Source of the DNA: Nitrospinota bacterium
GTDB lineage: Bacteria; Nitrospinota; Nitrospinia; UBA9942
Assembly (NCBI GenBank): GCA_016234205.1
Contig: JACRGN010000300.1
Location: 1 to 57,607 of the forward strand
Reading direction: 5' to 3'
Length of the DNA: 57,607 bases
The notes beneath the pieces were generated by a model. The model ran no database searches. It was not told the origin of the DNA and saw only the letters and a program-made list of their open reading frames with translations. The position numbers and the translations under genes were made by a program. This document shows positions 1-57,607 of the stretch, piece by piece (position 1 is the stretch's first letter; the number at the start of each line of letters is the position of its first letter).

Positions 1-1227
<1,227 letters not shown>

Positions 1228-1372
1228 ACAAAAACTTAATGAAACCACAGATTACACAGATTTTCACAGATTTTAAAACCTTTAATTATTAGGAAACCAT
1301 GTATGTTATTTCATGGTTTCATGGCTTCCTAATTAATTATTAATTTGCGGTTGCTTTTATATTTTCCTATAC

Positions 1373-1723
1373 ATGAACGATTCCAAATCTGATAATAGAG
1401 ATATAAAAAAAGAGCTTGGTGAGACAAATAAAAAGAGGCTCAAGATACTCCTCCTTGTAAGTCTTTCATTTTTCATCTTTATAGTAACAGCGGCTATATT
1501 CAGAGACGATGGGGTAATTAAGGTATATCACTTGAATAAAAAAGTTGAATTATTAAAGAATAATATCTCAAAATTAAAAAAAGAAAATGAAAAACTTAAT
1601 TCAGAAGTGTATGCACTAAAAAATGATTCCTCTTATATTGAAAAGATTGCGAGGGAGGATTTAGGGCTTGTAAAACAGGATGAAGTTGTATTTGAGTTTG
1701 TAGAAAAAGATAACAAAAAGTGA
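1373..1723 (+). CDS. ftsB: Septum formation initiator (FtsB/DivIC-like)
   Basis: Single N-terminal TM helix, coiled coil, C-terminal IEKIAREDLGLVKQDE; sits directly after eno. Confidence 0.75.
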   Translation: MNDSKSDNRDIKKELGETNKKRLKILLLVSLSFFIFIVTAAIFRDDGVIKVYHLNKKVELLKNNISKLKKENEKLNSEVYALKNDSSYIEKIAREDLGLVKQDEVVFEFVEKDNKK

Positions 1724-1798
1724 ATTAAACAGGATATACAGGATAAAAAATCTTAACCATCGTGTTAATCCTGTCAAATTATAATTAGGGAGGAATTT

Positions 1799-2125
1799 AT
1801 GGCAGATAATGTATTACATTTTTCTGATGCGGATTTTGACGAGAAGGTTATAAAATCAGATAAGCCTACTATAGTTGACTTCTGGGCAGAGTGGTGTGCA
1901 CCCTGCCGTATGATTGCACCTGCAATTCAGGAGCTTGCAGATGAATATGCCGGCAAGGTAAATATAGGAAAGCTGAATGTAGATGAAAATCCTAAAACAG
2001 CTACCAAATATGGCATCCGCGGTATCCCGACACTGCTTATCATTAAAAACGGAAATGTAGTCCAGCAGATAGTCGGCGTAAAACCAAAAGCAGAGATAAA
2101 AAAGATTATTGACAGTGTAGCTTAA
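1799..2125 (+). CDS. trxA: Thioredoxin (active site WCAPC)
   Basis: 108 aa, FWAEWCAPCRM active site, GIRGIPTLL motif; GGGAGG RBS 7 nt upstream. Confidence 0.93.
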   Translation: MADNVLHFSDADFDEKVIKSDKPTIVDFWAEWCAPCRMIAPAIQELADEYAGKVNIGKLNVDENPKTATKYGIRGIPTLLIIKNGNVVQQIVGVKPKAEIKKIIDSVA

Positions 2126-2137
2126 AATACCCGTCAC

Positions 2138-2170
2138 CCCCGCACATAATTTATGTGCGGGGTTTGTTTT
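2138..2170 (+). terminator. Intrinsic terminator after trxA (CCCCGCACATAA palindrome + T-tract)
   Basis: ccccgcacataa-t-ttatgtgcgggg perfect 12-bp arms followed by tttgtttt. Confidence 0.75.
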
Positions 2171-2206
2171 CTTGCCAATTAATCCCTTCTATTATAAAAT
2201 GTTTTC

Positions 2207-2986
2207 ATGTCTAATCCTGCTCTACTCAAACAGATAGATACTAATAACCTGCCAAACCATATTGCCATAATCATGGATGGAAATGGCAGATGGGCAAAGA
2301 AGAGGTTTCTGCCGCGGATTGCAGGTCACAGAGCAGGGGTTAAAACTGTAGACAGGATTGTAACTATCTGCCGAAAAATCGGCATCAAGGCACTCACCCT
2401 CTATTCTTTCTCTGAAGAAAACTGGAGCAGGCCTAAAAATGAAATCAATGCCCTCATGGAGATTTTAAAAAGGTATCTGAAAAAAGAGTTGGACAGGATG
2501 CTGAAGGAGGATATAAGATTTAACACAATCGGCACTATAGACAATCTACCGTCATCAGCCCAGAAGATAATAGAGGATGCAAAGGAGAGGACAAAAAATA
2601 ATAAAGGAATGGTGCTGACACTTGCACTCAGTTACGGTTCAAGGAGCGAGATAGTTGATGCTGTAAAAGAGATAGCATCCGACATCGAAAAAAATAAAAT
2701 CTCTATTGAAGACATAACGCCCGGATTATTTCAGTCATATCTTTATACAAAAGACCTTCCCGAACCTGATTTGTTGATTAGAACAAGCGGGGAATTGAGG
2801 ATAAGTAATTTCCTCCTCTATCAGATAGCCTATGCAGAGCTTTATTTTACCGATCTCCTCTGGCCTGATTTTAAAGAGGATGATTTATTAAAGGCTGTCA
2901 TAGAGTTTCAGACGAGGGAGAGGAGATTTGGAATGACAGGGGAACAGATGAGACAGACAAGAATGTCTGTCCTACCGCTTTTATGA
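2207..2986 (+). CDS. uppS: Undecaprenyl diphosphate synthase (cis-prenyltransferase)
   Basis: HIAIIMDGNGRWA, ALTLYSFSEENWSRP, IRTSGELRISNFLLYQIAYAELYF motifs. Confidence 0.96.
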   Translation: MSNPALLKQIDTNNLPNHIAIIMDGNGRWAKKRFLPRIAGHRAGVKTVDRIVTICRKIGIKALTLYSFSEENWSRPKNEINALMEILKRYLKKELDRMLKEDIRFNTIGTIDNLPSSAQKIIEDAKERTKNNKGMVLTLALSYGSRSEIVDAVKEIASDIEKNKISIEDITPGLFQSYLYTKDLPEPDLLIRTSGELRISNFLLYQIAYAELYFTDLLWPDFKEDDLLKAVIEFQTRERRFGMTGEQMRQTRMSVLPLL

Positions 2987-3801
2987 CAAGAGTTATTAGC
3001 TCCATTGTGTCCTTACCAATACTCCTCGCCATAATATATTTTGGAACACCATTTCATTTCTTTTTACTATTAGAGTTTGCAATATTTATCGGTTTATATG
3101 AATTTTACAGGATGATTGAAAAAGGGGGGCTCGGATGCTATAAATGGGCAGGTATTATTCTTGGAATCCTTCTTTCTCTTGCTATCTTCAAAGGGACACA
3201 TATCAATCTTGTAATTGCATCATCCGTTATAATACTCTTTATCATAAGAATATTTGAAGGAAATAATCCCCCCACCCCCACCTTTAATAAAGGGGGGCAG
3301 GAGGGATTTTCTTATGTCTCAAATACTATTTTTGGAATAGTGTATGTCAGTTTCCTTATGAGCTATCTGGGTGTTATAAGGAATAGCGGAGATAATGGGA
3401 GAGAGTTAATCTTTTTTGTTTTACTTATCACATGGATGGGGGATACAACCGCATACTATGGCGGAAAGGGTTTTGGCAAACATAAATTAGCCCCCGCCAT
3501 AAGCCCTAATAAAACTGTAGAGGGTGCAATAGCAGGATTAATGGGCAGTATAGTTGGTGCAATAATTGCAAAATTATGGTTTCTTGATATAAGCATTTTA
3601 AATGCAATTGCTGCCGGAATCTTAATCGGTGTATTTGGACAGTTTGGCGATTTAAGCGAATCTATCATAAAAAGAAATCTGCAGGTAAAGGATTCTGGAG
3701 GTATAATCCCGGGGCACGGCGGGATACTTGACAGGGTTGACAGCCTCCTATTCTCAGCCCCTGTGTTTTATTATTATTATGCGTATATTATAATGCACTG
3801 A
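2983..3801 (+). CDS. cdsA: Phosphatidate cytidylyltransferase
   Basis: Multi-TM protein; C-terminal SPNKTVEG...GDLSESIIKR...IPGHGGILDRVDS signature; overlaps uppS stop. Confidence 0.9.
   Translation: MTRVISSIVSLPILLAIIYFGTPFHFFLLLEFAIFIGLYEFYRMIEKGGLGCYKWAGIILGILLSLAIFKGTHINLVIASSVIILFIIRIFEGNNPPTPTFNKGGQEGFSYVSNTIFGIVYVSFLMSYLGVIRNSGDNGRELIFFVLLITWMGDTTAYYGGKGFGKHKLAPAISPNKTVEGAIAGLMGSIVGAIIAKLWFLDISILNAIAAGILIGVFGQFGDLSESIIKRNLQVKDSGGIIPGHGGILDRVDSLLFSAPVFYYYYAYIIMH
3267..3307. repeat. Palindromic 'ccttta-a-taaagg' repeat unit lying in-frame inside cdsA
   Basis: tccccccacccccacctttaataaaggggggcaggaggga, translated NNPPTPTFNKGGQEG; same family occurs intergenically at 12925-12948 and 50001-50038. 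Confidence 0.7.
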
Positions 3802-3872
3802 AACATAAAAATTAATGAAACCACAGATTACACAGATTTTCAAAAAAAAAGAATTAGGGTATTAGTGAATTA

Positions 3873-5042
3873 ATGAAAAAAATTTCAATCCTCGGCTCAA
3901 CAGGTTCAATAGGGGTAAATGCACTTGATGTCATTAGCAGACACCCTGATAAATTTCAGATAGTGGCTCTTGCCGCCGGTGAAAATGACTCGCTCCTCCA
4001 ATCTCAAATTGATAGATTCAAGCCAAAAATAGCAGCCCTCTTTAATGAAAAAAGCTCAGATAAATTAAAGAAGACAATAAAAGATAAGAATGTAAAGATT
4101 GTATCAGGAGTTGACGGCGTAATTGAGGCGGCTACTATTAGAGAGGCAGACATGGTCATCTCTGCCATTGTAGGTGCGGCAGGGCTGATACCAACCATCT
4201 CGGCAATAAAGGCAAAAAAAGATATTGCCCTCGCAAACAAAGAGACCCTCGTCATGGCAGGCGAGATCGTAATGAGGGAGGCGGAAGGCAAATGCAGGAT
4301 TATACCTGTTGACAGTGAACACAGTGCAATATTTCAATCGCTCACAGGAGAAAAAAGAGAAAGCATAAGAAAATTGATACTCACTGCATCAGGTGGTCCA
4401 TTTAGGAATTACCCGGAGGAACAATTTAAGGATATTAAGCCCGAAGATGCCCTTAAACACCCCAACTGGCGGATGGGTCAAAAAATAACTATAGACTCAG
4501 CTACTTTAATGAATAAGGGCTTTGAGGTTATTGAGGCAAAGTGGCTATTCGGCATAGCAGATGAAAATATAGAGGTCTTAATACACCCGCAGAGTATAAT
4601 CCACTCCCTTGTAGAATTTATTGACGGCTCTGTCCTTGCCCAGCTCGGCATCCCTGACATGAGGATACCAATCTCTTATGCATTGAACTACCCTGACAGA
4701 TTGGAGAACACATTACCTTCCCTTAATCTGGCAGAAGTAAAAAACCTTTCCTTTGAAAAACCTGATACTGAAAAATTCCCATGTCTTAAACTTGCCTTTG
4801 AGTCATTAAAGAAAGGTGAGACTATGCCGGCGGTTTTAAATGCCTCAAATGAGGTGGCAGTCAATGCCTTTTTAAATAGTGAGATTTCTTTCAATGAAAT
4901 ACCTGAAATCATAAAACAAACTATGAATGCTCATAAGGTCAGCCATGCAAAAGAAATCTCTGATATTTTAAAGGCGGACAGATGGGCAAGAGAGTATGCA
5001 AAAACCGAAATTCAAAAGTCAAAAGAACAAAAACCTAATTAA
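3873..5042 (+). CDS. dxr: 1-deoxy-D-xylulose-5-phosphate reductoisomerase
   Basis: ILGSTGSIG N-terminus, LANKE, PVDSEHSAIFQ, HPNWRMGQKITIDSATLMNKG motifs. Confidence 0.97.
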   Translation: MKKISILGSTGSIGVNALDVISRHPDKFQIVALAAGENDSLLQSQIDRFKPKIAALFNEKSSDKLKKTIKDKNVKIVSGVDGVIEAATIREADMVISAIVGAAGLIPTISAIKAKKDIALANKETLVMAGEIVMREAEGKCRIIPVDSEHSAIFQSLTGEKRESIRKLILTASGGPFRNYPEEQFKDIKPEDALKHPNWRMGQKITIDSATLMNKGFEVIEAKWLFGIADENIEVLIHPQSIIHSLVEFIDGSVLAQLGIPDMRIPISYALNYPDRLENTLPSLNLAEVKNLSFEKPDTEKFPCLKLAFESLKKGETMPAVLNASNEVAVNAFLNSEISFNEIPEIIKQTMNAHKVSHAKEISDILKADRWAREYAKTEIQKSKEQKPN

Positions 5043-5212
5043 ACCACTGAGACACTGAGGCACTGAGAAAGACTCAAAAAATAAAGACACTGAAAGACAC
5101 AGATAAATTATGATTAACACAGAAATAAAGAACCACAAAAATCATAAATAATCTGTGTAAATCCGTGTCAAAAAAGATTGGTTTTTTTCTCTGTGTCTCC
5201 GTGCCTCTGTGG
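5043..5212. repeat. Imperfect long inverted 'cactgag/ctgtg' word-repeat element between dxr and pgpA
   Basis: Left arm ccactgagacactgaggcactgag, right arm ctctgtgtctccgtgcctctgtgg; inner cacag/ctgtg words. Confidence 0.7.
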
Positions 5213-5220
5213 TAAATTTT

Positions 5221-5236
5221 TATAATTCCCTTTTCA
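5221..5236 (+). promoter_or_regulatory. TATAAT box 10 nt before pgpA ATG, no SD (candidate near-leaderless promoter)
   Basis: ctgtggtaaattttTATAATtcccttttcaATG. Confidence 0.35.
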
Positions 5237-5794
5237 ATGACACATCTTATAAAATTCATAGCCACAGGGTTTTACAGCGGTTATTCTCCAGTAGCACCCG
5301 GGACAGCAGGGTCTGTCGTCGGTGTATTAATATACCTATTAGCTTTCAGCCTTCAGCTTTCGGCTTTCAGCTATTTTTTGCTCACTATATCAATAGTATT
5401 AATTGGTATCTGGGTTTCAGGAAAGGCTGAGGAGATATTTGCAAAAGAAGAGGATGACCTCCCCGCTTCCCATTGCAATGCTTCGCAACAATGGGAGCCC
5501 TGCCCCTCCTTACGAAGGAGGGGAAAGAGGGGTGGTAAAGACTCCCAGAAGATTGTAATAGATGAGATTGCAGGGATGCTTATATCCCTATTTATGCTGC
5601 CGCATGGGTTCTGGGTGGTGTTATCAGGTTTTATAATTTTCAGGATAATTGATATTTCAAAACCTTTTTATATATTGGAAAGACTGCCAAAAGGTTTCGG
5701 GGTGATGATGGACGATGTTGCGGCAGGCATTGCAACAAATCTGATATTACGCATCTTCCTGTTCTTAACTCAAATTATGCAATTTGTCTTTTAG
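5237..5794 (+). CDS. pgpA: Phosphatidylglycerophosphatase A, with ~30-aa internal insert
   Basis: N-terminal ATGFYSGYSPVAPGTAGS and KIVIDEIAGM motifs typical of PgpA. Confidence 0.78.
   Translation: MTHLIKFIATGFYSGYSPVAPGTAGSVVGVLIYLLAFSLQLSAFSYFLLTISIVLIGIWVSGKAEEIFAKEEDDLPASHCNASQQWEPCPSLRRRGKRGGKDSQKIVIDEIAGMLISLFMLPHGFWVVLSGFIIFRIIDISKPFYILERLPKGFGVMMDDVAAGIATNLILRIFLFLTQIMQFVF
5455..5540. repeat. Two short perfect palindromes in-frame inside pgpA
   Basis: tcccattg-N13-caatggga (5468-5496) and cccctcctt-acg-aaggagggg (5503-5523); translated ...LPASHCNASQQWEPCPSLRRRGKRGG... just before the conserved IVIDE motif. Confidence 0.6.
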
Positions 5795-5802
5795 AAAATA
5801 CA

Positions 5803-5831
5803 TTGACATTTGAATTGTCGTAAACTATATT
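5803..5831 (+). promoter_or_regulatory. Sigma70-type promoter for the lipoprotein gene
   Basis: TTGACA (5803-5808), 17-nt spacer, TATATT (5826-5831); GAAGGA RBS before ATG 5863. Confidence 0.5.
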
Positions 5832-5862
5832 GACTACCATAGATGCACAGAAGGATTAAAAA

Positions 5863-7605
5863 ATGAAAAAGATTTTAGGATTCTCTTCTGTAATACTACT
5901 ATTTGCAATAATCTCAATCGCAGGTGTATCCGGGTGCGGCTCAGAGTTAAATAGTAATAATACAGATAAAAAAATCAAAGTTACTATTCCATTTGATTTA
6001 TCCGAAAAATCCCTCCAGAAATCAAACCAAACAGGTAATCCAAATCAATTTTATGGTCCAGCCCCTTCCAATGTCCGTTCTATCCGGGTAGATGCAGTTT
6101 ATCGTGATGGCCGAAAGATTTCCAGCACCATAGATGTAGCAGGGGGGACTTATGTAGAAGCCAATATGGAAGTGGATGCAGGCGACTATGTATTTTTTAA
6201 CGCCTTTGCCTATGACGGAACTGGAGGCACAGGAAATCTGCTTTATTTAGGGGCATCCTCACCTCAGACACTCGTAATGGGGATGTCTTATGATATTCTT
6301 ATTCAAATGAGTGCCAATAATAATACACCGCCTGCAGTAAGCTCTGTAAGTCCTTCTAATGGGGCTACGGGTGTGCCGACCAGTAGTATCCTGACTGTTA
6401 TATTCTCAAAGCCAATGGACCCTTCAACCATTAGTTCCAGTAGTTCCTCCGCAATTACTTCAAGTCCTAGTATTAATTGCGGCGGCACAACAACATACAG
6501 TGGCACGACTGCAACATGCACACCATCACCTGCCCTCTCTCCCAACACTACCTATACAATTACTTTTACGACAGGGGTAAAGGACTTAGCAGGTAATGCA
6601 ATGGCAAGCAGTTACACATGGAGTTTTACAACAGGGGCAGACGGAGGGGGTGGAGGCGGAGGTGGAACATCACTGCCGTCAGCATTTAGTTTTAGTTTAC
6701 CATTAAATGGCTCACAAGGGGTTTCACTAACACCAACACTTTCATGGGCAGATTCTGTAGGAGAGACAAGTTACGCAATAGAAATTGCTACAGATCCCGG
6801 ATTTACAGCGATGGCACATAGTGCAACCGTAGGCACTGATATAATAAGCTATACAGTATCTACAGGTCTCTCTCCATCAATTACATACTACTGGAGGGTA
6901 AAGGCTATAAATTCATACGGGGCTACTACTGTATCAAATTCACCATTTACTTTTACAACTACCAGTGGAGGGGGAGGCGGAGGAGGTGGCGACACAACAC
7001 CGCCGACAGTAAGCTCTGTAAGTCCTGTTTCCGGAGCTACGAGTGTGCCTACGAGCAGTATTATTACAATAATATTCTCGGAGGCAATGACTTCTTCGAG
7101 CATTACCACAAGCACAATTATATTGAGTCCTAATCCCGGTTACTCTGTAAACTATAGCAGTGGAACTGCCACGATTACACCCACAACACTTAGTTCAAGC
7201 ACCACATACACTGTTACAATTAAGACAGGAGTAAAGGATTCTGCAGGAAATGCAATGACAAGTGATTATTCATGGAGCTTTACAACAGCAGGAGGTGGTG
7301 ACACCACACCACCTACGGTAAGTTCAGTATCTCCTGCTAGTGGGGCAACAGGTGTAACACCAAGTGGTATCATCACTATCATATTTTCAGAGGCGATGAC
7401 TTCTTCGAGCATTACCACAAGCACAATTACTGTAATTCCTGTCTTTGCTGGCTTTACTGTAAGCTACTCTGGAACAACTGCTACAGTTACACCAACATGG
7501 TCCGGCACCACCACTTACACAGTTACGGTTACGACAGGGGTAAAGGATGCTGCGGGGAATGCAATGACAAGCCCATATTCATGGAGTTTTACAACTTCGC
7601 CATAG
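5863..7605 (+). CDS. Lipoprotein with repeated bacterial Ig-like (SbsA-Ig/Big_5-type) domains and poly-Gly linkers
   Basis: Signal + lipobox (IAGVSGC); four SSVSPxxGATGVPTSS...FSxxM...GVKDxAGNAM...YSWSFTT modules; the last two share near-identical DNA (7076-7121 vs 7383-7428); two GGGGGGGG linkers. Confidence 0.75.
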   Translation: MKKILGFSSVILLFAIISIAGVSGCGSELNSNNTDKKIKVTIPFDLSEKSLQKSNQTGNPNQFYGPAPSNVRSIRVDAVYRDGRKISSTIDVAGGTYVEANMEVDAGDYVFFNAFAYDGTGGTGNLLYLGASSPQTLVMGMSYDILIQMSANNNTPPAVSSVSPSNGATGVPTSSILTVIFSKPMDPSTISSSSSSAITSSPSINCGGTTTYSGTTATCTPSPALSPNTTYTITFTTGVKDLAGNAMASSYTWSFTTGADGGGGGGGGTSLPSAFSFSLPLNGSQGVSLTPTLSWADSVGETSYAIEIATDPGFTAMAHSATVGTDIISYTVSTGLSPSITYYWRVKAINSYGATTVSNSPFTFTTTSGGGGGGGGDTTPPTVSSVSPVSGATSVPTSSIITIIFSEAMTSSSITTSTIILSPNPGYSVNYSSGTATITPTTLSSSTTYTVTIKTGVKDSAGNAMTSDYSWSFTTAGGGDTTPPTVSSVSPASGATGVTPSGIITIIFSEAMTSSSITTSTITVIPVFAGFTVSYSGTTATVTPTWSGTTTYTVTVTTGVKDAAGNAMTSPYSWSFTTSP

Positions 7606-7616
7606 GAAATATAAAT

Positions 7617-9179
7617 ATGAGTTATTTTTTTAAAAGATTAGTAATTCTAAAAAAACCGAGATTCCTCGCTCTGCTCGGAATGACAAAACCAGAGTTCCGA
7701 GGCGTAATCTGCGGATTAATCGGTTTTTTGTTCTTTGTTTTATATAACCCCGTTTACGCCGCAGAAATAGATTACTACACCGAAGGGATGAAGCAACTGC
7801 AGATGGAGAATTATGAGGAGGCTGAGCCTCTGCTTTTAAAGGCTCATAAAAAAGAACCTGCCAACCCAAATATCACTTATTATCTTGGAGTTCTTTATAA
7901 TGCGATGGAAAATTTCAATGATTCCTTAAAATTCTTTAAAGAGACTGTTAAAATTAATCCCAACCTGCTTGAAGTGAGATATTACTTGGCGCAGGTATTG
8001 ATGATGACAGGGGATTATGACGGTGCATTGGAACAGTTTGAAGAGGCTGATAAGGTAAAACATCTCAGTATGATTACCTATTACAAGGGGATGATTTACA
8101 ACCAAAAGGGGGATTACAAAAAGGCAATAGAGCTTATAAAGTCTGCAGGAGAAGAAGATAAAAATCTCCAGCCCATTGTCCAGTTTCAGATTGGAATAAT
8201 TAATTATAATAACGGAAATCTCAAAGAGGCAAAGGCATATTTCAGGAGCCTTATCAGCCTGCATCCTAAATCCGATGAGGCGGAATTTGCCCGTCAATAT
8301 ATTACTGCCATTGAACAGATTGAGAGCATGAAAAACTGGAAAATGACCTTTGGTTATTCTTACCAATACGATGATAATGTTGTCTTAAAACCAACTGATA
8401 CCTCAGCGGCAGAAAGCATCACAAACAAGTCGGACTGGGTATCTAATCTGAATTTCGGTTTTGATTATTCAAAGTCATTTATGAAAAATGGAAACATCGG
8501 ACTTGGTTATTCATTCTCACAGAGCCTCCACGCCCTATTTACTAATTATGATATTCAGAGTCATTCTATTAATATTCTGCCTGCATATAATTTTGGCAAT
8601 TTTAATACAACTCTGATGTATAGCTACGGTTATACATATCTCGATAGGTCGGGATATTTAAGGTCTAACACAGTCAGCCCGATTTTCTCATATATCAGCG
8701 GGTCACAAATGGCACAGATAAGTTTAAAATGGCAGGATAAAGATTATATTAAACCATCCGCAGGAGATGAAAACAGGGCAGGTGCAAATTATGATGCCGG
8801 TGCAGCCTACTTCCTATTTTTAAAAGAGGGAAAAGGTTATATCAATGTTAAATACAATTACGACCGTGATTATACAAATGGGAACAACTGGAAATATAAT
8901 GGCCATAAGGGAGCGGTATCCATACTCCTCCCTGTCAGCAATAGAATCAACTTCAGCTTATCAGGAGATGGATACAGACAGATTTATGATAATACTCATT
9001 CCACCTACAGCGTAAAGAGAGATGATACCATTTACAATGCAAACACACTCATCTCAATAAACCTGCTTAAGAATTTAAAAGGGGATATTACATACGCATA
9101 TACAAGGGCATTTTCCAATACTCCTGTTTATGATTATTCAAAAAATTCGGTAAGCGTTGGATTAAATTATGTTTGGTAG
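7617..9179 (+). CDS. Outer-membrane protein: N-terminal TPR domain + C-terminal beta-barrel (Slam/DUF560-like architecture)
   Basis: ATG 7617 (or 7680) precedes a signal-like hydrophobic stretch ending YAAE; TPR-like helices follow; alternating-hydrophobic strands run from WKMTFGYSYQYDDN to the C-terminal VGLNYVW aromatic end. Confidence 0.6.
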   Translation: MSYFFKRLVILKKPRFLALLGMTKPEFRGVICGLIGFLFFVLYNPVYAAEIDYYTEGMKQLQMENYEEAEPLLLKAHKKEPANPNITYYLGVLYNAMENFNDSLKFFKETVKINPNLLEVRYYLAQVLMMTGDYDGALEQFEEADKVKHLSMITYYKGMIYNQKGDYKKAIELIKSAGEEDKNLQPIVQFQIGIINYNNGNLKEAKAYFRSLISLHPKSDEAEFARQYITAIEQIESMKNWKMTFGYSYQYDDNVVLKPTDTSAAESITNKSDWVSNLNFGFDYSKSFMKNGNIGLGYSFSQSLHALFTNYDIQSHSINILPAYNFGNFNTTLMYSYGYTYLDRSGYLRSNTVSPIFSYISGSQMAQISLKWQDKDYIKPSAGDENRAGANYDAGAAYFLFLKEGKGYINVKYNYDRDYTNGNNWKYNGHKGAVSILLPVSNRINFSLSGDGYRQIYDNTHSTYSVKRDDTIYNANTLISINLLKNLKGDITYAYTRAFSNTPVYDYSKNSVSVGLNYVW

Positions 9180-9189
9180 AATATATTTT

Positions 9190-10578
9190 ATGAGAACTAA
9201 TAGGCTTAAATTTATATTATCTCTTATTACAATTTCACTTTTTCTCCCTTTAATTATATATGCAGAGCCTGTCGGAAAAGTATCACTTTTGGAAGGCTCT
9301 GTGGATATCCTGCGAAAAGGAAAGACCACTGCTGAAACGGCAGAAATAACTATGCCTGTCAATATCGGGGATATTATAAGGACAAAAAGCAATTCAAAGG
9401 CAGAGATTAAATTTATTGACGACAGCATGATTAGAATTGCAGAAAAGAGCAGGATAGAAATAAAGGAATATCTCTTTGAAAAGGATGGTGCAAAAAGGAA
9501 GGGAACAATAGGCCTCTTGAGGGGAAAAATTAGGTCTATTGTAAGTAAGGTTGTTTCCCAGCAACATGATTATAATATCGTTACCAAGACTGCTGTAGCT
9601 GGTGTTAGAGCGACTGACTTTTTTGTAATCTCCCAACCCCTCTCTACTCAGGTTATTGTTAAGGAAGGAATTGTTGCAGTCAAGAATATCTCTCCCAAAA
9701 TAGTGGGAGAGGTTCTGGTCAAGATGAATCAGATGACTAATGTTGTTCAGAATACCCCTCCCCCGCCGCCGGTAAACGTTAAGGCTGAAGATATGAAGGG
9801 TTTAACTGAAGCCACGGAGCCAGCGAAAGTTGAAAAAAAGAAAATGGAAGATAAGGAAAAGGCACCGGAAAAGACTGAACCATCTAAACAACCGGGTAAG
9901 AAAGAACCTGAAGGGAAAAAAGAGCCTGAAGGTAAAAAGGAAGGAATGCCTCCTGCTGGGAAAGAAGGCAAGCAGCCGCCAGGAATGGAAGGTAAGCCTC
10001 CTCCAGGTATGGCAGGAATGCCCCCACCGGGAATGGCTGGTATGCCTCCAGGAATGGAGGGTAAGCCTCCTCCGGGTATGGAAGGAATGCCACCACCGGG
10101 AATGGCTGGTATGCCTCCAGGAATGGAGGGTAAGCCTCCTCCGGGTATGGAAGGAATGCCTCCACCTGCTGGAATGGCTGGTATGCCCCCAGGAATGGAG
10201 GGGAAACCGCCTCCAGGCATGGGAGGAATACCGCCACCGGGTATGACAGGCATGCCGGGTATGCCTATGGGAATGCCAGGTATGCCGGGAATGACAGGTA
10301 TGGCTGGTATGCCTATGGGAATGGTGGGAATGCCGGGAATGATGGGGGCTTATCCTATGCCGGGAATGATGGGGGCTTATCCTATGCCGGGAATGATGGG
10401 GGCTTATCCTATGCCGGGAATGATGGGGGCTTATCCTATGCCGGGAATGATGGGGGCTTATCCTATGCCGGGTATAACTGGTCCATATATTGGAACTGTA
10501 CCACCCCCTAATATTCCAATTACAGATATAAATCCAGCCTTATTAAAACCGAAGGTAAAAATCAGAGTAGAATTCTGA
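9190..10578 (+). CDS. Secreted FecR-domain protein with long Met/Pro/Gly-rich tandem-repeat C-terminal half
   Basis: Signal peptide (MRTNRLKFILSLITISLFLPLIIYAEP), FecR-like VGKVSLLEGSVDILRKG...GDIIRT...IKF, then K/E/P-rich and PPGMxG / MMGAYPMPG repeats. Confidence 0.7.
   Translation: MRTNRLKFILSLITISLFLPLIIYAEPVGKVSLLEGSVDILRKGKTTAETAEITMPVNIGDIIRTKSNSKAEIKFIDDSMIRIAEKSRIEIKEYLFEKDGAKRKGTIGLLRGKIRSIVSKVVSQQHDYNIVTKTAVAGVRATDFFVISQPLSTQVIVKEGIVAVKNISPKIVGEVLVKMNQMTNVVQNTPPPPPVNVKAEDMKGLTEATEPAKVEKKKMEDKEKAPEKTEPSKQPGKKEPEGKKEPEGKKEGMPPAGKEGKQPPGMEGKPPPGMAGMPPPGMAGMPPGMEGKPPPGMEGMPPPGMAGMPPGMEGKPPPGMEGMPPPAGMAGMPPGMEGKPPPGMGGIPPPGMTGMPGMPMGMPGMPGMTGMAGMPMGMVGMPGMMGAYPMPGMMGAYPMPGMMGAYPMPGMMGAYPMPGMMGAYPMPGITGPYIGTVPPPNIPITDINPALLKPKVKIRVEF
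9960..10329 (+). repeat. Coding tandem repeats, ~69-72-bp units (GMEGKPPPGMEGMPPPGMAGMPP)
   Basis: Units start at 10051, 10120 and 10192, with degenerate copies on both sides. Confidence 0.8.
10330..10464 (+). repeat. Perfect 27-bp x5 coding tandem repeat (MPGMMGAYP)
   Basis: atgccgggaatgatgggggcttatcct repeated five times without mismatch. Confidence 0.95.
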
Positions 10579-10580
10579 CC

Positions 10581-10700
10581 CAAGGAGAACAAAACAAAAA
10601 AATTAAGGAGAAATGGGGAAATTAGGGAAAGGGGGGAAATATTTTAAAATAATTTTTTCTTTCTCCTTTTCTCCCTGTTCTCCCTTTCTCCTTATTGTTT
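10581..10700. repeat. 'ggagaa/ttctcc' inverted word-repeat element
   Basis: ...aattaaggagaaatggggaaattagggaaagggggg...tttctccttttctccctgttctccctttctccttat. Confidence 0.8.
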
Positions 10701-10748
10701 TATTATGATTTTTGGTCTGTGAAAATCTGTGGCAAAAAGGTATTTCCT

Positions 10749-11222
10749 ATGAAAATAGAAGAAGAAATTGGCAGGTTGTTGAGAAACAAGAAACTAACCT
10801 TATCAGTGGCTGAATCCTGCACCGGGGGGTTAATATCCAATCTGATTACAAATGTTGACGGGAGTTCTGATTATTTTGAGAGAGGATATGTGGTATATAG
10901 TAATAGATCAAAAATTGAGTTATTAGATGTTCCCGAAGAAATAATCAAGGGCTATGGTGCGGTCAGCTTTCATTCCGCTATTGCTATGGTTGAGGGGGTA
11001 AAGATAAAAAGCTGTACAGATATAGGACTCTCTATAACAGGAATTGCCGGTCCAGGGGGAGGGACAATTGAAAAACCTGTAGGACTGGTGTATATTGCTG
11101 TGGCAGGTGATAAGAAAACCGATTGGAAGGAATTTAGATTCAAAGGCAGGAGGGAGGAGATTAAACTAAAGTCTGCCAAAGAAGCCCTTAAGTATTTAAG
11201 GGACTATCTATGCAAACTATAA
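10749..11222 (+). CDS. pncC: CinA C-terminal domain protein (nicotinamide-nucleotide amidohydrolase PncC-like)
   Basis: LSVAESCTGGLI, ERGYVVYSN, GLSITGIAGPGGG, KPVGLVYIAV motifs; the upstream part of the ORF runs through a repeat. Confidence 0.85.
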   Translation: MKIEEEIGRLLRNKKLTLSVAESCTGGLISNLITNVDGSSDYFERGYVVYSNRSKIELLDVPEEIIKGYGAVSFHSAIAMVEGVKIKSCTDIGLSITGIAGPGGGTIEKPVGLVYIAVAGDKKTDWKEFRFKGRREEIKLKSAKEALKYLRDYLCKL

Positions 11223-11776
11223 GGGCATTTATTTCCATAGAACTCCCACAAGAAATAAAAGAAAAAATATCCCTTATACAGGAACAGTTAAGAGTTATTG
11301 AAACTCCAATTAGCTGGGTGCGTCTTGATAGTATTCATCTTACACTAAAATTTCTCGGCAATATCTTGGAGGAACAGATACCAGATATAAAAAAATGTAT
11401 AGATATATCGGTGAACGGAATTTCCCCTTTTAAAGTAAATGTAAAGGGTAGTGGGGTTTTCCCCAATCTGAATTACCCAAGGGTTATATGGCTTGGACTT
11501 GAGGATAGGACAGACAGCCTGTTTAAGCTCCAAAAAGGAATTGACGGATGCCTTGAGAAAATCGGTTTTGAGCCTGAAGAGAGGGGATTTACACCGCACC
11601 TGACACTTGGAAGGGTGAAATCATTAAAAGGGAAAACTCATTTAATCCGAACAATCCATATCTATAAAGATATTGAGGTCGGTGAGATTTATGTGGATAA
11701 GATAAAGCTGATGAGAAGCCAGCTTAATCCCGCAGGTGCAATATATACAGTATTGGAAGAGGTTAAACTTTTTTGA
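11210..11776 (+). CDS. thpR: RNA 2',3'-cyclic phosphodiesterase (2'-5' RNA ligase family)
   Basis: Two HxTx motifs (HLTLKF and HLTLGR); about 188 aa. Confidence 0.85.
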   Translation: MQTIRAFISIELPQEIKEKISLIQEQLRVIETPISWVRLDSIHLTLKFLGNILEEQIPDIKKCIDISVNGISPFKVNVKGSGVFPNLNYPRVIWLGLEDRTDSLFKLQKGIDGCLEKIGFEPEERGFTPHLTLGRVKSLKGKTHLIRTIHIYKDIEVGEIYVDKIKLMRSQLNPAGAIYTVLEEVKLF

Positions 11777-11823
11777 ATCAATTTCAAATTTCAAATTTCA
11801 AATTTTTTATGGGAGGATATTAA

Positions 11824-12879
11824 ATGGCAACTGTAAAAGAAGCGAAGGAGAAGGATGTAAAGGATGAAAAGAGAAAGGCACTTGAATTGGCACTATCTCA
11901 GATTGAGAAGCAGTATGGAAGAGGGTCTATAATGCGGATGGGTGATAGGGAGGTATCCGCCGATATACCTGTTATACCTACAGGCGCTGTATCCCTTGAT
12001 GCTGCACTCGGTGTAGGTGGAATTCCGAGGGGGAGGGTTATAGAAATATTTGGACCGGAATCATCAGGCAAGACTACACTTGCCCTCCATGTTATCTCAG
12101 AATCTCAGAGGCAAAAAGGAGTTGCCGCATTCGTAGATGCAGAACATGCCTTAGACCCCCTTTATGCCGGAAAATTAGGTGTAAATGTTGAAGAATTATT
12201 AATCTCCCAGCCAGATACAGGGGAGCAGGCACTTGAAATCGTAGAGCATCTGGTCAGGAGTAATGCAGTTGATGTGATTGTAATTGACTCAGTAGCAGCC
12301 CTCACCCCAAAAGCGGAGATAGACGGCGAGATGGGGGATGCACAGATGGGGCTTCAGGCAAGGCTTATGTCCCAAGCACTCCGCAAACTGACTGCCGCAA
12401 TAAGCAAGTCAAAGACAAGTGTCATATTCATAAATCAGATAAGACAAAAGATTGGTATTATGTTTGGAAACCCTGAGACTACAACCGGCGGCAATGCCCT
12501 TAAATTCTACGCCTCTCTCAGGCTTGATATAAGAAAGAAGGATTCCATAAAAGAAGGGGCAGATGTCATTGGAACCAGAACAAAGGTCAGGGTTGTGAAA
12601 AATAAAGTCGCACCCCCATTTAAAGAGACTGAGTTTGATATCATCTACGGTGAGGGGATATCAAAGGAGGGGGATTTGCTGGATGTCGGCGAGAAACACA
12701 AACTGATAGAAAAGAGCGGTGCATGGTATTCATACAAAGGAGAAAGGATAGGACAGGGAAGAGAGAATGCAAGAAAGTATTTGAAGGAGAATCATGGTGC
12801 AGCAAAGGAGCTTGAAGGAAAATTAAGAGAGATGCTGGGGATTGGTGAAAAGAAACCTGATTCACCTGCAAAGCAATAA
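11824..12879 (+). CDS. recA: Recombinase A
   Basis: [12 protein letters not shown] Walker [29 protein letters not shown]; GGGAGG RBS. Confidence 0.99.
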
Positions 12880-12888
12880 ATTAATACT

Positions 12889-12985
12889 TAGCCACGAATG
12901 ATCACGAATTAACACTAAAAAAAATTTTCCCTTAATAAAGGGGGTTGTTTATTAATTCATAAATATTCGTGTAAATTCGTGGCTA
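12889..12985. repeat. Nested palindrome: 'cacgaat' word arms around a cccttaataaaggggg core
   Basis: tagccacgaatgatcacgaatt ... ttcccttaataaaggggg ... aatattcgtgtaaattcgtggcta. Confidence 0.85.
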
Positions 12986-13001
12986 AATTCAGTCTTTGTG
13001 C

Positions 13002-13526
13002 ATGGATAAAAGTGAGTTTGAAAAAGGGAAACAAATTGCCTATCGCTTTCTTTCTTACAGACCTCGTAGTAAAAAGGAGGTTGAAAAAAAATTAAAAGAG
13101 AAAAAAATCTCTGGAGAAAATATCTCAAATATCATCAGCCTTTTAGAAAAAAATAATTATTTAAACGATAGAGAGTTTACACTCAACTGGATCAAATACA
13201 GGATGGAGAATAAACCCGGTGGTAGAAGGTCTCTGGAATATGAATTAAGGGAAAAGGGGATAGATTCAGAAATAATAAAAGAGTCTCTTGATGAAGTTTA
13301 TACAGGTGAATTTGATGAGTATGATGTGGCAGTCAGATTGGCAGAGAAAAAAATATCTTCTTTGAAAAAGAAACAACCCCCTCAATCCCCCTTAACAAAG
13401 GGGGAATTAGGGGGTTATCTCAAAAGGAGACTCTTCAGTTATCTGCATAGAAAGGGATTTTCATTCAGTCTAATTGAAAAAGTAATGTCTGACTTATTCA
13501 ACGCAGAATCAATCGAATCTATATAA
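13002..13526 (+). CDS. recX: RecA regulator RecX
   Basis: Position after recA; three-helix-repeat pattern (ALRFLSYRPRS-like AYRFLSYRPRSKKEV, YLNDREF); ATG at 13002. Confidence 0.8.
   Translation: MDKSEFEKGKQIAYRFLSYRPRSKKEVEKKLKEKKISGENISNIISLLEKNNYLNDREFTLNWIKYRMENKPGGRRSLEYELREKGIDSEIIKESLDEVYTGEFDEYDVAVRLAEKKISSLKKKQPPQSPLTKGELGGYLKRRLFSYLHRKGFSFSLIEKVMSDLFNAESIESI
13373..13416. repeat. Palindromic 'PLxKGG' repeat unit in-frame inside recX
   Basis: aacaaccccctcaatcccccttaacaaagggggaattagggggtt, translated KQPPQSPLTKGELGGY. Confidence 0.75.
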
Positions 13527-13534
13527 CCAATAGC

Positions 13535-14293
13535 ATGGATACCATTCTCCCAATATTTATATGGACAGTCGGAGCAGCAATAGGTAGTTTCTCCAATGTA
13601 TGTGTATATCGTCTCCCAAAAAAATTATCTATCATATCTCCGTCTTCCCAATGTCCCAACTGCGGCAAGGGTATAAGTCCCTTTGACAATATCCCCATAA
13701 TAAGTTTTATTTTACTCCGGGGCAGATGCCGTTACTGCCAGTCTCCTATCTCATGGAGGTATCCGATTGTAGAATTAATCACAGGACTTGTTTTTCTATC
13801 CCTGTATCTTAATTTCCGCATCTCTCCACAGTTCTTTATTTATGCCATGCTATGCACTTCATTAATAATAATTGCCTTTATTGACCTTGAATATAAGATA
13901 ATCCCTGATGTCATAACACTTCCTGGGATAATTATTGGCTTAACAATAAGCCTTACAATGCCAAATATAACATTATTAAATTCTATAAAAGGTCTCCTCC
14001 TTGGCGGAGGGCTTTTTTATGCAATTGCAATATTAAGCCGCGGAGGCATGGGAGGCGGTGACATAAAACTCATCGCTATGGTGGGCTCTTTCCTTGGATG
14101 GAAAAATGTTTTGCTAACAATATTTTTAGGCTCACTCTTCGGTTCAATTGTCGGTATTGTATTAATAATTCTCAAAAAGAAAAACAGGAAGGATATGGTC
14201 CCCTTTGGACCATTTCTGTCTCTCGGTGCCATTGTATCTATATTCTATGGAAGAGAGATAATCTACCTATGGCTCACGATAACATTTGGCTAA
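13535..14293 (+). CDS. pilD: Type IV prepilin peptidase (A24 family)
   Basis: CPNCG...CRYC zinc motif, multi-TM, GGGDIKL active-site region. Confidence 0.87.
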   Translation: MDTILPIFIWTVGAAIGSFSNVCVYRLPKKLSIISPSSQCPNCGKGISPFDNIPIISFILLRGRCRYCQSPISWRYPIVELITGLVFLSLYLNFRISPQFFIYAMLCTSLIIIAFIDLEYKIIPDVITLPGIIIGLTISLTMPNITLLNSIKGLLLGGGLFYAIAILSRGGMGGGDIKLIAMVGSFLGWKNVLLTIFLGSLFGSIVGIVLIILKKKNRKDMVPFGPFLSLGAIVSIFYGREIIYLWLTITFG

Positions 14294-14320
14294 TGGCTCA
14301 CAAAGGAGAATTATAATTTT

Positions 14321-14608
14321 AGCCACAGAGGACACAGAGGGAAAAACTAAATTTTTTTGACACAGATTTACACTGATTATTGATACCTGTAATATTAATC
14401 TCCTATATCTGTGTATTTTTGTCATTCCGCACTTGATGCGGAATCCAGTATTTTGTATAAGTATCTGGATTCCCATTTTCACGGGAATGACGGACATGGG
14501 ACATTTGTTATACAGGAGTCAATAGTTATGATTTTTTCTGTGCCAATCATAATTTATCTGTGTCTTTCAGTGTCTTTGTTTTTTGTCTTTCTCTGTGTTC
14601 TCTGTGGC
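14321..14608. repeat. Composite nested repeat: ctgtg-word arms around a gtcattcc...gggaatgac cruciform core (14421-14491)
   Basis: Outer ccacagaggacacagagg / ctctgtgttctctgtgg; core gtcattccgcacttgatgcggaatccag...ctggattcccattttcacgggaatgac. Confidence 0.85.
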
Positions 14609-14624
14609 AAGAAGGTATTTTTCG

Positions 14625-15041
14625 ATGAAAAGCTATCGTAAAGAACTATGGTTTAATATCCCTACAAGAAGGGGATTTATAAATATTACTCATCAGGTTG
14701 AGGAGGCTTTGAGGGAGAGTGGAATCAAAGAAGGGCTTGTGCTTGTAAACGCCATGCATATAACTGCATCTGTTTTTATAAATGATAACGAGTCAGGTCT
14801 TCATCATGATTTTGATGTCTGGCTTGAGAAACTTGCACCACACGAGCCTGTATCACAGTATCGTCACAATAATGGTGAGGATAATGCAGATGCCCATCTT
14901 AAGCGTCAGGTAATGGGGAGAGAGGTCATTGTAGCCATTACAAATGGAAGGCTTGATTTTGGCCCGTGGGAGCAGATTTTCTATGGTGAGTTTGACGGGA
15001 GGAGGAAGAAAAGGGCTCTGATAAAAATCATCGGAGAATGA
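14625..15041 (+). CDS. YjbQ/UPF0047 family protein (secondary thiamine-phosphate synthase-like)
   Basis: [26 protein letters not shown] and [13 protein letters not shown] motifs. Confidence 0.85.
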
Positions 15042-15044
15042 ATA

Positions 15045-15144
15045 AAAGAAAAAGATTAAGGAGAATGGAGAAAAAGGAGAAAAGGAGAAAAAATCTGACT
15101 TATTATCTCTCCATTTCTCCATCTTCTTCCCCCTTTCTCCTTAT
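15045..15144. repeat. 'ggagaa/ttctcc' inverted word-repeat element
   Basis: aaagattaaggagaatggagaaaaaggagaaaaggagaaaa...tctctccatttctccatcttcttccccctttctcctta. Confidence 0.85.
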
Positions 15145-15152
15145 ATGTTTTT

Positions 15153-15167
15153 TATAATTTCCTTTAT
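15153..15167 (+). promoter_or_regulatory. TATAAT box 9 nt before arginase ATG, no SD (candidate near-leaderless promoter)
   Basis: ttTATAATttcctttatATG directly after the hairpin element. Confidence 0.4.
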
Positions 15168-16082
15168 ATGAACAAAAAAATAAAAATCATCGGTGTTCCT
15201 ATTGACCTTGGCTTTGGGAGGAGAGGGGTTGATATGGGACCAAGTGCCTTAAGGATCACAGGTGTTGCTGACGGCTTAATGGGGTTAGATTATTCTGTAG
15301 AAGACCTTGGTGATATAAAATCTCCAATCCCCGAGCTTTGTAATTTAGAAGATAAAAATGCCCGATACTTGCCTGAGATAAAGGATGTATGTATAAAATT
15401 AAGTGATACCGTGTATAAGGTATTACAGGAAGGTGCTATCCCCTTATCGATTGGAGGAGACCACAGTTTGGCAATTGGCAGTATTGCAGGTGTAAGCAGA
15501 TTTATAAAAGAAAAAAACAAAAGGATTGGACTTATATGGTTTGATGCACATGGTGATATGAACACGCCTGAATCTACAACCAGCGGGAATATCCACGGTA
15601 TGCCGTTGGCTGTATCCCTCGGATTGGGTGCAAAGGCACTGACCGAAATCGGAGGATTCTCTCCAAAGGTTGATAGTAAGAATGCGGTACTCATAGGTGT
15701 AAGAAACCTTGATGAGAGGGAAAAGAGGCTTATTGCTGATTCAGGAATTAAGGTTTATACGATGAAGGAAATTGATGAAAAGGGAATGTCAAATATAGTT
15801 AAGGAGGCAATAGATTTGGTTACGAGGGATACTGATTACATACACCTCTCATTTGACATGGATGTATGTGACCCATCAATTGCCCAGGGTGTTGGAACAC
15901 CTGTTAAGGGCGGACTGAATTACAGGGAGGCACATCTCGCTATGGAAAAAATCGCAGAATCAGGTATGCTTTTCTCAATGGATATGGTTGAGATAAATCC
16001 TATACTTGACTATAAAAATTCCACCGCAGAGCTTGGTGCAGAGCTTATTCTGTCGGCTTTCGGAAAGAGAATCTTTTACTGA
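15168..16082 (+). CDS. rocF: Arginase (ureohydrolase family)
   Basis: GGDHSLAIGS, WFDAHGDMNTPESTTSGNIHGMPLA, SFDMDVCDP Mn-ligand motifs. Confidence 0.87.
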   Translation: MNKKIKIIGVPIDLGFGRRGVDMGPSALRITGVADGLMGLDYSVEDLGDIKSPIPELCNLEDKNARYLPEIKDVCIKLSDTVYKVLQEGAIPLSIGGDHSLAIGSIAGVSRFIKEKNKRIGLIWFDAHGDMNTPESTTSGNIHGMPLAVSLGLGAKALTEIGGFSPKVDSKNAVLIGVRNLDEREKRLIADSGIKVYTMKEIDEKGMSNIVKEAIDLVTRDTDYIHLSFDMDVCDPSIAQGVGTPVKGGLNYREAHLAMEKIAESGMLFSMDMVEINPILDYKNSTAELGAELILSAFGKRIFY

Positions 16083-17203
16083 TTTGATGCAAGACTCCTC
16101 ATTTCATCTTTTTCAAATATAATCTCTATCCTCCTGTTTTTCTCCTTATTTTTAACTTCTGCATATAGAGGCCTTGATTCTCCATAACCGGCTGCAGTGC
16201 ATCTTTCCGGGTCGATCCCCCTGCTTATAAGATAGTTGACAAAATTATTTGCCCTTGCAAATGAGAGCTCATAATTAGATGAAAATCTTGAATTCTTTAT
16301 CGGCACATCGTCCGTATGCCCTTCTACCCTTATATTATATGGAAACCTGTTTAATAGAACCACAATCTTATCCATAAAGGGATAAGATTCAAGACTTATA
16401 TCCGCCTCACCTGATTTAAAGGTCAAAGGGTCTAAATTGATAATTGTCAGGTCACCACCTTCTAACTTTGTATATATCCTATCCTGTATCCCAAGTTGCG
16501 ATACAAATCCATCTACCTCCATCTTTATCCGATACAGGTCATTATTATTCTTATTAGCCAAAAGCTTTTTTCCCCTCTCGTTTTTCCTGTCAATATTCAT
16601 CTTTTCTACATAATCAGTAGCAGTCTTATTCTGGGGGTCATACCTCATTGCCAGCATGAAATATTTTCTGCTTGCTGCTGTATCACCCAGCTTAAGGCTT
16701 ATCTGCCCCGATGTAATAAACTGATTGGCAAGAAATCCCTTATTTTCTGGAAACCTGTTCAATAGCGGAGTGCTTATATCCATCGCCTTATCTTCCAGCT
16801 CTACTAATTTTTTTAGCAAGGCTTTATCCTCTTTTACCTCATCATAATTTACAGCCCACAGATAAGATGTTGCAAATGAATGGATTACAGCAGCATAATA
16901 GATGTCACCCATAGTACCACGGGCTTCAAGAAAATCCTTAGCCTCCATAAATTTTATATGGGCGTCATAAAATCTCCCCTGCCTGAAAAGTTCAAAACCA
17001 TCATTGTAATATTTTTTATATTGTCCATCCTGTTCAGGATAGTTATTTTTGAGTTTATCTAAATCAGCATTGTCAAATATAACATTCTGTTCATCCCTGT
17101 TAGTGTGAAAATTGCCAAATTTCACATCCTGTGCAAAAAGATACCCTTTATTTAAAAACATACTTGCCAAAAGACACAGCAGAATAAATATTCTTTTTTT
17201 CAT
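16076..17203 (-). CDS. OmpA/MotB-domain protein with TPR-like N-terminal region
   Basis: C-terminal VEGHTDDVP...NYELSFARA...GYGESRP...NRRIEI; ATG 17203 preceded by GGAGG; signal peptide MKKRIFILLCLLASMF. Confidence 0.82.
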   Translation of the reverse strand: MKKRIFILLCLLASMFLNKGYLFAQDVKFGNFHTNRDEQNVIFDNADLDKLKNNYPEQDGQYKKYYNDGFELFRQGRFYDAHIKFMEAKDFLEARGTMGDIYYAAVIHSFATSYLWAVNYDEVKEDKALLKKLVELEDKAMDISTPLLNRFPENKGFLANQFITSGQISLKLGDTAASRKYFMLAMRYDPQNKTATDYVEKMNIDRKNERGKKLLANKNNNDLYRIKMEVDGFVSQLGIQDRIYTKLEGGDLTIINLDPLTFKSGEADISLESYPFMDKIVVLLNRFPYNIRVEGHTDDVPIKNSRFSSNYELSFARANNFVNYLISRGIDPERCTAAGYGESRPLYAEVKNKEKNRRIEIIFEKDEMRSLASNQ

Positions 17204-17388
17204 ATAAAAACCTCCTTTCTTTTTTATCGGATTAAAAAGAATTTTTATTAACAAATTTTGTTAATAACTTGTGGAAAACCTGATGAAGGATGCTATTCTT
17301 GCTGGATTTCTTTAAAGATGCATAATTTTTAACCAGAATTTAATGCCTTATAAATCAACATGATACCATAACTGCTTGATACTGAAAG

Positions 17389-17602
17389 AACAAAACAAAA
17401 AGATTAAGGAGAAATGGGGAAATTAGGGAAAGGGAGAATATTTTAACCACAAAGACACAAAGGTCACAAAGGAAATAAAAAAAGATTAAAAGATTAGAAG
17501 ATTAAATTTTCTAATCTGTAATTCTTTTCTTTGTGTTCTTCGTGTCTGGTGGTGAATTCTTATTCTTTTCTCCATTTCTCTCATTTCTCCCTTTCTCCTT
17601 AT
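17389..17602. repeat. Triple-nested palindromic element (ggagaa arms > cacaaag arms > agatta core)
   Basis: aaagattaaggagaaatgggg...ccacaaagacacaaaggtcacaaagg...aagattaaaagattagaagattaaattttctaatctgtaattctttt...ctttgtgttcttcgtgtctggtgg...ttctccatttctctcatttctccctttctcctta. Confidence 0.85.
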
Positions 17603-17603
17603 G

Positions 17604-17626
17604 GCTTTTATAATTTCCTATACATC
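17604..17626 (+). promoter_or_regulatory. Orphan copy of the ftsB upstream cassette, with ATC in place of ATG
   Basis: gcttttataatttcctatacatC vs 1353-1375 gcttttatattttcctatacatG. Confidence 0.4.
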
Positions 17627-17628
17627 GA

Positions 17629-17655
17629 CCCCTCACATAAAACTTATGTGCGGGG
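17629..17655. terminator. Second copy of the CCCC(G/T)CACATAA hairpin
   Basis: cccctcacataa-aac-ttatgtgcgggg then tttatcttttt; abuts the stop of the ATP-grasp gene. Confidence 0.55.
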
Positions 17656-17656
17656 T

Positions 17657-18565
17657 TTATCTTTTTCCCTTTACAATCTTCTTCACGCCGTCAACAAGCT
17701 CCCTCACAATATCCCTTACAACATCATCAGGCACACCGTCTATCGCCGTTGATTTTAACCTCATATCGCATGTATCATTTACATAATCCACTACAACAAA
17801 TCTGCCTGCCTTTGTAAGGGCAATCTCTGTAGAAAAAAAATTGATCTTGGCAACCTCAACAATCTTTTTTGTAACCCTCTTAAGCTCTTTCAGTTTATAT
17901 CTCCTTTCAGCCCTTGATGTAAGTCTCTGATATACACCTGTATGATTATCCCACCAGCACATAATCATCTTCCCATATATATAAAAAGACCTAAACCATG
18001 CCCTCCTTCCTTTTAAAGGGACAGGGACAATCTCTTCCTGCAAAAGGTATCTATCTTTACTGTGTTTTTCCCTCGCCTTTACTATCTCATAAGGGGTCTT
18101 AACCCCAAGAACCACCCCCCTCCCACCGCCGCCGTCTGCAGGTTTTACAATAAAAGGCGTTCCTATTGAATGGATATTGGACTCATCAAATTGAGGGTCT
18201 TCTTCATAGGATGAGAGGATAATCGTATATGGAACATAAAGCCCGTTTGTCAGGAATTCAAGATGCATTATAGACTTATCATTTGCCCTGACTGAAAGTG
18301 CAGGGTCATTTACAAATGTCACCCCCTTTTTCTTTAACAGCTTTATTAGGGGGATAAATCTGCTGTCAGACTCGGATGCCCTGTCAATAAACACCTTGAA
18401 TATCATCTCACCTCTTGACAATTTGCCGATTGTCTCATCCAAATTATAGGGATATACGAGATAGCTTTGTAATCCCCTTTTATTACACTCGGAATCAAGG
18501 ATGCTTACAAAATCCCTGTCATATTCCCAATCCCATCCAATAGCTAAATCTACCTCTAATGGCAT
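17657..18565 (-). CDS. ATP-grasp domain protein (RimK/GshB-like fold), substrate unknown
   Basis: IVKPADGGGGRGVVLG glycine-rich loop, YLLQEEI, FFSTEIAL...VVVDYVNDTCD. Confidence 0.7.
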   Translation of the reverse strand: MPLEVDLAIGWDWEYDRDFVSILDSECNKRGLQSYLVYPYNLDETIGKLSRGEMIFKVFIDRASESDSRFIPLIKLLKKKGVTFVNDPALSVRANDKSIMHLEFLTNGLYVPYTIILSSYEEDPQFDESNIHSIGTPFIVKPADGGGGRGVVLGVKTPYEIVKAREKHSKDRYLLQEEIVPVPLKGRRAWFRSFYIYGKMIMCWWDNHTGVYQRLTSRAERRYKLKELKRVTKKIVEVAKINFFSTEIALTKAGRFVVVDYVNDTCDMRLKSTAIDGVPDDVVRDIVRELVDGVKKIVKGKR

Positions 18566-18576
18566 AGATGTATTCT

Positions 18577-18657
18577 ACAACAAGCAACTGACAACTTACA
18601 ACCTACAACTTATAACCGTAGTTGTTTAGTCATCAGTTACAAGTTGTCAGTTGTAAG
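18577..18657. repeat. 'caact/acaac' inverted word repeat
   Basis: acaacaagcaactgacaacttacaacctacaactt...agttgtttagtcatcagttacaagttgtcagttgtaagg. Confidence 0.75.
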
Positions 18658-20854
18658 GATTGGTGGTATATTTAAATCTGTGAAAACACCCTATAACCAA
18701 TTAGAAATTTGCGAAAATTGCTCAAAAGCCCTATCTAAGATATTCGAGATAAGTCAAAAGATCTCTTCATCACTGAATCAGGACACTATAGTAAGGGAGG
18801 TATGTAAGGCAATAATAGAAGATTTTGGGTTCAGGATGGTATGGATAGGTATTATTACCCCTGATTCCTTTGAGGTAAAGCCTGTCTATCAGGAGGGATT
18901 TGAGTATGGGTATCTATCCTCCATAAAGGTGAGATATGATGAATCCCCCCTTGGAATGGGTCCAACAGGAACTGCTATAAGAACCAGAACCCCCTCTGTT
19001 ATAAATGATTACGAATCTGACCCGAGATTTGCCCCGTGGCTGTCAGAGGCTAAAAAGAGGGGATATAAATCGGGATGTGCCTTTCCTATGATAGCCTTGG
19101 AGAAGGTGCTGGGTTCAATAAATGTCTACAATGACAGAAAGCACGCCTTTGATAGCAATACAATAATGCTCCTTCAATTACTTGCCAATAATGCTGCAAT
19201 AGCACTGCACAATGCCCGGCTCTACGGAGAACTGAAAGGGATAGAGGAGAGGTATCGTTATCTTGTAGAAAACTCCCCTGATGTCATCGGGATAATACTT
19301 GACAGCAAGATAGCCTTTTTCAATGAGGCAGGATTGAGAATACTGGGATATACAAGAGATGAGATAATCGGTAAAGAGGTATCTGAAATCATTCACCCTG
19401 AAGATAGAGAAGTGGTGCTTAAGGATATAGAAATAGTCTTATCCGGAGGCTCTGTGCACCCAAGAGAATACAGGCTATTAAATAAAAAAGGAGATATTAT
19501 TTATGTGGAAGCAACCCGCAAAAAAATAGAATACGAAGGCAAACCGGCAGTGCAGTGCATTGTCAGGGATATATCGGAAAGAAAGAAGAGAGAGAACGAG
19601 ACAAAGGAATTGGAGGATAGGTATCGAAGTCTTATAGAAGACTCTCCTGATGCCATTGGAGTAATATACAATGGCAGGATAGTCTTTTGTAATAACAGGA
19701 CGATAGAATTACTCGGATATACCTATGACGAGATTAATGGTAAGGGGGCGATTGAGTTTATTTCTCCTGAAGACAGGGAAAGGGCATCAAAGAACCTTAT
19801 GTCAGTATTATCCGGAGCAACCCTACCAGCACCAAGAGAATATAAATTGGTAAAGAAGAATGGGGAATGTATTGATATAGAGTTAACAAGCAGCAGAATA
19901 GTATATAGAGGTAAGCCGGCAATACAGGGCGTAATGAGAGATGTATCTGAAAGAAAAAAAAGAGATGCCAGAATAAAAGAGATGGAGGAAAGGTATCGCA
20001 ATCTTGCAGAAAATTCTCCTGACGGTATTGGAGTAACATGCAATGGCAGGGCAGTTTTTATCAACAAAAAATGGGCAGAGGCACTTGGATATACCATAGA
20101 TGAGATTATTGGCAGAAATCCAATAGAACATATCCATCCTGAAGATAGAGAAAGGGCAATCAATAATATAAAGACAATATTATCCGGAGAGTCTTTACCA
20201 TCGCCAAGAGAATATAGGGCAATAAGAAAGAATGGAGAAATTGTTGAGATGGAGGCAGCCAGCAGCAGAATAATATATGAGGGTAAGACGGCAATACAGA
20301 GCATTTTCAGGGATATATCTGAAAGGAAAAAATATGAGAAAAAATTAAAAGAGATGAAGGAGAGGTATCGCAGTCTTGTAGAAAACTCTCCTGATGCTAT
20401 CGGAGCAGTGTGTGATGGCAGGATAGTTTTTATAAATGACAAGGGATTGGAGATGTTTGGATACACAAGGGATGAGATTATTGGCATGAATGTAGCTAAA
20501 ACTGTTTCCCCTGAAGATGGAGAGAGGGTATTAAATGATATAAAAATAGTATTATCAGATGAGTATATACCACCAAGGGAATACAAACTGCTAAAGAAAA
20601 ACGGGGAGACCTTTGATGTAGAGATAACCCGCAGCAAAATAGAGTATGAAGGTAAACCTGCAATACAGAGCACTATCAGGGATATATCTGAAAGGAAGAA
20701 GAGGGATAATGAGATGAGGGAATATATCCGGGAGTTAGAGATATTAAATAAGGTAGCAATAGAGAGGGAACTTCGTATGATAGAGCTGAAAAAAGAGGTT
20801 AATAAACTGCTCACCGAGATTGGAAGAGAGAAGATGTACAAGATTACAGAATGA
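18644..20854 (+). CDS. GAF + four tandem PAS domains + short coiled coil; no recognisable output domain (start codon uncertain)
   Basis: GAF-like N-terminus; four ~123-aa units beginning E(E/D)RYRxLxExSPD at nt 19250, 19619, 19991 and 20363, each ending RDISERKK. Confidence 0.8.
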   Translation: MSVVRIGGIFKSVKTPYNQLEICENCSKALSKIFEISQKISSSLNQDTIVREVCKAIIEDFGFRMVWIGIITPDSFEVKPVYQEGFEYGYLSSIKVRYDESPLGMGPTGTAIRTRTPSVINDYESDPRFAPWLSEAKKRGYKSGCAFPMIALEKVLGSINVYNDRKHAFDSNTIMLLQLLANNAAIALHNARLYGELKGIEERYRYLVENSPDVIGIILDSKIAFFNEAGLRILGYTRDEIIGKEVSEIIHPEDREVVLKDIEIVLSGGSVHPREYRLLNKKGDIIYVEATRKKIEYEGKPAVQCIVRDISERKKRENETKELEDRYRSLIEDSPDAIGVIYNGRIVFCNNRTIELLGYTYDEINGKGAIEFISPEDRERASKNLMSVLSGATLPAPREYKLVKKNGECIDIELTSSRIVYRGKPAIQGVMRDVSERKKRDARIKEMEERYRNLAENSPDGIGVTCNGRAVFINKKWAEALGYTIDEIIGRNPIEHIHPEDRERAINNIKTILSGESLPSPREYRAIRKNGEIVEMEAASSRIIYEGKTAIQSIFRDISERKKYEKKLKEMKERYRSLVENSPDAIGAVCDGRIVFINDKGLEMFGYTRDEIIGMNVAKTVSPEDGERVLNDIKIVLSDEYIPPREYKLLKKNGETFDVEITRSKIEYEGKPAIQSTIRDISERKKRDNEMREYIRELEILNKVAIERELRMIELKKEVNKLLTEIGREKMYKITE

Positions 20855-20859
20855 TAGTT

Positions 20860-21163
20860 GGACACAGATGGACACAGAAAATCAGGATACTTAAATACAG
20901 GAACACGAATTACACGAATAGACGAATAGCACGAATAAAAACTAATTTAGGAAATTCAATATTAGAGATTGCTTCGCCTTCGGCTCGCAATGACATGCAA
21001 GTCAAAGTGTCATTGCGAGGGGCGAAGCCCCGAAGCAATCTAATTTATTTTTTGCTTTATTAATTTGTGTAATTCGTCCATTCGTGTCATTCGTGTTCAA
21101 GTCTTTTGTTTTTTTTGGTTGCGGCTTTGCAACGCTGTGTGTATCTGTGAAAATCTGTGTCCC
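20860..21163. repeat. Triple-nested palindromic element (ctgtg arms > cacgaat arms > cattgcgag core)
   Basis: Outer 20860-20885 / 21136-21163; middle 20901-20937 / 21066-21098; core 20965-21042 gattgcttcgccttcggctcgcaatgac...gtcattgcgaggggcgaagccccgaagcaatc. Confidence 0.9.
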
Positions 21164-21177
21164 ATTTAATTTAAAGA

Positions 21178-22755
21178 ATGATAAGAATTATAGAAGATAT
21201 ACTAAATATCGGCTACCCGATTGACCCGTCTCCGATTATAAAAGATGAGGGATTTCGTAACAGCCTCGCAACTGTATATTTCAGACGCATAAAGGTTATT
21301 GCCTCATGTGCAATTATCCTGTATCTCCTCTCAAACTCAATTGATTATCCCCTCCCCTCTGAAAAATTTCTTTATGTCTTGTTTTTTAAAATAATTGCCA
21401 TAACATTTTATCTCTTAACAATATTCCTTTTGCCGCCAGATAAAGGAGTTGTCTTCTATAATATCGTTGGCCTCTCACAGCTATTCACTGCCTCTATAAT
21501 TAACGCAATCATAATCAGGCTCACAGGCGGCTATGATTCATACTGGGCTATTACCATAGGGATGGCAATAATGGTAGCATCTCTTTATCCCTGGCCCATC
21601 AGATTTATGCTCCCCGCCATGTCCGCCGCATACCTATGTTATCTTCTCCCGTCACTCTTTTTAGATGACATAATAAACTTCCATCCATTCATTACAAACA
21701 ATTTCTATCTCATAGGTATTCTGTTTGTATCACTCTTTATCTCATTCATACAGTATCGCTATCTGATGGTTGAATTTTATCTATACTCAAGACTGGAAAA
21801 GTCCAAAGATACCACTGACAACATTTTATCAGAAAGCATTAAACTTCAGGAAAGACTCAAGGAATCAAAGGAGGAACTCCTGCTCAAAAAGACCGAGGCA
21901 GAAGAAAAGGCAAGGGAGATGGAAAAGACTGTATCGGAGCTTTCAAATATAAAGCTGGCTTTATTAAATATAATGGAAGACCTGTATAATTCAAAAAAGA
22001 GGGTGGAAGACACAAATATTGAGTTAAATAAATACAACCGACTCAAATCGGAATTCCTTGCCAATATCAGCCATGAACTTAGAACACCTCTTTCATCTGT
22101 TATAGGCTTTAGCAAATTACTTCTGGATGACGATAATCTTGATCCCGACTCAAGAAAAAAGTATCTATCCATAATATTTCAAAGCGGCAACAGCCTGATG
22201 AATCTTATTAGCGACCTTATGGATATCTCAAAGATTGAGGCAGGGGAAATGGAATTAGAAATTAACCCTGCAAACATAAATCTTATAATATCAGAGACTG
22301 TTTTTTCTCTGCAGCCTATGATAACAGAATATAACCATACTGTTGAGGAAGAGCTTGCCCCCTCCTTAAAAGAGATTGAGGCTGACCATAGAAGAGTTCA
22401 GCAGATTCTTGCCAATCTCATGGTAAATGCTATAAAATATACTAAATACGGCGGAAAAATTACAGTTGCAAGTATAGATTCGGGTGATGAGGTATGGATA
22501 ACGGTTAAAGATACAGGAATCGGGATAGCACCTGAAGACAGGGAGATTATATTTGACAGGTTCAGACAGATTGATGGTTCCCTTACAAGAAAGGCAGGGG
22601 GGATAGGAATAGGATTGGATTTAACGAGGTCTCTTGTAAGGATGCACGGCGGCAGGATATGGGTCAACAGCGAGGTGGGAAAAGGGAGTGCATTTACAGT
22701 TACACTGCCGAAGAAACATAGTTGCAAGATGCAAGATGCAAGTTACAAGACTTGA
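21178..22755 (+). CDS. Membrane sensor histidine kinase (multi-TM N-terminus, coiled coil, HisKA, HATPase_c)
   Basis: H-box [13 protein letters not shown]; N, G1 and G2 boxes ([23 protein letters not shown]). Confidence 0.88.
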
Positions 22756-23148
22756 AACCTCTATGGAAGAGTTAAAGGGCTTTAAAAAATTAATTGTATG
22801 GCAGAAGGCTTACGATTTCGTATTGATGGTTTACAAATATACACAGGAATTTCCTTCTTCCGAGCTATACGGTTTAACATCACAGATAAGAAGGGCTACA
22901 GTATCTATTTCGGCAAATATTGCCGAAGGCAGTGAAAGGCAGCACAAAAAAGAATTTTTACAATTTTTATCTATAGCAAGAGGTTCTCTTGCAGAGGTAG
23001 AAACATATTTAATGTTAGTTAAAGATTTAGGTTATATCAGTAAAGATAGATTTGTTGAGTTAGAGAAACAAAGACAGGAGATTGGAAGATTATTGAGAGG
23101 ATTATATAAGTCTTTATCTTGAAACTTGCAACTTGCATCTTGCAACTT
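22721..23148. repeat. 21-bp 'tgcaag' stem enclosing the four-helix-bundle gene
   Basis: GTTGCAAGATGCAAGATGCAA (22721-22741) pairs with TTGCAACTTGCATCTTGCAAC (23126-23146), one mismatch; cttgaaac at both 22751-22758 and 23118-23125. Confidence 0.8.
22763..23122 (+). CDS. Four-helix-bundle protein (23S rRNA intervening-sequence protein family)
   Basis: About 119 aa; FKKLIVWQKAYDF...QIRRATVSISANIAEG...ARGSLAEVETYL pattern typical of TIGR02436/PF05635. Confidence 0.85.
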   Translation: MEELKGFKKLIVWQKAYDFVLMVYKYTQEFPSSELYGLTSQIRRATVSISANIAEGSERQHKKEFLQFLSIARGSLAEVETYLMLVKDLGYISKDRFVELEKQRQEIGRLLRGLYKSLS

Positions 23149-23164
23149 AGGTTAGGAGGTTTTC

Positions 23165-23821
23165 ATGGCTAACATACTTGTAGTAGATGATGATAAGAAA
23201 CTGACTCTCCTTGTGAGAGGTTTTCTTGAAAAAGAAAAATATCAGGTAGCAGAGGCATATTCGGGGAGAATGGCTTTAGATGCCATAAAAGAAACAAAAC
23301 CCGACTTAATAATCCTTGATATAATGATGCCTGAAATGGACGGCATAGAGGCATGCAAGAGAATTAAGGCTGACAAAGATACAAAGATGATACCTATAAT
23401 CATGCTTACCTCAATGAGTACTGTAAAGGACAAGGTTATAGGGCTGAATGCGGGGGCTAATGACTATATAACAAAACCTTTTAATCCTGAAGAATTGATA
23501 GCAAGAGTTAAGGCACAGCTTAGAATCAAATTTCTGGAGGCTGAATTATTAAGAAAAGAGGAGGTTGAGGCAGTGGTAAAGATGGGCATTACAACCGCAC
23601 ATGAAATAAATAACCCCTTAACCGTTATAATCGGGAATCTTGAACTTCTACTAATGAAGAAAGAAAACCTTAGTGAGGAAGATTCAACAAATTTAAACTC
23701 CATCTTAGAAAGTGCTATAAGAATTAAGGAGATAGTTTCAAAGATGATAAATATTACCAGAATTGTTGAAACCGAATACGCACAGGGAAAAAAAATGATT
23801 GATCTGTGGAAGTCAGGCTGA
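23165..23821 (+). CDS. Response-regulator receiver fused to a HisKA-like DHp helix pair, no ATPase domain
   Basis: REC (DDD...DLIILDIMMP...TKPF) then H-box-like TTAHEINNPLTVIIGNLELL; AGGAGG RBS. Confidence 0.8.
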   Translation: MANILVVDDDKKLTLLVRGFLEKEKYQVAEAYSGRMALDAIKETKPDLIILDIMMPEMDGIEACKRIKADKDTKMIPIIMLTSMSTVKDKVIGLNAGANDYITKPFNPEELIARVKAQLRIKFLEAELLRKEEVEAVVKMGITTAHEINNPLTVIIGNLELLLMKKENLSEEDSTNLNSILESAIRIKEIVSKMINITRIVETEYAQGKKMIDLWKSG

Positions 23822-23870
23822 AAGAAGTGTCAGAGAGTTAGAGTGTCAAAGTGTCAAAGAAGATAAAAAC

Positions 23871-24524
23871 ATGGTTGAGATTATCCTTGTCATAATAGCA
23901 AGTTATCTTATCGGCTCTATATCACCAAGCATAATCCTCGGAAAAATATTAAAAGGGATAGATATTCGTGAACATGGCAGTGGTAATGCAGGCTCAACGA
24001 ATGCCTTTAGAGTTCTTGGCAAATGGGCAGGTATAACAGTCCTCCTATTGGATATTTTTAAGGGCTATTTTGCAGTTAAGTTTATAAGCCCTCTATCAGG
24101 AGAAAATCCAGTCATAGTAAGCTTGCCGAATCTATCCCCTACCCTTGTCGCCATCCTATCAGGTTTTGCAGCCATTATAGGGCATGTATGGACACTCTTT
24201 CATTCATTTAAGGGTGGAAAGGGGGTAAATACTGCAACAGGGGTTCTTTTAGCATTGATTCCAATACCAACTATTTTGGCTGCAGGCATCTTTTTAATTG
24301 TGCTACTCACAACAAGATATGTATCCCTTGGCTCAATGCTTGCCTCTCTATCACTCCCAATAATATTGATAATAATGTCATTGCGAGCCAAAGGCGAAGC
24401 AATCCCTTCGGAGCTGATTATATTTGCGGCTATCATCCCCATCTTTATTATCTATACACACAGAGCAAATATAAAGAGACTGATGAGAGGAGAAGAGAAT
24501 AAAATAAAATTAGGCAGGGGTTAA
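23871..24524 (+). CDS. plsY: Glycerol-3-phosphate acyltransferase PlsY
   Basis: YLIGSISPS, GSGNAGSTN, HVWTLFHSFKGGKGV, HRANIKRL motifs. Confidence 0.92.
   Translation: MVEIILVIIASYLIGSISPSIILGKILKGIDIREHGSGNAGSTNAFRVLGKWAGITVLLLDIFKGYFAVKFISPLSGENPVIVSLPNLSPTLVAILSGFAAIIGHVWTLFHSFKGGKGVNTATGVLLALIPIPTILAAGIFLIVLLTTRYVSLGSMLASLSLPIILIIMSLRAKGEAIPSELIIFAAIIPIFIIYTHRANIKRLMRGEENKIKLGRG
24377..24406. repeat. Half 'cattgcgag' repeat unit in-frame inside plsY
   Basis: gtcattgcgagccaaaggcgaagcaatccc, translated SLRAKGEAIP; same family as the 20965-21042 core. Confidence 0.7.
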
Positions 24525-26234
24525 TTCCTTTATTAATCCTCTAACTTGCTTTTCCATATCAGAGACAGGCACAATAATTCTTTTATTACTCTTTCTTATC
24601 TTAATTTCCGCCTTCCCTTCCTTAAGATTTTTTTCACCTATAATAATCTGAATCGGTATTCCTATGAGGTCCGCATCCTTAAACTTTATCCCGGGTCTTT
24701 CATCCCTGTCATCCACTAAAACCTCAATACCTGAGTCTGTTAATGTCTGATAAATATTTTCAGAGGTATGGACAACATCTGTATTCTTCATATTTAATGA
24801 GAGGACAATCGCCTGAAATGGTGCAATGGGCATGGGCCAGATAATACCGTTATCATCGTGATTCTGCTCTATTGATGCGGCTACAGTCCTCCCCACACCT
24901 ATCCCATAGCATCCCATCACAATTAACTTTTCCTTGCCATTTTCATCCAGATATGTTGCCTTTAATGACTCACTATATTTTGTCCCGAGTTTAAACACAT
25001 GCCCCACCTCTATACCCTTATAAACCCGGAGTGTCCCATTGCATCTCGAACACAGATCACCATCCTTCACCATCCTTATATCTCCTGATAAATCTATTTT
25101 AAAATCTGTGTTTATATTCACATTGACCCTATGAGCGTCTTTAAGATTTGCACCTGTAACAAAATTTTTTATCCCCATGACTGAATTATCAGCCACTATT
25201 TTTAAATTCAATCCAACAGGACCCGCAAAACCTGATGGTGCAGAAGTAACATCCTCTACAACCTTTTCCCCTGCAAGATTTATTACATCACACTTAAGCA
25301 GTTTTTTTAGCTTTGCCTCATTCACATCATGGTCGCCCCTTACAAGTGCCGCAACAATTCCGTTCTCTGTCTCAAATATAAGTGTCTTAACTATCCTTTC
25401 CTTTTCCACCTTTAAAAACTCTGATACTTCGTCTACACTCTTTTTATCAGGTGTACTAACAACCTCCATAGGTTTTAATTCTTCTCTTGCATCTTGCATC
25501 TTGCATCTTGCATCTTGTCTCACTTCCGCCTTCTCTACATTTGCCGAATAATCACAGCTTTCGCAGGTAGCTACTGAATCCTCCCCCGAATCTGCAAGGA
25601 CCATAAACTCATGTGAGAAACTCCCCCCTATCTGCCCTGTCTCAGCCTCTACTGCCCTGAACTTAAGCCCGCATCTCCTGAATATATTACAGTATGCGTC
25701 ATACATCTTCCTGTATGTCTCCTCCACCCCTTTTTCATCCAGGTCATAACTATATCCATCCTTCATTGTAAATTCCCTGCATCTCATAACCCCGAATCTT
25801 GGACGGATTTCATCCCTGAATTTTGTCTGTATCTGATAGAGATTCAAGGGGAGCTGTCTGTATGACCTTACCTCCCTCCTGACTAAATCGGTGATGACCT
25901 CCTCATGGGTCGGACCATAACAGAAGTCTCTATCGTGCCTGTCCTTTACCCTGAGCAGCTCTCTTCCATAAAGATTCCATCTCCCGCTCTCCTGCCACAA
26001 TTCTGCAGGCTGAATACTCGGAAGAAAAACCTCCTGTGCCCCTGCCCTGTTCAATTCTTCCCTGATGATATTTTCAACCTTCCTCTGTGCCATAAGCCCT
26101 AATGGAAGGAGGTCATATATTCCAGCGGCAAGCTTCCTTATCATCCCCGCCCTGACCATGAGCTTATGGCTAATCACCTCTGCATCAGACGGTGCTTCTT
26201 TTAATGTTGGTAAAAACATTTTTGAAAATCGCAT
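24510..26234 (-). CDS. proS: Prolyl-tRNA synthetase (bacterial type with editing insertion)
   Basis: Class II aaRS motifs (FRDEIRPRFGVMRCREF, GIEVGHVFKLG, GCYGIGVGR). Confidence 0.98.
   Translation of the reverse strand: MRFSKMFLPTLKEAPSDAEVISHKLMVRAGMIRKLAAGIYDLLPLGLMAQRKVENIIREELNRAGAQEVFLPSIQPAELWQESGRWNLYGRELLRVKDRHDRDFCYGPTHEEVITDLVRREVRSYRQLPLNLYQIQTKFRDEIRPRFGVMRCREFTMKDGYSYDLDEKGVEETYRKMYDAYCNIFRRCGLKFRAVEAETGQIGGSFSHEFMVLADSGEDSVATCESCDYSANVEKAEVRQDARCKMQDAREELKPMEVVSTPDKKSVDEVSEFLKVEKERIVKTLIFETENGIVAALVRGDHDVNEAKLKKLLKCDVINLAGEKVVEDVTSAPSGFAGPVGLNLKIVADNSVMGIKNFVTGANLKDAHRVNVNINTDFKIDLSGDIRMVKDGDLCSRCNGTLRVYKGIEVGHVFKLGTKYSESLKATYLDENGKEKLIVMGCYGIGVGRTVAASIEQNHDDNGIIWPMPIAPFQAIVLSLNMKNTDVVHTSENIYQTLTDSGIEVLVDDRDERPGIKFKDADLIGIPIQIIIGEKNLKEGKAEIKIRKSNKRIIVPVSDMEKQVRGLIKELTPA
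25486..25517. repeat. 7-bp 'cttgcat' tandem (about 4.5 units) in-frame inside proS
   Basis: cttgcatcttgcatcttgcatcttgcatcttg, translated (minus) QDARCKMQDAR; same word family as the arms at 22721/23126. Confidence 0.8.
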
Positions 26235-26242
26235 ATAGAATA

Positions 26243-26412
26243 AAATAAAAAGATTAAGGAGAAAGGGGGAAAAGGAAAATTAGGAGAATAAAATATATAT
26301 ATAAGGAAGCCATGAAGCCATGAATTTATTAAAATTTTCATGGATTCCTGGATTCCTAATAAAATTAGTTTTTCTTCTCCATTTCTCCATCTTCTTCTCC
26401 CTTTCTCCTTAT
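26243..26412. repeat. Nested element: ggagaa arms around a gaagccatga/tcatggattc hairpin
   Basis: aaagattaaggagaaaggggg...aaggaagccatgaagccatgaa...ttcatggattcctggattcct...ttctccatttctccatcttcttctccctttctcctta. Confidence 0.85.
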
Positions 26413-26418
26413 AGATTT

Positions 26419-27465
26419 TTACATCTTTTTTGCCTCATTTAGCAAGGCATCAAATATTTCTTCTTCCTTAACCTTTTTTACGACTTTCCCTTTTTTGAAT
26501 ATAAGCCCAACGCCCTTTCCACCTGCAACACCTAAATCAGCCTCTCTTGCCTCCCCGGGGCCATTCACAACACATCCCATAACTGCAATCCTAATCGGTT
26601 TTTTTAAAGACCTTACCGCATCCTCAACCTTAAGTGCAATTGATTCTAAATCTATCTCGCATCTGCCACAGGTAGGACAAGATATTACCTCAGGATTGGT
26701 TTGCCTTATTCGCAGAGCCTTTAAGATTTCAAACCCAACCTTTATCTCTTCAACAGGATCAGCAGTCAGAGAAACTCTTAAGGTATCACCTATACCCTCA
26801 TTTAACAAGATACCGATACCTATAGCCGATTTTATCGTCCCTGAAAAGAATGTCCCTGCTTCTGAAATGCCTATGTGAAATGGATAATCTACCTTTTCTG
26901 ATAGAATGCGATAGGCATCAACTGTCCTTTCTATATCAGATGCCTTGAGTGACACCTTTATCTGATTAAAATCCATATCTTCAAGGATGCCTATATGCAT
27001 CAAGGCACTCTCAACCATTGCTTCAGCAGTAGGTCCGCCATATTTCTCCCACAAATCTTTATCAAGAGAGCCGGCATTTACACCTATCCTTATTGGAAGC
27101 CCTTTATCCTTAGCAGAATTTACTACCTCTTTAACCTTCCACTTATCCCCAATATTTCCCGGATTTATCCTTAGCCCGTCAACACCTTCCTTTATTGCCC
27201 TCAGAGCAAGCCTGTAATCAAAATGTATATCTGCAATCAGAGGGATTTTTATCCCCTTTTTTATCTCTCCCAATCTCTCTGCGGCATCCATATCAGGGAC
27301 TGCCACCCTGATTATCTCACATCCTGCATCTTCCAGTTTTCTTATCTGGTTTAATGTAGCCTTTACATCCCTTGTATCCGTATTTGTCATTGACTGGACA
27401 GATACCGGTGCATCCCCGCCAATCTTAAGATTTTTTAGGGTTATAACCCTGCTCTTTCTTCTCAT
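26419..27465 (-). CDS. ispG: 4-hydroxy-3-methylbut-2-enyl diphosphate synthase
   Basis: VSVQSMTNTDT, RINPGNIG, CPTCGRC...GCVVNGPGE. Confidence 0.98.
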   Translation of the reverse strand: MRRKSRVITLKNLKIGGDAPVSVQSMTNTDTRDVKATLNQIRKLEDAGCEIIRVAVPDMDAAERLGEIKKGIKIPLIADIHFDYRLALRAIKEGVDGLRINPGNIGDKWKVKEVVNSAKDKGLPIRIGVNAGSLDKDLWEKYGGPTAEAMVESALMHIGILEDMDFNQIKVSLKASDIERTVDAYRILSEKVDYPFHIGISEAGTFFSGTIKSAIGIGILLNEGIGDTLRVSLTADPVEEIKVGFEILKALRIRQTNPEVISCPTCGRCEIDLESIALKVEDAVRSLKKPIRIAVMGCVVNGPGEAREADLGVAGGKGVGLIFKKGKVVKKVKEEEIFDALLNEAKKM

Positions 27466-27480
27466 TTTATAGAAATTATA
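27466..27480 (-). promoter_or_regulatory. TATAAT box 9 nt before ispG ATG, no SD
   Basis: Minus strand reads ggttttataatttctataaaATG immediately after the hairpin element. Confidence 0.4.
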
Positions 27481-27483
27481 AAA

Positions 27484-27600
27484 CCATTAAGGAGAAAGGG
27501 GGAAGTGGGAGAGATGGGGGAAAATAAATTCTTTTTAAAAATATTTCCTTTCTCCCTTTCCTCAATTTCCCATTTCTCCTTAATCTTTTTCTTGTTTTAT
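27484..27600. repeat. 'ggagaa/ttctcc' inverted word-repeat element
   Basis: cattaaggagaaagggggaagtgggagagatggggg...tttctccctttcctcaatttcccatttctccttaatcttttt. Confidence 0.85.
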
Positions 27601-27685
27601 TTTTTACTATAAAACAGTTTTAAACTCCATGTCAAAACAAATATAATATTGACTGTGTGTGCTTAAATATGTTACTTATTTAACC

Positions 27686-28804
27686 ATGTCTATAAAACTA
27701 CTTTTTGCTGATGACAGTGTTACAATTCAAAAGGTTGTAGAGCTTGCCTTTGAAAGTGAAGATGTGGAAGTAACGACTGTCAGCAGTGGTGATAAGGTTA
27801 TTGAGAAGCTAACCGAGTCCATGCCTGATATTATTATAGCCGATGTAGTTATGCCAGGAATGAACGGAATAGAACTTTGCGAGAGGCTTAAAAAAGATGA
27901 AAACTACAGCAATATACCTGTCCTACTGCTTAGAAATGAGTTTGATGAGTTTGATGCAGATGTGCTTCTAAAAACAGGGGCTGATGATTGTATTACAAAA
28001 CCGTTTAAATCTGAGGAACTCGTAAAAAAAATAAAAGAGCTTGCTGCCAAAAAAACTGTCCTGAACTATACCCTGAGCGAAACCGAAGGGGCATTTCAAG
28101 AAAGCATTGAGCAGGCGATTACAGCCGCTGAAATTGAATCTTCACAGCCTCAAACTACTCTTTCTCACGATAGTAATCTGCAGGAAAATAATTTAGGAGA
28201 AAAAGAATTGGGAGATATCCTCATTTTAAAGCCTGACGATGAGGTTACAGATGAGACTAATGAAAACATGGAATCTCTCTCCTCTGTAGAAATCATATCC
28301 CATGAATCAAAGATAGAAGATGAGGATTTGAATATATCAGGGCTGCTAAATGATGAAGAGATAGAAAATTTAAAGAATGAAATCAAGAAGGCAGAGGAAG
28401 AGCTGCTCATTTCAATACCGGAAGAAAAGGCAGATGAGGAACTGCCTGCCTTCCGAATGGAAGAAACTACTGCTTCAATGCCCACTAACAGTTCATCATC
28501 TGATTTAAATAATTTTATTAGTGAACTTGAAAAGGAATCCGTTATCAGCGAGAAGATAAAGGATATTGTTGTCAAAGTTACTGAGGATGTTTTTGAAAAG
28601 ACATTGAAGTTATCTGTAGAGAAATCTATGAAAGACTCCATAGAAACCATACTGAAAGATAAAACAGAAAAGTTAATCCTATCCTTAACACCGCATCTTA
28701 CAAAGACAATAGAAGGGGTAGTCACCGATGTTGTCCCTGAACTTGCAGAATCCCTCATAAAAAGGGAAATTGAAAAGATAAAAAATAGTGAGATAGGTTC
28801 ATAA
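27686..28804 (+). CDS. Response-regulator receiver with long acidic, low-complexity C-terminal region
   Basis: REC motifs ([26 protein letters not shown]); the rest is rich in E/D/S; stop lies 1 nt before valS ATG. Confidence 0.72.
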
Positions 28805-28805
28805 T

Positions 28806-31514
28806 ATGGCTAATTTGGAAAAGGTTTTTGAACCAAAGAAGATAGAAGAAAGATGGTATAAATTCTGGCTGGAAAAGGGATATTTCCATGCAGATGAAAA
28901 CTCAGACAAGAAATCTTACTGTATTGTCATCCCCCCTCCAAATATAACAGGTGCACTCCATATAGGCCATGCATTAAACAACACCATTCAGGATATCCTC
29001 ACTCGATGGAAGAGGATGGAGGGCTTTAACACCCTCTGGATGCCCGGCACTGACCACGCAGGTATAGCAACACAGAATGTTGTGGAAAGGCAGCTACTGT
29101 CAGAAGGGACAGACAGACATAAGATTGGCAGGGAAAAATTTGTTGAGAGGGTCTGGAAATGGAAGGAAAAATCAGGTGGGGATATAATAAGACAGCTTAA
29201 GAGACTCGGTGCATCCTGTGACTGGGAGAGGGAGAGATTTACAATGGATGAAGGGCTCTCAAAGGCTGTGAGGGAGGTCTTTGTCCGACTCTATGAAGAG
29301 GGATTGATATACAAGGGTGACAGGCTTATAAACTGGTGTCCCCGATGCCATACAGCCCTATCTGACTTAGAGGTTGAGCATGAGGAACAAAAAGGACATC
29401 TGTATCATATAAAATATCCTGTAAAAAATACTTCAGATTTTATAACAATTGCAACAACACGTCCAGAGACAATGCTTGGGGATACAGCAGTAGCAGTAAA
29501 CCCTGACGATGAGAGATATAAAAATTTTACTGGAAAAACTGTTACCCTTCCTATAGTCAACAGAGAGATTCCTGTAATTGCAGATTCCTATGTGGATAAG
29601 AGCTTTGGGACAGGGGCATTAAAGATTACACCTGCCCATGACCCTAATGACTTTGAGATCGGAACAAGGCACAACCTGCTTCAGGTAAAGGTAATTGCCG
29701 AAGATGGGACAATGAATGAAAATGCAGGAAAATATAAGGGATTAGACAGGTTCAAGTGCCGAAAGGCATTGTTACGCGATTTAGAAAAGGAAGGATTTTT
29801 ACTAAAGGTTGAGGATTATATACATTCTGTCGGTAAATGCTACCGATGTAAAACAATTGTGGAGCCAAATCTATCAAAGCAGTGGTTTGTCAAGATAAAA
29901 CCACTCTCCGAGCCTGCCCTTGAGGCTGTGAAGGATGGAAGAATCAGGATAATACCTAAGGGATGGGAGAATACATACTTTGAATGGATGAATAATATAA
30001 AGGACTGGTGTATCTCAAGACAAATCTGGTGGGGACACAGGATACCGGCATGGAATTGTAAAGATTGCAGTGAGATAACAGTCTCAAAAACTGATATAAC
30101 GGAATGCAGTAAATGTAAAAGCAAAAATATTGAACAGGAGAGTGATGTCCTTGATACATGGTTTTCTTCTGCCCTCTGGCCATTCTCCACACTCGGCTGG
30201 CCGGAGAATACAAAAGAGCTTAAGGTCTTCTATCCCACTTCTGTTTTAGTGACAAGTTTTGATATCTTATTTTTCTGGGTTGCAAGGATGATTATGATGG
30301 GTCTCAAGTTCAGAGGCGATATCCCATTCAGGGATGTTTACATCCATGCCCTCGTGAGAGATGCAGAGGGACAGAAGATGAGCAAATCAAAGGGGAATGT
30401 CATAGACCCCCTCATAATGATGGAGAAATACGGAACTGATGCATTCAGATTCACACTCGCTGCCTTTGCGGCTCAAGGCAGGGATATAAAACTCTCTGAA
30501 GAAAGGATAGAGGGATATAGAAATTTTGCAAACAAAATCTGGAATGCCTTCAGGTTTGCAATGATGAACTTGGAGGATTTTAAGGATAACATCCTGAGCC
30601 AGCCGAAGGATACAGTCTCCACTTCCGATATAACCCGTTTAAATCTCCGGCTCTCTGACAGATGGATTTTGAGCAGGCTGCAAAAGGCTATACGAGATAC
30701 AAGGAAAGGGCTTGAGGAATATAAATTCAATGAGTCGGCAGGAATTATCTATCAGTTTTTCTGGCATGAGTTCTGTGACTGGTATATAGAAATTATAAAG
30801 CCAAGACTTGCCTCATCTGCAGAAGAAAGGAAAACTGCACAATCGGTATTATTATATGTAATGGAGAACAGCCTTAGGCTACTCCATCCGTTTATGCCGT
30901 TTATAACTGAAGAACTATGGCAGCAGCTGCCCCTGCTTGAATCCAGCAGGGGGGAAAGTATCATGGCTGCTGAATATCCTGTGTATAATGAGGCATTAGT
31001 AAATGATGATTTTGAGAGAGAGATGATACTTATCATGGAGATATCACGGGGGATAAGAAATATCAGGAGTGAAATGAATATATCCCTTGCAAAAAAACTT
31101 GATGTCCTATTAAGGACAGGAGATGAGAATAAACTACAGATGATTGAGAGGCAGAATTTATATATATCCGAGCTGTCCAGATTAAAAAACCTGAGTGTTA
31201 CAAAAAACGGAAAAGAGCCAAAGCCTGTCCCTGAAGGTCTTTATCAGGGAATGGCTGCTACTGCTGTAGTGGAGAATATTGAGATTTTTGTCCTTCTTGA
31301 AGGTGTCATTGATATCCATAAAGAGAGAGACAGGCTCAGCAGGGAACTTGAGAAGATCAACGCGGATGTTGCAACACTGAACAAGAGATTATCAAATCGG
31401 GACTTTATAAACAGGGCTCCTAAAGATGTTGTAGAAAAGGACAGGGAAAAATACCAGTCTCTGACTGTGATGGCAGAAAAGATTCAGCAGAATCTATCAA
31501 GGCTTGAGATATAA
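28806..31514 (+). CDS. valS: Valyl-tRNA synthetase
   Basis: [13 protein letters not shown] (HIGH), KMSKSKGN (KMSKS), C-terminal coiled coil. Confidence 0.99.
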
Positions 31515-31526
31515 CTTAGAAATAAT

Positions 31527-32762
31527 ATGTTAAATGAAAGAGAAAAATTAAAAAAGATTATCCAATTGAGCAAAGACATCTCACAGGTTAAAGACATGGA
31601 CCTCCTCTTGGAGAGGATTCTGTTAGAGGCACGGCGGTTTGTCAATGCCGATGCAGGATCAATATATGTTATTGAAGGCGGTCAATTGAAATTCAGTAAT
31701 TCTCAAAATGATACCCAGCGAAGGAAATTGCCTCCAGGAAAGAAACTTCCTTATTTTACCTTTAAGGTTCCCATTGATAAAAAATCTATTTCAGGATATG
31801 TCGCAAGCACAGGAGAGATATTGAATATTCCGGATGTCTATAATCTCCCTCAAGGGGTCCCCTATTCATTTGGCAAGTCCTATGATGAATCATCAGGCTA
31901 CAGGTCCAAATCTATGCTGACAGTTCCATTAAAAAATTATCGCGGAACTATAATGGGCGTCTTGCAACTTATAAATGCCCAGAATGAAAAGAGTGAGATT
32001 ATCCCGTTTTCACCAGAGGATGAGCCCCTGATTCTGCTTTTTGCAAATGATGCCGCAATAGCTCTGGAGCGGGCACAGATGACCCGAAGCATAATCCTTA
32101 GAATGATAAGCATGGCGGAACTACGGGACCCCAAAGAGACAGGTCCCCATGTAAACAGGGTAGCATCCTATTCTGTTGAAATTTATGAGGCATGGGCTTC
32201 TAAAAAAGGCTTCTCTACGGAAACTATCACAAGCACAAAAGATGTCTTACGAAGTGCTGCAATGCTTCACGATGTGGGCAAGGTAGCTATATCCGACCTT
32301 ATTCTAAAAAAACCGGCAAGATTTACACCTGAGGAATATGCCATTATAAAACAGCATACATTCCTTGGTGCAAGGCTTTTTTCAAATCCCCAATCAGATT
32401 TTGATGATATGGCATCACAGGTAGCACTAAACCATCATGAAAGATGGGATGGAGAAGGCTACCCGGGATATATTGATATTGCAACAGGACAACCTCTAAA
32501 AGGTTATATAAATGATAAAGGAACCGCCAAAGGAAAAAAGGAAGAAGAGATACCCTTTTCAGGCAGAGTGGTTGCTATCGCTGATGTTTATGATGCCTTA
32601 TCATGCAGGAGATGCTATAAGGAGCCATGGAATGAGTCTAATGTATTAGAAGAACTACGAGGGCAGAGGGGAAAGCAATTTGACCCTGAAATGATGGATG
32701 CATTTTTCTCAATCTTAGATGTAATCCGTTCAATTGCCAGTCAATACCCTGATAAAGAATAA
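31527..32762 (+). CDS. GAF domain + HD-GYP phosphodiesterase-type protein
   Basis: HDVGKVAI and HHERWDGEGYPG motifs after a GAF-like N-terminus. Confidence 0.87.
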   Translation: MLNEREKLKKIIQLSKDISQVKDMDLLLERILLEARRFVNADAGSIYVIEGGQLKFSNSQNDTQRRKLPPGKKLPYFTFKVPIDKKSISGYVASTGEILNIPDVYNLPQGVPYSFGKSYDESSGYRSKSMLTVPLKNYRGTIMGVLQLINAQNEKSEIIPFSPEDEPLILLFANDAAIALERAQMTRSIILRMISMAELRDPKETGPHVNRVASYSVEIYEAWASKKGFSTETITSTKDVLRSAAMLHDVGKVAISDLILKKPARFTPEEYAIIKQHTFLGARLFSNPQSDFDDMASQVALNHHERWDGEGYPGYIDIATGQPLKGYINDKGTAKGKKEEEIPFSGRVVAIADVYDALSCRRCYKEPWNESNVLEELRGQRGKQFDPEMMDAFFSILDVIRSIASQYPDKE

Positions 32763-32764
32763 TA

Positions 32765-33766
32765 TCATCCGTCAACCTGATTGATTTTTTCAAATGGTTC
32801 ATCCTTATGAAAATCGGGGCGGTAGTAATCTCTGCTTGAATACTCCTGAATCCAGCCATTCTCAAGTCCGAACATATCAAGCCAGATTAGCACCTTTTCG
32901 TACTCTCCCTCATTTAAAGGTCTTGATAATAGCAGATTTTCATTAGCCCTATGTGTTGGAAAATATTGTGACATAACACTCAAAAATGTCTCCCTCCCGA
33001 CCTCCTCACTCAAAAATGAAAGGCTCTCCTTACTTCCAGCAATATCATTAGGCAGGACAAGGTGTCTGATAATCAAGCCTCTTATGGCAATATCATGAGC
33101 ATCAATAATTAGATTCCCAACCTGTCTTTTCATCTCTAAAATCGCTGCCCTTGAGTGTCTTACATAATCTTCTGCTCTGGAATAATCAAATGAATTCTCA
33201 TCCTCACTGAATTTAATATCAGGAAGATAGATATCAATTATGCCATCCAAAAGTTTTAGTGCATAAAGCGAATCATAGCTGTTGGTATTATATACAAGTG
33301 GAATCCTTAATCCCTTTTCAACTGCTATTTCAAGAGCCTTTACAATCTGGGCAGCAAAGTGTGATGGCGATACGAGGTTTATGTTATGGCATCCTTTAGT
33401 CTGAAGCTCAATCATTATGTCTGCAAGCCTCTCAAACCTTACCTCTTTGTCTATGAATGGTTTTTCAGGCTGAGATATCTGGTGGTTTTGGCAGAAGACA
33501 CATCGGAGATTGCAATTACCAAAAAATATTGTCCCTGAACCTTTATTACCGGAAAGGACAGGCTCCTCTCCACGGTGGACATAATAGCTTGATACAATAG
33601 GAAGATAGCCAGAGCGGCAGAACCCTATTTCTCCATCTTTTCTGTTAATCTTACAATTGCGGGGACATAAAGTGCAGTTACTGAGGATAGATTCAAGCTG
33701 GACTGCTCGCTCATGCAGTTCACCTGTTTTAAAAAGATTTAAATAATGAGGGATATTAAAACTCAC
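32765..33766 (-). CDS. Radical SAM protein, PflX-like (COG1313-type activase homologue)
   Basis: CTLCPRNC...GFC N-terminal Cys cluster and CNLRCVFCQN radical-SAM motif. Confidence 0.8.
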   Translation of the reverse strand: MSFNIPHYLNLFKTGELHERAVQLESILSNCTLCPRNCKINRKDGEIGFCRSGYLPIVSSYYVHRGEEPVLSGNKGSGTIFFGNCNLRCVFCQNHQISQPEKPFIDKEVRFERLADIMIELQTKGCHNINLVSPSHFAAQIVKALEIAVEKGLRIPLVYNTNSYDSLYALKLLDGIIDIYLPDIKFSEDENSFDYSRAEDYVRHSRAAILEMKRQVGNLIIDAHDIAIRGLIIRHLVLPNDIAGSKESLSFLSEEVGRETFLSVMSQYFPTHRANENLLLSRPLNEGEYEKVLIWLDMFGLENGWIQEYSSRDYYRPDFHKDEPFEKINQVDG

Positions 33767-33792
33767 TTACCAAATATTTTATATTAAATTTT

Positions 33793-34287
33793 TTATGAAC
33801 CTTTTTTGCTCTTGTAGAAGGTATCAAAAGTAACAATCCCCTGTTTTTTAAGAATCTTTTCCCCCTTAACAAGGATTGCAAGGTCATTCTTTTCCCTTAC
33901 CTGCGAGAATACAATTCCAGTTTCCCTGAATTTATCGTCATGCTCCCTGAGAGCAAGAAAATCTCCTTTGTTTTTCCAGCAGTAATATCGTACCGATGTT
34001 GTATAGTGGGCTGTATCATCCTTTATCTTTTTGATTTCAGAATTTGTCAGAATCTTGCCATTCTTATCACACCACCTACCCTCCAAATCACCCGGGGTCA
34101 AAGGCAATGCCTTCTTCATATCTACGAGACACAGCTTTTTGTCTTCAGGAGGAAGCTGGTTAAAGAGTGATTTTCGTTCGTCAGGGTTTAAGCTCTTCTG
34201 TCTCTCAAGCTTCTCCTGCCTCTCCTTCTCCATTGAAGAAAGGACATCCGTATGGTTCTGCTTTGTATAAAAAGAGGGTAAGGTCAT
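33793..34287 (-). CDS. Hypothetical protein, 164 aa, K/E-rich; no family recognised
   Basis: ORF only; begins 14 nt after tRNA-Leu on the same strand. Confidence 0.45.
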   Translation of the reverse strand: MTLPSFYTKQNHTDVLSSMEKERQEKLERQKSLNPDERKSLFNQLPPEDKKLCLVDMKKALPLTPGDLEGRWCDKNGKILTNSEIKKIKDDTAHYTTSVRYYCWKNKGDFLALREHDDKFRETGIVFSQVREKNDLAILVKGEKILKKQGIVTFDTFYKSKKGS

Positions 34288-34304
34288 AATCTATAAATCA
34301 ATTA

Positions 34305-34390
34305 TGCCGAGGGCCGGAATCGAACCGGCACGGCAGTTTCCCGCCGAGGGATTTTAAGTCCCTTGCGTCTACCTATTCCGCCACCCCGGC
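34305..34390 (-). tRNA. tRNA-Leu (anticodon UAA), long variable arm, no encoded CCA
   Basis: Minus strand GCCGGGGTGGCGGAATAGGTAGACGCAAGGGACTTAAAATCCCTCGGCGGGAAACTGCCGTGCCGGTTCGATTCCGGCCCTCGGCA folds as a cloverleaf; anticodon loop CTTAAAA; GTTCGATTC T-loop. Confidence 0.93.
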
Positions 34391-34563
34391 AAATAAAGAT
34401 TTTCTTAAAATACAATAAGTTATAATTTTATAAAGTGTGTCATATCGTGTCATATAGAGTCGAAACTGATTACATTTGCAATCAATTATCACAAAAAAGT
34501 AATCAAAAAGCAATCATTTTTCAGTTAAGCAATAAACCCAAATTATGCACGAACGATTTAGAT

Positions 34564-34692
34564 AAGACCTTATGTCCCTGTAGCAACTGTCAAATTTTTA
34601 CTTTTCTATGGATGGTAAAAAGTGAAAATTTCCACAGTTCAGACAGACATGGACGGCTGTCTGAACGACAAGCGGAAGGGACATAAGGTCTT
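34564..34692. ncRNA. Unassigned 129-nt structured element: 16-bp closing stem and two hairpins whose loops share ATGGA(T/C)GG
   Basis: aagaccttatgtccct / agggacataaggtctt perfect; hairpin 34592-34631 (14 bp, one G-U); hairpin 34638-34665 (9 bp perfect). Confidence 0.35.
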
Positions 34693-34785
34693 TCACTCAT
34701 TTTTTGGGATAAACTATAGATGGGATAATGATGTCATATACTATCTTGGAGTAAAATTTAATGATTCAGATGAAAGCAACCTTAC

Positions 34786-35790
34786 TCATCCCCCAATCAT
34801 TGACATAGATTGTTCAATAGGGATACATTTGTCATTTGAGAACTGATGCCCCTGAGGTTTATTCTGTATAATTTTTATAATAATCTCTTTGAGGGACTCA
34901 TCACTAATTCCTGACCGAATATAATCTCTTAAATCTATTCCATCTTTATAACCCAGACACAACCTTAATATTCCTTCTGCAGTCAGTCTTACCCTGTTGC
35001 AGGATTCACAGAAATGCTGTGTTATCGGCGAGATGAAGCCGATTTTGATTGCGGATTGCGAATTGCGGATTGTGGGTTTTATAGTGAAGTATGAAGCAGG
35101 ACCGCCTCCTGATGACTTTGCAGGCTCTAATTCAAAATGGCTTTCAACTAAAGATTTTACCTCCTTTATGGAGATAAACCTTTCTTTGCTTAAATTCACA
35201 ATACGACGCACGGGCATACACTCTATGAATCTTATATTTGCACTGTTTTCTATGGCGAAATGGACAATGTCAATAAGCTCATTATCATTCAATCCCCTCA
35301 TTACAACAGTATTGAGATTAACAGGCGTCAAACCAGCATTTACTGCCTCCTTGATACCCTCTAATACATCTTTTAGTTCTCCACCTCCACATACCGTTTT
35401 AAAAGTTTCAGGTTTTAGCGTGTCAAGACTGATATTTACCCTCTTTAATCCTGCATTCTTTAAATCAATAGCATATTTAGATAGGAGAGTGGCGTTTGTT
35501 GTCATAGCAAGGTCATTTATTCCGTTAATATGAGATAATTGATTAATCAGCGATACCATATCCTTTCTGACCAGAGGTTCTCCACCGGTTATCCTTACAC
35601 GGCTCACGCCCATATCAGCAAAACACCTTACGATTCTGGTAATCTCCTCAAATCTAAGTATTGCCCTCCGTCTTGAATGACTATCGCTATCCTTCGGTGT
35701 GCAGTAGAGACATTTCAGGTCACACCTGTCTGTAACAGATATACGGATGTATTCAATTCTTCTATTATATTTGTCAATAAGCAAATTCAT
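34786..35790 (-). CDS. moaA: GTP 3',8-cyclase (Moco biosynthesis protein A)
   Basis: CDLKCLYC radical-SAM cluster, ITGGEPL, C-terminal FCESCNRVRLTAEG cluster. Confidence 0.96.
   Translation of the reverse strand: MNLLIDKYNRRIEYIRISVTDRCDLKCLYCTPKDSDSHSRRRAILRFEEITRIVRCFADMGVSRVRITGGEPLVRKDMVSLINQLSHINGINDLAMTTNATLLSKYAIDLKNAGLKRVNISLDTLKPETFKTVCGGGELKDVLEGIKEAVNAGLTPVNLNTVVMRGLNDNELIDIVHFAIENSANIRFIECMPVRRIVNLSKERFISIKEVKSLVESHFELEPAKSSGGGPASYFTIKPTIRNSQSAIKIGFISPITQHFCESCNRVRLTAEGILRLCLGYKDGIDLRDYIRSGISDESLKEIIIKIIQNKPQGHQFSNDKCIPIEQSMSMIGG
35046..35075. repeat. 'gattgcg' word repeat in-frame inside moaA
   Basis: gattgcggattgcgaattgcggattgtgg, translated (minus) PTIRNSQSAIK between the conserved PASYF and GFISP segments. 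Confidence 0.6.
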
Positions 35791-35805
35791 AATTTATACA
35801 ATGTT

Positions 35806-38091
35806 TTAAACTGGTAATATAACCTCAAAAGTAGTTCCCTTTCCCTCTTCACTTAAAACATTTATCTCACCGCCATGGTCATGAACAATTTTATGTGCGA
35901 TAGACAGTCCAAGCCCTGTCCCTGTTGGCTTTGTTGTAAAGAATGGGTCAAACATCCTTTCTATAATTTCAGCCGGTATCCCCTTACCTGTATCAGCTAC
36001 CTTTATTTTTATATCTGCCCCATCCGATTCTGTTAATATATTTATCTTCCCTCCATTTGGTGTTGCGTCCATCGCGTTGAGGATGAGATTTATAAGCACC
36101 TGATGAATCTGCTGGGGATCGGCTTTAATCATAGGTATAGCTCCATTATCTCTGTAATCAATGCTGATTCCCTGATTGGATGCCTTTTTATTTATCCAGA
36201 AAAGCACCTCTTTAAGTATTTTAACAGGGTCAATTGTTGTAACATGCTTTTCTGTGGGCCTTGCAAAGTCAGAAAAGGTTCTTAAAAATGAATTCAGTCT
36301 ATTTACCTCAGTAATAATCCTCTCCGAGAATCTTTTTTGATTTCCACTTAAGTTCAGCTCACTTTCCATTGCTTGAACTACTACCTTTATAGCAGCCAGG
36401 GGATTTCCTATCTCATGTGATAGACCTGCAGATAAAACGGCAAGGGAGGAAAGCTTTTCAGCCTGAAACATCTGTTTTTCTAATTTTTTCTGACTCTCCT
36501 CCAGCTTATGTCTGTCTGTAATATCTCTGAATATCATCATTGAGCCATGATTTCTTTCATCCAGCTTTACAGATACAACATTTATATCAAGTATCTTTGA
36601 ATTGTAAACAGAGACGGTGGATATAGGTAAGTTACTGCTCTTTTCCTTGTTGATAATCTCTTCTACATTTTCAGGTCTTCTATGACACTGGAGAAAATTT
36701 TTCCCTACTATATTATTACGATGTATCCCCAAAATTTTTTCTGCTGAGGGATTTATCATAACTACTTTATTATTCTCATCTGCTACAATAATTCCCTCAG
36801 CAGCGCAGGTAAGTATTCCCTCCAATCTATTTTTTTCAAATTTTAATTCCTTTGTTCTCTTCTCCACCTCTCTTTTTAACTCTTCATTCCAGTTAATTAC
36901 TTTTTTCCTCTGTTCTTCTAATTTCTCTGCCATGAGATTGAATCTATCTGCAAGCTGCTCTAATTCATCCCTGCTGTTTATAGTGAGTCTATGGCTGAAA
37001 TCACCCTCTGCAATAGAATCAACATCTTTTAAAAATTCCGATAATGGCAATGTAAAATGTCTTGCCATGAAAATCCCTATGATTATTGATGCAAGTATTG
37101 TAGCAGCACCGATTATTAGAAAGACCATCTTAAATCTCATTATTGGCTCAAAGATGGTTTTCCTTGGATATACAAGTGAGAAAGCCCAGAAACTTTTAGA
37201 TAGTCTATCACCAGTTAAGATAGGGGAGTAGGAGACAATTTTATCCTCAATAATCTCTATCCCATTTTTTTTACTAAGGATATTTGATACGATTTCTGGG
37301 GGGTAATCTTTATTCAGATTTCTAATACCGTTTGCAAGTGATGTGGAATTAGAAACAGCCTTATCAGAATATCCATAATATTCTGAATGAGCAAGATATT
37401 CCCCTTTATGATTCACAAGAAATGTAATGCCGCTCTTTGCAATATTTATCTTCTGCATCTGTTCGATGATATAACTGCCGTAGAGATTGATTATTATTAT
37501 TCCCCTATTTTTGTATTCCGTATCAAATACTGGGGTAGCAAACCTGACCACTGATTTTAGTGGTGTTTCAACTTTGCCCCACTCTATATTGTAATCCATA
37601 GGTGATACATAACACTCACCTTCAGGATATTTTACTGAATCTTTAAAATAGTATCTATCGCTCTTATTCTGAAGCTTTTCTCGCGGTATGATCTCAGTCC
37701 TATCTCCATATGAATCTACCCGTATTATCTCCATACCACTCTCATTAATATACCGTATTTGGTAATAGTAAGGATACGCCTTTGAGAAGTTTAGAAATTC
37801 ATTTTCCAGTCTCTTTCTGATAACCGGGTTTTCTGTCTCTATCAATTCCAACAGTGTAGGAGAACGGCTCAGATATAAGACATGATTGTGGATTTTTTTT
37901 AAAAATTTCTCAATATCTTCTGCCTTTGATGACACTTCATATTCAATGTTGTGGAGGGTGTTATCTACCAATGCCCTGATAGAATAGTAAATACCATATA
38001 ATCCTGCCACTGAGAGAGGCACAACTGCCAACAAAAGAAAGGCGGTAAGCAACCTTATTCTGATACTATAAAACCTTTTTCTGGTTTTCAT
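35806..38091 (-). CDS. Sensor histidine kinase (TM, Cache-like periplasmic domain, TM, HAMP, PAS, HisKA, HATPase_c)
   Basis: H-box LSHEIGNPL, NLILNAMDAT, DTGKGI, GTGLGLSI; two TM helices flank a ~280-aa extracytoplasmic region. Confidence 0.88.
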   Translation of the reverse strand: MKTRKRFYSIRIRLLTAFLLLAVVPLSVAGLYGIYYSIRALVDNTLHNIEYEVSSKAEDIEKFLKKIHNHVLYLSRSPTLLELIETENPVIRKRLENEFLNFSKAYPYYYQIRYINESGMEIIRVDSYGDRTEIIPREKLQNKSDRYYFKDSVKYPEGECYVSPMDYNIEWGKVETPLKSVVRFATPVFDTEYKNRGIIIINLYGSYIIEQMQKINIAKSGITFLVNHKGEYLAHSEYYGYSDKAVSNSTSLANGIRNLNKDYPPEIVSNILSKKNGIEIIEDKIVSYSPILTGDRLSKSFWAFSLVYPRKTIFEPIMRFKMVFLIIGAATILASIIIGIFMARHFTLPLSEFLKDVDSIAEGDFSHRLTINSRDELEQLADRFNLMAEKLEEQRKKVINWNEELKREVEKRTKELKFEKNRLEGILTCAAEGIIVADENNKVVMINPSAEKILGIHRNNIVGKNFLQCHRRPENVEEIINKEKSSNLPISTVSVYNSKILDINVVSVKLDERNHGSMMIFRDITDRHKLEESQKKLEKQMFQAEKLSSLAVLSAGLSHEIGNPLAAIKVVVQAMESELNLSGNQKRFSERIITEVNRLNSFLRTFSDFARPTEKHVTTIDPVKILKEVLFWINKKASNQGISIDYRDNGAIPMIKADPQQIHQVLINLILNAMDATPNGGKINILTESDGADIKIKVADTGKGIPAEIIERMFDPFFTTKPTGTGLGLSIAHKIVHDHGGEINVLSEEGKGTTFEVILPV

Positions 38092-38108
38092 TTTATAAGG
38101 AAATTATA
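38092..38108 (-). promoter_or_regulatory. TATAAT box 11 nt before kinase ATG, no SD
   Basis: Minus strand reads ggggattttataatttccttataaaATG directly after hairpin 38113-38161. Confidence 0.35.
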
Positions 38109-38112
38109 AAAT

Positions 38113-38161
38113 CCCCCTCACCTTAATCCTCTCCCCTCAGGGGAGAGGGGAGGGTGAGGGG
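38113..38161. repeat. G/C-rich palindrome (cccctcacc...ggtgagggg)
   Basis: cccctcaccttaatcctctcccctcaggggagaggggagggtgagggg; related copy at 51667-51713. Confidence 0.85.
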
Positions 38162-38171
38162 TTTGTTCTTT

Positions 38172-38891
38172 CTATCTCACAAGGGAATAGACCATATTAC
38201 CGCTCTTCCATATGTCTACTTCACAATCTTTAAATGGTAAATGATATTTTTTGTTATCTTCCATCTCATACCTGATTTTATTAGTGTCAATGGCGTAAAG
38301 GGAGATTCTCTTATCCCCTTTCTTATAAAAGAGATAGGCTACTTCATTTCTACCAAGCTTGCATTTTCTGCCTCCCACAAGTTTTAATCCCGACTCTCCA
38401 ATCTCTGGAATTGAGACAGGAAAACTCAACCTTTCTCTGAACCAAAGGCTAATATCTTTTACTTCCTCTGCCTTGAACATCATTGGGAGGTTTTCCATAT
38501 GACTCTCAAATGACAGTCTCCCTACTTCTTCTACACTCCTGAAGTATGCAAAATTATAGGAGATAAATAATAGCACCATAGCTGCTACAGCCAATGCAGG
38601 GGCAACAGTCTTCCACAAACTTGTCCCTGCATGTTTTAAGCGGGGAACAGATGACCTCTTTTTCACGCCAGATATAGTTCGTATATTTAATTCTATACGG
38701 TTGAGCAGTCCATCAGGCACTTCCCTCATATAAAGTTCTTTTCTAAACTTGTTTTCAATATCGGTGTCTATTTTGTTCATAACACTACATTCTTTGCATG
38801 TCTTTGCATGAAGATACGCCTCTGAGACAATCCCTTCACTGGATAGAATCTCTCTTTTTCTAAACCACTCTCTATATTCCTGACAATTCAT
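38172..38891 (-). CDS. Anti-sigma factor (zf-HC2 N-terminus, one TM, periplasmic domain)
   Basis: CQEYREW...HAKTCKEC zinc-finger pattern, central TM, start overlaps sigma stop (ATGA). Confidence 0.72.
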   Translation of the reverse strand: MNCQEYREWFRKREILSSEGIVSEAYLHAKTCKECSVMNKIDTDIENKFRKELYMREVPDGLLNRIELNIRTISGVKKRSSVPRLKHAGTSLWKTVAPALAVAAMVLLFISYNFAYFRSVEEVGRLSFESHMENLPMMFKAEEVKDISLWFRERLSFPVSIPEIGESGLKLVGGRKCKLGRNEVAYLFYKKGDKRISLYAIDTNKIRYEMEDNKKYHLPFKDCEVDIWKSGNMVYSLVR

Positions 38892-39580
38892 AAAACAAAA
38901 AGATTAAGGAGAAATAGGGAAAGGGAGAATAAAAATAGTATTTTTTTCTCTGTCTCTCCACCTTCTCCCTTTCTCCTTACAGGATTCTTAAAATTAGCCC
39001 TGATTACCTTAGTTTCATTTGCCATTAGATTCGCTTCGCTCACTACAAGATTTTTTAACATTATATTTTTTACAAAATCCCTCCCCCTTGAGATACGGGA
39101 CATAACAGTTCCAATAGGTATATTCAAAGTATCTGCAATCTCTTTATAGGAGCGATTGTCCATATAAAATAAAAGAAAAGGGGATTTATATTTTTCAGGT
39201 ATTCTGTCCAAGAGCGGCTGTATACCCTGATTATCTATTTTTTTAATCATCTCATTTTCACTGTAATTTTTTGCAGCAATAGACTCTAAATTTTGCAGAT
39301 ACTCCCCTTCGTCATCAAGATTTAGCTCTCTGAAATTTCCCTTTCTTTCTACTTCCTTCAAATAAAGATTTCTCATAATTGAAAAGAGCCAGTTTTTACA
39401 TTTATCTTCATCCTTTAACTGGTGAAATCTTTTAAAGGCAATGTAAAATGTCTCCTGTGTTAGATCCTCTGCGTCGTATTCGTTTCCAGATAGCTTTAAA
39501 GCCATATTGTAGATAAATTTTAGATGTGGGAGGGCTATTTGCTTGAAACCATCTTCGGTTCTCTTTTTTGAAAATATCAT
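38888..39580 (-). CDS. ECF-type RNA polymerase sigma factor whose C-terminal tail reads through a repeat element
   Basis: Region 2 (DAEDLTQETF, FKRF) and region 4 (SYKEIADTLNIPIGTVMSRISRGR); the last ~30 aa are encoded by repeat 38893-38979. Confidence 0.85.
   Translation of the reverse strand: MIFSKKRTEDGFKQIALPHLKFIYNMALKLSGNEYDAEDLTQETFYIAFKRFHQLKDEDKCKNWLFSIMRNLYLKEVERKGNFRELNLDDEGEYLQNLESIAAKNYSENEMIKKIDNQGIQPLLDRIPEKYKSPFLLFYMDNRSYKEIADTLNIPIGTVMSRISRGRDFVKNIMLKNLVVSEANLMANETKVIRANFKNPVRRKGEGGETEKKILFLFSLSLFLLNLFVL
38893..38979. repeat. 'ggagaa/ttctcc' element lying inside the sigma-factor ORF tail
   Basis: aaacaaaaagattaaggagaaatagggaaagggagaat...ttctctgtctctccaccttctccctttctcctta. 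Confidence 0.85.
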
Positions 39581-39594
39581 TTATAAAAAATTCG

Positions 39595-39789
39595 CCACAG
39601 AGGCACGGAGACACAGAGAAAAACCATAAGGAGAAATGGGGAAAGTTTTATTGGTTGGATTGGTTAAAACCAATCAAACCAATTAAACCAATAAAACATC
39701 TTTATGTTTTTTTCTCCATCTCTCCATCTTCTCCCCTTTTCCTTAATCTTTTTTGTTTTTGCTTTCTCCGTGCATCAGTGTCTCTGTGG
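39595..39789. repeat. Triple-nested palindromic element (ctgtg arms > ggagaa arms > ttggtt/aaccaa core)
   Basis: ccacagaggcacggagacacagag ... ataaggagaaatggggaaag ... ttggttggattggtt aaaaccaatcaaaccaattaaaccaa ... ttctccatctctccatcttctcc ... ctccgtgcatcagtgtctctgtgg. Confidence 0.9.
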
Positions 39790-39806
39790 TTAAATCAGGT
39801 TTTTGT

Positions 39807-40292
39807 TTATTCAATCAGCCTATCAAAATGTCTATCAAGGTCGTCAGGCGTAGCAGAGGAGCGATAACGGATAATACCCTTTTTGTCTATTATTACCATA
39901 GTAGGTGTTCCTATTACATTATACAGCTTTGTAACAAGGCTGTCATTATCAAATAGGACAGGATAGGGGAGACTATGTTTTTCCTTATACAGGGCAGCCT
40001 TTTTAGCAGAATCATTAATACCCACATTAATAGCTAACATTGTAAGCCCCTTTGATTGAAATTGTGAGTATATCTCCTTTAATTTCGGTATCTCTTCCTT
40101 GCAGGCAGGACACCATGTAGCCCAGAAAATGATATATACAGGATTTTTTCCCTTATAATCGCTTAATCTCACATCTCTACCTTCAAGGGTCTTTAAGCTG
40201 AAATCCGGTGCAGGATTTCCAGTCTCTGTGGCATAGGAGTATGGGGCAAAGAAAAATATAAGTATTATTAATGTTTTTAAAATTAAAAGCAT
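39807..40292 (-). CDS. Periplasmic thiol:disulfide oxidoreductase (TlpA/ResA-like)
   Basis: Signal peptide; FWATWCPACKEE active site; thioredoxin fold length. Confidence 0.87.
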   Translation of the reverse strand: MLLILKTLIILIFFFAPYSYATETGNPAPDFSLKTLEGRDVRLSDYKGKNPVYIIFWATWCPACKEEIPKLKEIYSQFQSKGLTMLAINVGINDSAKKAALYKEKHSLPYPVLFDNDSLVTKLYNVIGTPTMVIIDKKGIIRYRSSATPDDLDRHFDRLIE

Positions 40293-40350
40293 AATCTGTC
40301 TCCCTTAAATCGTACGACCAACTTTCGTGGGTGCCCCGAAATCATAAATC

Positions 40351-41061
40351 CTAAATTATAAGCTGTCCCATCTTTATTAAAAAATATTCACCCAGCCCTA
40401 TCATAAATAATCCAAGAGCCTTTTTAATCTTTACCATCCACATTCCTGACTTTGGAAAGGATGATAGAATACCTGAAAATGTCCCTACCAGCACAAGTAG
40501 TATGCCAAGCCCAAAAGAAAAAGCAAAGAGGAGTGATATTCCAAATAAAACATTCTGTTTTGCCGCTACATAGGTAAGTATTACACCAAGAACAGGGGCT
40601 GTGCATGGTGCAGCTACAAAACCTGATGCAATTCCTATAAGGATGGCACCTGTAAAACCTCTGTGCCTTGAATCTGAAACCCCGCCTGTCAGAAAGGAAG
40701 GGATTGGCAGTATAAAGACATCAAGCATACTCAATCCGAATAGTATGATAATATTGGCAACTATAAAATATGCATAGGGATTTGTGCTTATCTCTCCAAA
40801 GAATCTGCCTGTTAACGATGCAAATGCCCCTAACGATGAATAGGTAATTGCAACCCCGATAACATAAAATAAAGATAAAATAAAGGCATCTATTTTTGAC
40901 CTGCTTCCAAGATTCTGTGAGCTTACATATCCGGCAGTAATAGGTATCATAGGATACACACATGGTGTAAAACTTGTTAATACCCCTCCAATAAAGGCTG
41001 CCATTAATGACATTAAAATAGAGCTTTGTAAATAGTTTTCAAATCCGGTAATTAATTCCAT
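40351..41061 (-). CDS. ccdA: Cytochrome c biogenesis thiol-transfer membrane protein (CcdA/DsbD-beta family)
   Basis: Six TM helices with two conserved Cys motifs (SFTPCVYPMIP and AAPCTAPVLG). Confidence 0.87.
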   Translation of the reverse strand: MELITGFENYLQSSILMSLMAAFIGGVLTSFTPCVYPMIPITAGYVSSQNLGSRSKIDAFILSLFYVIGVAITYSSLGAFASLTGRFFGEISTNPYAYFIVANIIILFGLSMLDVFILPIPSFLTGGVSDSRHRGFTGAILIGIASGFVAAPCTAPVLGVILTYVAAKQNVLFGISLLFAFSFGLGILLVLVGTFSGILSSFPKSGMWMVKIKKALGLFMIGLGEYFLIKMGQLII

Positions 41062-41078
41062 AATTTAATATATTTAGC

Positions 41079-41123
41079 CACAGACCCCGCACATAAATTT
41101 TATGTGCGGGGGAAAGTCTGTGG
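41079..41123. terminator. Third CCCCGCACATAA hairpin, nested inside ccacagac/gtctgtgg arms
   Basis: ccacagaccccgcacataaattttatgtgcgggggaaagtctgtgg; lies just downstream of the 41133 gene. Confidence 0.6.
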
Positions 41124-41132
41124 CAAAAAACT

Positions 41133-41663
41133 TCAGTGTGTTTGCCCTCCAATTGCGCATGGATTCTTTGCTGTACATGGATTTTTAATATTTTTATGGT
41201 CATGTGACAGGGCAGGGACTTCTCCCACCTTTCTTGTCATGAGCCTCTTAGCGAGGAGCATATCCTCTTCATAGCCAGCCTTCTGAATCTGCTCCGTTGT
41301 TACTCCCTCTACCTGAATGTCATCTATCTCAATGAAATTGGCAATTGGATACAGATAGCCTGTTATTGTAGCCTTTTTCTTTTCCAGCAGCTCATGGCTC
41401 CGTATCACATCGTGCCCTTTTGCATTATCAACAATTGACCACAAAGTTCCATCTGCAGTCTTAAATCCGATGGCGTGATGGGCATACAAGTCGCATTGGG
41501 CATTTGCACCATCAAGTTTTTTCAGGCTGCACCCGACACATAACAGATCACCAGTCAGTGTAATTTTTGATAGCCCCTTGTTGGCATCCCAACCACCTGC
41601 CCATACACTTGATGTTATGAAAAATATTGATACAACCATTGGCAATAGATACTTTTTAATCAT
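41133..41663 (-). CDS. Secreted hypothetical protein with a CxxC motif and a C-terminal KNPC-x2-KNPC tail
   Basis: Signal peptide, LLCVGCSL, C-terminal KNIKNPCTAKNPCAIGG; AGGAGG RBS. Confidence 0.6.
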   Translation of the reverse strand: MIKKYLLPMVVSIFFITSSVWAGGWDANKGLSKITLTGDLLCVGCSLKKLDGANAQCDLYAHHAIGFKTADGTLWSIVDNAKGHDVIRSHELLEKKKATITGYLYPIANFIEIDDIQVEGVTTEQIQKAGYEEDMLLAKRLMTRKVGEVPALSHDHKNIKNPCTAKNPCAIGGQTH

Positions 41664-41871
41664 CTAAATTTTCCTCCTTTTATTAATCTGTGTTAATTTG
41701 CAAGTCTGACCATACTTCACCGCTTTACCTCTACTTGAATAAAAATTTACAGATTGTCACCTCCTTCCATCATAATCTTTATAATATATAGATACTTTTT
41801 TGATTAAATTTATTCCATAAATTTTATTTTCTTTTCAATTATTCTATGAAAGGGTCACGTATTAAAACTTG

Positions 41872-41905
41872 CATGAAATAGTCATGAAATAGTCATTGAA
41901 ACAGT
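41872..41905. promoter_or_regulatory. Three 11-12-bp direct repeats in the divergent 41133/tatA intergenic region
   Basis: catgaaatagt catgaaatagt cattgaaacagt. Confidence 0.3.
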
Positions 41906-41983
41906 ATCGTTTATAAATTATAATCAAAACAGTTAGCATATTGAATTTTAATTCCTTATCGTAAAAGTCCTTGGGAGAATTAA

Positions 41984-42247
41984 ATGTTTGGAATAGGGAT
42001 GCCAGAGTTGATAGTAATACTTATCATTGCAATTGTGATAATCGGTCCTGATAAGCTTCCTGAGATTGCAAGGGCACTTGGGAGAGGTTATGCAGAATTT
42101 CAGAAGACCCTGAAAAATGTAAAGAACACTATTGACAGGGCTGAGTCCGACTTTGAAAGGACATCCAACATGGAAGAGAAGGGAGGTATTGGAAGTGGAG
42201 AGAGGGCAGGAGATGAAGAAAAAGAAGATCAGAAAAGTCACCTCTGA
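41984..42247 (+). CDS. tatA: Twin-arginine translocase TatA/TatB-family protein
   Basis: [31 protein letters not shown]-terminus; GGGAGA RBS. Confidence 0.87.
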   Translation: MFGIGMPELIVILIIAIVIIGPDKLPEIARALGRGYAEFQKTLKNVKNTIDRAESDFERTSNMEEKGGIGSGERAGDEEKEDQKSHL

Positions 42248-42980
42248 AGAAAAACTCCCTTTTACTGAGCATTTAGAGGAACTCAGATGGAGATTGATTA
42301 TCATAATAGCTACAATTGCCGTGTGGTTTGGAATATGCTACACATATTCGGAAGATATTATAAGGTTTGTCCAGAAGCCGTTAAATCAGAAACTTATATT
42401 CATAAGTCCTACTGAGGCTTTCTTCGTAAATTTAAAGGCTTCATTTTTTGGAGCAATCTTCCTATCCATCCCTGTAATAATTTATGAACTATGGGGGTTT
42501 GTATCTCCAGGATTACTTGAAAAGGAAAAAAAATATACGCTTCCTTTTATAATCTCTGCTACAGTATGCTTTATTATTGGTGTTGCTTTTTCATATTTTA
42601 TTGCCCTGCCGGTTATTATGAAATTTATGTTGGGTTTTGCAGGAGAAAAGCTTAGACCTATGATTTCAATAGATAACTACATTTCCTTTGTTGGAAGGTT
42701 TATGATAGGCTCTGGCGTCATATTTGAATTTCCTGTTGTTATCTTTTTTTTAAGTAAGATAGGCATAGCAACACCAGAATTTCTTTCCCAGAAAAGGGGA
42801 TATGCCATACTGGGAATATTTATCCTTTCTGCAGTCCTTACACCTCCTGATATATTTACCATGTTTCTTATGGCAATTCCTTTAATGGCTCTGTATGAAA
42901 TAAGCATAATTATAGCCCGATTATTTGGAAAGCGGGTTGATATGTCAGCAGTTGGCAGTCAGCTTAAGGCTAAAAGCTAA
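42213..42980 (+). CDS. tatC: Twin-arginine translocase subunit TatC
   Basis: [15 protein letters not shown]-terminus, six TM helices; ATG 42213 overlaps the end of tatA. Confidence 0.9.
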
Positions 42981-43885
42981 TGGCTTGCCCCTTCTATGAT
43001 TCTGAATATATGAAGCACAAAAGGAAAAAGTGCATCCATAGCTTCCTGTGCACCTTTAGTTGAGCCTGGAAGTGCGAGTATAAGCGTTTTCCCTTTCATC
43101 CCTGCTACGCTGCGTGACAACATAGAGTATGGTGTTCGCTCCTGCCCATAATTTCTTGCCGCCTCAACAATCCCGGGAATTTCTTTATCAAGCAGGGGAC
43201 GAATGGCTTCGGGTGTAACATCGGTAGGAGATAGCCCTGTGCCTCCAGTCAGGATAATCATATCGTTCTTTGCTTTATAAAGCTTTAATACTTTTCCCTT
43301 AATAACTTTTGCTTTATCCGGAATAACGGAATAATCTGAAACTGCAACATTGCACTGCTCTAATTTTTTGATGATTGCCTTTCCTGCTTTATCCTCCTTT
43401 TTTCCGGCGGAAATACTGTCAGAGCATACAACTACCGCAGCCTTGAGATCTTTCCTGAATTTATCTGTCCAATCTGATTTGCCGCCTTTTTTCTCTTTTA
43501 ATTTTATAGAACAAATCTCAATTCCTTTATCAATCGGCTTAAGCATATCGTAAATTGTGAGTGCAATAACCGATGCCCCATGCATTGCCTCTACTTCAAC
43601 GCCGGTTTTGTAAATTGTATGCACTTCAATCTCAATATGAATCTCAAGATTTGCTATTTCGTAACGAACAGCTGCAAATTCAACCGGCATCGGATGACAA
43701 TCAGGAATCATATCGCTGGTGCGCTTCACAGCATAAAGTCCCGCCACACGCGATGCTTCAAGCACATTGCCCTTAGGCACAGTATTGTTTTTTACCGCTT
43801 CTATGGTTTCCTGCCTGCCTACTTTTACAATAGCCTGAGCAATAGCTTTTCTGAGAGTGGTGGATTTGTTCGTAATGTTAATCAT
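42977..43885 (-). CDS. moaC: Bifunctional MoaC (cyclic pyranopterin monophosphate synthase) / MogA-MoaB-type domain
   Basis: N-terminal half MIPDCHPMP...[20 protein letters not shown]; C-terminal half VVVCSDS...[15 protein letters not shown]...PGST. Confidence 0.87.
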
Positions 43886-43891
43886 AATGTT

Positions 43892-44323
43892 TTAACTGTT
43901 ATTTTGTTTCCATACATAAGTTTCATCATTAAATATTTCCTTCCCCCAAATAGGCACATTGGCTTTTATTTGCTCAATAATTTCTCGGCATGCACTAAAC
44001 GCATCATTTCTATGCCTTGAAGAAACGAAAACAAACATACTGATTTCTCCTGCTTTTACTTTCCCCAAACTATGATAGATATGCATGCAGGTCAATTCGT
44101 ATTTTGCAAAAGCATCTTCTCTGATTTTGTGAAATTCTTTTTCAGCCATCTCGTTGTAAGCCGAGTATTCAATAGCCTGCACAGTTTTACCGCCAATTAC
44201 ATCATCTCTAACCTGTCCGAGAAATATTGTATGCGCACCGATACCGGTTTTGCTGCTGTGCTTAGCAATAGAATCAGCAATAAATACAGGATTTATTGCT
44301 CCTTCAATAAACACTTTGTTCAT
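43892..44323 (-). CDS. moaE: Molybdopterin synthase catalytic subunit
   Basis: GAHTIFLGQVRD, EYSAY, ISMFVFVSSRHR, PIWGKE motifs; ATG 44323 preferred because the upstream GTG at 44350 lies inside the repeat. Confidence 0.85.
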   Translation of the reverse strand: MNKVFIEGAINPVFIADSIAKHSSKTGIGAHTIFLGQVRDDVIGGKTVQAIEYSAYNEMAEKEFHKIREDAFAKYELTCMHIYHSLGKVKAGEISMFVFVSSRHRNDAFSACREIIEQIKANVPIWGKEIFNDETYVWKQNNS

Positions 44324-44338
44324 GTTAAGGAAATTATA
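44324..44338 (-). promoter_or_regulatory. TATAAT box 9 nt before moaE ATG, no SD
   Basis: Minus strand reads ctgtggcaaaaatttataatttccttaacATG. Confidence 0.4.
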
Positions 44339-44346
44339 AATTTTTG

Positions 44347-44409
44347 CCACAGAGGCACGGAGACACAGAGAAAAATATTTTTAAAAGTCTTAATCTGTGA
44401 AATCTGTGG
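44347..44409. repeat. Imperfect ctgtg-word inverted repeat
   Basis: ccacagaggcacggagacacagag ... cttaatctgtgaaatctgtgg. Confidence 0.7.
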
Positions 44410-44463
44410 TTGCTCAAGTTTTTGTTCTTTTTGTTTTGTGAACTCATCCTGTTTTAAATATTT

Positions 44464-44697
44464 TTATCCACCGGCAAATGGCGGAAGCAGAACAACTTCG
44501 CTGTTTTCATCTAATGAAATATCTTCGGATATAATTTGTTGATTCACTGCAATTTTATATTCTCTTCTCTTTAAATCAGGATATTTGGCATATAGCCTGT
44601 TTTTAAGCATATCTGTATTTGAAATATCTTCCAATTCCAGTGCATCCTTACCTAAAATATCAGCTATATACCCAAAAGCAATGACCTTAATTTTCAT
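44464..44697 (-). CDS. moaD: Molybdopterin synthase sulfur-carrier subunit (ThiS/MoaD fold, C-terminal GG)
   Basis: 77 aa ending PPFAGG; position between moeA and moaE. Confidence 0.82.
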   Translation of the reverse strand: MKIKVIAFGYIADILGKDALELEDISNTDMLKNRLYAKYPDLKRREYKIAVNQQIISEDISLDENSEVVLLPPFAGG

Positions 44698-44717
44698 ATA
44701 GTTACAAAGAAATTATA
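44698..44717 (-). promoter_or_regulatory. TATAAT box 14 nt before moaD ATG, no SD
   Basis: Minus strand reads ctgtggttaattttataatttctttgtaactatATG. Confidence 0.35.
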
Positions 44718-44723
44718 AAATTA

Positions 44724-44803
44724 ACCACAGATAAACACAGATGAACACTGACAGAATAAAGAAAAAAAGTTTTTATCTGCGTTAATCTGTGTCCATCTGT
44801 GGT
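44724..44803. repeat. ctgtg-word inverted repeat
   Basis: accacagataaacacagatgaacactgac ... atctgcgttaatctgtgtccatctgtggt. Confidence 0.8.
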
Positions 44804-44821
44804 TTCATCAGGTTTTTGCTC

Positions 44822-45994
44822 TTAAAATAAGTGAACTTCCACTTCTTCACCCTTTTTAACATCTCCTTTTTCAAGAGGAAGATAAATGAGTGAGTTTGCT
44901 TCGGCAAATGACTTCATTATATACGATTCCTGCCCTTCCAGCGGAAGCACACCATTATGAGTTATTTTTCCCTTAAGAAAATATGCCCTGTCAGTTTTTT
45001 TGCGGATTGCTTCACTCGTTTTAACATATTTTTTGGGCATAAAATACTCACTGAATCCCTGCATCTTTCTTATGACAGGATAAACATACTCATAATAGCA
45101 AGTAAGTGTTGCAGCAGGATTTCCTGGCAATGCAAAAATAATTTTACTTCCTTTTCTTCCTGCAAACAGAGGTTTTCCCGGCTTTTGCGCTACTTTATAA
45201 AATAATTCCCTCACTCCAAGCTTTTGCAATGTTTCTTTTACCAAATCGTATTTTCCCACTGAAATCCCTCCTGAAAGAATTAAAACATCAGAAGCACGTA
45301 GTAATCTCTGGATGGTTGAATGAAGAATTTTTTTATCGTCACGCAATTGAGCTGTAAATTTTGGATGTATTCCTATCTCCTGCAATGCAGCAGTCAGGGC
45401 AAAGGAGTTTGATTCGTATATTTTTCCCACTGTCAACGGTTTTCCCGCTTGCTTCAATTCATTCCCGGTAGTGATAATTGAAACAACCGGATTCTTATAC
45501 ACTTTAATATGTTTTATTCCGAGTGAAGCAAGAAACCCGATTGATGCCGGGTTCAGCACAGTTCCTTTTTTAAGAGCGATCTCTCCTTTTCGGATGTGCG
45601 AGCCGATTAATCGGATATTATCATTCCTTTTCGGAATGTAATCACTGATATAAATGCACTTATTTTCTTCCTGAGCTATTTCTTGAATAACAACACAATC
45701 GGCATCGGGAGGCACTGCTGCCCCTGTGAAAATTCTCACTGCCTGCCCTTTTTTTATTGTTATATTATGATTGTCGCCAGCCTTAATCTCCCCAATTAGC
45801 TCGTATTTATTCTTATTGTGCAATCTCAACGTATAACCATCCATTGCCGATTGATTGAAAGATGGAAGAGAAATCGGCGAGTAAATGTCTTCACACAACA
45901 CCCTGCCGGATGCTTTATCAATGCCAATCAGCTCTTTTGATGACATCCGTATTCTCTTTAACAGCTTATTTTTTGCATCTTCAACAGTAATCAT
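44822..45994 (-). CDS. moeA: Molybdopterin molybdotransferase
   Basis: SAMDGY, ILSGGISVGKYD, ALPGNPAA motifs. Confidence 0.92.
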   Translation of the reverse strand: MITVEDAKNKLLKRIRMSSKELIGIDKASGRVLCEDIYSPISLPSFNQSAMDGYTLRLHNKNKYELIGEIKAGDNHNITIKKGQAVRIFTGAAVPPDADCVVIQEIAQEENKCIYISDYIPKRNDNIRLIGSHIRKGEIALKKGTVLNPASIGFLASLGIKHIKVYKNPVVSIITTGNELKQAGKPLTVGKIYESNSFALTAALQEIGIHPKFTAQLRDDKKILHSTIQRLLRASDVLILSGGISVGKYDLVKETLQKLGVRELFYKVAQKPGKPLFAGRKGSKIIFALPGNPAATLTCYYEYVYPVIRKMQGFSEYFMPKKYVKTSEAIRKKTDRAYFLKGKITHNGVLPLEGQESYIMKSFAEANSLIYLPLEKGDVKKGEEVEVHLF

Positions 45995-46002
45995 AACTAA
46001 AG

Positions 46003-46743
46003 TTAAATGATAAAAAGTTTTACACTTGCAAAAAGCAGAACCGAAGTGAGAAGATATTTTAAAACAACTGTGTTGAACTTACCACTGCCATAATATGAAC
46101 CGAGTATTCCTCCAGTAAGGGCTGCAAAAACGAAATATATTAGCTGTGAGGGTAATGCGGTTTCTACATTTACAACTCCAGCCAATCCTGCAATTGAATT
46201 TACAAATATGAATAGTGCAGAGACAGCAGCAGTTTCTTTCATCTTTGCCCAATGAAACAACAGTAATAGGGGAGATAAAATAATTCCTCCACCAATTCCA
46301 ATCATTCCCGAAAGAAATCCTATCATTCCCCCAATAATAACTGCTGATGGTATATGAATCTGTTTAATCTCATCGCATTCTTTTCCAATAAATCCAAGCA
46401 GTCGCAGAGAAGCTATAATTAAACATACTCCAAGAATAATTTTATAAACCGAGGTGTCAATTTTGATTCCCGCACCAATAAACGCCATCGGCACGGATAG
46501 ACCCGTAAATGGAAGAAATATTTTCCATTTAAAATTTCCTACCTTGTAATAATGATAAAATGCAATGCCTGAAACAAGGATGTTCAGGATAAGAGCTGAT
46601 GGTTTCATCGCCTGAGGGCTGAAATTAAATATTGCCATGAGCGCAAGATAACCACTCGCCCCGCCATGTCCGACAGAAGAATAAAGAAATGCCACAAGCA
46701 ACATCAGAACAAGAAACACAAATAAGGTAGAATTCATATCCAT
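46003..46743 (-). CDS. TauE/SafE-family (DUF81) anion-export permease
   Basis: About 8 TM helices with internal duplication; GxGGG motifs (VGHGGASG, GIGGGIIL). Confidence 0.8.
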   Translation of the reverse strand: MDMNSTLFVFLVLMLLVAFLYSSVGHGGASGYLALMAIFNFSPQAMKPSALILNILVSGIAFYHYYKVGNFKWKIFLPFTGLSVPMAFIGAGIKIDTSVYKIILGVCLIIASLRLLGFIGKECDEIKQIHIPSAVIIGGMIGFLSGMIGIGGGIILSPLLLLFHWAKMKETAAVSALFIFVNSIAGLAGVVNVETALPSQLIYFVFAALTGGILGSYYGSGKFNTVVLKYLLTSVLLFASVKLFII

Positions 46744-46764
46744 AATGAGAATAAATTATGTAGA

Positions 46765-46962
46765 TTAACTCTTTTTACTATGTGCATCTTCATTTAGCTT
46801 TGCAGTAGTTTCTACTTCATCCTGTATCTCTTTTCCTGCATTTTTGAAATTTCTTATACCCCTCCCAAGCCCTGCACCAATCTCAGGCAGCTTACCAGCA
46901 CCAAATATTATCAAGACAATGACCATGATAACTATTAACTCAGGCATACCTAACCCAAACAT
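46765..46962 (-). CDS. tatA: Twin-arginine translocase TatA/E (second copy)
   Basis: [30 protein letters not shown]-terminus; GGAGG RBS. Confidence 0.87.
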
Positions 46963-47020
46963 AATAAACCTCCTATTCTTTAATATAAGTTATTAAAATA
47001 AACTACTAACCCTGAAAACT

Positions 47021-48352
47021 TCATTTCAGTTTAATCTCTTTTTTCCACAATAGATAGCTTGATTCACTACTATTTTTCCGAGCCTGTTCAATCTCCTTTC
47101 TTTTTATTCCAATGTTATCCCCTTTTAACATATTGCTAAAAAATTCATTATAAAACTTATCAGAATAGACCCAGACCTCAAATACGAGTTTGTCGCCACT
47201 GAGCTTAGATTGCTTCGTCGCTTCGCTCCTCGCAATGACACTTTTGCTTTTTCTGTCATTGCGAGCCGAAGGCGAAGCAATCTCAATATTGGGGTTATAA
47301 TCAAACTCAAAGCTCTTCTGCGGTGCAATCCTTGTATCAAAAATCTCTGTATCGAGGTCAAGATTTACCTTCCTGCCTATAAATGATTCCTTTTCGGAAG
47401 AGTGAATAGTTTTACCCTTCTTATCCATCATAAATCCCTTTACAATAACTAATGGGGTAACATAGGTAGGGAAGAAATGTCCAACACCACTATTAGTGAT
47501 AACAAGTTTTGCCCCTTTCGTATTTGGAATCACCTCAATACTGATTCCACCTCTAACCATCTCAGGGTCGTGGATACCTTTCCAGAGATGTTGTCTATCA
47601 GGCATATGACAACTCTGACAGGTTATGTCATTTTCCCCATAGAAACTATCCTTCCATTCCCTGTATGTATTTGTAAGGACCTTGCCATTTAATTCGTATC
47701 CTTCATCCATCTGGTGACATGCCGCACAGAATTCAGCCTTTTCAAAAAAATCCTCCTCTATAAAGCCATTGTGAGGTATTTGCCTTTCACTTCTGTCTTC
47801 TGTCCCTTCGGCTTTGCTCAGGGCAGGCTTCTGTCTTCTGTCTTCTGTTCTTGGAGGCGGCCCATATACTTTCCCCTCCCTCAAATGACAAACACTACAA
47901 CTGACTCCTGAAAGCTTAAGTTTGTTATCAAAAAATTGGTTTTTAATGTAGTTACTTGCCCCTTGCCCTTCCCCCTTAATAAAGGGGGATTGAGGGGGTT
48001 GTCCCCTTGCCTCTGTCTTTACTTCTGATTGTTCCATCATAGGTGCATGACAATAATAACATGATACTGCAGTTTCAGAGTCATTATGAGGGTCAATCTG
48101 ACTCAAAAGCCCGGGTCCTACCGCTTTACTATGGAGAGACCCCTTCCAGCCTTTGTATTGTTCCTTATGACATTCTCCACAGTCTTCAGGGTGGAAAGAC
48201 AATGAAAGTTCGGAGTTGGAATTTGGAATTTGCAAAGGGATGGGTCTTTCCCAATATTCTGATGAAGATAAAAATTCCTCTCCCCCATTTGCATCGGAGG
48301 AGAGGATTATCAGACTACAACTTATAAAAACAAGAGCTATTTTTTTCCGCAC
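47021..48352 (-). CDS. Periplasmic pentahaem cytochrome c carrying three in-frame repeat inserts
   Basis: Five CxxCH motifs (CGECH, CYYCH, CSVCH, CAACH, CQSCH); GTG 48352 gives signal peptide MRKKIALVFISCSLIILS and overlaps the upstream gene end. Confidence 0.8.
   Translation of the reverse strand: MRKKIALVFISCSLIILSSDANGGEEFLSSSEYWERPIPLQIPNSNSELSLSFHPEDCGECHKEQYKGWKGSLHSKAVGPGLLSQIDPHNDSETAVSCYYCHAPMMEQSEVKTEARGQPPQSPFIKGEGQGASNYIKNQFFDNKLKLSGVSCSVCHLREGKVYGPPPRTEDRRQKPALSKAEGTEDRSERQIPHNGFIEEDFFEKAEFCAACHQMDEGYELNGKVLTNTYREWKDSFYGENDITCQSCHMPDRQHLWKGIHDPEMVRGGISIEVIPNTKGAKLVITNSGVGHFFPTYVTPLVIVKGFMMDKKGKTIHSSEKESFIGRKVNLDLDTEIFDTRIAPQKSFEFDYNPNIEIASPSARNDRKSKSVIARSEATKQSKLSGDKLVFEVWVYSDKFYNEFFSNMLKGDNIGIKRKEIEQARKNSSESSYLLWKKEIKLK
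47208..47283. repeat. Complete 'cattgcgag' palindrome in-frame in the cytochrome gene
   Basis: gattgcttcgtcgcttcgctcctcgcaatgac...gtcattgcgagccgaaggcgaagcaatc, translated IEIASPSARNDRKSKSVIARSEATKQSKL. Confidence 0.85.
47788..47850. repeat. 'cttctgt' word repeat in-frame in the cytochrome gene
   Basis: cacttctgtcttctgtcccttcggctttgctcagggcaggcttctgtcttctgtcttctgttc, translated TEDRRQKPALSKAEGTEDRSE. Confidence 0.75.
47957..48010. repeat. 'PLxKGG' palindrome in-frame in the cytochrome gene
   Basis: tgccccttgcccttcccccttaataaagggggattgagggggttgtcccctt, translated RGQPPQSPFIKGEGQG. Confidence 0.85.
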
Positions 48353-48867
48353 GGATTTTTCATCCCGCAAGGGTGCTTCATACCGCACGGATGTTTCATT
48401 CCGCAGGGGTGCTTCCCAAGATGTGCTTTCAATATTTCCGACTTCTGTATCATCTCGTTTTTGGGGGCGAGCTTTTGAGCCATCTCAAAGTGTTTGGCAG
48501 CTTCTTCATGTTTACCCTGTTTGTCCAGAGAAAGTGCCAGATTATAGTGTGCCTCAGCAAAATTAGGGTCTGCTTTCACAGCATCTGCAAAATGTTTTGC
48601 CGCAACATCCCAATGTCCCTCTTTAAAATGGCTTATACCATCTACATTGAAATGACATGCCTCTGGTTTTACATCCTTCGGACATACAAGGGCGCCAGCA
48701 ACACCGCATGGATTCTTCATCCCGCAGGGATTTTTAGCACCACAGGGATTCTTTGCTGCACATGGGTTTTTGCCGCAGGGATTCTTTTCCTTTGCCTGAA
48801 CATCACTAAAACCCCATGATACAATCAATGATACCGCCAATAAAACCCTTAAAATCATCTTATACAT
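48337..48867 (-). CDS. Secreted TPR protein flanked by KNPCG / KHPCG heptad Cys repeats
   Basis: ATG 48867 with GGAGG RBS; signal peptide; N-terminal KNPCGKNPCAAKNPCGAKNPCGMKNPCG; central TPR (AEAHYNLALSLDKQGKHEEA); C-terminal KHPCGMKHPCGMKHPCGMKNPCGKK. Confidence 0.72.
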   Translation of the reverse strand: MYKMILRVLLAVSLIVSWGFSDVQAKEKNPCGKNPCAAKNPCGAKNPCGMKNPCGVAGALVCPKDVKPEACHFNVDGISHFKEGHWDVAAKHFADAVKADPNFAEAHYNLALSLDKQGKHEEAAKHFEMAQKLAPKNEMIQKSEILKAHLGKHPCGMKHPCGMKHPCGMKNPCGKK

Positions 48868-49174
48868 ATTTTCCTCCCTCAATAAAAGTGTCAGTAACAG
48901 TTTACACCTTAATTCATAATTCATAATTCATAATTCTTAATTCTTTTTTCTCACCCCCCTTCCTTTTAGGTATTAGGTAGTTAGGTTAAAACCTATAACC
49001 TATATCCTATCACAGCTTAAATTGACAGACCATATCCTACAGCACACCTGCCTGCTGATTTAGATTCCCTGCAACTTCCGAAAATTATGGCTCGTTCAGG
49101 GAACGATACTTACAGTAGCCCCCGTTCCCCGAACACACCACATTGAAATTCCCTGTACATAATTCCACGAAAAC

Positions 49175-49999
49175 TTACTTAATTCCAATAAACTTCTCTT
49201 TCACAACTGCCTGGCCTTCTGCAGATACAACCCAGTCAATAAAATCCTTAACCTCCCCATTAGGTTCACCCTTTGTGATTAGATAGAGGGGACGCGAAAT
49301 GGGATAGCCGTTGTTATTTGTTACTGGAATCTGGCCATTAACCCTGATTTTTGTAACGGATTTGTTTCCTCCTATGATGGCTAAACTCAACTGCCCGATT
49401 CCACCTTTATCGGATGAGACCTTATCTATAATAGCCGGGTCGGGCCTGACAGTTTCTATATTTTTCCCGCTATAATCTTCCCCTCCGAGCACAATCTTGG
49501 CAAAAACCTTTCTGGTTGCGGATTGAGGGTTGACTATATAAACTGTAACGGGAAGATCTGGTCCGCCAACATCTTTCCAGTTTGTAATCTTGCCTGTAAA
49601 GATTCCTTTTAATTGAGCAAAGGAGAGGTCTGATACTGGATTGGCGGGGTTTACCAGAACTCCTATAGCATCCCTTCCTATTAAAACCTCTTTCACCCCT
49701 TTTGCAAGTATCTCAGGTTTTACATCCCTCGCAACTCCACCAATATCGGCTTTTCCTACTACAGTGGCATTTTCCCCGCCGTCGCTTTCAGGCGCTGTGT
49801 CTATCTTGAAAGTGGACTTATTATACACCTTTGCAGCATCTTTTATAAATTCGCCGACAGTTGACGAACCCACATAAGTAATTTCTCCTGCAAGAACAAG
49901 GGAAGGCACTGCAATAAACAAAACCGCTAAAAAAACTATACACAATTCCCCGATTAAAACTTTCGGGGACAGGCTTGATGAATTAATCTTTTTTTTCAT
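49175..49999 (-). CDS. Periplasmic PstS-like (PBP_like_2) anion-binding protein
   Basis: Signal anchor, GSSTVGEF, RPDPAII..GGIG, NGYPISRPLY motifs of phosphate-binding-protein family. Confidence 0.72.
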   Translation of the reverse strand: MKKKINSSSLSPKVLIGELCIVFLAVLFIAVPSLVLAGEITYVGSSTVGEFIKDAAKVYNKSTFKIDTAPESDGGENATVVGKADIGGVARDVKPEILAKGVKEVLIGRDAIGVLVNPANPVSDLSFAQLKGIFTGKITNWKDVGGPDLPVTVYIVNPQSATRKVFAKIVLGGEDYSGKNIETVRPDPAIIDKVSSDKGGIGQLSLAIIGGNKSVTKIRVNGQIPVTNNNGYPISRPLYLITKGEPNGEVKDFIDWVVSAEGQAVVKEKFIGIK

Positions 50000-50152
50000 A
50001 ACAACCCCCTTTATCCCCCTTTATTAAGGGGGATAAACTCTCAGCAGGTCTAAAGACCTATCTCTACAGCATAAACAACCCTTCTCTCTCCCCTCCCCAC
50101 TATTGGGGATAGAAATACATTAAATGTACAAGGAATTTCACACATCACCTCC

Positions 50153-51646
50153 TTAAACTTTGAATTTTGAAAGCATCGTCTGCAGCTCTGATGCAAGTCT
50201 TGATAAATTGTTAGAGGCATCTGCTATATGATTGGAACTATTGGCAGTCTCCTTAGTTGTATTTGCTATATCCTGTATATCCTTGCTTATCTGGTCAATG
50301 GCTGCAGATTCTTCTTCCGATGCCGCTGCTATCTGCTGAATCATGCCTGTCAGCCTGTCTGCATTTGATACTATCTCCACCAGGGCGCCCCCTGCATCCT
50401 TTGTAAGCCTTACCTTGTCTTCTACTTCGGTGGTTACTACATCCATTGACATGACCGCCTTATTTGTCTCCTCCTGTATGGCATGTATCATCCCGCCGAT
50501 TTCCTTTGTCGCCTTTGTCGTCTTTTCTGCAAGCTTCCTGACTTCATCTGCTACTACTGCAAAACCACGGCCATGCTCACCTGCCCTTGCCGCCTCTATT
50601 GCTGCATTTAAGGCAAGGAGATTCGTCTGGTCTGCTATATCGTCTATTACCTTTATGATTTCCCCTATCTCGCCTGAACGGATGCCAAGCTTTTTTATAA
50701 GTGATGCCGATTCTTTCACTGCCCCTGTAATGTCATCCATCCCGCTAACTGTCTTTTCAACAATATCTTTGCCATTCTGTGCAATCTTGTTTGCATTCTT
50801 TGAAGCCTCCGATGCGCCTGATGCATTTTTGGCAACCTCAATAACTGTTGAGCTCATCTCTCCGGATGAGGATGCAACCTGAGCAGTCTTTTCTGTCTGA
50901 CTCTTAGCGCCCTTAGCAATCTGTACGGCTGATGCACTGAGATTTTCCGATGCCGATGCTACCTTTAATGCAGTCTGGCTGATCTGGACTATCATGTCAT
51001 GAACCTTTCCGATAAAGGTATTGAACCAGTTTGCCAGCTCTCCAATTTCATCCCTTGACATAGATGCTATCTTTTTCGTCAAATCCCCTTCACCTGAAGC
51101 AATATCCTTTAACATCTCTACAACCCTATTTATAGGAGAGGAGACAAAACGGTGGACAAGAAAGATAATTCCTATGATGAGTAAAATTGTGGATACTGCG
51201 ATAACGGAGACAACAGTAACAATACCCCTCTTTAACTCATCTGCAAGCTTTTCCTTGCTATACCCCATCTTCAAAAAACCTACCATTTTCCCAACATCAT
51301 TCTTTATCTCCCTTTCATAAATTAACAGTTGAGAGGTATCGGGAGGCTCCTTTACACTGTTGGTAATAGGCTGCCTTTTTTCGTCGTAAAACATGGTAAA
51401 CACCACCTCGGGGTCTTTGGCTGTCTCTTTGACAAATTTTTCCAGTGTGGAAAAATCAAAGCTTGCATAAAAGGTGGGGCTGATCTCTTTTAGCAGATTA
51501 GCCTGTGCATTTCCCTTTGAGGCCATACTATTGCCGATTGATACACTGCTGTTTCTGACCATGACTATTCCCATAGACACAAACAGGATGACCACGAGGA
51601 GCAGAGTAGGAATCAATAATTTTTTAGCAATTGAGTTAAAAAGCAT
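50153..51646 (-). CDS. Methyl-accepting chemotaxis protein (two TM, small periplasmic domain, HAMP, MA domain)
   Basis: [38 protein letters not shown] signalling-hairpin signature. Confidence 0.93.
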
Positions 51647-51672
51647 ATTTTAATGTTTCAATAAGTCCCCCC

Positions 51673-52263
51673 TCACCCCTCCCTCTCCCCTGTGGGGAGA
51701 GGAGGGTTAGTGTAAAGGGTTAATTGCACCATCTTTAACCTCTCCAAATGCCCCTGACTATCACTATATAAACTGGCAATGACATCTTTCAAATCTGAAT
51801 CCTGTAGATGATGTAAGACACTAAATTTCTCTACTAATGTATCTTCTATCTCTGCAGCTACCTTTATTGCAGATGAAATGGAGAGGACTTCCTTATCAAT
51901 ACCGGCATGCAAGCTATTTAACTTCTGCAGCAAAACTTTTAGTGTTTCTATATCCAAACACTCAGGCAATAAGAATAATTCTCTGTGTCTATCTGATAAT
52001 AATCCTAATGCCATGATAATTTTTGCATGTCTAATCTCATCTCCTGCCATTCCTGCCCATAAGGAGGCAATATCTTCATCACTCATAAATCTTCCATGAA
52101 ACGACAGATATATCTCTGCTGTCTTCAGCTCTATTTCAAAGAATAGATTCAGGATATTATCCAGTTCATCCGACACAATTTTATGAAGAAAAAAACCTAT
52201 AAAACCACAGAAGATGGACACGGATAAATAAAATAATGGGACACAGAGTTCACAGATGGACAC
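51673..52263 (-). CDS. Hypothetical helical protein with a weak ferritin/rubrerythrin-like ExxH motif (start uncertain; both ends run into repeats)
   Basis: GDEIRHAK motif; N-terminal ~25 aa and C-terminal NPPLPTGEREG are encoded by repeat DNA. Confidence 0.4.
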   Translation of the reverse strand: MSICELCVPLFYLSVSIFCGFIGFFLHKIVSDELDNILNLFFEIELKTAEIYLSFHGRFMSDEDIASLWAGMAGDEIRHAKIIMALGLLSDRHRELFLLPECLDIETLKVLLQKLNSLHAGIDKEVLSISSAIKVAAEIEDTLVEKFSVLHHLQDSDLKDVIASLYSDSQGHLERLKMVQLTLYTNPPLPTGEREG

Positions 52264-52358
52264 GGATAAATAAAATTAAAATTCTTTATCCTGATTTTTC
52301 TGTGTTTATCTGTGTCCAAATTTATTTCTTATCTCTGTGTTCTCTGTGAACTCTGTGG
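52204..52358. repeat. ctgtg-word inverted repeat followed by an orphan TTTTATAATTTCC box (52364-52376)
   Basis: accacagaagatggacacggataaat...gggacacagagttcacagatggacacggat ... ctgtgtttatctgtgtcc...ctctgtgttctctgtgaactctgtgg. Confidence 0.8.
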
Positions 52359-52375
52359 CAAATTTTTATAATTTC

Positions 52376-52564
52376 CTAAAAAGAATCACCCTCTATCTTA
52401 GTTATAGTTATTTCCGATGGCGTTTTATACCCTGTAATTGCCTGATGTAGTTTAGATTTATCTTCAGCAGAAAGAACCCTTGCCGCTTCAAAATACTTTT
52501 CTATTTGGACATTCTTATCCATTAAACCTTCAAGATATATTCTGGCTGCCTCTTCTCTGGTCAT
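52376..52564 (-). CDS. Hypothetical 62-aa protein
   Basis: ORF only. Confidence 0.3.
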   Translation of the reverse strand: MTREEAARIYLEGLMDKNVQIEKYFEAARVLSAEDKSKLHQAITGYKTPSEITITKIEGDSF

Positions 52565-52580
52565 GATAATGTAATTATAT

Positions 52581-52695
52581 ATCCGCAGATTTCGCAGATT
52601 ATCGCAGATTTTTTAAGATATTGTTTCATTGTTTCATGGTTTTAACAATGGAACAATGTGTATATTAATCTGTGTAATCTGTGTAATCTGCGGAT
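52581..52695. repeat. Nested element: cgcagat/atctg arms around a ttgtttcat/aacaatg hairpin
   Basis: atccgcagatttcgcagattatcgcagatt ... ttgtttcattgtttcatgg...aacaatggaacaatg ... aatctgtgtaatctgtgtaatctgcggat. Confidence 0.85.
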
Positions 52696-52698
52696 TAA

Positions 52699-54324
52699 TC
52701 AAACCTTTGTTCCATTGATCTTCCTTACAAGCAAGACCTCTCCAAACCCCAACCCTATAATACCAAGAAAGGTGTAGAGATAGACTTTTGATGGAACAGG
52801 TGTTTCCATAATGACATAATGCCATGAGGAAAGGCTCATAAGCTTACCATGCTCACCATTGGAACCGTCCCATACATTAAGGGAGAATGGGATGAACTTC
52901 CCCTTTTTAAACTGGATATCCCCTTCATCTTTTGTCAGGAGGGGTCTTTTCATAATAACCTTCCATACCCCGCCGCTATACACACCCTTCCCTTTAACAT
53001 CCTGTAATGCCTGAATCTCAAGGGGTTCATCAGGACCCACTGCATTTGTATCTTCAACGGCAGGTTTTCCCTCCTCTTGCAAATCGGCTTTCCAAATCCA
53101 TAGATTCACAGGGTTACTGCTATCCCCCCTGAAAAAGTGGGGCTTTTCTGTCCCCTCCTGTAACTCTACAGGAAACTGAAGCGCTATGGAATCCCTGAAG
53201 GTCTCCAGCTTTCCGGGGACCATCTTAACGGGGTTTACATAGGAGTTATAACTGGCCGTTCCAAGTAAGGGTGTGACATCTGCCTCCATCTCCTTCTTAT
53301 GAAGGACATCCTTGAACGGGTCATCCCACTCTATAAGGAAGGCTATCTCATTTTCATTATACAGCGCCCTCACTGTTGCCATATCTACACTGTGGTTCTG
53401 CCAGCGGGGGGCAGCAATAACACTTCCCCCCAGCCTTATATCTATATAAGACGCCTTTTGCCACTCAGGGCTATTCACATCTTCAGGTAAATCACCTTTA
53501 ACAGGCACAGCCTTCAATACCTGCTCCTCCCTGGGGTTCTTCTGGAGTGATTTTATAAAGTTAGCCAGATGCCAGCGCTCTTCCTCTTTCAGGGTATCAA
53601 TAAAAGAGGGCATTGGTGTGCCGTTGATACCTGTAGAAAATCTCATGAATATATCCTCTGGCTCTGAACCTGCCTTTATCTTCCATGGCTGGGTTACATT
53701 CCTGATACGGATTGGGAAACCCCAGTCATCCTTTTTGTCTAATGTCTTCTGCCCATCACCCTTGCCGCCCTTTCCATGACATTCCCAGCACTTTGCCCTT
53801 TCAAAAATCTCCTTACCTTTTGCAACACTCTCCTCTGAGTATGGTATCTTCTGCATTGATGGGGTTACAATCTTTTTGTAAGGGTCCAGCTCCGGGTTGG
53901 AGAACTCCTGGGCAAAGGTTTGAATATAGTATATGACCTGCCACCTCTCCTCCTCTGTCAACCCATTTTTGATAACCTCATTGTCAAATGCCTGCATTGC
54001 TGTCCCCTTCAACCCACGGCTGATGGTCCTGAAGAGGTTCTCATCTATTGGGAGCTCGCCGCTCTGTGTGGTTCTGAATTTAAATGTCCCCGGGGTAAAG
54101 TCCCTTGGACGGGGAGACAAAAATTGCGCCGCAGGACCATTACCATCACCAAGGAGTCCATGACAGAAGCTGCATCTTTTAAAAAATGTGAGCTTACCCT
54201 TTTCTATTGCCTCAGGAGTCTTTGGAAGTTTGGGTTTGGTAGGTGTATCCCCGGCATAAGCCACAGTAAGCAGTGAGCAGTAAACAGTAAGCAGTAAAAC
54301 ACAAGACAAAAAAACTCTTTTCAT
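52699..54324 (-). CDS. Dihaem cytochrome c fused to an EB_dh (ethylbenzene-dehydrogenase gamma / NxrC-like haem-binding) domain
   Basis: ATG 54324 with GGGAGGG RBS; signal peptide; CSFCHG and CWECHG; C-terminal domain with IAFLIEWDD, DSIALQFP, NLWIWKA, FSLNVWDGSNGEHG pattern. Confidence 0.8.
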   Translation of the reverse strand: MKRVFLSCVLLLTVYCSLLTVAYAGDTPTKPKLPKTPEAIEKGKLTFFKRCSFCHGLLGDGNGPAAQFLSPRPRDFTPGTFKFRTTQSGELPIDENLFRTISRGLKGTAMQAFDNEVIKNGLTEEERWQVIYYIQTFAQEFSNPELDPYKKIVTPSMQKIPYSEESVAKGKEIFERAKCWECHGKGGKGDGQKTLDKKDDWGFPIRIRNVTQPWKIKAGSEPEDIFMRFSTGINGTPMPSFIDTLKEEERWHLANFIKSLQKNPREEQVLKAVPVKGDLPEDVNSPEWQKASYIDIRLGGSVIAAPRWQNHSVDMATVRALYNENEIAFLIEWDDPFKDVLHKKEMEADVTPLLGTASYNSYVNPVKMVPGKLETFRDSIALQFPVELQEGTEKPHFFRGDSSNPVNLWIWKADLQEEGKPAVEDTNAVGPDEPLEIQALQDVKGKGVYSGGVWKVIMKRPLLTKDEGDIQFKKGKFIPFSLNVWDGSNGEHGKLMSLSSWHYVIMETPVPSKVYLYTFLGIIGLGFGEVLLVRKINGTKV

Positions 54325-54340
54325 TATTCCCTCCCTTTTA

Positions 54341-54403
54341 AGCAATGAGCAACGAGCAACGAGTTTTTTTTTACTCATTGCTTTTCACTCATTTCTCATT
54401 GCT
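54341..54403. repeat. 'gcaatgag/ctcattgc' inverted word repeat
   Basis: agcaatgagcaacgagcaacgag-T9-actcattgcttttcactcatttctcattgct. Confidence 0.8.
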
Positions 54404-54544
54404 ATTTTTTTACATCCCTGCCTTTTCTTTCACTTCATCCATTATCTTTAAAGTAATTTCTTTTGCATAGCTAACAATAGATTGTCTCGCCATGGACTGC
54501 ACAAATGCTGGTATTCTTTTAAATCTCTCCTCTGCCTCATTTGT

Positions 54545-54763
54545 TCATGTAATATCTTCTCCAAACGATTTAGTTGGTTTTATATCAACACCAATATTCA
54601 ATCCCAATGTCTTAACCATCTGTGTCTCCTGTGGATTTGTAATCATTGCAATTTGATTGTTACATTTTGAACAGCTAAATATAATATCTACAGAATCTCC
54701 TTTGGAATCATCTGTATTCATAAGCTTCATGTATTCATTACATCTGATACATAGAAATTTCAT
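54545..54763 (-). CDS. Small zinc-ribbon-like protein (CxxC...CxxC)
   Basis: 72 aa; CIRC and CSKC pairs 25 aa apart; sits between two cytochrome genes. Confidence 0.45.
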   Translation of the reverse strand: MKFLCIRCNEYMKLMNTDDSKGDSVDIIFSCSKCNNQIAMITNPQETQMVKTLGLNIGVDIKPTKSFGEDIT

Positions 54764-54874
54764 AATCTTTATCCCCTACTTTGCCTCATGCTTCTCTGTG
54801 AGAACTCTGCCCTTGACTATGATTATCAATCATTGTCATAGGGCTCTGTGGTTTTATTTAATGCATTTTTTGGG

Positions 54875-55885
54875 TTAATATTTCTTTTCCTCATGTTTCT
54901 CTGGCTCCCTCGGACCCTTTTGGGCAAGGTCATATTCAGCCAGAATTATCCTCCACCTGTATTCCTCTGGTAAATCGGTCTTCCATACAGGCATTGCAGA
55001 GTCCCATGGGGTTGCCTCTACCGGCAAACCCCGTCCCCCCTCTGTAACCCTCCAGAAGGTGTATCCCTCTACGATGGTGTCAATGGTACCGGTGTCTGTA
55101 AAGTTTATGGGTCTCAGCTTAAAACCATCAGCCATTGGTCCATCCCCTGCAGTGCTATCGCCGTGGCAGGGTCTGCAGTTCATTGCAAAGAGGGCACGAC
55201 CCTCAAAGAGGTATTTCTCAATAAGCGCTGCCCTTCCCCTCTCCCTGCTTATATTCCCTGTTTTAAGCTCTTTCAAAAGGGTCTGCACCGGCTCGGTAGG
55301 GATAAATCCAAGGATATGACTATCAGGGTTCTTCCCCTTCCACCTTTCCACATCTTCCTTTACCTGAGGGATAAACTCCACATGGCTTGATTTAACCTCT
55401 TCTATAAACTTATCCACATCGGCATCCGCTGGATTCCTTAATGGATTCTTCAATGTCTCATTCGCCTTTGGAAAGTTGCTGGATGGATGCTGAATCCTGA
55501 GGGCAGTGGGGGTGCTGACCTTTGGCGCCGTAGAGCTGTATATATTGAAGCCAAATATTAACGGTATAATGGTCAGTGTAATCAGTCGTGTCTTATTACC
55601 ATACTCCCCTTTTAATAATTTCAGTATCGGGGCTAAAAACTCCTGCAGTCTTACTTCTGATGATGTTATGTATATGAACATAACTATTGTTGTTAATACC
55701 ATGAAGATTATCATCAATGCCCCAGGGACAGGAAAGGGGAACCCCATGCCTGTTATCTTCCTCGTCACGAATGGTATACCCATTTTGACTATTAGATAGA
55801 TGATGATAATGGTTATAACTGTGCTGATAAATTGACCTGTCCCCTGTTTAAAGCTTACAGGGGCAAGCTTTTTTTCTTTGTTCAT
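54875..55885 (-). CDS. Membrane-anchored monohaem cytochrome c
   Basis: Three N-terminal TM helices; CRPCHG; downstream SAMPVW Met-ligand region. Confidence 0.75.
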   Translation of the reverse strand: MNKEKKLAPVSFKQGTGQFISTVITIIIIYLIVKMGIPFVTRKITGMGFPFPVPGALMIIFMVLTTIVMFIYITSSEVRLQEFLAPILKLLKGEYGNKTRLITLTIIPLIFGFNIYSSTAPKVSTPTALRIQHPSSNFPKANETLKNPLRNPADADVDKFIEEVKSSHVEFIPQVKEDVERWKGKNPDSHILGFIPTEPVQTLLKELKTGNISRERGRAALIEKYLFEGRALFAMNCRPCHGDSTAGDGPMADGFKLRPINFTDTGTIDTIVEGYTFWRVTEGGRGLPVEATPWDSAMPVWKTDLPEEYRWRIILAEYDLAQKGPREPEKHEEKKY

Positions 55886-55901
55886 CTCTCCTCCTTTTTC
55901 T

Positions 55902-56606
55902 TTACTTCTTCTTCAATTCAAAAGCCACCTTATTCTCCCCATCTTTTACTGTGATGTCCTTTATCTGCTCACCCAATGTCTCATGCCAGACCTTTATCTT
56001 GTATGTCCCTGCCGGCACATCGGAAATCTTAAAAGAGCCTGCATCATCACTTATAGCTACATATTGATTATCCGTAACTATGAAAAAGGCGCTCATCCAT
56101 TCGTGGACATCGCATTTAATCGGAACGATCTCAGGATATTTAAATAATTCTTTACCGAGGGTCTTCACCTTCTGCGTGCCAGGCTGACCGGCATTATACG
56201 ACTCATTCTCTATGGTAAAGGAGTGGAAATTGTGCATGAGACCATCATTATTGTAGAGATCCAGCTTTGATTCTAATGGAATTACTACAACATGGGGCTT
56301 GAACTGACAGGTATCCTGCTCAAATTTGATTGCCACTGGAGAGGGTGATGTCTTCTTCGCGGCGCCCTCAATGAAGATAATGGCATTTTTCAAGCCCTTG
56401 TCCTTACCAACAATAAGGTTCTCCTTGAACTTTGGCTTCTTACCGCACACATCGGGGTCCTTTGTTATGTTTATCTTCTCAGGTGCGGGAGGGGCGCCTG
56501 CAAACTTCACATCCCCTTTAACCACACCTGCAGAGAATACAGGGGATACCCCGGAATACAGAATACAGAATACAGAACACAGAACAATCGAAATACATCT
56601 TCTCAT
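55902..56606 (-). CDS. Periplasmic cupredoxin-like protein (type-1 Cu ligand pattern) + C-terminal CarboxypepD_reg-like beta-sandwich
   Basis: Signal peptide; LYNNDGLMHNFH and C-DV-H-EW-M (C-x2-H-x2-M as in amicyanin); C-terminal GSFKISDVPAGTYKIKVWHE. Confidence 0.62.
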   Translation of the reverse strand: MRRCISIVLCSVFCILYSGVSPVFSAGVVKGDVKFAGAPPAPEKINITKDPDVCGKKPKFKENLIVGKDKGLKNAIIFIEGAAKKTSPSPVAIKFEQDTCQFKPHVVVIPLESKLDLYNNDGLMHNFHSFTIENESYNAGQPGTQKVKTLGKELFKYPEIVPIKCDVHEWMSAFFIVTDNQYVAISDDAGSFKISDVPAGTYKIKVWHETLGEQIKDITVKDGENKVAFELKKK

Positions 56607-56673
56607 TTTTTCTCCTTTCGTTTTTGAAATTTAGCCACCGATTTACTCAGACTTTTTAAGCCATTTAAACCGT

Positions 56674-57607
56674 TTAAACTGTTTGAACCGTTTTTAATGA
56701 GTCAGTTGCCTCTGCTTCATCTTCCTCCTTTTCTTTTGTAGAAAATTGTGCCAGCCAGAATACAAAGACGACCATCATCATAAAGATGAATGTGGTAAGA
56801 GAGATTATCTTTGCGGCAAATCCAAAGGGCATGGTAAAGGCATCAGGGGAGTAATCCCTCATCACAGTATAGACATGCCAGTGTTGTCTTACCCCTGACC
56901 TCACATACCCCATCAATCCCATAAGCCATGTAAAGGATACGGCAATCAGAAAGAGGAGATATTGGGACCTCCTGGGCATATCCCCCCATTCTATGGGACC
57001 CGCACTTTTAGCACGGCGATACATAAATCCATCCAAAAGACTGCCGATAACTATTACACTTAATGTGGTCGCAACCTGCGGGACAGAGAGCCCGATCCTG
57101 ATATTGGCAGGGAGAAAGTAACCATATACTCCTAAAGATATTATATTGACAGCGGCTGCGGTAAAGAGGGCTACCTGAATGATATTCCCCGTCTTTACCC
57201 ATGAGACCTGTGGTATTTTATTGCCTCTCCGATAGAGCATAAAGGACAGGAATGTAGTAACTATCATCAGGTTTACAGCAGTATTTTTTGCAGACATGAC
57301 ACCGAATACACCGACATATGGATGATGGGCGCTGCCCAGGGTCTTGAGCTCTTTACCGGTCATGATAATTGTGTGGGGTGTAAACCAGATAAGGAAGCAG
57401 CCTACCAGGACAATTGTCATGTATTTAATGAAGGGGAAGTATCTCTCAGCTCCCCTTATCCGTTCCATCCCTAACCATAGATAATAATTTATGCTGAGGA
57501 AGATAACACCAATCAAAAGTGCCTGGACGATAAATATCCAGGCGAATATCCCACCCATAAGAGTTATCCCCATCTGCTGACTGTATCCATATACCTCCTT
57601 CATCAGC
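56674..57607 (-). CDS. CydA-like (cytochrome bd subunit-I-like, 'bd-like oxidase') membrane protein, possibly truncated by window edge
   Basis: About 8 TM helices; GYVRSGVRQHWHVYTVMRD resembles the conserved CydA GRQPW loop; frame still open upstream of ATG 57603. Confidence 0.6.
   Translation of the reverse strand, partial: LMKEVYGYSQQMGITLMGGIFAWIFIVQALLIGVIFLSINYYLWLGMERIRGAERYFPFIKYMTIVLVGCFLIWFTPHTIIMTGKELKTLGSAHHPYVGVFGVMSAKNTAVNLMIVTTFLSFMLYRRGNKIPQVSWVKTGNIIQVALFTAAAVNIISLGVYGYFLPANIRIGLSVPQVATTLSVIVIGSLLDGFMYRRAKSAGPIEWGDMPRRSQYLLFLIAVSFTWLMGLMGYVRSGVRQHWHVYTVMRDYSPDAFTMPFGFAAKIISLTTFIFMMMVVFVFWLAQFSTKEKEEDEAEATDSLKTVQTV

Follow-up and report, generated by a model that had tools for sequence, protein, structure and literature searches.

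Intergenic hairpin repeats and heptamer arrays are probably also translated within essential genes of a Nitrospinota-like bacterium

How repeats that form hairpins between genes come to lie in frame within conserved genes is the question raised by a 57,607-nucleotide stretch of DNA (the window) from an uncultivated Nitrospinota-like lineage of ~39% G+C, the nearest named relatives of which are Nitrospinae/Nitrospinota MAGs. These 57.6 kb of the host genome were analysed together with about 166 kb from relatives, whose loci (L and P handles below) were picked for carrying the affected genes. The comparison indicated that intergenic hairpin repeats and tandem arrays of 7-base words are probably also translated within many essential genes. 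The seven in-gene segments listed in the initial annotation were all present, at most a few bases displaced, in frame and free of stops. Their hosts were correctly named as cdsA, pgpA, recX, plsY, proS, moaA and a kinase, the last being a histidine kinase, and several unrelated repeat families do behave in this way in one genome.

Repeat families in the window

Three kinds of repeat were distinguished. Family A is a hairpin in which an AT-rich loop separates C-runs from G-runs, found at five or more sites. Family B is an imperfect palindrome of ~31 bp, usually present as an inverted, REPIN-like doublet. The third kind comprises tandem arrays of 7−10-bp words, which are not palindromes and as a rule make up the arms of nested hairpins between genes. 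The hairpin-derived features were:

20965−21044, no strand: intergenic family-B reference copy, two inverted ~31-bp units forming a long hairpin (REPIN-like doublet)
50001−50038, no strand: intergenic copy of family A, used as reference for those in recX and the cytochrome ORF (fold −18.3 kcal/mol, z −4.8)
3265−3306, plus strand: cdsA family-A hairpin, 42 bp of C-runs, AT loop and G-runs, encoding NPPTPTFNKGGQEG
5447−5536, plus strand: pgpA composite insert, 90 bp and 30 aa, an outer family-A-like hairpin plus a nested inner palindrome
13371−13421, plus strand: recX family-A double hairpin, 50 bp, encoding QPPQSPLTKGELGGYL
24376−24406, plus strand: plsY family-B half unit, encoding MSLRAKGEAIP
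30930−30954, plus strand: valS small hairpin, CCCCTGCT-TGAATCC-AGCAGGGG, outside families A and B
47209−47290, minus strand: complete family-B doublet in a cytochrome gene, read as IEIASPSARNDRKSKSVIARSEATKQSKL (fold −42.5 kcal/mol, z −7.4)
47790−48002, minus strand: repeats in the same cytochrome ORF (47021−48388), with ACAGAAG arrays at 47790−47848 and a family-A hairpin with adjoining GGGCAAG array at 47955−48002 (QPPQSPFIKGEGQGAS)
51673−51700, minus strand: C-terminal tail NPPLPTGEREG of ORF 51673−52263, read from a C-run/G-run hairpin

Near-identical copies of families A and B, 27−31 bases long, recurred at unlinked loci, where shuffled sequences gave an expectation of 0. The recX segment 13373−13405 mismatched the intergenic copy at 50001−50033 at 2 of 29 specified bases and 47970−48002 in the cytochrome ORF at none (0.00 expected in each case, 100 shuffles). 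The plsY segment 24376−24406 matched both intergenic 20965−20995 and intragenic 47254−47284 at 29/31 bases (0.00 expected, 100 shuffles). The doublet at 20965−21044 folded at −43.2 kcal/mol (z −6.8), was nested within hairpin arms formed by a CACGAAT array and a CACAGAT array, and had an orthologous copy in L167.

The initial annotation had taken the in-gene segments to be made of the same sequence as the intergenic repeats. This stood for recX, plsY and proS, where the similarity was retained under shuffle controls. No second copy was present in the window at ≤3 mismatches for three others, namely the cdsA unit, the moaA array (GATTGCG) and the inner palindrome of pgpA, which shared only architecture with other window repeats; related copies occur in relatives. 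The description of the segments as palindromic applied to cdsA (RNA fold −23.6 kcal/mol, z −2.2), pgpA (−42.5 kcal/mol, z −4.8) and recX (−29.5 kcal/mol, z −5.2), but not to plsY, a half unit with no significant fold (z −0.4), or to the proS TGCAAGA and moaA arrays, whose tandem heptamers give no meaningful fold.

Insertion and replacement in coding sequence

Measured against empty sites in close relatives (82−97% protein identity), cdsA, pgpA, recX and moaA carried true insertions with repeat-defined boundaries, and for these four genes the proposal of lineage-specific insertion was borne out. Relatives without the insert were 85−91% identical outside it. In cdsA, the hairpin takes the place of 15 bp (ASDNA) of relatives and lengthens the gene by a net 27 bp; the window and L085 carry it, and L081, L082 and L083 do not. 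The net gain in recX was 51 bp relative to L085 and L169, and 30 bp relative to L168. For both cdsA and recX, the PDB alignments end at the insert. The pgpA insert was missing from relatives of 149−154 aa. Its 38-bp inner palindrome (5465−5502) is nested within the outer hairpin; L084 had the outer hairpin only (57 bp, 19 aa) and P0001 had both parts. These sequences show the 90 bp to have been built in two nested steps.

Loop placement, as initially anticipated, was seen for two of the inserts. In the AlphaFold model of PgpA, the insert lies between helices as a low-confidence loop (pLDDT <50 at residues 84−103), and in that of MoaA the insert (net +18 bp) lies in a loop between beta-strands 232−237 and 249−253 (pLDDT <50 at 241−244). 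Every net length change seen was a multiple of 3, with the downstream conserved sequence kept in frame.

In plsY, the initial claim of an insertion did not hold. The element gave a net change of only +1 aa against relatives without it, and a loop of that length is present in all orthologues, so that it represents a replacement. It was common to L167 and L169 and absent in L168, L173 and L174. In a TPR protein of L085, a half family-B unit accounted for +13 aa against an empty site.

At least five further genes with in-gene repeats had been missed initially, among them genes for a multihaem cytochrome and for proteins with array-encoded signal peptides, and valS. The cytochrome ORF (47021−48388, minus strand) contained three repeat inserts, read from the window sequence alone. 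In valS, the small hairpin gave a net +12 bp against three relatives. At about residue 206 of the same protein, the window had no repeat, L167 had a GGGGCAA array (×4.6) and L169 a family-A hairpin; one valS loop has thus been hit repeatedly by different repeat families.

The inserts might be artefacts of chance similarity, metagenomic mis-assembly or gene calls spanning pseudogenes or non-coding DNA. Some N-terminal array overlaps do hinge on the choice of start codon (e.g. ORF 52699−54378, upstream of the second ATG), and the plsY ORF as listed has its start 24 codons ahead of the conserved one. However, shuffles gave zero expected matches, and in-ORF heptamer arrays of at least three copies numbered 9 against 0.15 in codon-shuffled genes. 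The insert-bearing alleles recurred in independent assemblies from ENA, JGI and NCBI and are therefore not assembly artefacts. The host genes were 82−97% identical to those of relatives over their whole length, with family motifs kept. An artefact is highly improbable and has already been largely refuted.

Heptamer arrays and their word vocabulary

The word arrays within or overlapping genes, with one associated cassette, were:

25485−25517, minus strand: proS perfect array (TGCAAGA) ×4.7, encoding QDARCKMQDAR in a variable linker just before the editing domain
35047−35072, minus strand: moaA array (CGCAATC) ×3.7, encoding TIRNSQSAI
22721−22755, plus strand: C-terminal tail of the histidine kinase, read from the left TGCAAGA array arm (22723−22750)
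22770−23148, plus strand: four-helix-bundle (TIGR02436) gene and right inverted array arm (23118−23148)
5341−5372, plus strand: pgpA AGCTTTC ×4.6 array, encoding AFSLQLSAFSY, part of a predicted helix
54264−54297, minus strand: TTACTGC ×4.9 array, encoding the signal-peptide hydrophobic core of a cytochrome c/EB_dh protein
56554−56584, minus strand: TGTATTC ×4.4 array, lying within the N-terminal signal-peptide-like segment of ORF 55902−56606

Arrays of period 7−10 (TRF) were concentrated about 15-fold in intergenic DNA, 28 of the 47 lying in the non-coding DNA that makes up 10% of the window. At proS, where an insertion had also been proposed, no net insertion was found: the linker is hypervariable but of normal length relative to 80 distant orthologues, and all close relatives carry an array at this site. 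Among six relatives, five different perfect heptamers occupied it, at about four copies each. This diversity at one site, with words shared across the clade, is the unexpected part of the result. Likeness between the words partly tracked kinship (CAAGATG/CAAGGGG in the window and L167; CAGT-- in L168, L169 and L174), and four of the five recurred at non-orthologous sites elsewhere in the clade.

The TGCAAGA array of proS matched the arrays at 22723−22750 and 23117−23144, around a neighbouring gene (0.00 expected, 100 shuffles). The kinase peptide, first thought to lie between conserved blocks, is actually a 9-residue C-terminal read-through into the intergenic array, and the kinases of relatives end in other array-encoded tails (RGKV in L167, KRSKSLKV in L169). 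The TIGR02436 cassette lies between the kinase and a response regulator, a spacer from which the gene was absent in L167, L168, L169, L173 and L174. The AGCTTTC array of pgpA had an orthologous array in L081 and was conserved across the close clade. Across sites and genomes, 21 colliding word pairs were counted, compared with 2.2−2.5 expected and a maximum of 11 in 2000 simulations. The word vocabulary is common to the sites and genomes of the clade.

These data bear on whether hairpins and arrays were made solely in place, with slippage during replication and template switching (quasi-palindrome correction) reworking resident sequence and no element moving between loci. At the moaA site, L170/P0244-6 and all distant orthologues had no insert, and L171 held a perfect CAGCAAT ×4 array. 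The last unit of the window array is similar to GCTATCA, the sequence resident in the empty allele, so a local origin fits here as well as insertion does. The presence of arrays at the same proS site in six relatives, with words that partly follow relatedness, agrees with it too, as do several valS indels that are small one-off hairpins of no family. As a general account it is nonetheless unlikely, given the near-identical family A and B copies at unlinked loci, the recurrence of proS words at non-orthologous sites and a vocabulary overlap far beyond chance. In addition, the proS−ispG spacer was wholly different between the window and L167, whereas the adjacent ispG−regulator spacer was identical over the length compared. 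Intergenic modules were swapped wholesale rather than resized, and the coding arrays of the six relatives kept about four copies while the word changed. As the array unit is 7 bp, only three-unit changes keep the frame.

Persistence in genes and comparison with known systems

The explanation that we consider likely is that non-autonomous repeat DNA is retained within genes only if it is both in frame and tolerated. Copies of family A, family B and the word arrays would arise or land genome-wide. Those surviving in genes would have a net length that is a multiple of three, no stop in the host frame and a tolerant site, such as a loop, domain linker, signal peptide, membrane-helix flank or terminus. 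They would be translated as extra or replacement residues, presumably largely neutral for the proteins. The elements were open in only 3−4 of the 6 frames, a pattern more in keeping with selective filtering than with elements built for coding. Families A and B may spread through a copy-and-insert activity provided in trans, and the arrays may turn over by slippage or misalignment together with replacement from a shared word pool. A scan of 18 window proteins returned no transposase family, the 57.6-kb window showed no gene for RAYT, the REP-mobilising IS200/IS605-like tyrosine transposase, and the cdsA, pgpA and recX junctions showed no flanking direct (target-site) duplication relative to empty sites; mobility of the elements is thus something we infer rather than demonstrate. 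MITEs carry terminal inverted repeats and leave a target-site duplication where they insert; these three junctions had no such duplication, and in cdsA 15 bp had been replaced.

Survival by tolerance has to be weighed against selection for function, in which in-gene copies would be kept as mRNA structures that influence translation or decay, word-specific protein binding sites or useful peptide modules, signal-peptide cores for instance. In-gene elements were better conserved in nucleotides than their host genes: the cdsA element was 40/42 identical to the L085 copy, versus 85% across the rest of the gene, and the plsY element 30/31 identical to the L169 copy, versus 82% for the gene. Simple neutral passengers would not be expected to do so, and the copies may have been homogenised with one another or selected as DNA or RNA. 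Within mRNAs the hairpins would be stable (−23 to −43 kcal/mol), and the TTACTGC word also forms signal peptides in two L171 proteins, so that it supplies the hydrophobic core in three unrelated secreted proteins overall. Yet close relatives lack the inserts with the host proteins otherwise unchanged, the same valS loop is held by different families, the inserts occupy low-confidence, variable regions, and gene conversion among copies could also explain the conservation. A function for the in-gene copies is accordingly quite improbable.

The closest behavioural parallel is with the Rickettsia palindromic elements (RPEs; Ogata et al. 2000, 2002, as summarised in PMC10969869), which are about 150 bp long and comprise several palindromic families, found in frame in unrelated housekeeping genes and between genes, with a large intragenic share (PMC10969869). 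As with RPEs, cdsA, pgpA and recX carry palindromic in-frame inserts in conserved ORFs that are missing from relatives' orthologues; moaA carries such an insert too, but not a palindromic one. Fold-compatible positions are a further likeness (pgpA between helices, the moaA strand loop, the variable linker of proS). Unlike RPEs, for which the criterion is about 100−150 bp and a conserved peptide of about 30−50 aa, the units here are 31−50 bp and the largest composite 90 bp. In form they are hairpins of G/C-runs or a REPIN-like doublet, they occur alongside non-palindromic heptamer arrays that also enter ORFs, and their host is a free-living Nitrospinota-like lineage rather than an obligate intracellular alphaproteobacterium. 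The parallel drawn initially is fair as a description of behaviour, while membership of the RPEs was rejected on size (31−90 bp versus about 150 bp) and phylum.

Intragenic REPs with GTAG or CGTC tags are imperfect palindromes of 20−40 bp that stand alone or pair as inverted dimers (Di Nocera et al. 2013, PMC3733652). Most lie downstream of genes; others fall within known genes, at either protein terminus or at comparable positions in orthologues (PMC3733652). The 31-bp family-B units form REPIN-like inverted doublets at 20965−21044 and 47209−47290. In contrast to REPs, families A and B lack terminal GTAG/CGTC, one family-B copy having an internal GACG only. In 224 kb from 12 relatives, 6/10 family-B units and 8/11 family-A hairpins fell within long ORFs, a high share in a sample biased by the choice of loci and with orthologous copies recounted.

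Heptanucleotide arrays are known as cyanobacterial STRR, as the TAACTGA arrays of Beggiatoaceae (PMC4679880) and, more broadly, among long simple sequence repeats. The present arrays resemble them in having 2−6 head-to-tail copies, in being strongly intergenic with few in ORFs or at ORF ends, and in the stop-free orientation of in-ORF copies. They differ in that many words coexist, pair as inverted arrays and form nested hairpins, in their presence within essential genes (proS, moaA, valS), and in the change of word between close relatives at one orthologous coding site. Borg tandem repeats are reported to be fast-evolving, to arise independently in ORFs and to form disordered or low-complexity segments (bioRxiv 10.1101/2022.05.18.492195). 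The likeness lies in repeats within ORFs that add low-complexity peptide segments, and the difference in the hosts, which here are chromosomal housekeeping genes.

With intragenic REPs and RPEs already documented, repeats within genes are not new in themselves. The Nitrospinota-like case is a denser and more diverse form of a behaviour known in Rickettsia and other bacteria.

Repeat kinds in genes and spacers

The window has a G+C content of about 39%, and its closest named relatives were Nitrospinae/Nitrospinota MAGs, for example RIFCSPLOWO2_01_FULL_39_10. The initial annotation had proposed that words of intergenic palindromic repeats recur in frame inside seven housekeeping genes, the names of which were borne out by NCBIfam. 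These genes and one neighbour are as follows.

2983-3801, cdsA (NCBIfam)
5237-5794, pgpA (NCBIfam)
12996-13526, recX (NCBIfam)
21178-22755, histidine kinase (NCBIfam)
22770-23122, four-helix-bundle gene (TIGR02436), directly downstream of the histidine kinase
23871-24524, plsY, from its conserved start (NCBIfam)
24510-26234, minus strand, proS (NCBIfam)
34786-35790, minus strand, moaA (NCBIfam)

All seven segments were found where they had been placed, and all are in frame. The feature is real, and the interpretation first given to it is correct in part. The segments sort into three repeat kinds: family A, a hairpin of C-run, AT-loop and G-run; family B, a REPIN-like inverted doublet; and heptamer arrays. 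The family-A copy in recX has two close matches, one intergenic (50001-50033) and one intragenic (47970-48002), that differ from it at 0-2 of the 29 specified bases, where chance predicts no match. Family-A architecture is also seen in cdsA and in the outer part of the pgpA segment, but neither has a close twin in the window. A family-B unit measures about 31 bp, is imperfectly palindromic and mostly occurs as an inverted doublet that folds at about -43 kcal/mol. In plsY one half unit stands alone, with 29/31 identity to intergenic 20965-20995 and to 47254-47284. The TGCAAGA array of proS is also present in both arms flanking the four-helix-bundle gene, while a second copy of the moaA GATTGCG array is absent from the window. 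The description 'palindromic' therefore fits at most four of the seven segments; a strong hairpin fold was obtained for cdsA, pgpA and recX, and not for plsY, proS or moaA.

When the 32-residue family-B peptide was searched against 1.84 billion representative proteins, a low-power search, only five matches were returned, most of them ORFs or tails that traverse a similar repeat in tandem, in seemingly unrelated genomes. The matching entries P0361-P0365 carry peptides such as VIARSEATKQS and IASPSARND, translations of family-B-like repeats, in tandem in predicted proteins or in C-terminal tails. The family-B core motif may be widespread beyond this lineage.

The window has unusual intergenic DNA: nearly all spacers are nested hairpins with arms built of 7-10-bp words in tandem (CACAGAT, GGAGAAA and CACGAAT among them), and some of these hairpins enclose a compact palindrome. 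The spacer at 20855-21177 is onion-like, with outer arms GGACACAGAT / ATCTGTG, then CACGAAT / ATTCGTG, and a family-B doublet as core; in the counterpart from the relative L167, the right-hand CACGAAT arm is deleted. An additional hairpin family, CCCCGCACATAA-loop-TTATGTGCGGGG, occurs at least three times (2138-2162, about 17630-17656 and 41085-41112) and is intrinsic-terminator-like; the first copy is followed by a T-run. A REP-like palindrome pair, GTCATTCCGCACTTGATGCGGAATCC ... GGATTCCCATTTTCACGGGAATGAC, lies at 14425-14495, and a related copy is present in the proS-ispG spacer of L169. The Rfam scan reported one tRNA only, the hairpins matching no known RNA family. The terminator scan flagged an intergenic family-A fragment 3' of recA and left the in-gene hairpins, which include folds of -30 to -43 kcal/mol, unflagged.

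Insertion and replacement in individual genes

To compare the segments with their counterparts, syntenic loci from relatives (L081-L085 and L167-L174) were collected by protein searches and contig look-ups; the host proteins were 82-97% identical. The proposal that the segments are insertions held for pgpA, cdsA, recX and moaA, which show net gains, and failed for plsY, proS and the kinase, where the repeat occupies a loop, a linker and a C-terminal tail, respectively.

In pgpA, all 30 insert residues are missing from relatives of 149-154 aa. The L084 gene has the outer hairpin alone (19 aa), and the window and the homologous entry P0001 add a nested 38-bp palindrome; the insert arose in two steps. 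For cdsA, a 42-bp element is present in the window and L085, and 15 unrelated bases occupy that place in L081-L083. The recX gene is longer by 51 bp than in L085 and by 30 bp than in L168, and moaA is longer by 18 bp than in L170, the entries P0244-6 and every distant orthologue. Predicted peptides spanning the junctions include ...DLPASHCNASQQWEPCPSLR (pgpA), ...QPPQSPLTK (recX) and ...QDARCKMQDAR (proS). Excision of the inserts at the RNA level was considered unlikely, as all insertions are stop-free and have lengths that are multiples of three.

PlsY gained one residue only. Orthologues from many phyla already have a loop of that length, so that the element has replaced resident sequence; against 5XJ5, the loop is 7 residues longer than in Aquifex, and close orthologues are likewise long. 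The proS linker is hypervariable, with the same length in 80 distant orthologues (from contig scans of genomes and metagenomes; identity at most 62% among the matches listed), and an array is there in every close relative. An exact look-up of the window ProRS returned no identical record. In the kinase, the array provides a 9-residue C-terminal tail, and other array-encoded tails end the kinases of relatives.

AlphaFold models on homologue alignments placed the pgpA insert in a stretch where pLDDT is under 50, with a long helix on one side and the conserved KDSQKIVIDE block on the other, and the moaA array in a loop joining two strands. The RecX and CdsA PDB sequence alignments end at the insert and thus leave its position unplaced.

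Further genes had been overlooked initially. In the multihaem cytochrome ORF (47021-48388) all three repeat kinds are present in frame, as an entire family-B doublet, a family-A hairpin and ACAGAAG arrays. ORFs 52699-54378 and 55902-56606 have N-terminal signal-peptide-like segments made of heptamer arrays, and the 3' end of ORF 51673-52263 lies inside a hairpin. An unbiased indel scan against relatives revealed extra repeat indels in valS; one valS loop is repeat-free in the window but occupied in two relatives, by an array (GGGGCAA x4.6) in L167 and by a family-A hairpin in L169. A TPR protein in L085 carries half a family-B unit that its window counterpart is without, and moaA of L171 has two tandem family-A hairpins at a different site from the window array. 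In total, at least 12 ORFs in 57.6 kb bear repeat-derived residues.

TTACTGC arrays form the hydrophobic signal-peptide core of three unrelated secreted proteins (window 54264-54297; L171 118-200 and 9900-10001), namely a cytochrome c / EB_dh protein, a DUF4390 protein and a solute-binding protein. The C-terminal region of the FecR-domain protein at 9169-10578 is long and rich in Pro, Gly and Met. Tandem repeats of 18-69 bp make it up, among them a perfect 27-bp x5.3 array, and their copy number is not the same in L085.

Origin and turnover of the repeats

On the most economical reading, small non-autonomous repeats would be generated or inserted genome-wide, and selection would then purge coding copies that break the frame, add a stop codon or strike a constrained position. 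Only three to four of the six frames are open in the elements, which are therefore not adapted to code; multiple-of-three lengths and loop positions are the residue expected from such filtering. Families A and B probably spread by copy-and-insert, as indicated by near-identical copies at unlinked loci and clean empty sites (orthologous loci of relatives that are without the insert). We infer this mechanism, since no target-site duplication was seen at the insert junctions and no transposase among the scanned window proteins.

Period-7 arrays with at least three copies were observed nine times in ORFs compared to 0.15 in codon-shuffled genes; overall, arrays are still about 15-fold enriched in the non-coding 10% of the window. 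The 224 kb of sequence from twelve relatives contain 59 heptamer arrays. Among these, 21 pairs share a word, of which about five are orthologous; 2.2-2.5 such pairs would be expected, and none of 2000 simulations gave more than 11. Chance was also considered for the TGCAAGA word common to proS and the kinase; a single pair is compatible with it, and two more non-orthologous sites together with the vocabulary test ruled it out.

For the arrays, local slippage is plausible, and the terminal unit of the moaA array resembles resident sequence. However, the shared word vocabulary points to exchange between loci. Also in favour of exchange, the window and L167 differ completely in the array modules of the proS-ispG spacer (26235-26418) despite 95% ProRS identity, while the adjoining ispG-regulator spacer (27466-27658) is identical across the full compared length. 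At the proS site (window 25485-25517; L167, L168, L169, L173 and L174), the six relatives have five internally perfect heptamers in about 4 copies each: CAAGATG, CAAGGGG, CAGTGGT, CAGTCAC and CAGAGCG. Four of the five words were found again at non-orthologous sites in the clade, mostly in intergenic hairpin arms.

These observations raise a possibility that we consider doubtful, and less likely than insertion followed by selective filtering: that the heptamer arrays are not ordinary microsatellites, and are products of active, lineage-specific array copying or conversion. The five perfect words at one fixed site of an essential gene, the recurrence of four of them in intergenic hairpin arms and the difference in a whole intergenic module all argue for it, as does the consideration that one-unit slippage would frameshift proS, so that stepwise turnover should be inviable. 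If true, arrays would undergo frame-keeping, templated replacement drawn from a shared vocabulary. Such replacement might be linked to the inverted-array cassettes around the TIGR02436 gene (window 22723-23148, L081 324-581).

The four-helix-bundle gene (TIGR02436 / PF05635, '23S rRNA intervening sequence protein' family) lies between inverted heptamer arrays at two places, window 22723-23148 and L081 300-720; the word is TGCAAGA at the first and CAGTGAT/CAGTGGT at the second. Five relatives are without the gene in the spacer that it occupies in the window, and three of them (L167, L169 and L174) have a plain array hairpin there. The cassette resembles an insertion into the loop of a hairpin.

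Orthologous in-gene copies were more conserved in nucleotide sequence than their hosts. The cdsA element (3265-3306) is identical at 40/42 positions compared to 85% for the gene (third positions 73%), and the plsY element (24376-24406) at 30/31 compared to 82% (third positions 65%). The pattern points to conversion among copies or to selection at the DNA or RNA level. A simple neutral-passenger model fits neither this conservation nor the perfect-but-changing proS array.

Relation to known systems and implications

The Rickettsia palindromic elements (RPEs) are an established case of palindromic repeats in frame in housekeeping genes (review: PMC10969869), as are the REPs of several phyla that carry a GTAG or CGTC tag (PMC3733652). 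In Beggiatoaceae and cyanobacteria, intergenic heptamer arrays occasionally enter ORFs (PMC4679880). The window elements behave like RPE, REP and MITE systems and are assigned to none of them: they differ from RPEs in size, from REPs in the tag and from MITEs in target-site duplication. No paper on such in-gene repeats in Nitrospinota was found in the literature.

In practical terms, repeat-derived segments can cause errors in gene calling, in the alignment of orthologues and in quality checks of MAGs. The proS array poses a mutation puzzle: its unit length is not a multiple of three, yet within an essential gene the array stays perfect and switches word. Few routes to new peptide segments in conserved proteins are known; in-frame capture of selfish repeats is one of them, and Rickettsia has been the main place of its study so far. 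With its many affected ORFs, clean empty sites, a nested two-step intermediate, one loop struck by different families and arrays forming signal-peptide cores, this lineage appears to be a far denser natural experiment than Rickettsia.

Follow-up and report, generated by a model that had tools for sequence, protein, structure and literature searches.

Small palindromic repeats account for much of the non-coding DNA in many bacteria, and both their spread and their effect on the host are mostly obscure. The genome of an uncultured groundwater bacterium of the phylum Nitrospinota contains an intergenic element, at positions 20860-21163 of a 57,607-nucleotide stretch of DNA (hereafter the window), in which three inverted repeats lie one inside another. 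The original prediction, made from the letters of the window, described at least seven families of short words in inverted pairs, repeatedly nested. This arrangement raises the questions of what such palindromes are, how one comes to lie within another, and whether they serve the cell or spread through its genome. Here, we describe a computational analysis of these elements in the window, in the whole genome and in related genomes.

Results

A three-layer hairpin assembled from dispersed families

The focal element lies between two ORFs of the plus strand (18644-20854 and 21178-22755). Its outer arms, composed of GGACACAGA words, pair 20860-20878 with 21144-21162 (19 nt, 84% complementary); its middle arms, composed of CACGAAT words at a period of 8-9, pair 20893-20939 with 21060-21106 (47 nt, 81% complementary). 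The core (20964-21043) resembles a REPIN: two REP units (TGTCATTGCGAGGGGCGAAGCCCCGAAGCAATCT), each bearing a TGTC tag, form an inverted doublet in which the tags point inward. It has perfect arms of 11-12 nt (20966-20976/21031-21041 and 20984-20995/21008-21019). Three concentric layers, as predicted, are thus borne out by the outer, middle and core inverted repeats. The element folds as a single 300-nt hairpin of -127.2 kcal/mol, compared with -69.5 +/- 5 kcal/mol for dinucleotide shuffles (z = -11.5); none of 100 shuffles folded as well, and its structure is far above that of composition-matched sequence.

Each layer belongs to a separate dispersed, multi-copy family, and a census found the layers recurring genome-wide beyond the focal element. 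The CACGAAT layer is an element of roughly 150 nt with about 29 arm copies in the genome. The core has at least 11 full copies at 82-92% identity, and in all 11 aligned full copies the TGTC tag precedes the stem. Its REP unit TGTCATTGCGAG occurs 87 times, and the related units TGTCATTCTGAG and TGTCATTCCGAG occur 50 and 21 times, respectively. A second copy in the window (47205-47291, 88.6% identical) lies inside an ORF call, 47021-48388. The core alone, to the exclusion of the word hairpins, is a short, imperfect, extragenic, high-copy palindrome of the REP type, and its inverted doublet folds into one hairpin, as in a REPIN.

The layers also come apart in other sequences. The CACGAAT host element is empty of the core in one locus of a relative (G001:C27) and carries another insert in G000:C313, while an orthologous metagenome contig (L072, 92-94% identical) keeps both the outer arms and the middle layer and has a different core at the same site. 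Among 59 comparisons of a host with and without its insert, the junction fell in the terminal loop of the empty host in 58%, against 19% for random positions, in a test whose detection is biased to the middle of host elements; the inserts were themselves multi-copy in 32 of the 59. The empty host, the alternative core and the tip preference together support the proposal that hairpin elements insert into one another's loops. The tip loop of a resident hairpin is the preferred landing place of new copies, and it is this preference that produces concentric layers. Whole multi-layer composites also recur as single spreading units, so the layers are not all separate events. Nor can an order of layer ages be read from pairing quality, since pairing shows no gradient across the outer, middle and inner thirds (0.58, 0.51 and 0.57; p = 0.41). 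No target-site duplication could be defined at 39581-39806, at 5043-5236 or at the core insertion.

Word arrays and their distribution among intergenic gaps

All seven word families are enriched as inverted pairs within 350 nt, far above block-shuffled sequence. GGAGAA was paired with its reverse complement at this distance 21 times (1.5 expected), CCACAG 7 times (0.6 expected), and CACGAAT in 6 of 6 cases (0.1 expected). The view that the arms are built from repeated short words was likewise sustained by TRF, which found 2939 tandem arrays of period 6 or more in the 2.79-Mb genome and 559 in a shuffled control (1281 and 68, respectively, at a score of at least 40), with periods of 7, 8, 9 and 10 the commonest.

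The hairpins are several families of gene-less, dispersed palindromic DNA repeats of about 60-300 nt. At least three kinds of structure are present: GC-rich, TGTC-tagged REP doublets; AT-rich word hairpins, in which a 7-10-nt word repeated 2-5 times in tandem makes up one arm and the mirrored words make up the other; and word hairpins with a gene for a four-helix-bundle protein (PF05635) in the loop. Two statements about their distribution had gone too far. Rather than occupying nearly every intergenic gap, hairpins with z <= -6 are found in 15 of the 32 gaps of the window, and rather than lying alike between tandem, convergent and divergent genes, they avoid divergent gaps genome-wide. Strong hairpins occur in 30% of tandem, 26% of convergent and 7% of divergent gaps of 50-450 nt, figures that derive from crude ORF calls and an energy-per-base threshold by which coding controls score 5.7%. 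Copies are therefore kept out of divergent, promoter-only gaps.

A superfamily with conserved asymmetric ends

One superfamily of hairpins has conserved asymmetric ends, designated LT (AAGAACAAAAACCTGATTA) and RT (AAATTTTTATAATTTCCTATACATGAA). LT has 160 matches, against 14 for a control motif, and RT has 147, against 34. The nearest RT lies on the same strand as LT in 45 of 46 cases, 59-222 nt downstream. The ends carry A- and T-runs a few bases from the outer stem, an A-run before and a T-run after it on both strands. Across the superfamily arms 82.5% of cells are paired, compared with 66.4% in shuffled and 36-43% in slid alignments; 46 cells are compensatory where 20.2 are expected, a number reached by 0 of 500 shuffles. 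The arms thus co-vary, and pairing is kept while the words change.

The superfamily is abundant only in the bacterial family of this organism (f1): LT counts were 9-90 per genome in all eight f1 genomes and at most 8 in 112 other genomes. Of the exact matches, 32 of 33 were in Nitrospinota MAGs, most of them labelled groundwater or aquifer, and viral contigs gave no exact LT or RT match. We found no LT-gene-RT parent of the kind that defines classical MITEs, an insertion sequence with the same ends, as the ORFs between LT and RT motifs spaced 600-4000 nt apart are all ordinary and unrelated. The LT-to-RT direction showed no bias relative to genes (16:16).

Exchange of hairpins at orthologous sites

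Each of the other six elements named in the original prediction folds as one long hairpin (-31.9 to -108.2 kcal/mol), and comparison of orthologous gaps, which it had recommended, showed that relatives carry different word hairpins or none. A complete LT-hairpin-RT element at 5014-5252 (plus strand; CACTGAG/CACAGAG outer and CACAGAT inner layers) provides with its left end the final codons and stop of the upstream ORF. It is missing from G001 and G003, in which the two genes overlap, and five relatives contain dozens of copies of its type, about 200 nt long and 75-92% identical. On the minus strand, the LT-hairpin-RT-like element at 39581-39806 (LT at 39793-39807; layers of CACAGAG, GGAGAA and AACCAAT words) lies within an operon, separating the stop of one gene from the start of the following one, where the gene gap is just 3 nt in G002 and 2 nt in G004. 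An LT-CACAGAT hairpin-RT-like element at 44677-44824 (minus strand) has copies at 93-95% identity in G001-G003, and the site itself carries a different hairpin in G002.

Other sites likewise differ between relatives. The GGAGAA-word hairpin at 15042-15167 (plus strand), which ends in an RT motif (15149-15162), corresponds to five different hairpins among relatives, and the three-layer element at 17389-17618 (plus strand; GGAGAA, CACAAAG and AGATTA words; RT motif at 17605-17618) corresponds to a different LT-CACAGAT hairpin in L072. In place of the CACGAAT-word hairpin around a CCCTTAATAAAGGGGG core at 12888-12986 there is an ACAGGAT hairpin in G002 and a CGCAGATT hairpin in G001 and G003. The CACAGAG layer around a GTCATTCCG-type REP core at 14321-14608 is missing in G001, and other sequence occupies the site in G004 (a GCAAAG-word hairpin) and G007; its core is 93-97% identical to copies in G004. 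Different hairpins are found in G001, G002, G007 and G004 at the site of 26243-26412 (GGAGAA around GAAGCCATG; z = -10.7), and a GTGTCAG-word hairpin in G002 at that of 52581-52695 (CGCAGATT around CATTGTTTC). The window also holds GGAGAA-word hairpins at 10588-10695 (z = -7.1; family matches elsewhere) and, in a divergent gap, at 27466-27613 (z = -6.6), a CCCCTCACC/GGTGAGGGG palindrome at 38092-38171 (z = -8.5; 33 genome matches) and a short, strong palindrome at 41077-41124 (z = -9.7).

Presence or absence between relatives was seen at 39581-39806, 5043-5236, 14294-14582 and 22756-23164; at some of the "empty" sites the adjoining sequence also differs, so that replacement or deletion, and not insertion, may account for some of the differences. 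Different hairpins at orthologous sites indicate replacement or cassette exchange, and element copies from different genera share 93-97% identity where the genes of those genera share 72-80%. The resident hairpin of a given gap thus gives way to another member of the family within a short evolutionary time, in comparisons among genomes that are all metagenome bins, in which repeats can cause misassembly. As a practical matter, palindromes of this kind break metagenome assemblies and give rise to spurious ORFs, and they are usable as strain markers.

Word hairpins with a gene in the loop

At 22721-23146 (plus strand), arms of TGCAAG heptamers (22721-22758 and 23118-23146) enclose a four-helix-bundle gene (ORF about 22763-23122; PF05635 match of 143.5 bits). 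The octamer CTTGAAAC stands at both inner junctions, forming an 8-nt direct repeat that bounds the cargo. The cassette lies between two protein-coding ORFs and not in a 23S rRNA gene; it is present in L072 and missing in G002, which has a 51-nt gap. PF05635 genes lay between inverted word arrays in 13 of the 14 cases examined (5 of 5 above the cut-off in this genome and 8 of 9 across nine other genomes), the exception, in G011, having direct arrays. The flanking words include TGCAAGA, GGGTCAA, TTACGAT, ATTGAAG and AGTCTAAG arrays. About 35 loci with gene-less TGCAAG hairpins match the cargo-less junction of the window cassette. In two cases PF05635 proteins with the same flanking word were reciprocal nearest neighbours across families (74% and 70% identity). 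The genes are multi-copy only in families f1, f3, f4 and f5. Proteins of this four-helix-bundle family are related to the DGR accessory protein Avd and form pentameric rings.

Search for a mobilising enzyme

No mobilising enzyme was found for the hairpins. The original prediction that the window lacks a transposase was not contradicted, the contig having no match in the whole-genome searches for Y1, IS110, TnpB and reverse-transcriptase families. The whole assembly has no IS110 or TnpB gene, and encodes five reverse transcriptases.

Y1 proteins of the genome match the NCBIfam model of REP-associated tyrosine transposases at 86.2 bits (cut-off 80) and 74.8 bits. The hairpins could accordingly be miniature elements of the classical REPIN/RAYT or IS200/IS605 type, whose single-stranded hairpin form the Y1 (HUH) transposases of the genome would mobilise. 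The inverted doublet of tagged REP units in the focal core fits such an origin, as do the absence of target duplication and the asymmetric ends, both found in IS200/IS605 relatives. The repeats, however, do not flank the Y1 genes: no REP unit borders any of the four Y1 loci, and within 4 kb there are only partial REP words, 2.5 and 3.3 kb away. RAYT-like Y1 genes are present in 2 of the 7 other f1 genomes and in many genomes that have no elements; five element-rich relatives, with genomes just 73-90% complete, have none. REPs with CGTC/TGTC tags have moreover been reported to lack a dedicated RAYT (PMC3733652). A RAYT association as it stands is rejected, since the Y1 genes are unflanked by repeats and do not track the elements, and we regard mobilisation by Y1 transposases as unlikely.

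Discussion

Taken as a whole, the hairpins probably behave as non-autonomous mobile or recombining DNA rather than as conserved regulatory sites. Movement may proceed through a single-stranded or cruciform hairpin intermediate, with an enzyme acting in trans. At occupied sites, replacement could take place by copy-choice or gene conversion, with the conserved LT and RT ends as homology, and the tandem words within an element would be homogenised by slippage together with intrastrand templated repair.

It would be an improbable alternative, though one with several observations on its side, that the hairpins are RNA elements serving the host (bidirectional intrinsic terminators, stabilisers of mRNA 3' ends or RNase III sites), selected at gene ends with dispersal secondary. 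Depletion from divergent gaps is expected of sequences acting downstream of genes, the A- and T-runs flank the outer stem on both strands, compensatory change preserves pairing, orthologous gaps still hold some hairpin though its identity changes, and the similarly built stems of known intervening sequences are RNase III substrates (PMC4990558). Yet some copies separate closely coupled genes of an operon, which in relatives stand 2-3 nt from each other, others lie inside ORFs, and in relatives many gaps are free of hairpins. At -60 to -127 kcal/mol, the stems far exceed the needs of termination, and a consensus scan of 20860-21163 for intrinsic terminators (a short GC-rich stem, then a T-run) found no site. 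At the Rfam 15 gathering score, only one tRNA was detected in the whole window. Folding energy and G-U counts are alike on both strands (p = 0.12; 120 vs 136 G-U), and neither this nor the orientation of the elements points to a strand-specific RNA role. The near identity of copies in different genera accords with spread rather than with selection at each locus, and purifying selection on selfish inserts predicts depletion from divergent gaps equally well. A promoter in the RT end (TATAAT) was also considered and is unsupported, with no promoter-like site in 20700-21300 and no suitable -35 box by eye.

That nothing moves, and that slippage makes the arrays in place while fold-back or template-switch synthesis mirrors them, with similarity due to shared mutational bias, is very doubtful: it would suit the 1026 distinct word units among 1821 arrays, the single word variant identical across both arms of an element, the differences in word number among copies and the many words one substitution apart (CACAGAG, CACGGAG, CACTGAG, CGCAGAG, CACAGAT, CGCAGAT), but entire composites of 100-240 nt, with their non-repetitive loops and asymmetric ends, are found again at many loci and in further genera, 85-97% identical, so that loops and ends, beyond words, are largely common to different loci, hosts are found both with and without multi-copy inserts, and local flanks are not the source of the outer layers.

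As mobile or recombining DNA, the hairpins resemble REP, REPIN and BIME elements in being short, extragenic, high-copy palindromes (Bertels and Rainey 2011, PMC3116915; Di Nocera et al. 2013, PMC3733652). The core doublet, with its terminal TGTC tag followed by an A-T stem start, is close to the REP CGTC superfamily, in which TGTC is a named variant tag and REP dimers lie within longer palindromes in Anabaena variabilis, Thermomicrobium roseum and Halothiobacillus neapolitanus (PMC3733652). REPINs are reported to insert into or beside other REPINs (PMC3116915), and in-frame copies within genes are known for REP-type elements such as Rickettsia RPE. The present elements differ in that most of the material is AT-rich word hairpins and not GC-rich REPs, that there are up to three or four layers, that the tags face inward (a TT dimer, rare in the CGTC families), that the REP stem has interruptions and exceeds 8-9 bp, and that no association with a RAYT gene was found.

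Intergenic tandem heptamers are reportedly also the substance of cyanobacterial STRR, and Elhai and colleagues are said to have described, in 2008, very small repeats, able to form hairpins, that insert into others with no obvious target duplication and no known transposase. STRR belong to another phylum and have other sequences; here, word arrays are systematically mirrored into long hairpins and one superfamily has conserved asymmetric ends. The short palindromic repeats of Volvox carteri organelle DNA (PMC2670323) differ in being organellar and in having neither tandem-word arms nor conserved ends. TAACTGA repeats of Beggiatoaceae, Cyanobacteria and Bacteroidetes are likewise abundant intergenic heptamer arrays of patchy phylogenetic distribution; they are formed, however, by repeats of a single word, direct in 169 sets and inverted in one, and mostly lie immediately before start codons (PMC4679880), whereas many mirrored words are found here.

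The hairpins with word arms are constructed like a small gene cassette that was first encountered within ribosomal RNA genes. In the 23S rRNA intervening sequences (IVS) of Coxiella and Leptospira, a terminal-inverted-repeat stem encloses a PF05635 (S23p) ORF, and the Coxiella stem region contains tandem GACAGAT heptamers, in strain-variable number (PMC4990558), of the same word type as CACAGAT here. The Coxiella IVS has been regarded as selfish and possibly formerly mobile (PMC4990558). The cassettes described here, unlike IVS, lie between protein genes, outside helices 25 and 45 of 23S rRNA; every copy uses a word of its own, and hundreds of similarly built gene-less hairpins accompany them. 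It is conceivable, if somewhat unlikely, that PF05635 proteins are trans-acting partners of the word hairpins, each paralogue recognising its own tandem word (perhaps with one subunit per word) and promoting, alone or with one of the five reverse transcriptases, the copying of hairpins into tips; on this view the hundreds of word hairpins without a gene would descend from the cassettes as miniature forms.

This genome is an unusually clear case of small palindromic repeats, with several families stacked one within another, exchange at fixed sites between close relatives, gene ends rewritten and pairing kept despite word change. The build common to cassettes and hairpins offers a testable candidate origin for heptamer-armed hairpins and suggests a possible role for the widespread S23p/Avd-like protein family, which is without an assigned function. 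If PF05635 proteins do act on the hairpins, the intervening sequences of 23S rRNA and the heptamer repeats of bacteria (STRR-like arrays) would be one undescribed class of mobile element.

A nested element built from separate repeat families

The three-layer element at 20860-21163 lies between ORFs 18644-20854 and 21178-22755 of a metagenome-assembled genome, G000 (2.79 Mb in 387 contigs, 39% G+C, 83% complete). The three concentric inverted repeats of the original prediction were all found: outer arms of GGACACAGA words (20860-20878 and 21144-21162, 84% complementary) enclose 47-nt middle arms of CACGAAT words (20893-20939 and 21060-21106, 81% complementary), which surround a core with perfect arms of 11-12 nt. 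The whole folds as a single hairpin of -127.2 kcal/mol (z = -11.5; dinucleotide-shuffled sequences give -69.5 +/- 5), and six further predicted elements each fold as a single long hairpin. In the core, two TGTC-ATTGCGAGGGGCGAAGCCCCGAAGCAAT-CT units form an inverted doublet with inward-facing tags; each unit is a REP-like palindrome that carries a TGTC tag and whose stem starts with A-T. The layers are separate dispersed families. BLAST searches of the genome return the 80-110-nt core in full at least 11 times (82-92% identity), the CACGAAT arms about 29 times and, for each of the other predicted elements, tens to more than 100 partial matches; TGTCATTGCGAG occurs 87 times. A full copy of the REPIN-like core (47205-47291) lies within ORF 47021-48388 and a half copy (24375-24404) within an ORF call, both leaving the frame unbroken.

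Each of the seven predicted word families is enriched, and its words have a reverse-complement partner within 350 nt at a rate far above that of block-shuffled sequence (GGAGAA, 21 paired versus 1.5 expected; CACGAAT, six of six versus 0.1). Genome-wide, TRF detects 2939 tandem arrays of period 6 or more versus 559 in a shuffled control (1281 versus 68 at scores of at least 40), periods of 7, 8, 9 and 10 being the most frequent, and array partners within 450 nt are mirrored in 279 cases and direct in 24, an approximately twelve-fold difference. The claim that palindromes occupy nearly every intergenic gap was too strong, as z is -6 or below in 15 of the 32 window gaps, about half. Their occurrence regardless of gene orientation holds genome-wide for tandem and convergent gaps (30% and 26% filled by strong hairpins) and fails for divergent gaps (7%, near the coding-control level of 5.7%), these classes being approximate because gene coordinates come from mechanical ORF lists with crude gene calls.

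A word array, TTTCAGCCTTCAGCTTTCGGCTTTCAGC, also occurs in coding sequence at 5330-5360 (ORF 5237-5794) and is kept in the related genomes G001 and G003, where the gene upstream terminates in AGCAAT-word repeats. A non-word composite at 34533-34715, adjoining a tRNA gene (34305-34390, minus strand), consists of a 75-nt double-hairpin unit (CAAATTTTTACTTTTCTATGGATGGTAAAAAGTGAAAATTTCCACAGTTCAGACAGACATGGACGGCTGTCTGAACG) inside a longer palindrome (AAGACCTTATGTCCC...GGGACATAAGGTCTT); the related genome G004 has copies at 94-96% identity, and several tips in another family carry the unit as an insert. Another repeat, AATTTCATTGAGCCTATAAGGAATTGAAAC, with about 15 copies across G000 and none in the window, looks like a CRISPR repeat.

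Different word families share conserved ends

The left end motif, LT (AAGAACAAAAACCTGATTA), has 160 matches with up to two mismatches versus 14 for a reversed control, and the core 14-mer of the right end motif, RT (AAATTTTTATAATTTCCTATACATGAA), has 147 versus 34. RT follows within 600 nt downstream of 46 of the 160 LT copies; in 45 of these the nearest RT is on LT's own strand, at a distance of 59-222 nt that spans one to four hairpin layers. Both ends recur across the word families CACAGAG, CACTGAG, CGCAGAG, CACAGAT, CGCAGATT, ACAGGAT and CAGGAAT; words vary between elements, and both arms of each element match. An alignment of 16 single-layer members shows compensatory changes at 11 of 15 stem pairs, with arm pairing in 82.5% of cells (66.4% shuffled, 36-43% with partners slid) and 46 compensatory cells versus 20.2 expected, a value reached by none of 500 shuffles; this covariation is supportive rather than proof, because sequence relatedness inflates such figures.

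Every one of the eight genomes in the element-rich family that includes G000 carries 9-90 copies of LT, against a background of 0-8 in a further 112 genomes of the class; LT is absent from viral contigs. Exact matches to one repeat motif of the window come almost solely from Nitrospinota MAGs, mostly labelled groundwater or aquifer (UBA9963, NC_groundwater bins, RIFCSPLOWO2_12_39_16). Only one exact LT-plus-word match lies beyond Nitrospinota; its MAG (CAMOFE010000015.1) bears the label uncultured Alphaproteobacteria, and the match could reflect chance, mis-binning or transfer.

A host RNA function for the hairpins, as terminators, stabilisers or processing sites, would be compatible with their being selfish repeats, and is unlikely as the explanation in its own right. 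The orientation of LT-RT elements relative to flanking genes is random (16:16) and folding is equally good on both strands, which argues against a strand-specific RNA role.

Search for a mover

Classical REPIN/RAYT mobilisation appears doubtful. Of the four Y1 (IS200-like) matches in the genome, two proteins are full-length and have a C-terminal domain of DnaA type, and both match the NCBIfam model 'REP-associated tyrosine transposase' (86.2 bits, cut-off 80, and 74.8 bits). No repeats flank the genome's Y1 genes, which were not found in the element-rich genomes G001-G004 and G007 (metagenome bins, like every genome compared) and are present in many element-free genomes. The G000 search found no IS110 or TnpB genes, and no parent element of the form LT...gene...RT was found. 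Five reverse-transcriptase (RVT_1) genes lie in the 2.8-Mb genome, on contigs C175, C133, C21, C275 and C103, none of which carries a gene of the four-helix-bundle family PF05635.

Nested layers form by insertion into hairpin tips

The middle-layer element of 20860-21163 has a coreless copy in G001 (contig C27) and a copy with a different insert in G000 (contig C313); the window core is placed exactly in the middle-layer loop, between AAAAACTAATTTA and TTTTT. A metagenome contig (Ga0209521_10008200) aligns collinearly with window 15150-23478 (92-94% identity); in the gap orthologous to that of the element, it shares the outer and middle layers and has a different core, two small GC hairpins. 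G002, of the same genus, has the window core, is missing 83 nt on the right (21071-21153) and has a different left neighbour; on our reading of the sequence, TGTGT microhomology flanks the edges of this deletion.

Fifty-nine comparisons across the genome matched a repeat copy carrying an extra 30-400 nt with one lacking it. In 58%, the junction fell in the empty copy's terminal loop, where 19% of random positions in those hosts fall; the size of this preference is uncertain because the test favours junctions near the host middle. A mean of 31 base pairs spanned the junction versus 16 in controls, and 32 of the 59 inserts were themselves multi-copy. Several host families carry many different inserts at one tip (for example, copies in C309, C122, C153 and C53). 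The empty host copy, alternative cores and tip junctions thus uphold the predicted insertion of one element into the loop of another. Composites of CACAGAG and GGAGAA words, 177-183 nt long, recur as complete units (C339, C15, C142, C113), as does the multi-layer element at 5014-5252, of which five relatives contain dozens of copies about 200 nt long. The identity of words within each element suggests homogenisation by slippage and intrastrand templated repair; templated growth purely in place, set beside these empty hosts and recurring composites, is quite improbable.

Hairpins differ at orthologous sites

Orthologous gaps were located via flanking coding sequence in five related genomes. The three-layer element at 39581-39806 is absent in G002 and G004, where stop-to-start spacing is 3 and 2 nt; the element at 5043-5236, which provides the final codons and stop of the upstream ORF, is absent in G001 and G003, where the two genes overlap; and the element at 14294-14582 is absent in G001. 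No target duplication was definable at the presence/absence sites compared, some of which differ between relatives beyond the element itself. Occupied gaps also differ: 12880-12995 contains CACGAAT words in the window, ACAGGAT in G002 and CGCAGATT in G001 and G003; 15042-15167 holds five distinct hairpins among relatives; and hairpins vary likewise at 26235-26418, 44543-44821, 52581-52695 and 17389-17602. Copies of single elements are 93-97% identical across genera whose genes are 72-80% identical.

Window 1-7638 is 100% identical across 7.6 kb to contig C109 of G002, another species' representative, and the remaining window is 89-97% identical to G002; the stretch may have been transferred recently, may be a contig shared by the population, or may result from cross-binning. 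The gap at 54379-54874 is 496 nt in the window versus 35 in G002, and that at 48925-49174 is 250 versus 1707.

Most inspected PF05635 genes reside in word hairpins

A PF05635 gene of the window (ORF about 22763-23122, 143.5 bits) sits in the loop of a hairpin with TGCAAG heptamer arms, with the octamer CTTGAAAC at both inner junctions; this cassette is present in the collinear metagenome contig and not in G002. Inverted word arrays flank all five above-cut-off PF05635 genes of G000, each with its own word, and eight of the nine examined elsewhere (nine genomes, four families); the exception (genome G011, contig C120) has long direct arrays of GGTTCTAG / GGGTCTAG words on both sides. About 35 gene-less TGCAAG loci match the junction expected after cargo removal; as the arms consist of simple repeats, this supports descent weakly. 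In two cases PF05635 proteins from different families that share a flanking word are each other's nearest neighbours (74% and 70% identity), and the genes are multi-copy in families f1 (that of G000), f3, f4 and f5 and rare in the rest of the class. The build is that of the Coxiella 23S rRNA intervening sequence, which has a 28-bp terminal stem, a loop S23p ORF and variable-number tandem GACAGAT heptamers, and which RNase III excises (PMC4990558). PF05635 also resembles Avd, an accessory protein required for DGR retrohoming (PMC10053308).

Discussion

Cyanobacteria carry small dispersed repeats. Nested palindromic repeats are already known in kind, as REP dimers within longer palindromes in several bacteria (PMC3733652), REPINs beside or within other REPINs (PMC3116915) and organelle palindromes inserting into each other (PMC2670323). 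We found no literature account of such repeats in Nitrospinota, nor a description of systematic tandem-word arms, asymmetric ends common to different word families, hairpin exchange at orthologous sites or a link to PF05635 cassettes outside rRNA genes.

The hairpins are best read, with reasonable confidence, as several families of palindromic repeats that are selfish and non-autonomous. The absence of both a parent element and any definable target duplication suggests movement through a hairpin intermediate acted on in trans. On this reading the families insert into hairpin tips, their composites spread as units, hairpins are excluded from promoter-only gaps by selection, and hairpins are exchanged at already occupied sites, where the conserved ends could act as homology in copy-choice replacement.

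Follow-up and report, generated by a model that had tools for sequence, protein, structure and literature searches.

A bd-like membrane protein, a blue copper protein, a membrane-bound cytochrome c, a small CxxC...CxxC peptide and a fusion of two c-haem motifs with an EB_dh domain are encoded side by side at one end of a contig from a Nitrospinota metagenome-assembled genome, and this raises the question of what such a combination of genes is and what it might do in respiration. The window analyzed here is the whole of that contig, 57,607 bp in length. The cluster is an already known and widely conserved respiratory gene set whose function is biochemically uncharacterized, and its five genes very probably represent the 3′ end of a larger cluster encoding an OR-N2-type cytochrome bd-like membrane complex.

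A known gene set cut by the contig end

The five tightly spaced, co-oriented open reading frames were found where they had first been annotated (Table 1), with gaps of 67, 16, 111, and 166 nt, and their original domain assignments proved essentially right. A near-identical groundwater contig, L083, encodes proteins 91–98% identical to those of the window. In L083 and L086 the cluster runs bdA, cytochrome c, EB_dh, small protein, cytochrome c, EB_dh, bdB, cupredoxin, cytochrome c, Zn-ribbon/PCP_red, EB_dh, and by comparison with these two loci the window appears to hold the cluster from the second half of bdB onward. Beyond the contig edge, the order in L083 places further EB_dh and cytochrome c genes before the bd-like gene, not cydB.

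Table 1. Features of the cluster at the end of the window.
Feature	Coordinates	Strand	Evidence
OR-N2-type cytochrome bd-like (CydA-homologous) subunit, C-terminal 310 codons	56674..57607	-	Homology to PF01654 proteins of L083 and L001
Secreted two-domain protein: type-1-copper cupredoxin and C-terminal CarboxypepD_reg-like beta-sandwich	55902..56606	-	AF2/Foldseek, Pfam, ligand conservation
Membrane-anchored monohaem cytochrome c, three N-terminal TM helices and periplasmic class-I domain	54875..55885	-	Pfam, hydrophobicity, motif
Zn-ribbon (CxxC...CxxC) and PCP_red (PF08369) gene with in-frame TGA	54410..54763	-	tblastn, Pfam on read-through
Periplasmic dihaem cytochrome c and EB_dh (EbdC/NxrC-like, presumed haem b) fusion	52699..54378	-	Pfam, CxxCH, TM segments

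The first-pass annotation had regarded these parts as not normally found in one operon, which is contradicted by three publications and by the distribution of the genes. A set consisting of a bd-like oxidase, a cupredoxin, a monohaem cytochrome c, a zinc-finger protein and a dihaem “alternative NxrC” was described between 2010 and 2013, and the same set is reported from Nitrospina, Nitrospira, and Kuenenia (Lucker et al., 2013; PMC3578206). In Nitrospira moscoviensis it comprises bd-like_3/4, alt_NxrC_2 and two cytochromes c, and this homologous cluster ranks within the top 40 genes by transcription level (Mundinger et al., 2019; PMC6606698). Murali et al. (2021; bioRxiv 10.1101/2021.01.16.426971, ISME J 15:3534) classified the set as the OR-N2 operon type, typically with multiple cytochromes c and an EbdC homologue, and OR-N CydA is reported to be conserved across Nitrospinota (PMC10839748). 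At least 228 GTDB species have a relative of the EB_dh protein. Among the 80 genome loci examined, synteny of the bd-like, cytochrome c and EB_dh genes holds wherever the contig reaches far enough, and it holds likewise across the 80 metagenome loci examined. The likeness to Nitrospira and anammox clusters that had been noted earlier is borne out by the published descriptions. The accompanying remark that function had not been established biochemically also agrees with the literature searched, in which no structural or biochemical paper on the OR-N family was found and no member has been purified or assayed.

Signature residues, the absence of cydB, and the several cytochromes c and EbdC homologue are common to the OR-N2 subfamily (Murali, Gennis and Hemp, 2021) and the window/L083 cluster; the window differs from that description in carrying only the C-terminal half of its bd-like gene. 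The gene order of this lineage (bdB, then cupredoxin, cytochrome c, Zn-ribbon, and EB_dh) is a permutation of the one found in Proteobacteria. The inventory shared with N. moscoviensis and with the nxr-cluster accessory genes of Nitrospina gracilis and Kuenenia stuttgartiensis includes, besides a bd-like oxidase and cytochromes c of the mono- and dihaem types, an alternative NxrC that carries two haem-c motifs and a single TM helix, together with cupredoxin-like and zinc-finger proteins, an equivalence that rests on published descriptions rather than sequence comparison (PMC6606698; PMC3578206). The duplication of the module (here bdA and bdB) is a further shared feature. Unlike in those nxr clusters, no nxrABC genes lie nearby in the window or its closest relatives.

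As first annotated, no cydB adjoins the cluster within the window, and no Mo-bisPGD catalytic subunit was detected among its ten open reading frames of about 400 aa or more. Of the cofactor-biosynthesis and export genes listed earlier, MoaA, MoaC/MoaB, MoaD-like, MoaE, MoeA, TatC, and one TatA were confirmed. The cluster is closely followed by a rubrerythrin-like gene in the window and in both L083 and L084. In the majority of proteobacterial relatives, an iodate-reductase/arsenite-oxidase-like molybdoenzyme is encoded immediately upstream of the cluster.

The bd-like membrane subunit

The bd-like reading frame is open at the contig end with no stop codon upstream, and approximately 316 N-terminal codons, including those for the haem-site His and Glu residues, lie past it. 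When the fragment was searched alone, Pfam PF01654 gave no match, and a Foldseek search with its AF2 model found no CydA by fold. The original call of a CydA homologue with a diverged GRQPW-type loop is supported by full-length relatives carrying PF01654: the fragment shares 98% identity with residues 317–615 of a 627-aa protein in L083, whose N terminus holds this Cyt_bd_oxida_I domain, and 82% identity with residues 334–636 of a 638-aa protein in L001, and the loop is present and conserved as GVRQHW. Fragment residues M104, N108, S237, and W243 correspond to M430, N434, S563, and W569 of the published OR-N2 reference, so that all four signature residues falling inside the window are present. 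In the L083 protein, eleven residues (H93, Y173, E180, Y187, Y189, H203, H259, M420, N424, S553, and W559) equal those of the reference of Murali et al., at a constant numbering offset of -10 save for H93 at -6. Across 98 bdA/bdB sequences 192 positions are conserved, and the window fragment keeps all but one of those it covers. On the match of these residue signatures, the subunit is assigned to the OR-N2 subfamily.

In comparison with canonical CydAB(X) (PDB 5DOQ, 6RKO), homology extends over the first four helices and takes in the active-site His, one channel Glu and a further His. The L001 homologue aligns to helices 1–4 of Geobacillus CydA (5doq_A, E 3.3e-10); in this alignment H110 is matched to His21 and E197 to Glu108. 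The subunit retains the haem b558 His/Met pair and the GRQPW-like loop is present as RQHW, whereas CydB, the Q-loop and the quinol site are absent, Tyr and Ser stand in place of E. coli E99 and E445, and extra TM helices are found. Because these two glutamates are replaced, the di-haem active site may differ. The partners also differ, being periplasmic cytochromes c, a cupredoxin and an EB_dh protein, and electrons would presumably come from a cytochrome c or copper protein rather than from quinol.

An ordinary cydAB quinol oxidase operon with its remainder upstream of the contig end would fit the PF01654 matches of the full-length relatives, often automatically annotated as “cytochrome ubiquinol oxidase subunit I,” but it is effectively refuted by the upstream genes (EB_dh and cytochrome c, not cydB, in L083, L084, and L086), by homology to solved CydA structures over helices 1–4 only, by the replaced E99 and E445, and by NCBIfam CydA equivalog scores of 23–30 bits against cutoffs near 1000, and we give it next to no weight. 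Three outcomes named beforehand as fatal to the original annotation did not occur: relatives do carry PF01654, the genes are syntenic, and no canonical cydAB lies upstream.

Periplasmic and cytoplasmic partners

The 234-aa copper protein had been described as a periplasmic cupredoxin with an amicyanin-like C-x2-H-x2-M site, with which both its predicted fold and its ligands agree. It begins with a hydrophobic segment (residues 5–23), and all significant PDB matches of its AF2 model (pLDDT 89) in Foldseek are cupredoxins, namely CuA domain, amicyanin, pseudoazurin, and plastocyanin (target TM-score at most 0.78). The type-1 copper ligand set H125, C165, H168, and M171 is invariant in 26 homologues, as are C54, C100, and N126. 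The H...C-x2-H-x2-M pattern and fold are thus common to amicyanin, pseudoazurin, and plastocyanin, with amicyanin-like ligand-loop spacing. In contrast to these proteins, the window protein adds the C-terminal beta-sandwich at about residues 179–234 and the invariant Cys54/Cys100 pair, and it is missed by the Pfam cupredoxin models, its only Pfam match being fn3_3/CarboxypepD_reg over residues 166–226.

The 336-aa cytochrome c likewise agrees with its first description, having three N-terminal hydrophobic helices, a single CxxCH at residue 237 and Pfam Cytochrome_CBB3 on residues 228–314; it is 97% identical to its counterpart in L083, 84% to that in L001, and 55–68% to those of Proteobacteria.

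The 72-aa CxxC...CxxC peptide is a real open reading frame (54545–54763), but it represents only the first domain of a truncated Zn-ribbon and PCP_red gene. In a tblastn search, the 134-aa Zn-ribbon/PCP_red protein of L083 matched over its full length in one frame at 63% identity, with a stop at codon 73 (...ATT ACA TGA ACA AAT GAG...). This in-frame TGA (54545–54547) stands where relatives have a conserved Trp codon (TGG), and elsewhere in the window TGA acts as a genuine stop, terminating for instance the EB_dh gene. The read-through sequence matches PF08369 with 36.6 bits against a cutoff of 32.5, and the 276 relatives of the reading frame are mostly 100–200 aa long. The product is probably cytoplasmic, as no signal peptide is predicted.

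In the fusion protein, 559 aa as called, Pfam confirms the EB_dh domain (PF09459, E 2.6e-22, 80.5 bits) and two cytochrome c domains, in line with the first-pass annotation, with CxxCH motifs at residues 69 and 197; more than 2000 homologues were found. TM segments lie at residues 22–40 (N-terminal signal or anchor helix) and 532–550 (C-terminal). The true start is probably M19 at 54324, giving 541 aa, and a protein of that length (P0001) is 100% identical. PDB matches are 6h5l_B (E 1.3e-53) for the N-terminal dihaem part, NXR-C (7b04_C, 1.5e-12), and EbdC (2ivf_C, 2.6e-7). The EB_dh domain, above the Pfam threshold, and its fold are shared with these last two, which are haem-b gamma subunits of type II DMSO-reductase enzymes. 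The window protein differs from them by its fusion to a dihaem cytochrome c and a C-terminal TM anchor, by a score below the TIGR03477 cutoff, and by the absence of adjoining alpha or beta subunit genes. Its EB_dh domain also lacks the canonical Met/Lys haem-b ligand pair: Arg417 takes the position of EbdC Met108, where NXR-C has an inserted Met, and Met514 that of EbdC K201 and the NXR-C Lys. Residues 38–262 of the 541-aa form align over the entire dihaem protein Kustc0457, which we infer from the entry description and the paper to be chain B of 6H5L. Kustc0457 is the partner of the octahaem HAO-like nitrite reductase Kustc0458 and extends its haem circuit (PMC8042395); the window module differs in being covalently fused to EB_dh and membrane-anchored, with no HAO-like gene adjacent.

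Possible functions of the complex

Our leaning, a modest one, is towards an OR-N2-type bd-like complex acting as a terminal reductase fed by cytochrome c and cupredoxin. Judged from the sequences, such an enzyme would probably have no quinol site and use O2 as its oxidant. A cytochrome c-dependent O2 reductase is also favored in the literature and was absent from the options first proposed. An electron-carrier role of the partners is supported by the invariant copper ligands, the predicted cupredoxin fold, the invariant CxxCH motifs and the homology of the dihaem module to Kustc0457, and the absence of cydB together with Tyr and Ser at the E99/E445 positions argues against a quinol oxidase. 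Several points count against O2 reduction or the explanation as a whole: the cluster occurs in strictly anaerobic anammox bacteria (PMC3578206); Idr-like reductase genes adjoin it in Proteobacteria, where electrons would flow outward to the reductase; the EB_dh domain has R417/M514 in place of its ligand pair; and the window lacks the catalytic N-terminal half, its fragment model giving no CydA fold match.

A less probable explanation is a quinone-coupled complex like alternative complex III, whose bd-like subunit would exchange electrons with the quinone pool at a new, unrecognized site. The complex could then run in reverse electron transport as a cytochrome c/Cu:quinone oxidoreductase, or feed periplasmic reductases as a quinol:cytochrome c oxidoreductase. 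Such coupling has been proposed for nitrite oxidizers (Lucker et al., 2013; Mundinger et al., 2019), and the cluster's presence in anaerobic anammox bacteria speaks for it. In OMZ Proteobacteria the cluster is directly downstream of CCP-CCP-Rieske-Mo genes, an iodate reductase by published criterion; since this enzyme needs an electron supply, that neighborhood counts for quinone coupling. However, the loss of the Q-loop and of every quinol-binding residue has been reported (Murali et al., 2021; PMC3578206), and the quinol:cytochrome c/Cu complex of the first-pass annotation finds no recognizable quinol site. The cluster also has no NrfD/PsrC-like or cytochrome b-type quinone-site subunit, and quinone coupling would offer no explanation for the His, Glu, and His conserved in the O2-reducing half.

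It is unlikely that the complex serves a single periplasmic molybdoenzyme, an NXR or Aio/Idr-type enzyme encoded elsewhere in the genome, as its dedicated dock at the membrane and outlet for electrons, with EB_dh as an alternative gamma subunit. In favor of this are the homology of the domain to NXR-C and EbdC, the published name “alternative NxrC” for the protein (PMC3578206; PMC6606698), and the full Moco-biosynthesis set and Tat genes of the window. Rieske, AioA-like, and HEAT genes lie beside bdA in 38 of the 46 genome loci with enough upstream sequence and also in metagenome loci L091–L093 and L134, so that the earlier suggestion of a molybdoenzyme anchor gains context from Aio/Idr-type enzymes in other lineages, but none from the window. 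No Mo subunit is seen among its scanned reading frames or in the sequenced portions of the closest relatives (L083, L086, L138, L087, and L079), and non-Nitrospinia Nitrospinota are reported to have no NXR. The sub-cutoff TIGR03477 score and absent canonical haem ligands also weigh against it, as does alt_NxrC transcription several-fold below that of NXR subunits in Nitrospira (PMC6606698). Moreover, the module is found beside two unrelated Mo-enzyme families and in other cases on its own, a pattern that speaks for general-purpose use.

Still more improbable is a detoxifying reductase for NO, H2O2 or reactive halogen species instead of a respiratory O2 reductase. Canonical bd oxidases handle NO and H2O2, di-haem peroxidase and Idr-like genes neighbor the cluster in Proteobacteria, a rubrerythrin-like gene follows it here, and NO is an intermediate in anammox bacteria that have the cluster (PMC3578206). 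Against this, the very high transcription in nitrite-grown Nitrospira that have no haem-copper oxidases fits a main respiratory role better (PMC6606698).

For the cytochrome c/cupredoxin-fed terminal reductase, we infer cofactor occupancy, direction of electron flow, substrate and complex formation beyond the gene content, domain identities, ligand conservation, synteny and distribution observed here. Electrons from periplasmic carriers or dehydrogenases would enter through high-potential periplasmic centers, namely the EB_dh fusion with its two c-haems and presumed b-haem, the monohaem cytochrome c tethered to the membrane, and the type-1 copper site of the cupredoxin. They would then reach the bd-like subunit, which has kept the b558 His/Met pair, the His for the high-spin haem of the active site and one Glu of the proton channel, and has neither a quinol-binding Q-loop nor a CydB partner; we rate this route, with O2 reduction at its end, as about evenly balanced. 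The Zn-ribbon/PCP_red protein, truncated in this contig, would more likely be a cytoplasmic assembly or regulatory factor than an electron carrier. At the bd-like subunit O2, or possibly a related small oxidant, would be reduced with cytoplasmic protons, and the resulting charge separation would generate a membrane potential.

Gene content and distribution of the module

As the first-pass annotation had described, the module consists of five co-oriented open reading frames on the minus strand; the gaps between them measure 67, 16, 111 and 166 nt. In order of transcription they encode a bd-like membrane protein cut by the contig end, a 234-aa cupredoxin, a 336-aa membrane cytochrome c, a 72-aa Zn-ribbon ORF and a 559-aa EB_dh fusion protein. 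Promoter and terminator consensus scans across 49000–57607 stayed at chance level and thus do not define the operon boundaries. The window is the complete 57,607-bp contig, and for the sequence beyond its end we used close relatives, the contigs L083 to L086, as proxies. The cupredoxin protein had no exact match in the protein look-up, nor did the start of L086 have an exact DNA match among metagenome contigs.

Coordinates of the module genes and of neighbouring features in the window
Feature	Position	Strand	Remarks
bd-like fragment, 310 residues	56674–57607	-	First in transcription order; no upstream stop, runs off contig end
Zn-ribbon+PCP_red gene	54410–54763	-	In-frame TGA (54545–54547) in place of conserved TGG (Trp)
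EB_dh fusion	52699–54324 (from M19)	-	EB_dh and two c-haem motifs
Genes downstream of the module	49175–52564	-	Synteny with L083, partly with L001
TPR protein	48337–48924	-	Tandem KNPCG(A/M) peptide repeats at either end
Multihaem cytochrome c, 455 aa	47021–48388	-	Between TPR gene and tatA; c554/MtrC-like Pfam matches
Palindromic repeat	47205–47291
Palindromic repeat	20965–21043
Palindromic repeat, partial	24376–24404
Membrane protein, 246 aa	46003–46743	-	Adjoins tatA; TauE/SafE-family exporter
TatC	42132–42980	+	PF00902, E 1e-72

Database searches gave more than 2000 relatives of the EB_dh protein, at 57–84% identity, and EB_dh loci are found in at least 228 GTDB species. The best 80 of these loci all belong to uncultured metagenome-assembled genomes (MAGs), including marine Rhodospirillaceae, Acidiferrobacteraceae, Arenicellales and other Proteobacteria, as well as MAGs labelled Deltaproteobacteria, Nitrospirae, Nitrospinae and others. 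The typical gene order starts with a cupredoxin-like gene, bdA (approximately 730 aa), cytochrome c, membrane cytochrome c and EB_dh(A), and continues with a FixO-like cytochrome c, bdB (approximately 610 aa), a small protein, membrane cytochrome c and EB_dh(B), where bdA and bdB are the two bd-like subunit types of the full cluster. Genes for Usp+PCP_red and radical-SAM(NirJ/AhbD-like)+PCP_red proteins often come next. The window lineage differs from this order in that the same inventory is permuted. The earlier claim that such parts are not normally found in one operon does not hold in view of this distribution and of the OR-N2 operons, belonging to a subfamily of the cytochrome bd superfamily, that have been described as typically containing several cytochromes c plus a homologue of EbdC (Murali et al., 2021). 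Nitrospina, Nitrospira and Kuenenia have been described with the same set of genes (Lucker et al., 2013, PMC3578206). The first-pass interpretation was right in kind but not in calling the combination unusual; the module is a further instance of a known and widespread cluster type.

Several features of the flanking DNA are worth recording. The genes downstream of the module encode a 62-aa protein (no Pfam match, 87% identical to its L083 counterpart), a weak rubrerythrin-like protein, a methyl-accepting chemotaxis protein and a PBP_like_2 periplasmic binding protein, and their synteny may reflect functional or regulatory coupling, e.g., aerotaxis. A palindromic repeat of approximately 80–88 nt (AGATTGCTTCG...CGCAATGACA / TGTCATTGCGAG...AAGCAATCT) has two to three copies in the window and another at L083:6408–6495, and resembles a small MITE-like mobile element. 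The 3′ part of the multihaem cytochrome ORF contains one of the copies, in the C-terminal region of its product. In L083 to L085 a copy sits in the spacer between the bd-like and cupredoxin genes, where the window has none.

The bd-like subunit and its OR-N2 signature

Pfam gave no family-level match for either the bd-like fragment or the cupredoxin, and thus they were identified by way of their homologues, predicted structures and conserved ligands. The fragment itself has no PF01654 match over its 310 residues, but genes at the same position in related contigs encode proteins of 627–740 aa that carry this domain. It is 82% identical to residues 334–636 of the protein encoded on the related contig L001 and 98% identical to residues 317–615 of that on L083, a 16.6-kb groundwater contig. 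L083 and the window share 88–96% DNA identity across most of their common region, which makes L083 a suitable stand-in for the sequence past the contig end. Upstream of its bd-like gene L083 encodes an EB_dh protein (513 aa), a cytochrome c (258 aa), a 191-aa protein and a second EB_dh protein, while L086 reaches further and adds a second bd-like gene (740 aa) and an additional cytochrome c. The first-pass observation that cydB is missing held true for the window cluster and for the upstream sequence of L083, L084 and L086, and no canonical cydAB operon continues there.

The residues that define OR-N2 in its reference sequence (TKS59798.1) are H99, Y183, E190, Y197, Y199, H213, H269, M430/N434, S563 and W569 (Murali et al., 2021). 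All have counterparts in L083, namely H93, Y173, E180, Y187, Y189, H203, H259, M420, N424, S553 and W559, at a constant offset of −10 from the reference except for H93, which is offset by −6. In the alignment the signature is conserved over 98 bdA- and bdB-type sequences. The window fragment carries the C-terminal part of it, where M104, N108, S237 and W243 correspond to L083 M420, N424, S553 and W559, and it lacks just one of the positions that the bdA and bdB types conserve in common. The N-terminal residues, which belong to the four-helix CydA core (PF01654) and fall beyond the contig end, are all present in L083: H93 is the equivalent of the active-site ligand His19, Y173 and E180 occupy the E99 and E107 positions, and H203 and H259 are equivalents of H126 and H186. 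The E99 and E445 positions (E. coli numbering) are Tyr and Ser, conserved in both types. The operon context agrees with OR-N2 as well, with several cytochromes c and an EbdC homologue and without cydB.

The match of the L001 homologue to solved structures is confined to CydA helices 1–4 (5doq_A, E 3.3e-10), where its H110 aligns to the active-site His (H21) and its E197 to the channel Glu (E108) of Geobacillus CydA. Against the NCBIfam CydA equivalogs the same full-length protein scores 23–30 bits, the cutoffs being 968–1025. Together with the lack of cydB upstream in the relatives and the replacement of E99 and E445, these results led us to reject a canonical CydA or cydAB. The OR-N2 subunit is described with 14 transmembrane helices, some in place of the Q-loop (Murali et al., 2021); a crude hydropathy scan counted 11 segments in the L001 homologue and six in the window fragment, and the AlphaFold2 (AF2) model of the fragment has approximately 7–8 long helices (pLDDT 76). 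A Foldseek search of this model against the PDB returned nothing significant (best E 0.19) and no CydA, a result that is uninformative rather than contradictory. The profile of the fragment family matched CydA among PDB sequences only via N-terminal columns supplied by longer homologues. In that search the “RQHW”/GRQPW alignment also appears, and alone it is not significant. Since the fold search was null and the profile match N-terminal only, the CydA kinship of the in-window half rests on its full-length relatives, and through them the first-pass call of a CydA homologue holds.

Partner proteins

The sole Pfam match of the 234-aa protein is a C-terminal CarboxypepD_reg/fn3_3 beta-sandwich, and no Pfam or NCBIfam cupredoxin model matched it. 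We found 79 cupredoxin homologues, some labelled “plastocyanin” in JGI records, and H125, N126, C165, H168 and M171 together with the C54/C100 pair are invariant in 26 aligned ones (29–91% identity). Foldseek placed the AF2 model (pLDDT 89) among cupredoxin domains exclusively, with 38 PDB matches at E<=1e-3 to CuA, amicyanin, pseudoazurin and plastocyanin. Predicted fold and invariant ligand set thus bear out the first-pass call, and the protein is predicted to be a type 1 copper cupredoxin with His/Cys/His/Met ligands, to which we add the C-terminal beta-sandwich domain. The 336-aa product is likewise the membrane-anchored monohaem cytochrome c that had been proposed, having a Cytochrome_CBB3 domain by Pfam and, by hydropathy and motif scan, a single CxxCH and three helices near its N-terminus.

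An NCBI protein from a Nitrospinae/Nitrospinota MAG, annotated as 541 aa, matches the 559-aa product with 100% identity, and because of this annotated form the true start of the product is probably M19, at 54324. The proposed fusion of two c-haem motifs to an EB_dh domain was confirmed by PF09459 (E 2.6e-22, 80.5 bits, cutoff 33.3), by two cytochrome c domains, and by two CxxCH motifs in a protein with an N-terminal and a C-terminal helix. Its N-terminal dihaem part matches 6h5l_B (E 1.3e-53), which we infer to be the dihaem partner of a Kuenenia HAO-like enzyme, and its C-terminal part matches NXR-C (7b04_C, 1.5e-12) and EbdC (2ivf_C, 2.6e-7). We take M108 and K201 of EbdC to be the Met/Lys axial ligands of haem b. 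In the window protein these positions align to R417 and M514, so that the Met/Lys pair is absent, and H414, H510 and M514 are invariant in the ebdhA orthologue group. Given these residues, it is plausible that the protein binds haem b with a different ligation. With a TIGR03477 score of 104.5 bits (cutoff 169.85), differing ligands, and no alpha (Mo-bisPGD) or beta (FeS) genes either in the scanned ORFs of the window or in its closest relatives, we rejected a bona fide EbdC/NxrC gamma subunit.

EB_dh paralogues of the same clusters mostly have Met/His at the EbdC Met108/Lys201 positions, as do many proteins of the ebdhB/C type (besides the window protein, the paralogues include L083:2982–4523, L086:3387–4802 and L002:16830–18380). 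Such variation suggests that haem ligation, and perhaps potential, may differ among the two or three EB_dh proteins encoded in a cluster.

The 72-aa peptide had been listed as a gene of its own. It does contain two CxxC pairs, but it is not complete: at the same position L083 encodes a 134-aa protein in which a Zn-ribbon is followed by PF08369 (PCP_red). The window frame goes on past the stop with 63% identity to all 134 residues of this protein, and once Trp is restored at the TGA the sequence rises above the PF08369 threshold, with both domains still recognisable. The 276 relatives of the ORF are mostly 100–200 aa, and from these alignments it is the first domain of a truncated two-domain gene. 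The TGA may be a nonsense mutation, a base-call or consensus error, or the mark of a split gene. Recoding of TGA as Trp was rejected, as TGA ends the EB_dh gene and is a genuine stop in this genome.

PCP_red domains recur near the clusters (L072:18404–20485, L074:16425–17640, L004:12179–13450 and P0046) in several architectures: Zn-ribbon+PCP_red, Usp+4xPCP_red, radical-SAM/SPASM (NirJ2/AhbD-like, under cutoffs)+PCP_red, and one 945-aa fusion to an EB_dh protein. These hint at a role in cofactor maturation or regulation.

Molybdoenzyme neighbours and possible function

In agreement with the first-pass annotation, the window encodes molybdenum cofactor biosynthesis and Tat components (MoaA, MoaC/B, MoaD-like, MoaE, MoeA, TatC and TatA) and no Mo-bisPGD catalytic subunit among the ten ORFs of approximately 400 aa or more that were scanned. 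The membrane protein adjoining tatA is not TatC, which is encoded on the plus strand. The closest relatives (L083, L086, L138, L087 and L079) likewise have no molybdoenzyme of the kind found in other lineages in the portions of sequence covered. In 38 of the 46 genome loci with enough upstream sequence, bdA is preceded by Rieske, AioA-like and HEAT genes, the AioA-like Mo subunit scoring 403 bits (TIGR02693 cutoff 359) and the HEAT-repeat protein having approximately 750 aa. In most proteobacterial relatives and some others (e.g., L102:686–9800, L002:1–5888, L004:3–5375 and L091:4243–9890) this set is followed immediately downstream by the double bd-like module. In the loci examined, L102 and in part L002, the set is preceded by genes for di-haem cytochrome c peroxidase, of which L102 has two and L002 at least one. 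The resulting peroxidase/Rieske/AioA-like arrangement fits, by the published criterion, the idrP1P2BA signature of a putative iodate reductase; the iodate-reduction paper makes no mention of a “cytochrome bd” or “terminal oxidase” neighbour. The module is not tied to NXR.

We hold with middling confidence that the complex would be a terminal reductase fed from the periplasm and independent of quinol, with O2 as its most likely substrate; the literature proposes the same. Two lines of evidence point this way: the conservation of a His, Glu and His/Met haem environment combined with the absence of cydB and of the canonical E99/E445, and partners that are solely periplasmic high-potential carriers, namely c-haems, type 1 copper and the EB_dh haem; loss of the Q-loop in OR-N is reported in the literature. 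Three other possibilities have to be weighed against it: a complex coupled to quinone in the manner of alternative complex III, a dock dedicated to a molybdoenzyme, and a reductase that acts on other oxidants. The main reasons for weighing them are that the cluster is also found in anammox bacteria, which are anaerobes, that it adjoins Idr-like reductases, and that E99 and E445 are replaced. A larger version of the terminal-reductase reading, in which the OR-N2 module is self-contained, has no fixed donor, takes lineage-specific molybdoenzyme partners and serves as the main oxidase here, seems to us rather unlikely as a whole. If it were true, the partners would be NXR in nitrite oxidisers and anammox bacteria, and oxygen-minimum-zone Proteobacteria would pair the module with Idr/Aio-like enzymes. 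Iodate reducers would use it to consume O2 or other oxidants made during iodate reduction, and where it stands alone, in a Nitrospinota lineage that probably does not oxidise nitrite, it would be the main high-affinity oxidase. The PCP_red and NirJ/AhbD-like radical-SAM genes that recur beside the clusters would point to a dedicated, possibly modified, haem cofactor.

Nitrospira and Nitrospina produce much of the nitrate of ocean and soil, and the OR-N bd-like complexes are their presumed main terminal oxidases. A highly transcribed bd-like_3/alt_NxrC_2/two-cytochrome-c cluster with a nearby duplicate has been described (Mundinger et al., 2019, PMC6606698), OR-N CydA is reported to be conserved across Nitrospinota (comparative genomics, PMC10839748), and the equivalent complex was named TO_1 in work on Manganitrophaceae. 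In the literature we found no OR-N enzyme that had been studied biochemically or structurally. The window adds a further example of the cluster. The module is far commoner than the nitrite-oxidiser literature implies, most of its species being uncultured marine and groundwater Proteobacteria, and this distribution, together with the physical linkage to iodate-reductase/arsenite-oxidase-like genes in many lineages, offers a wider range of organisms and conditions in which its function may be probed.
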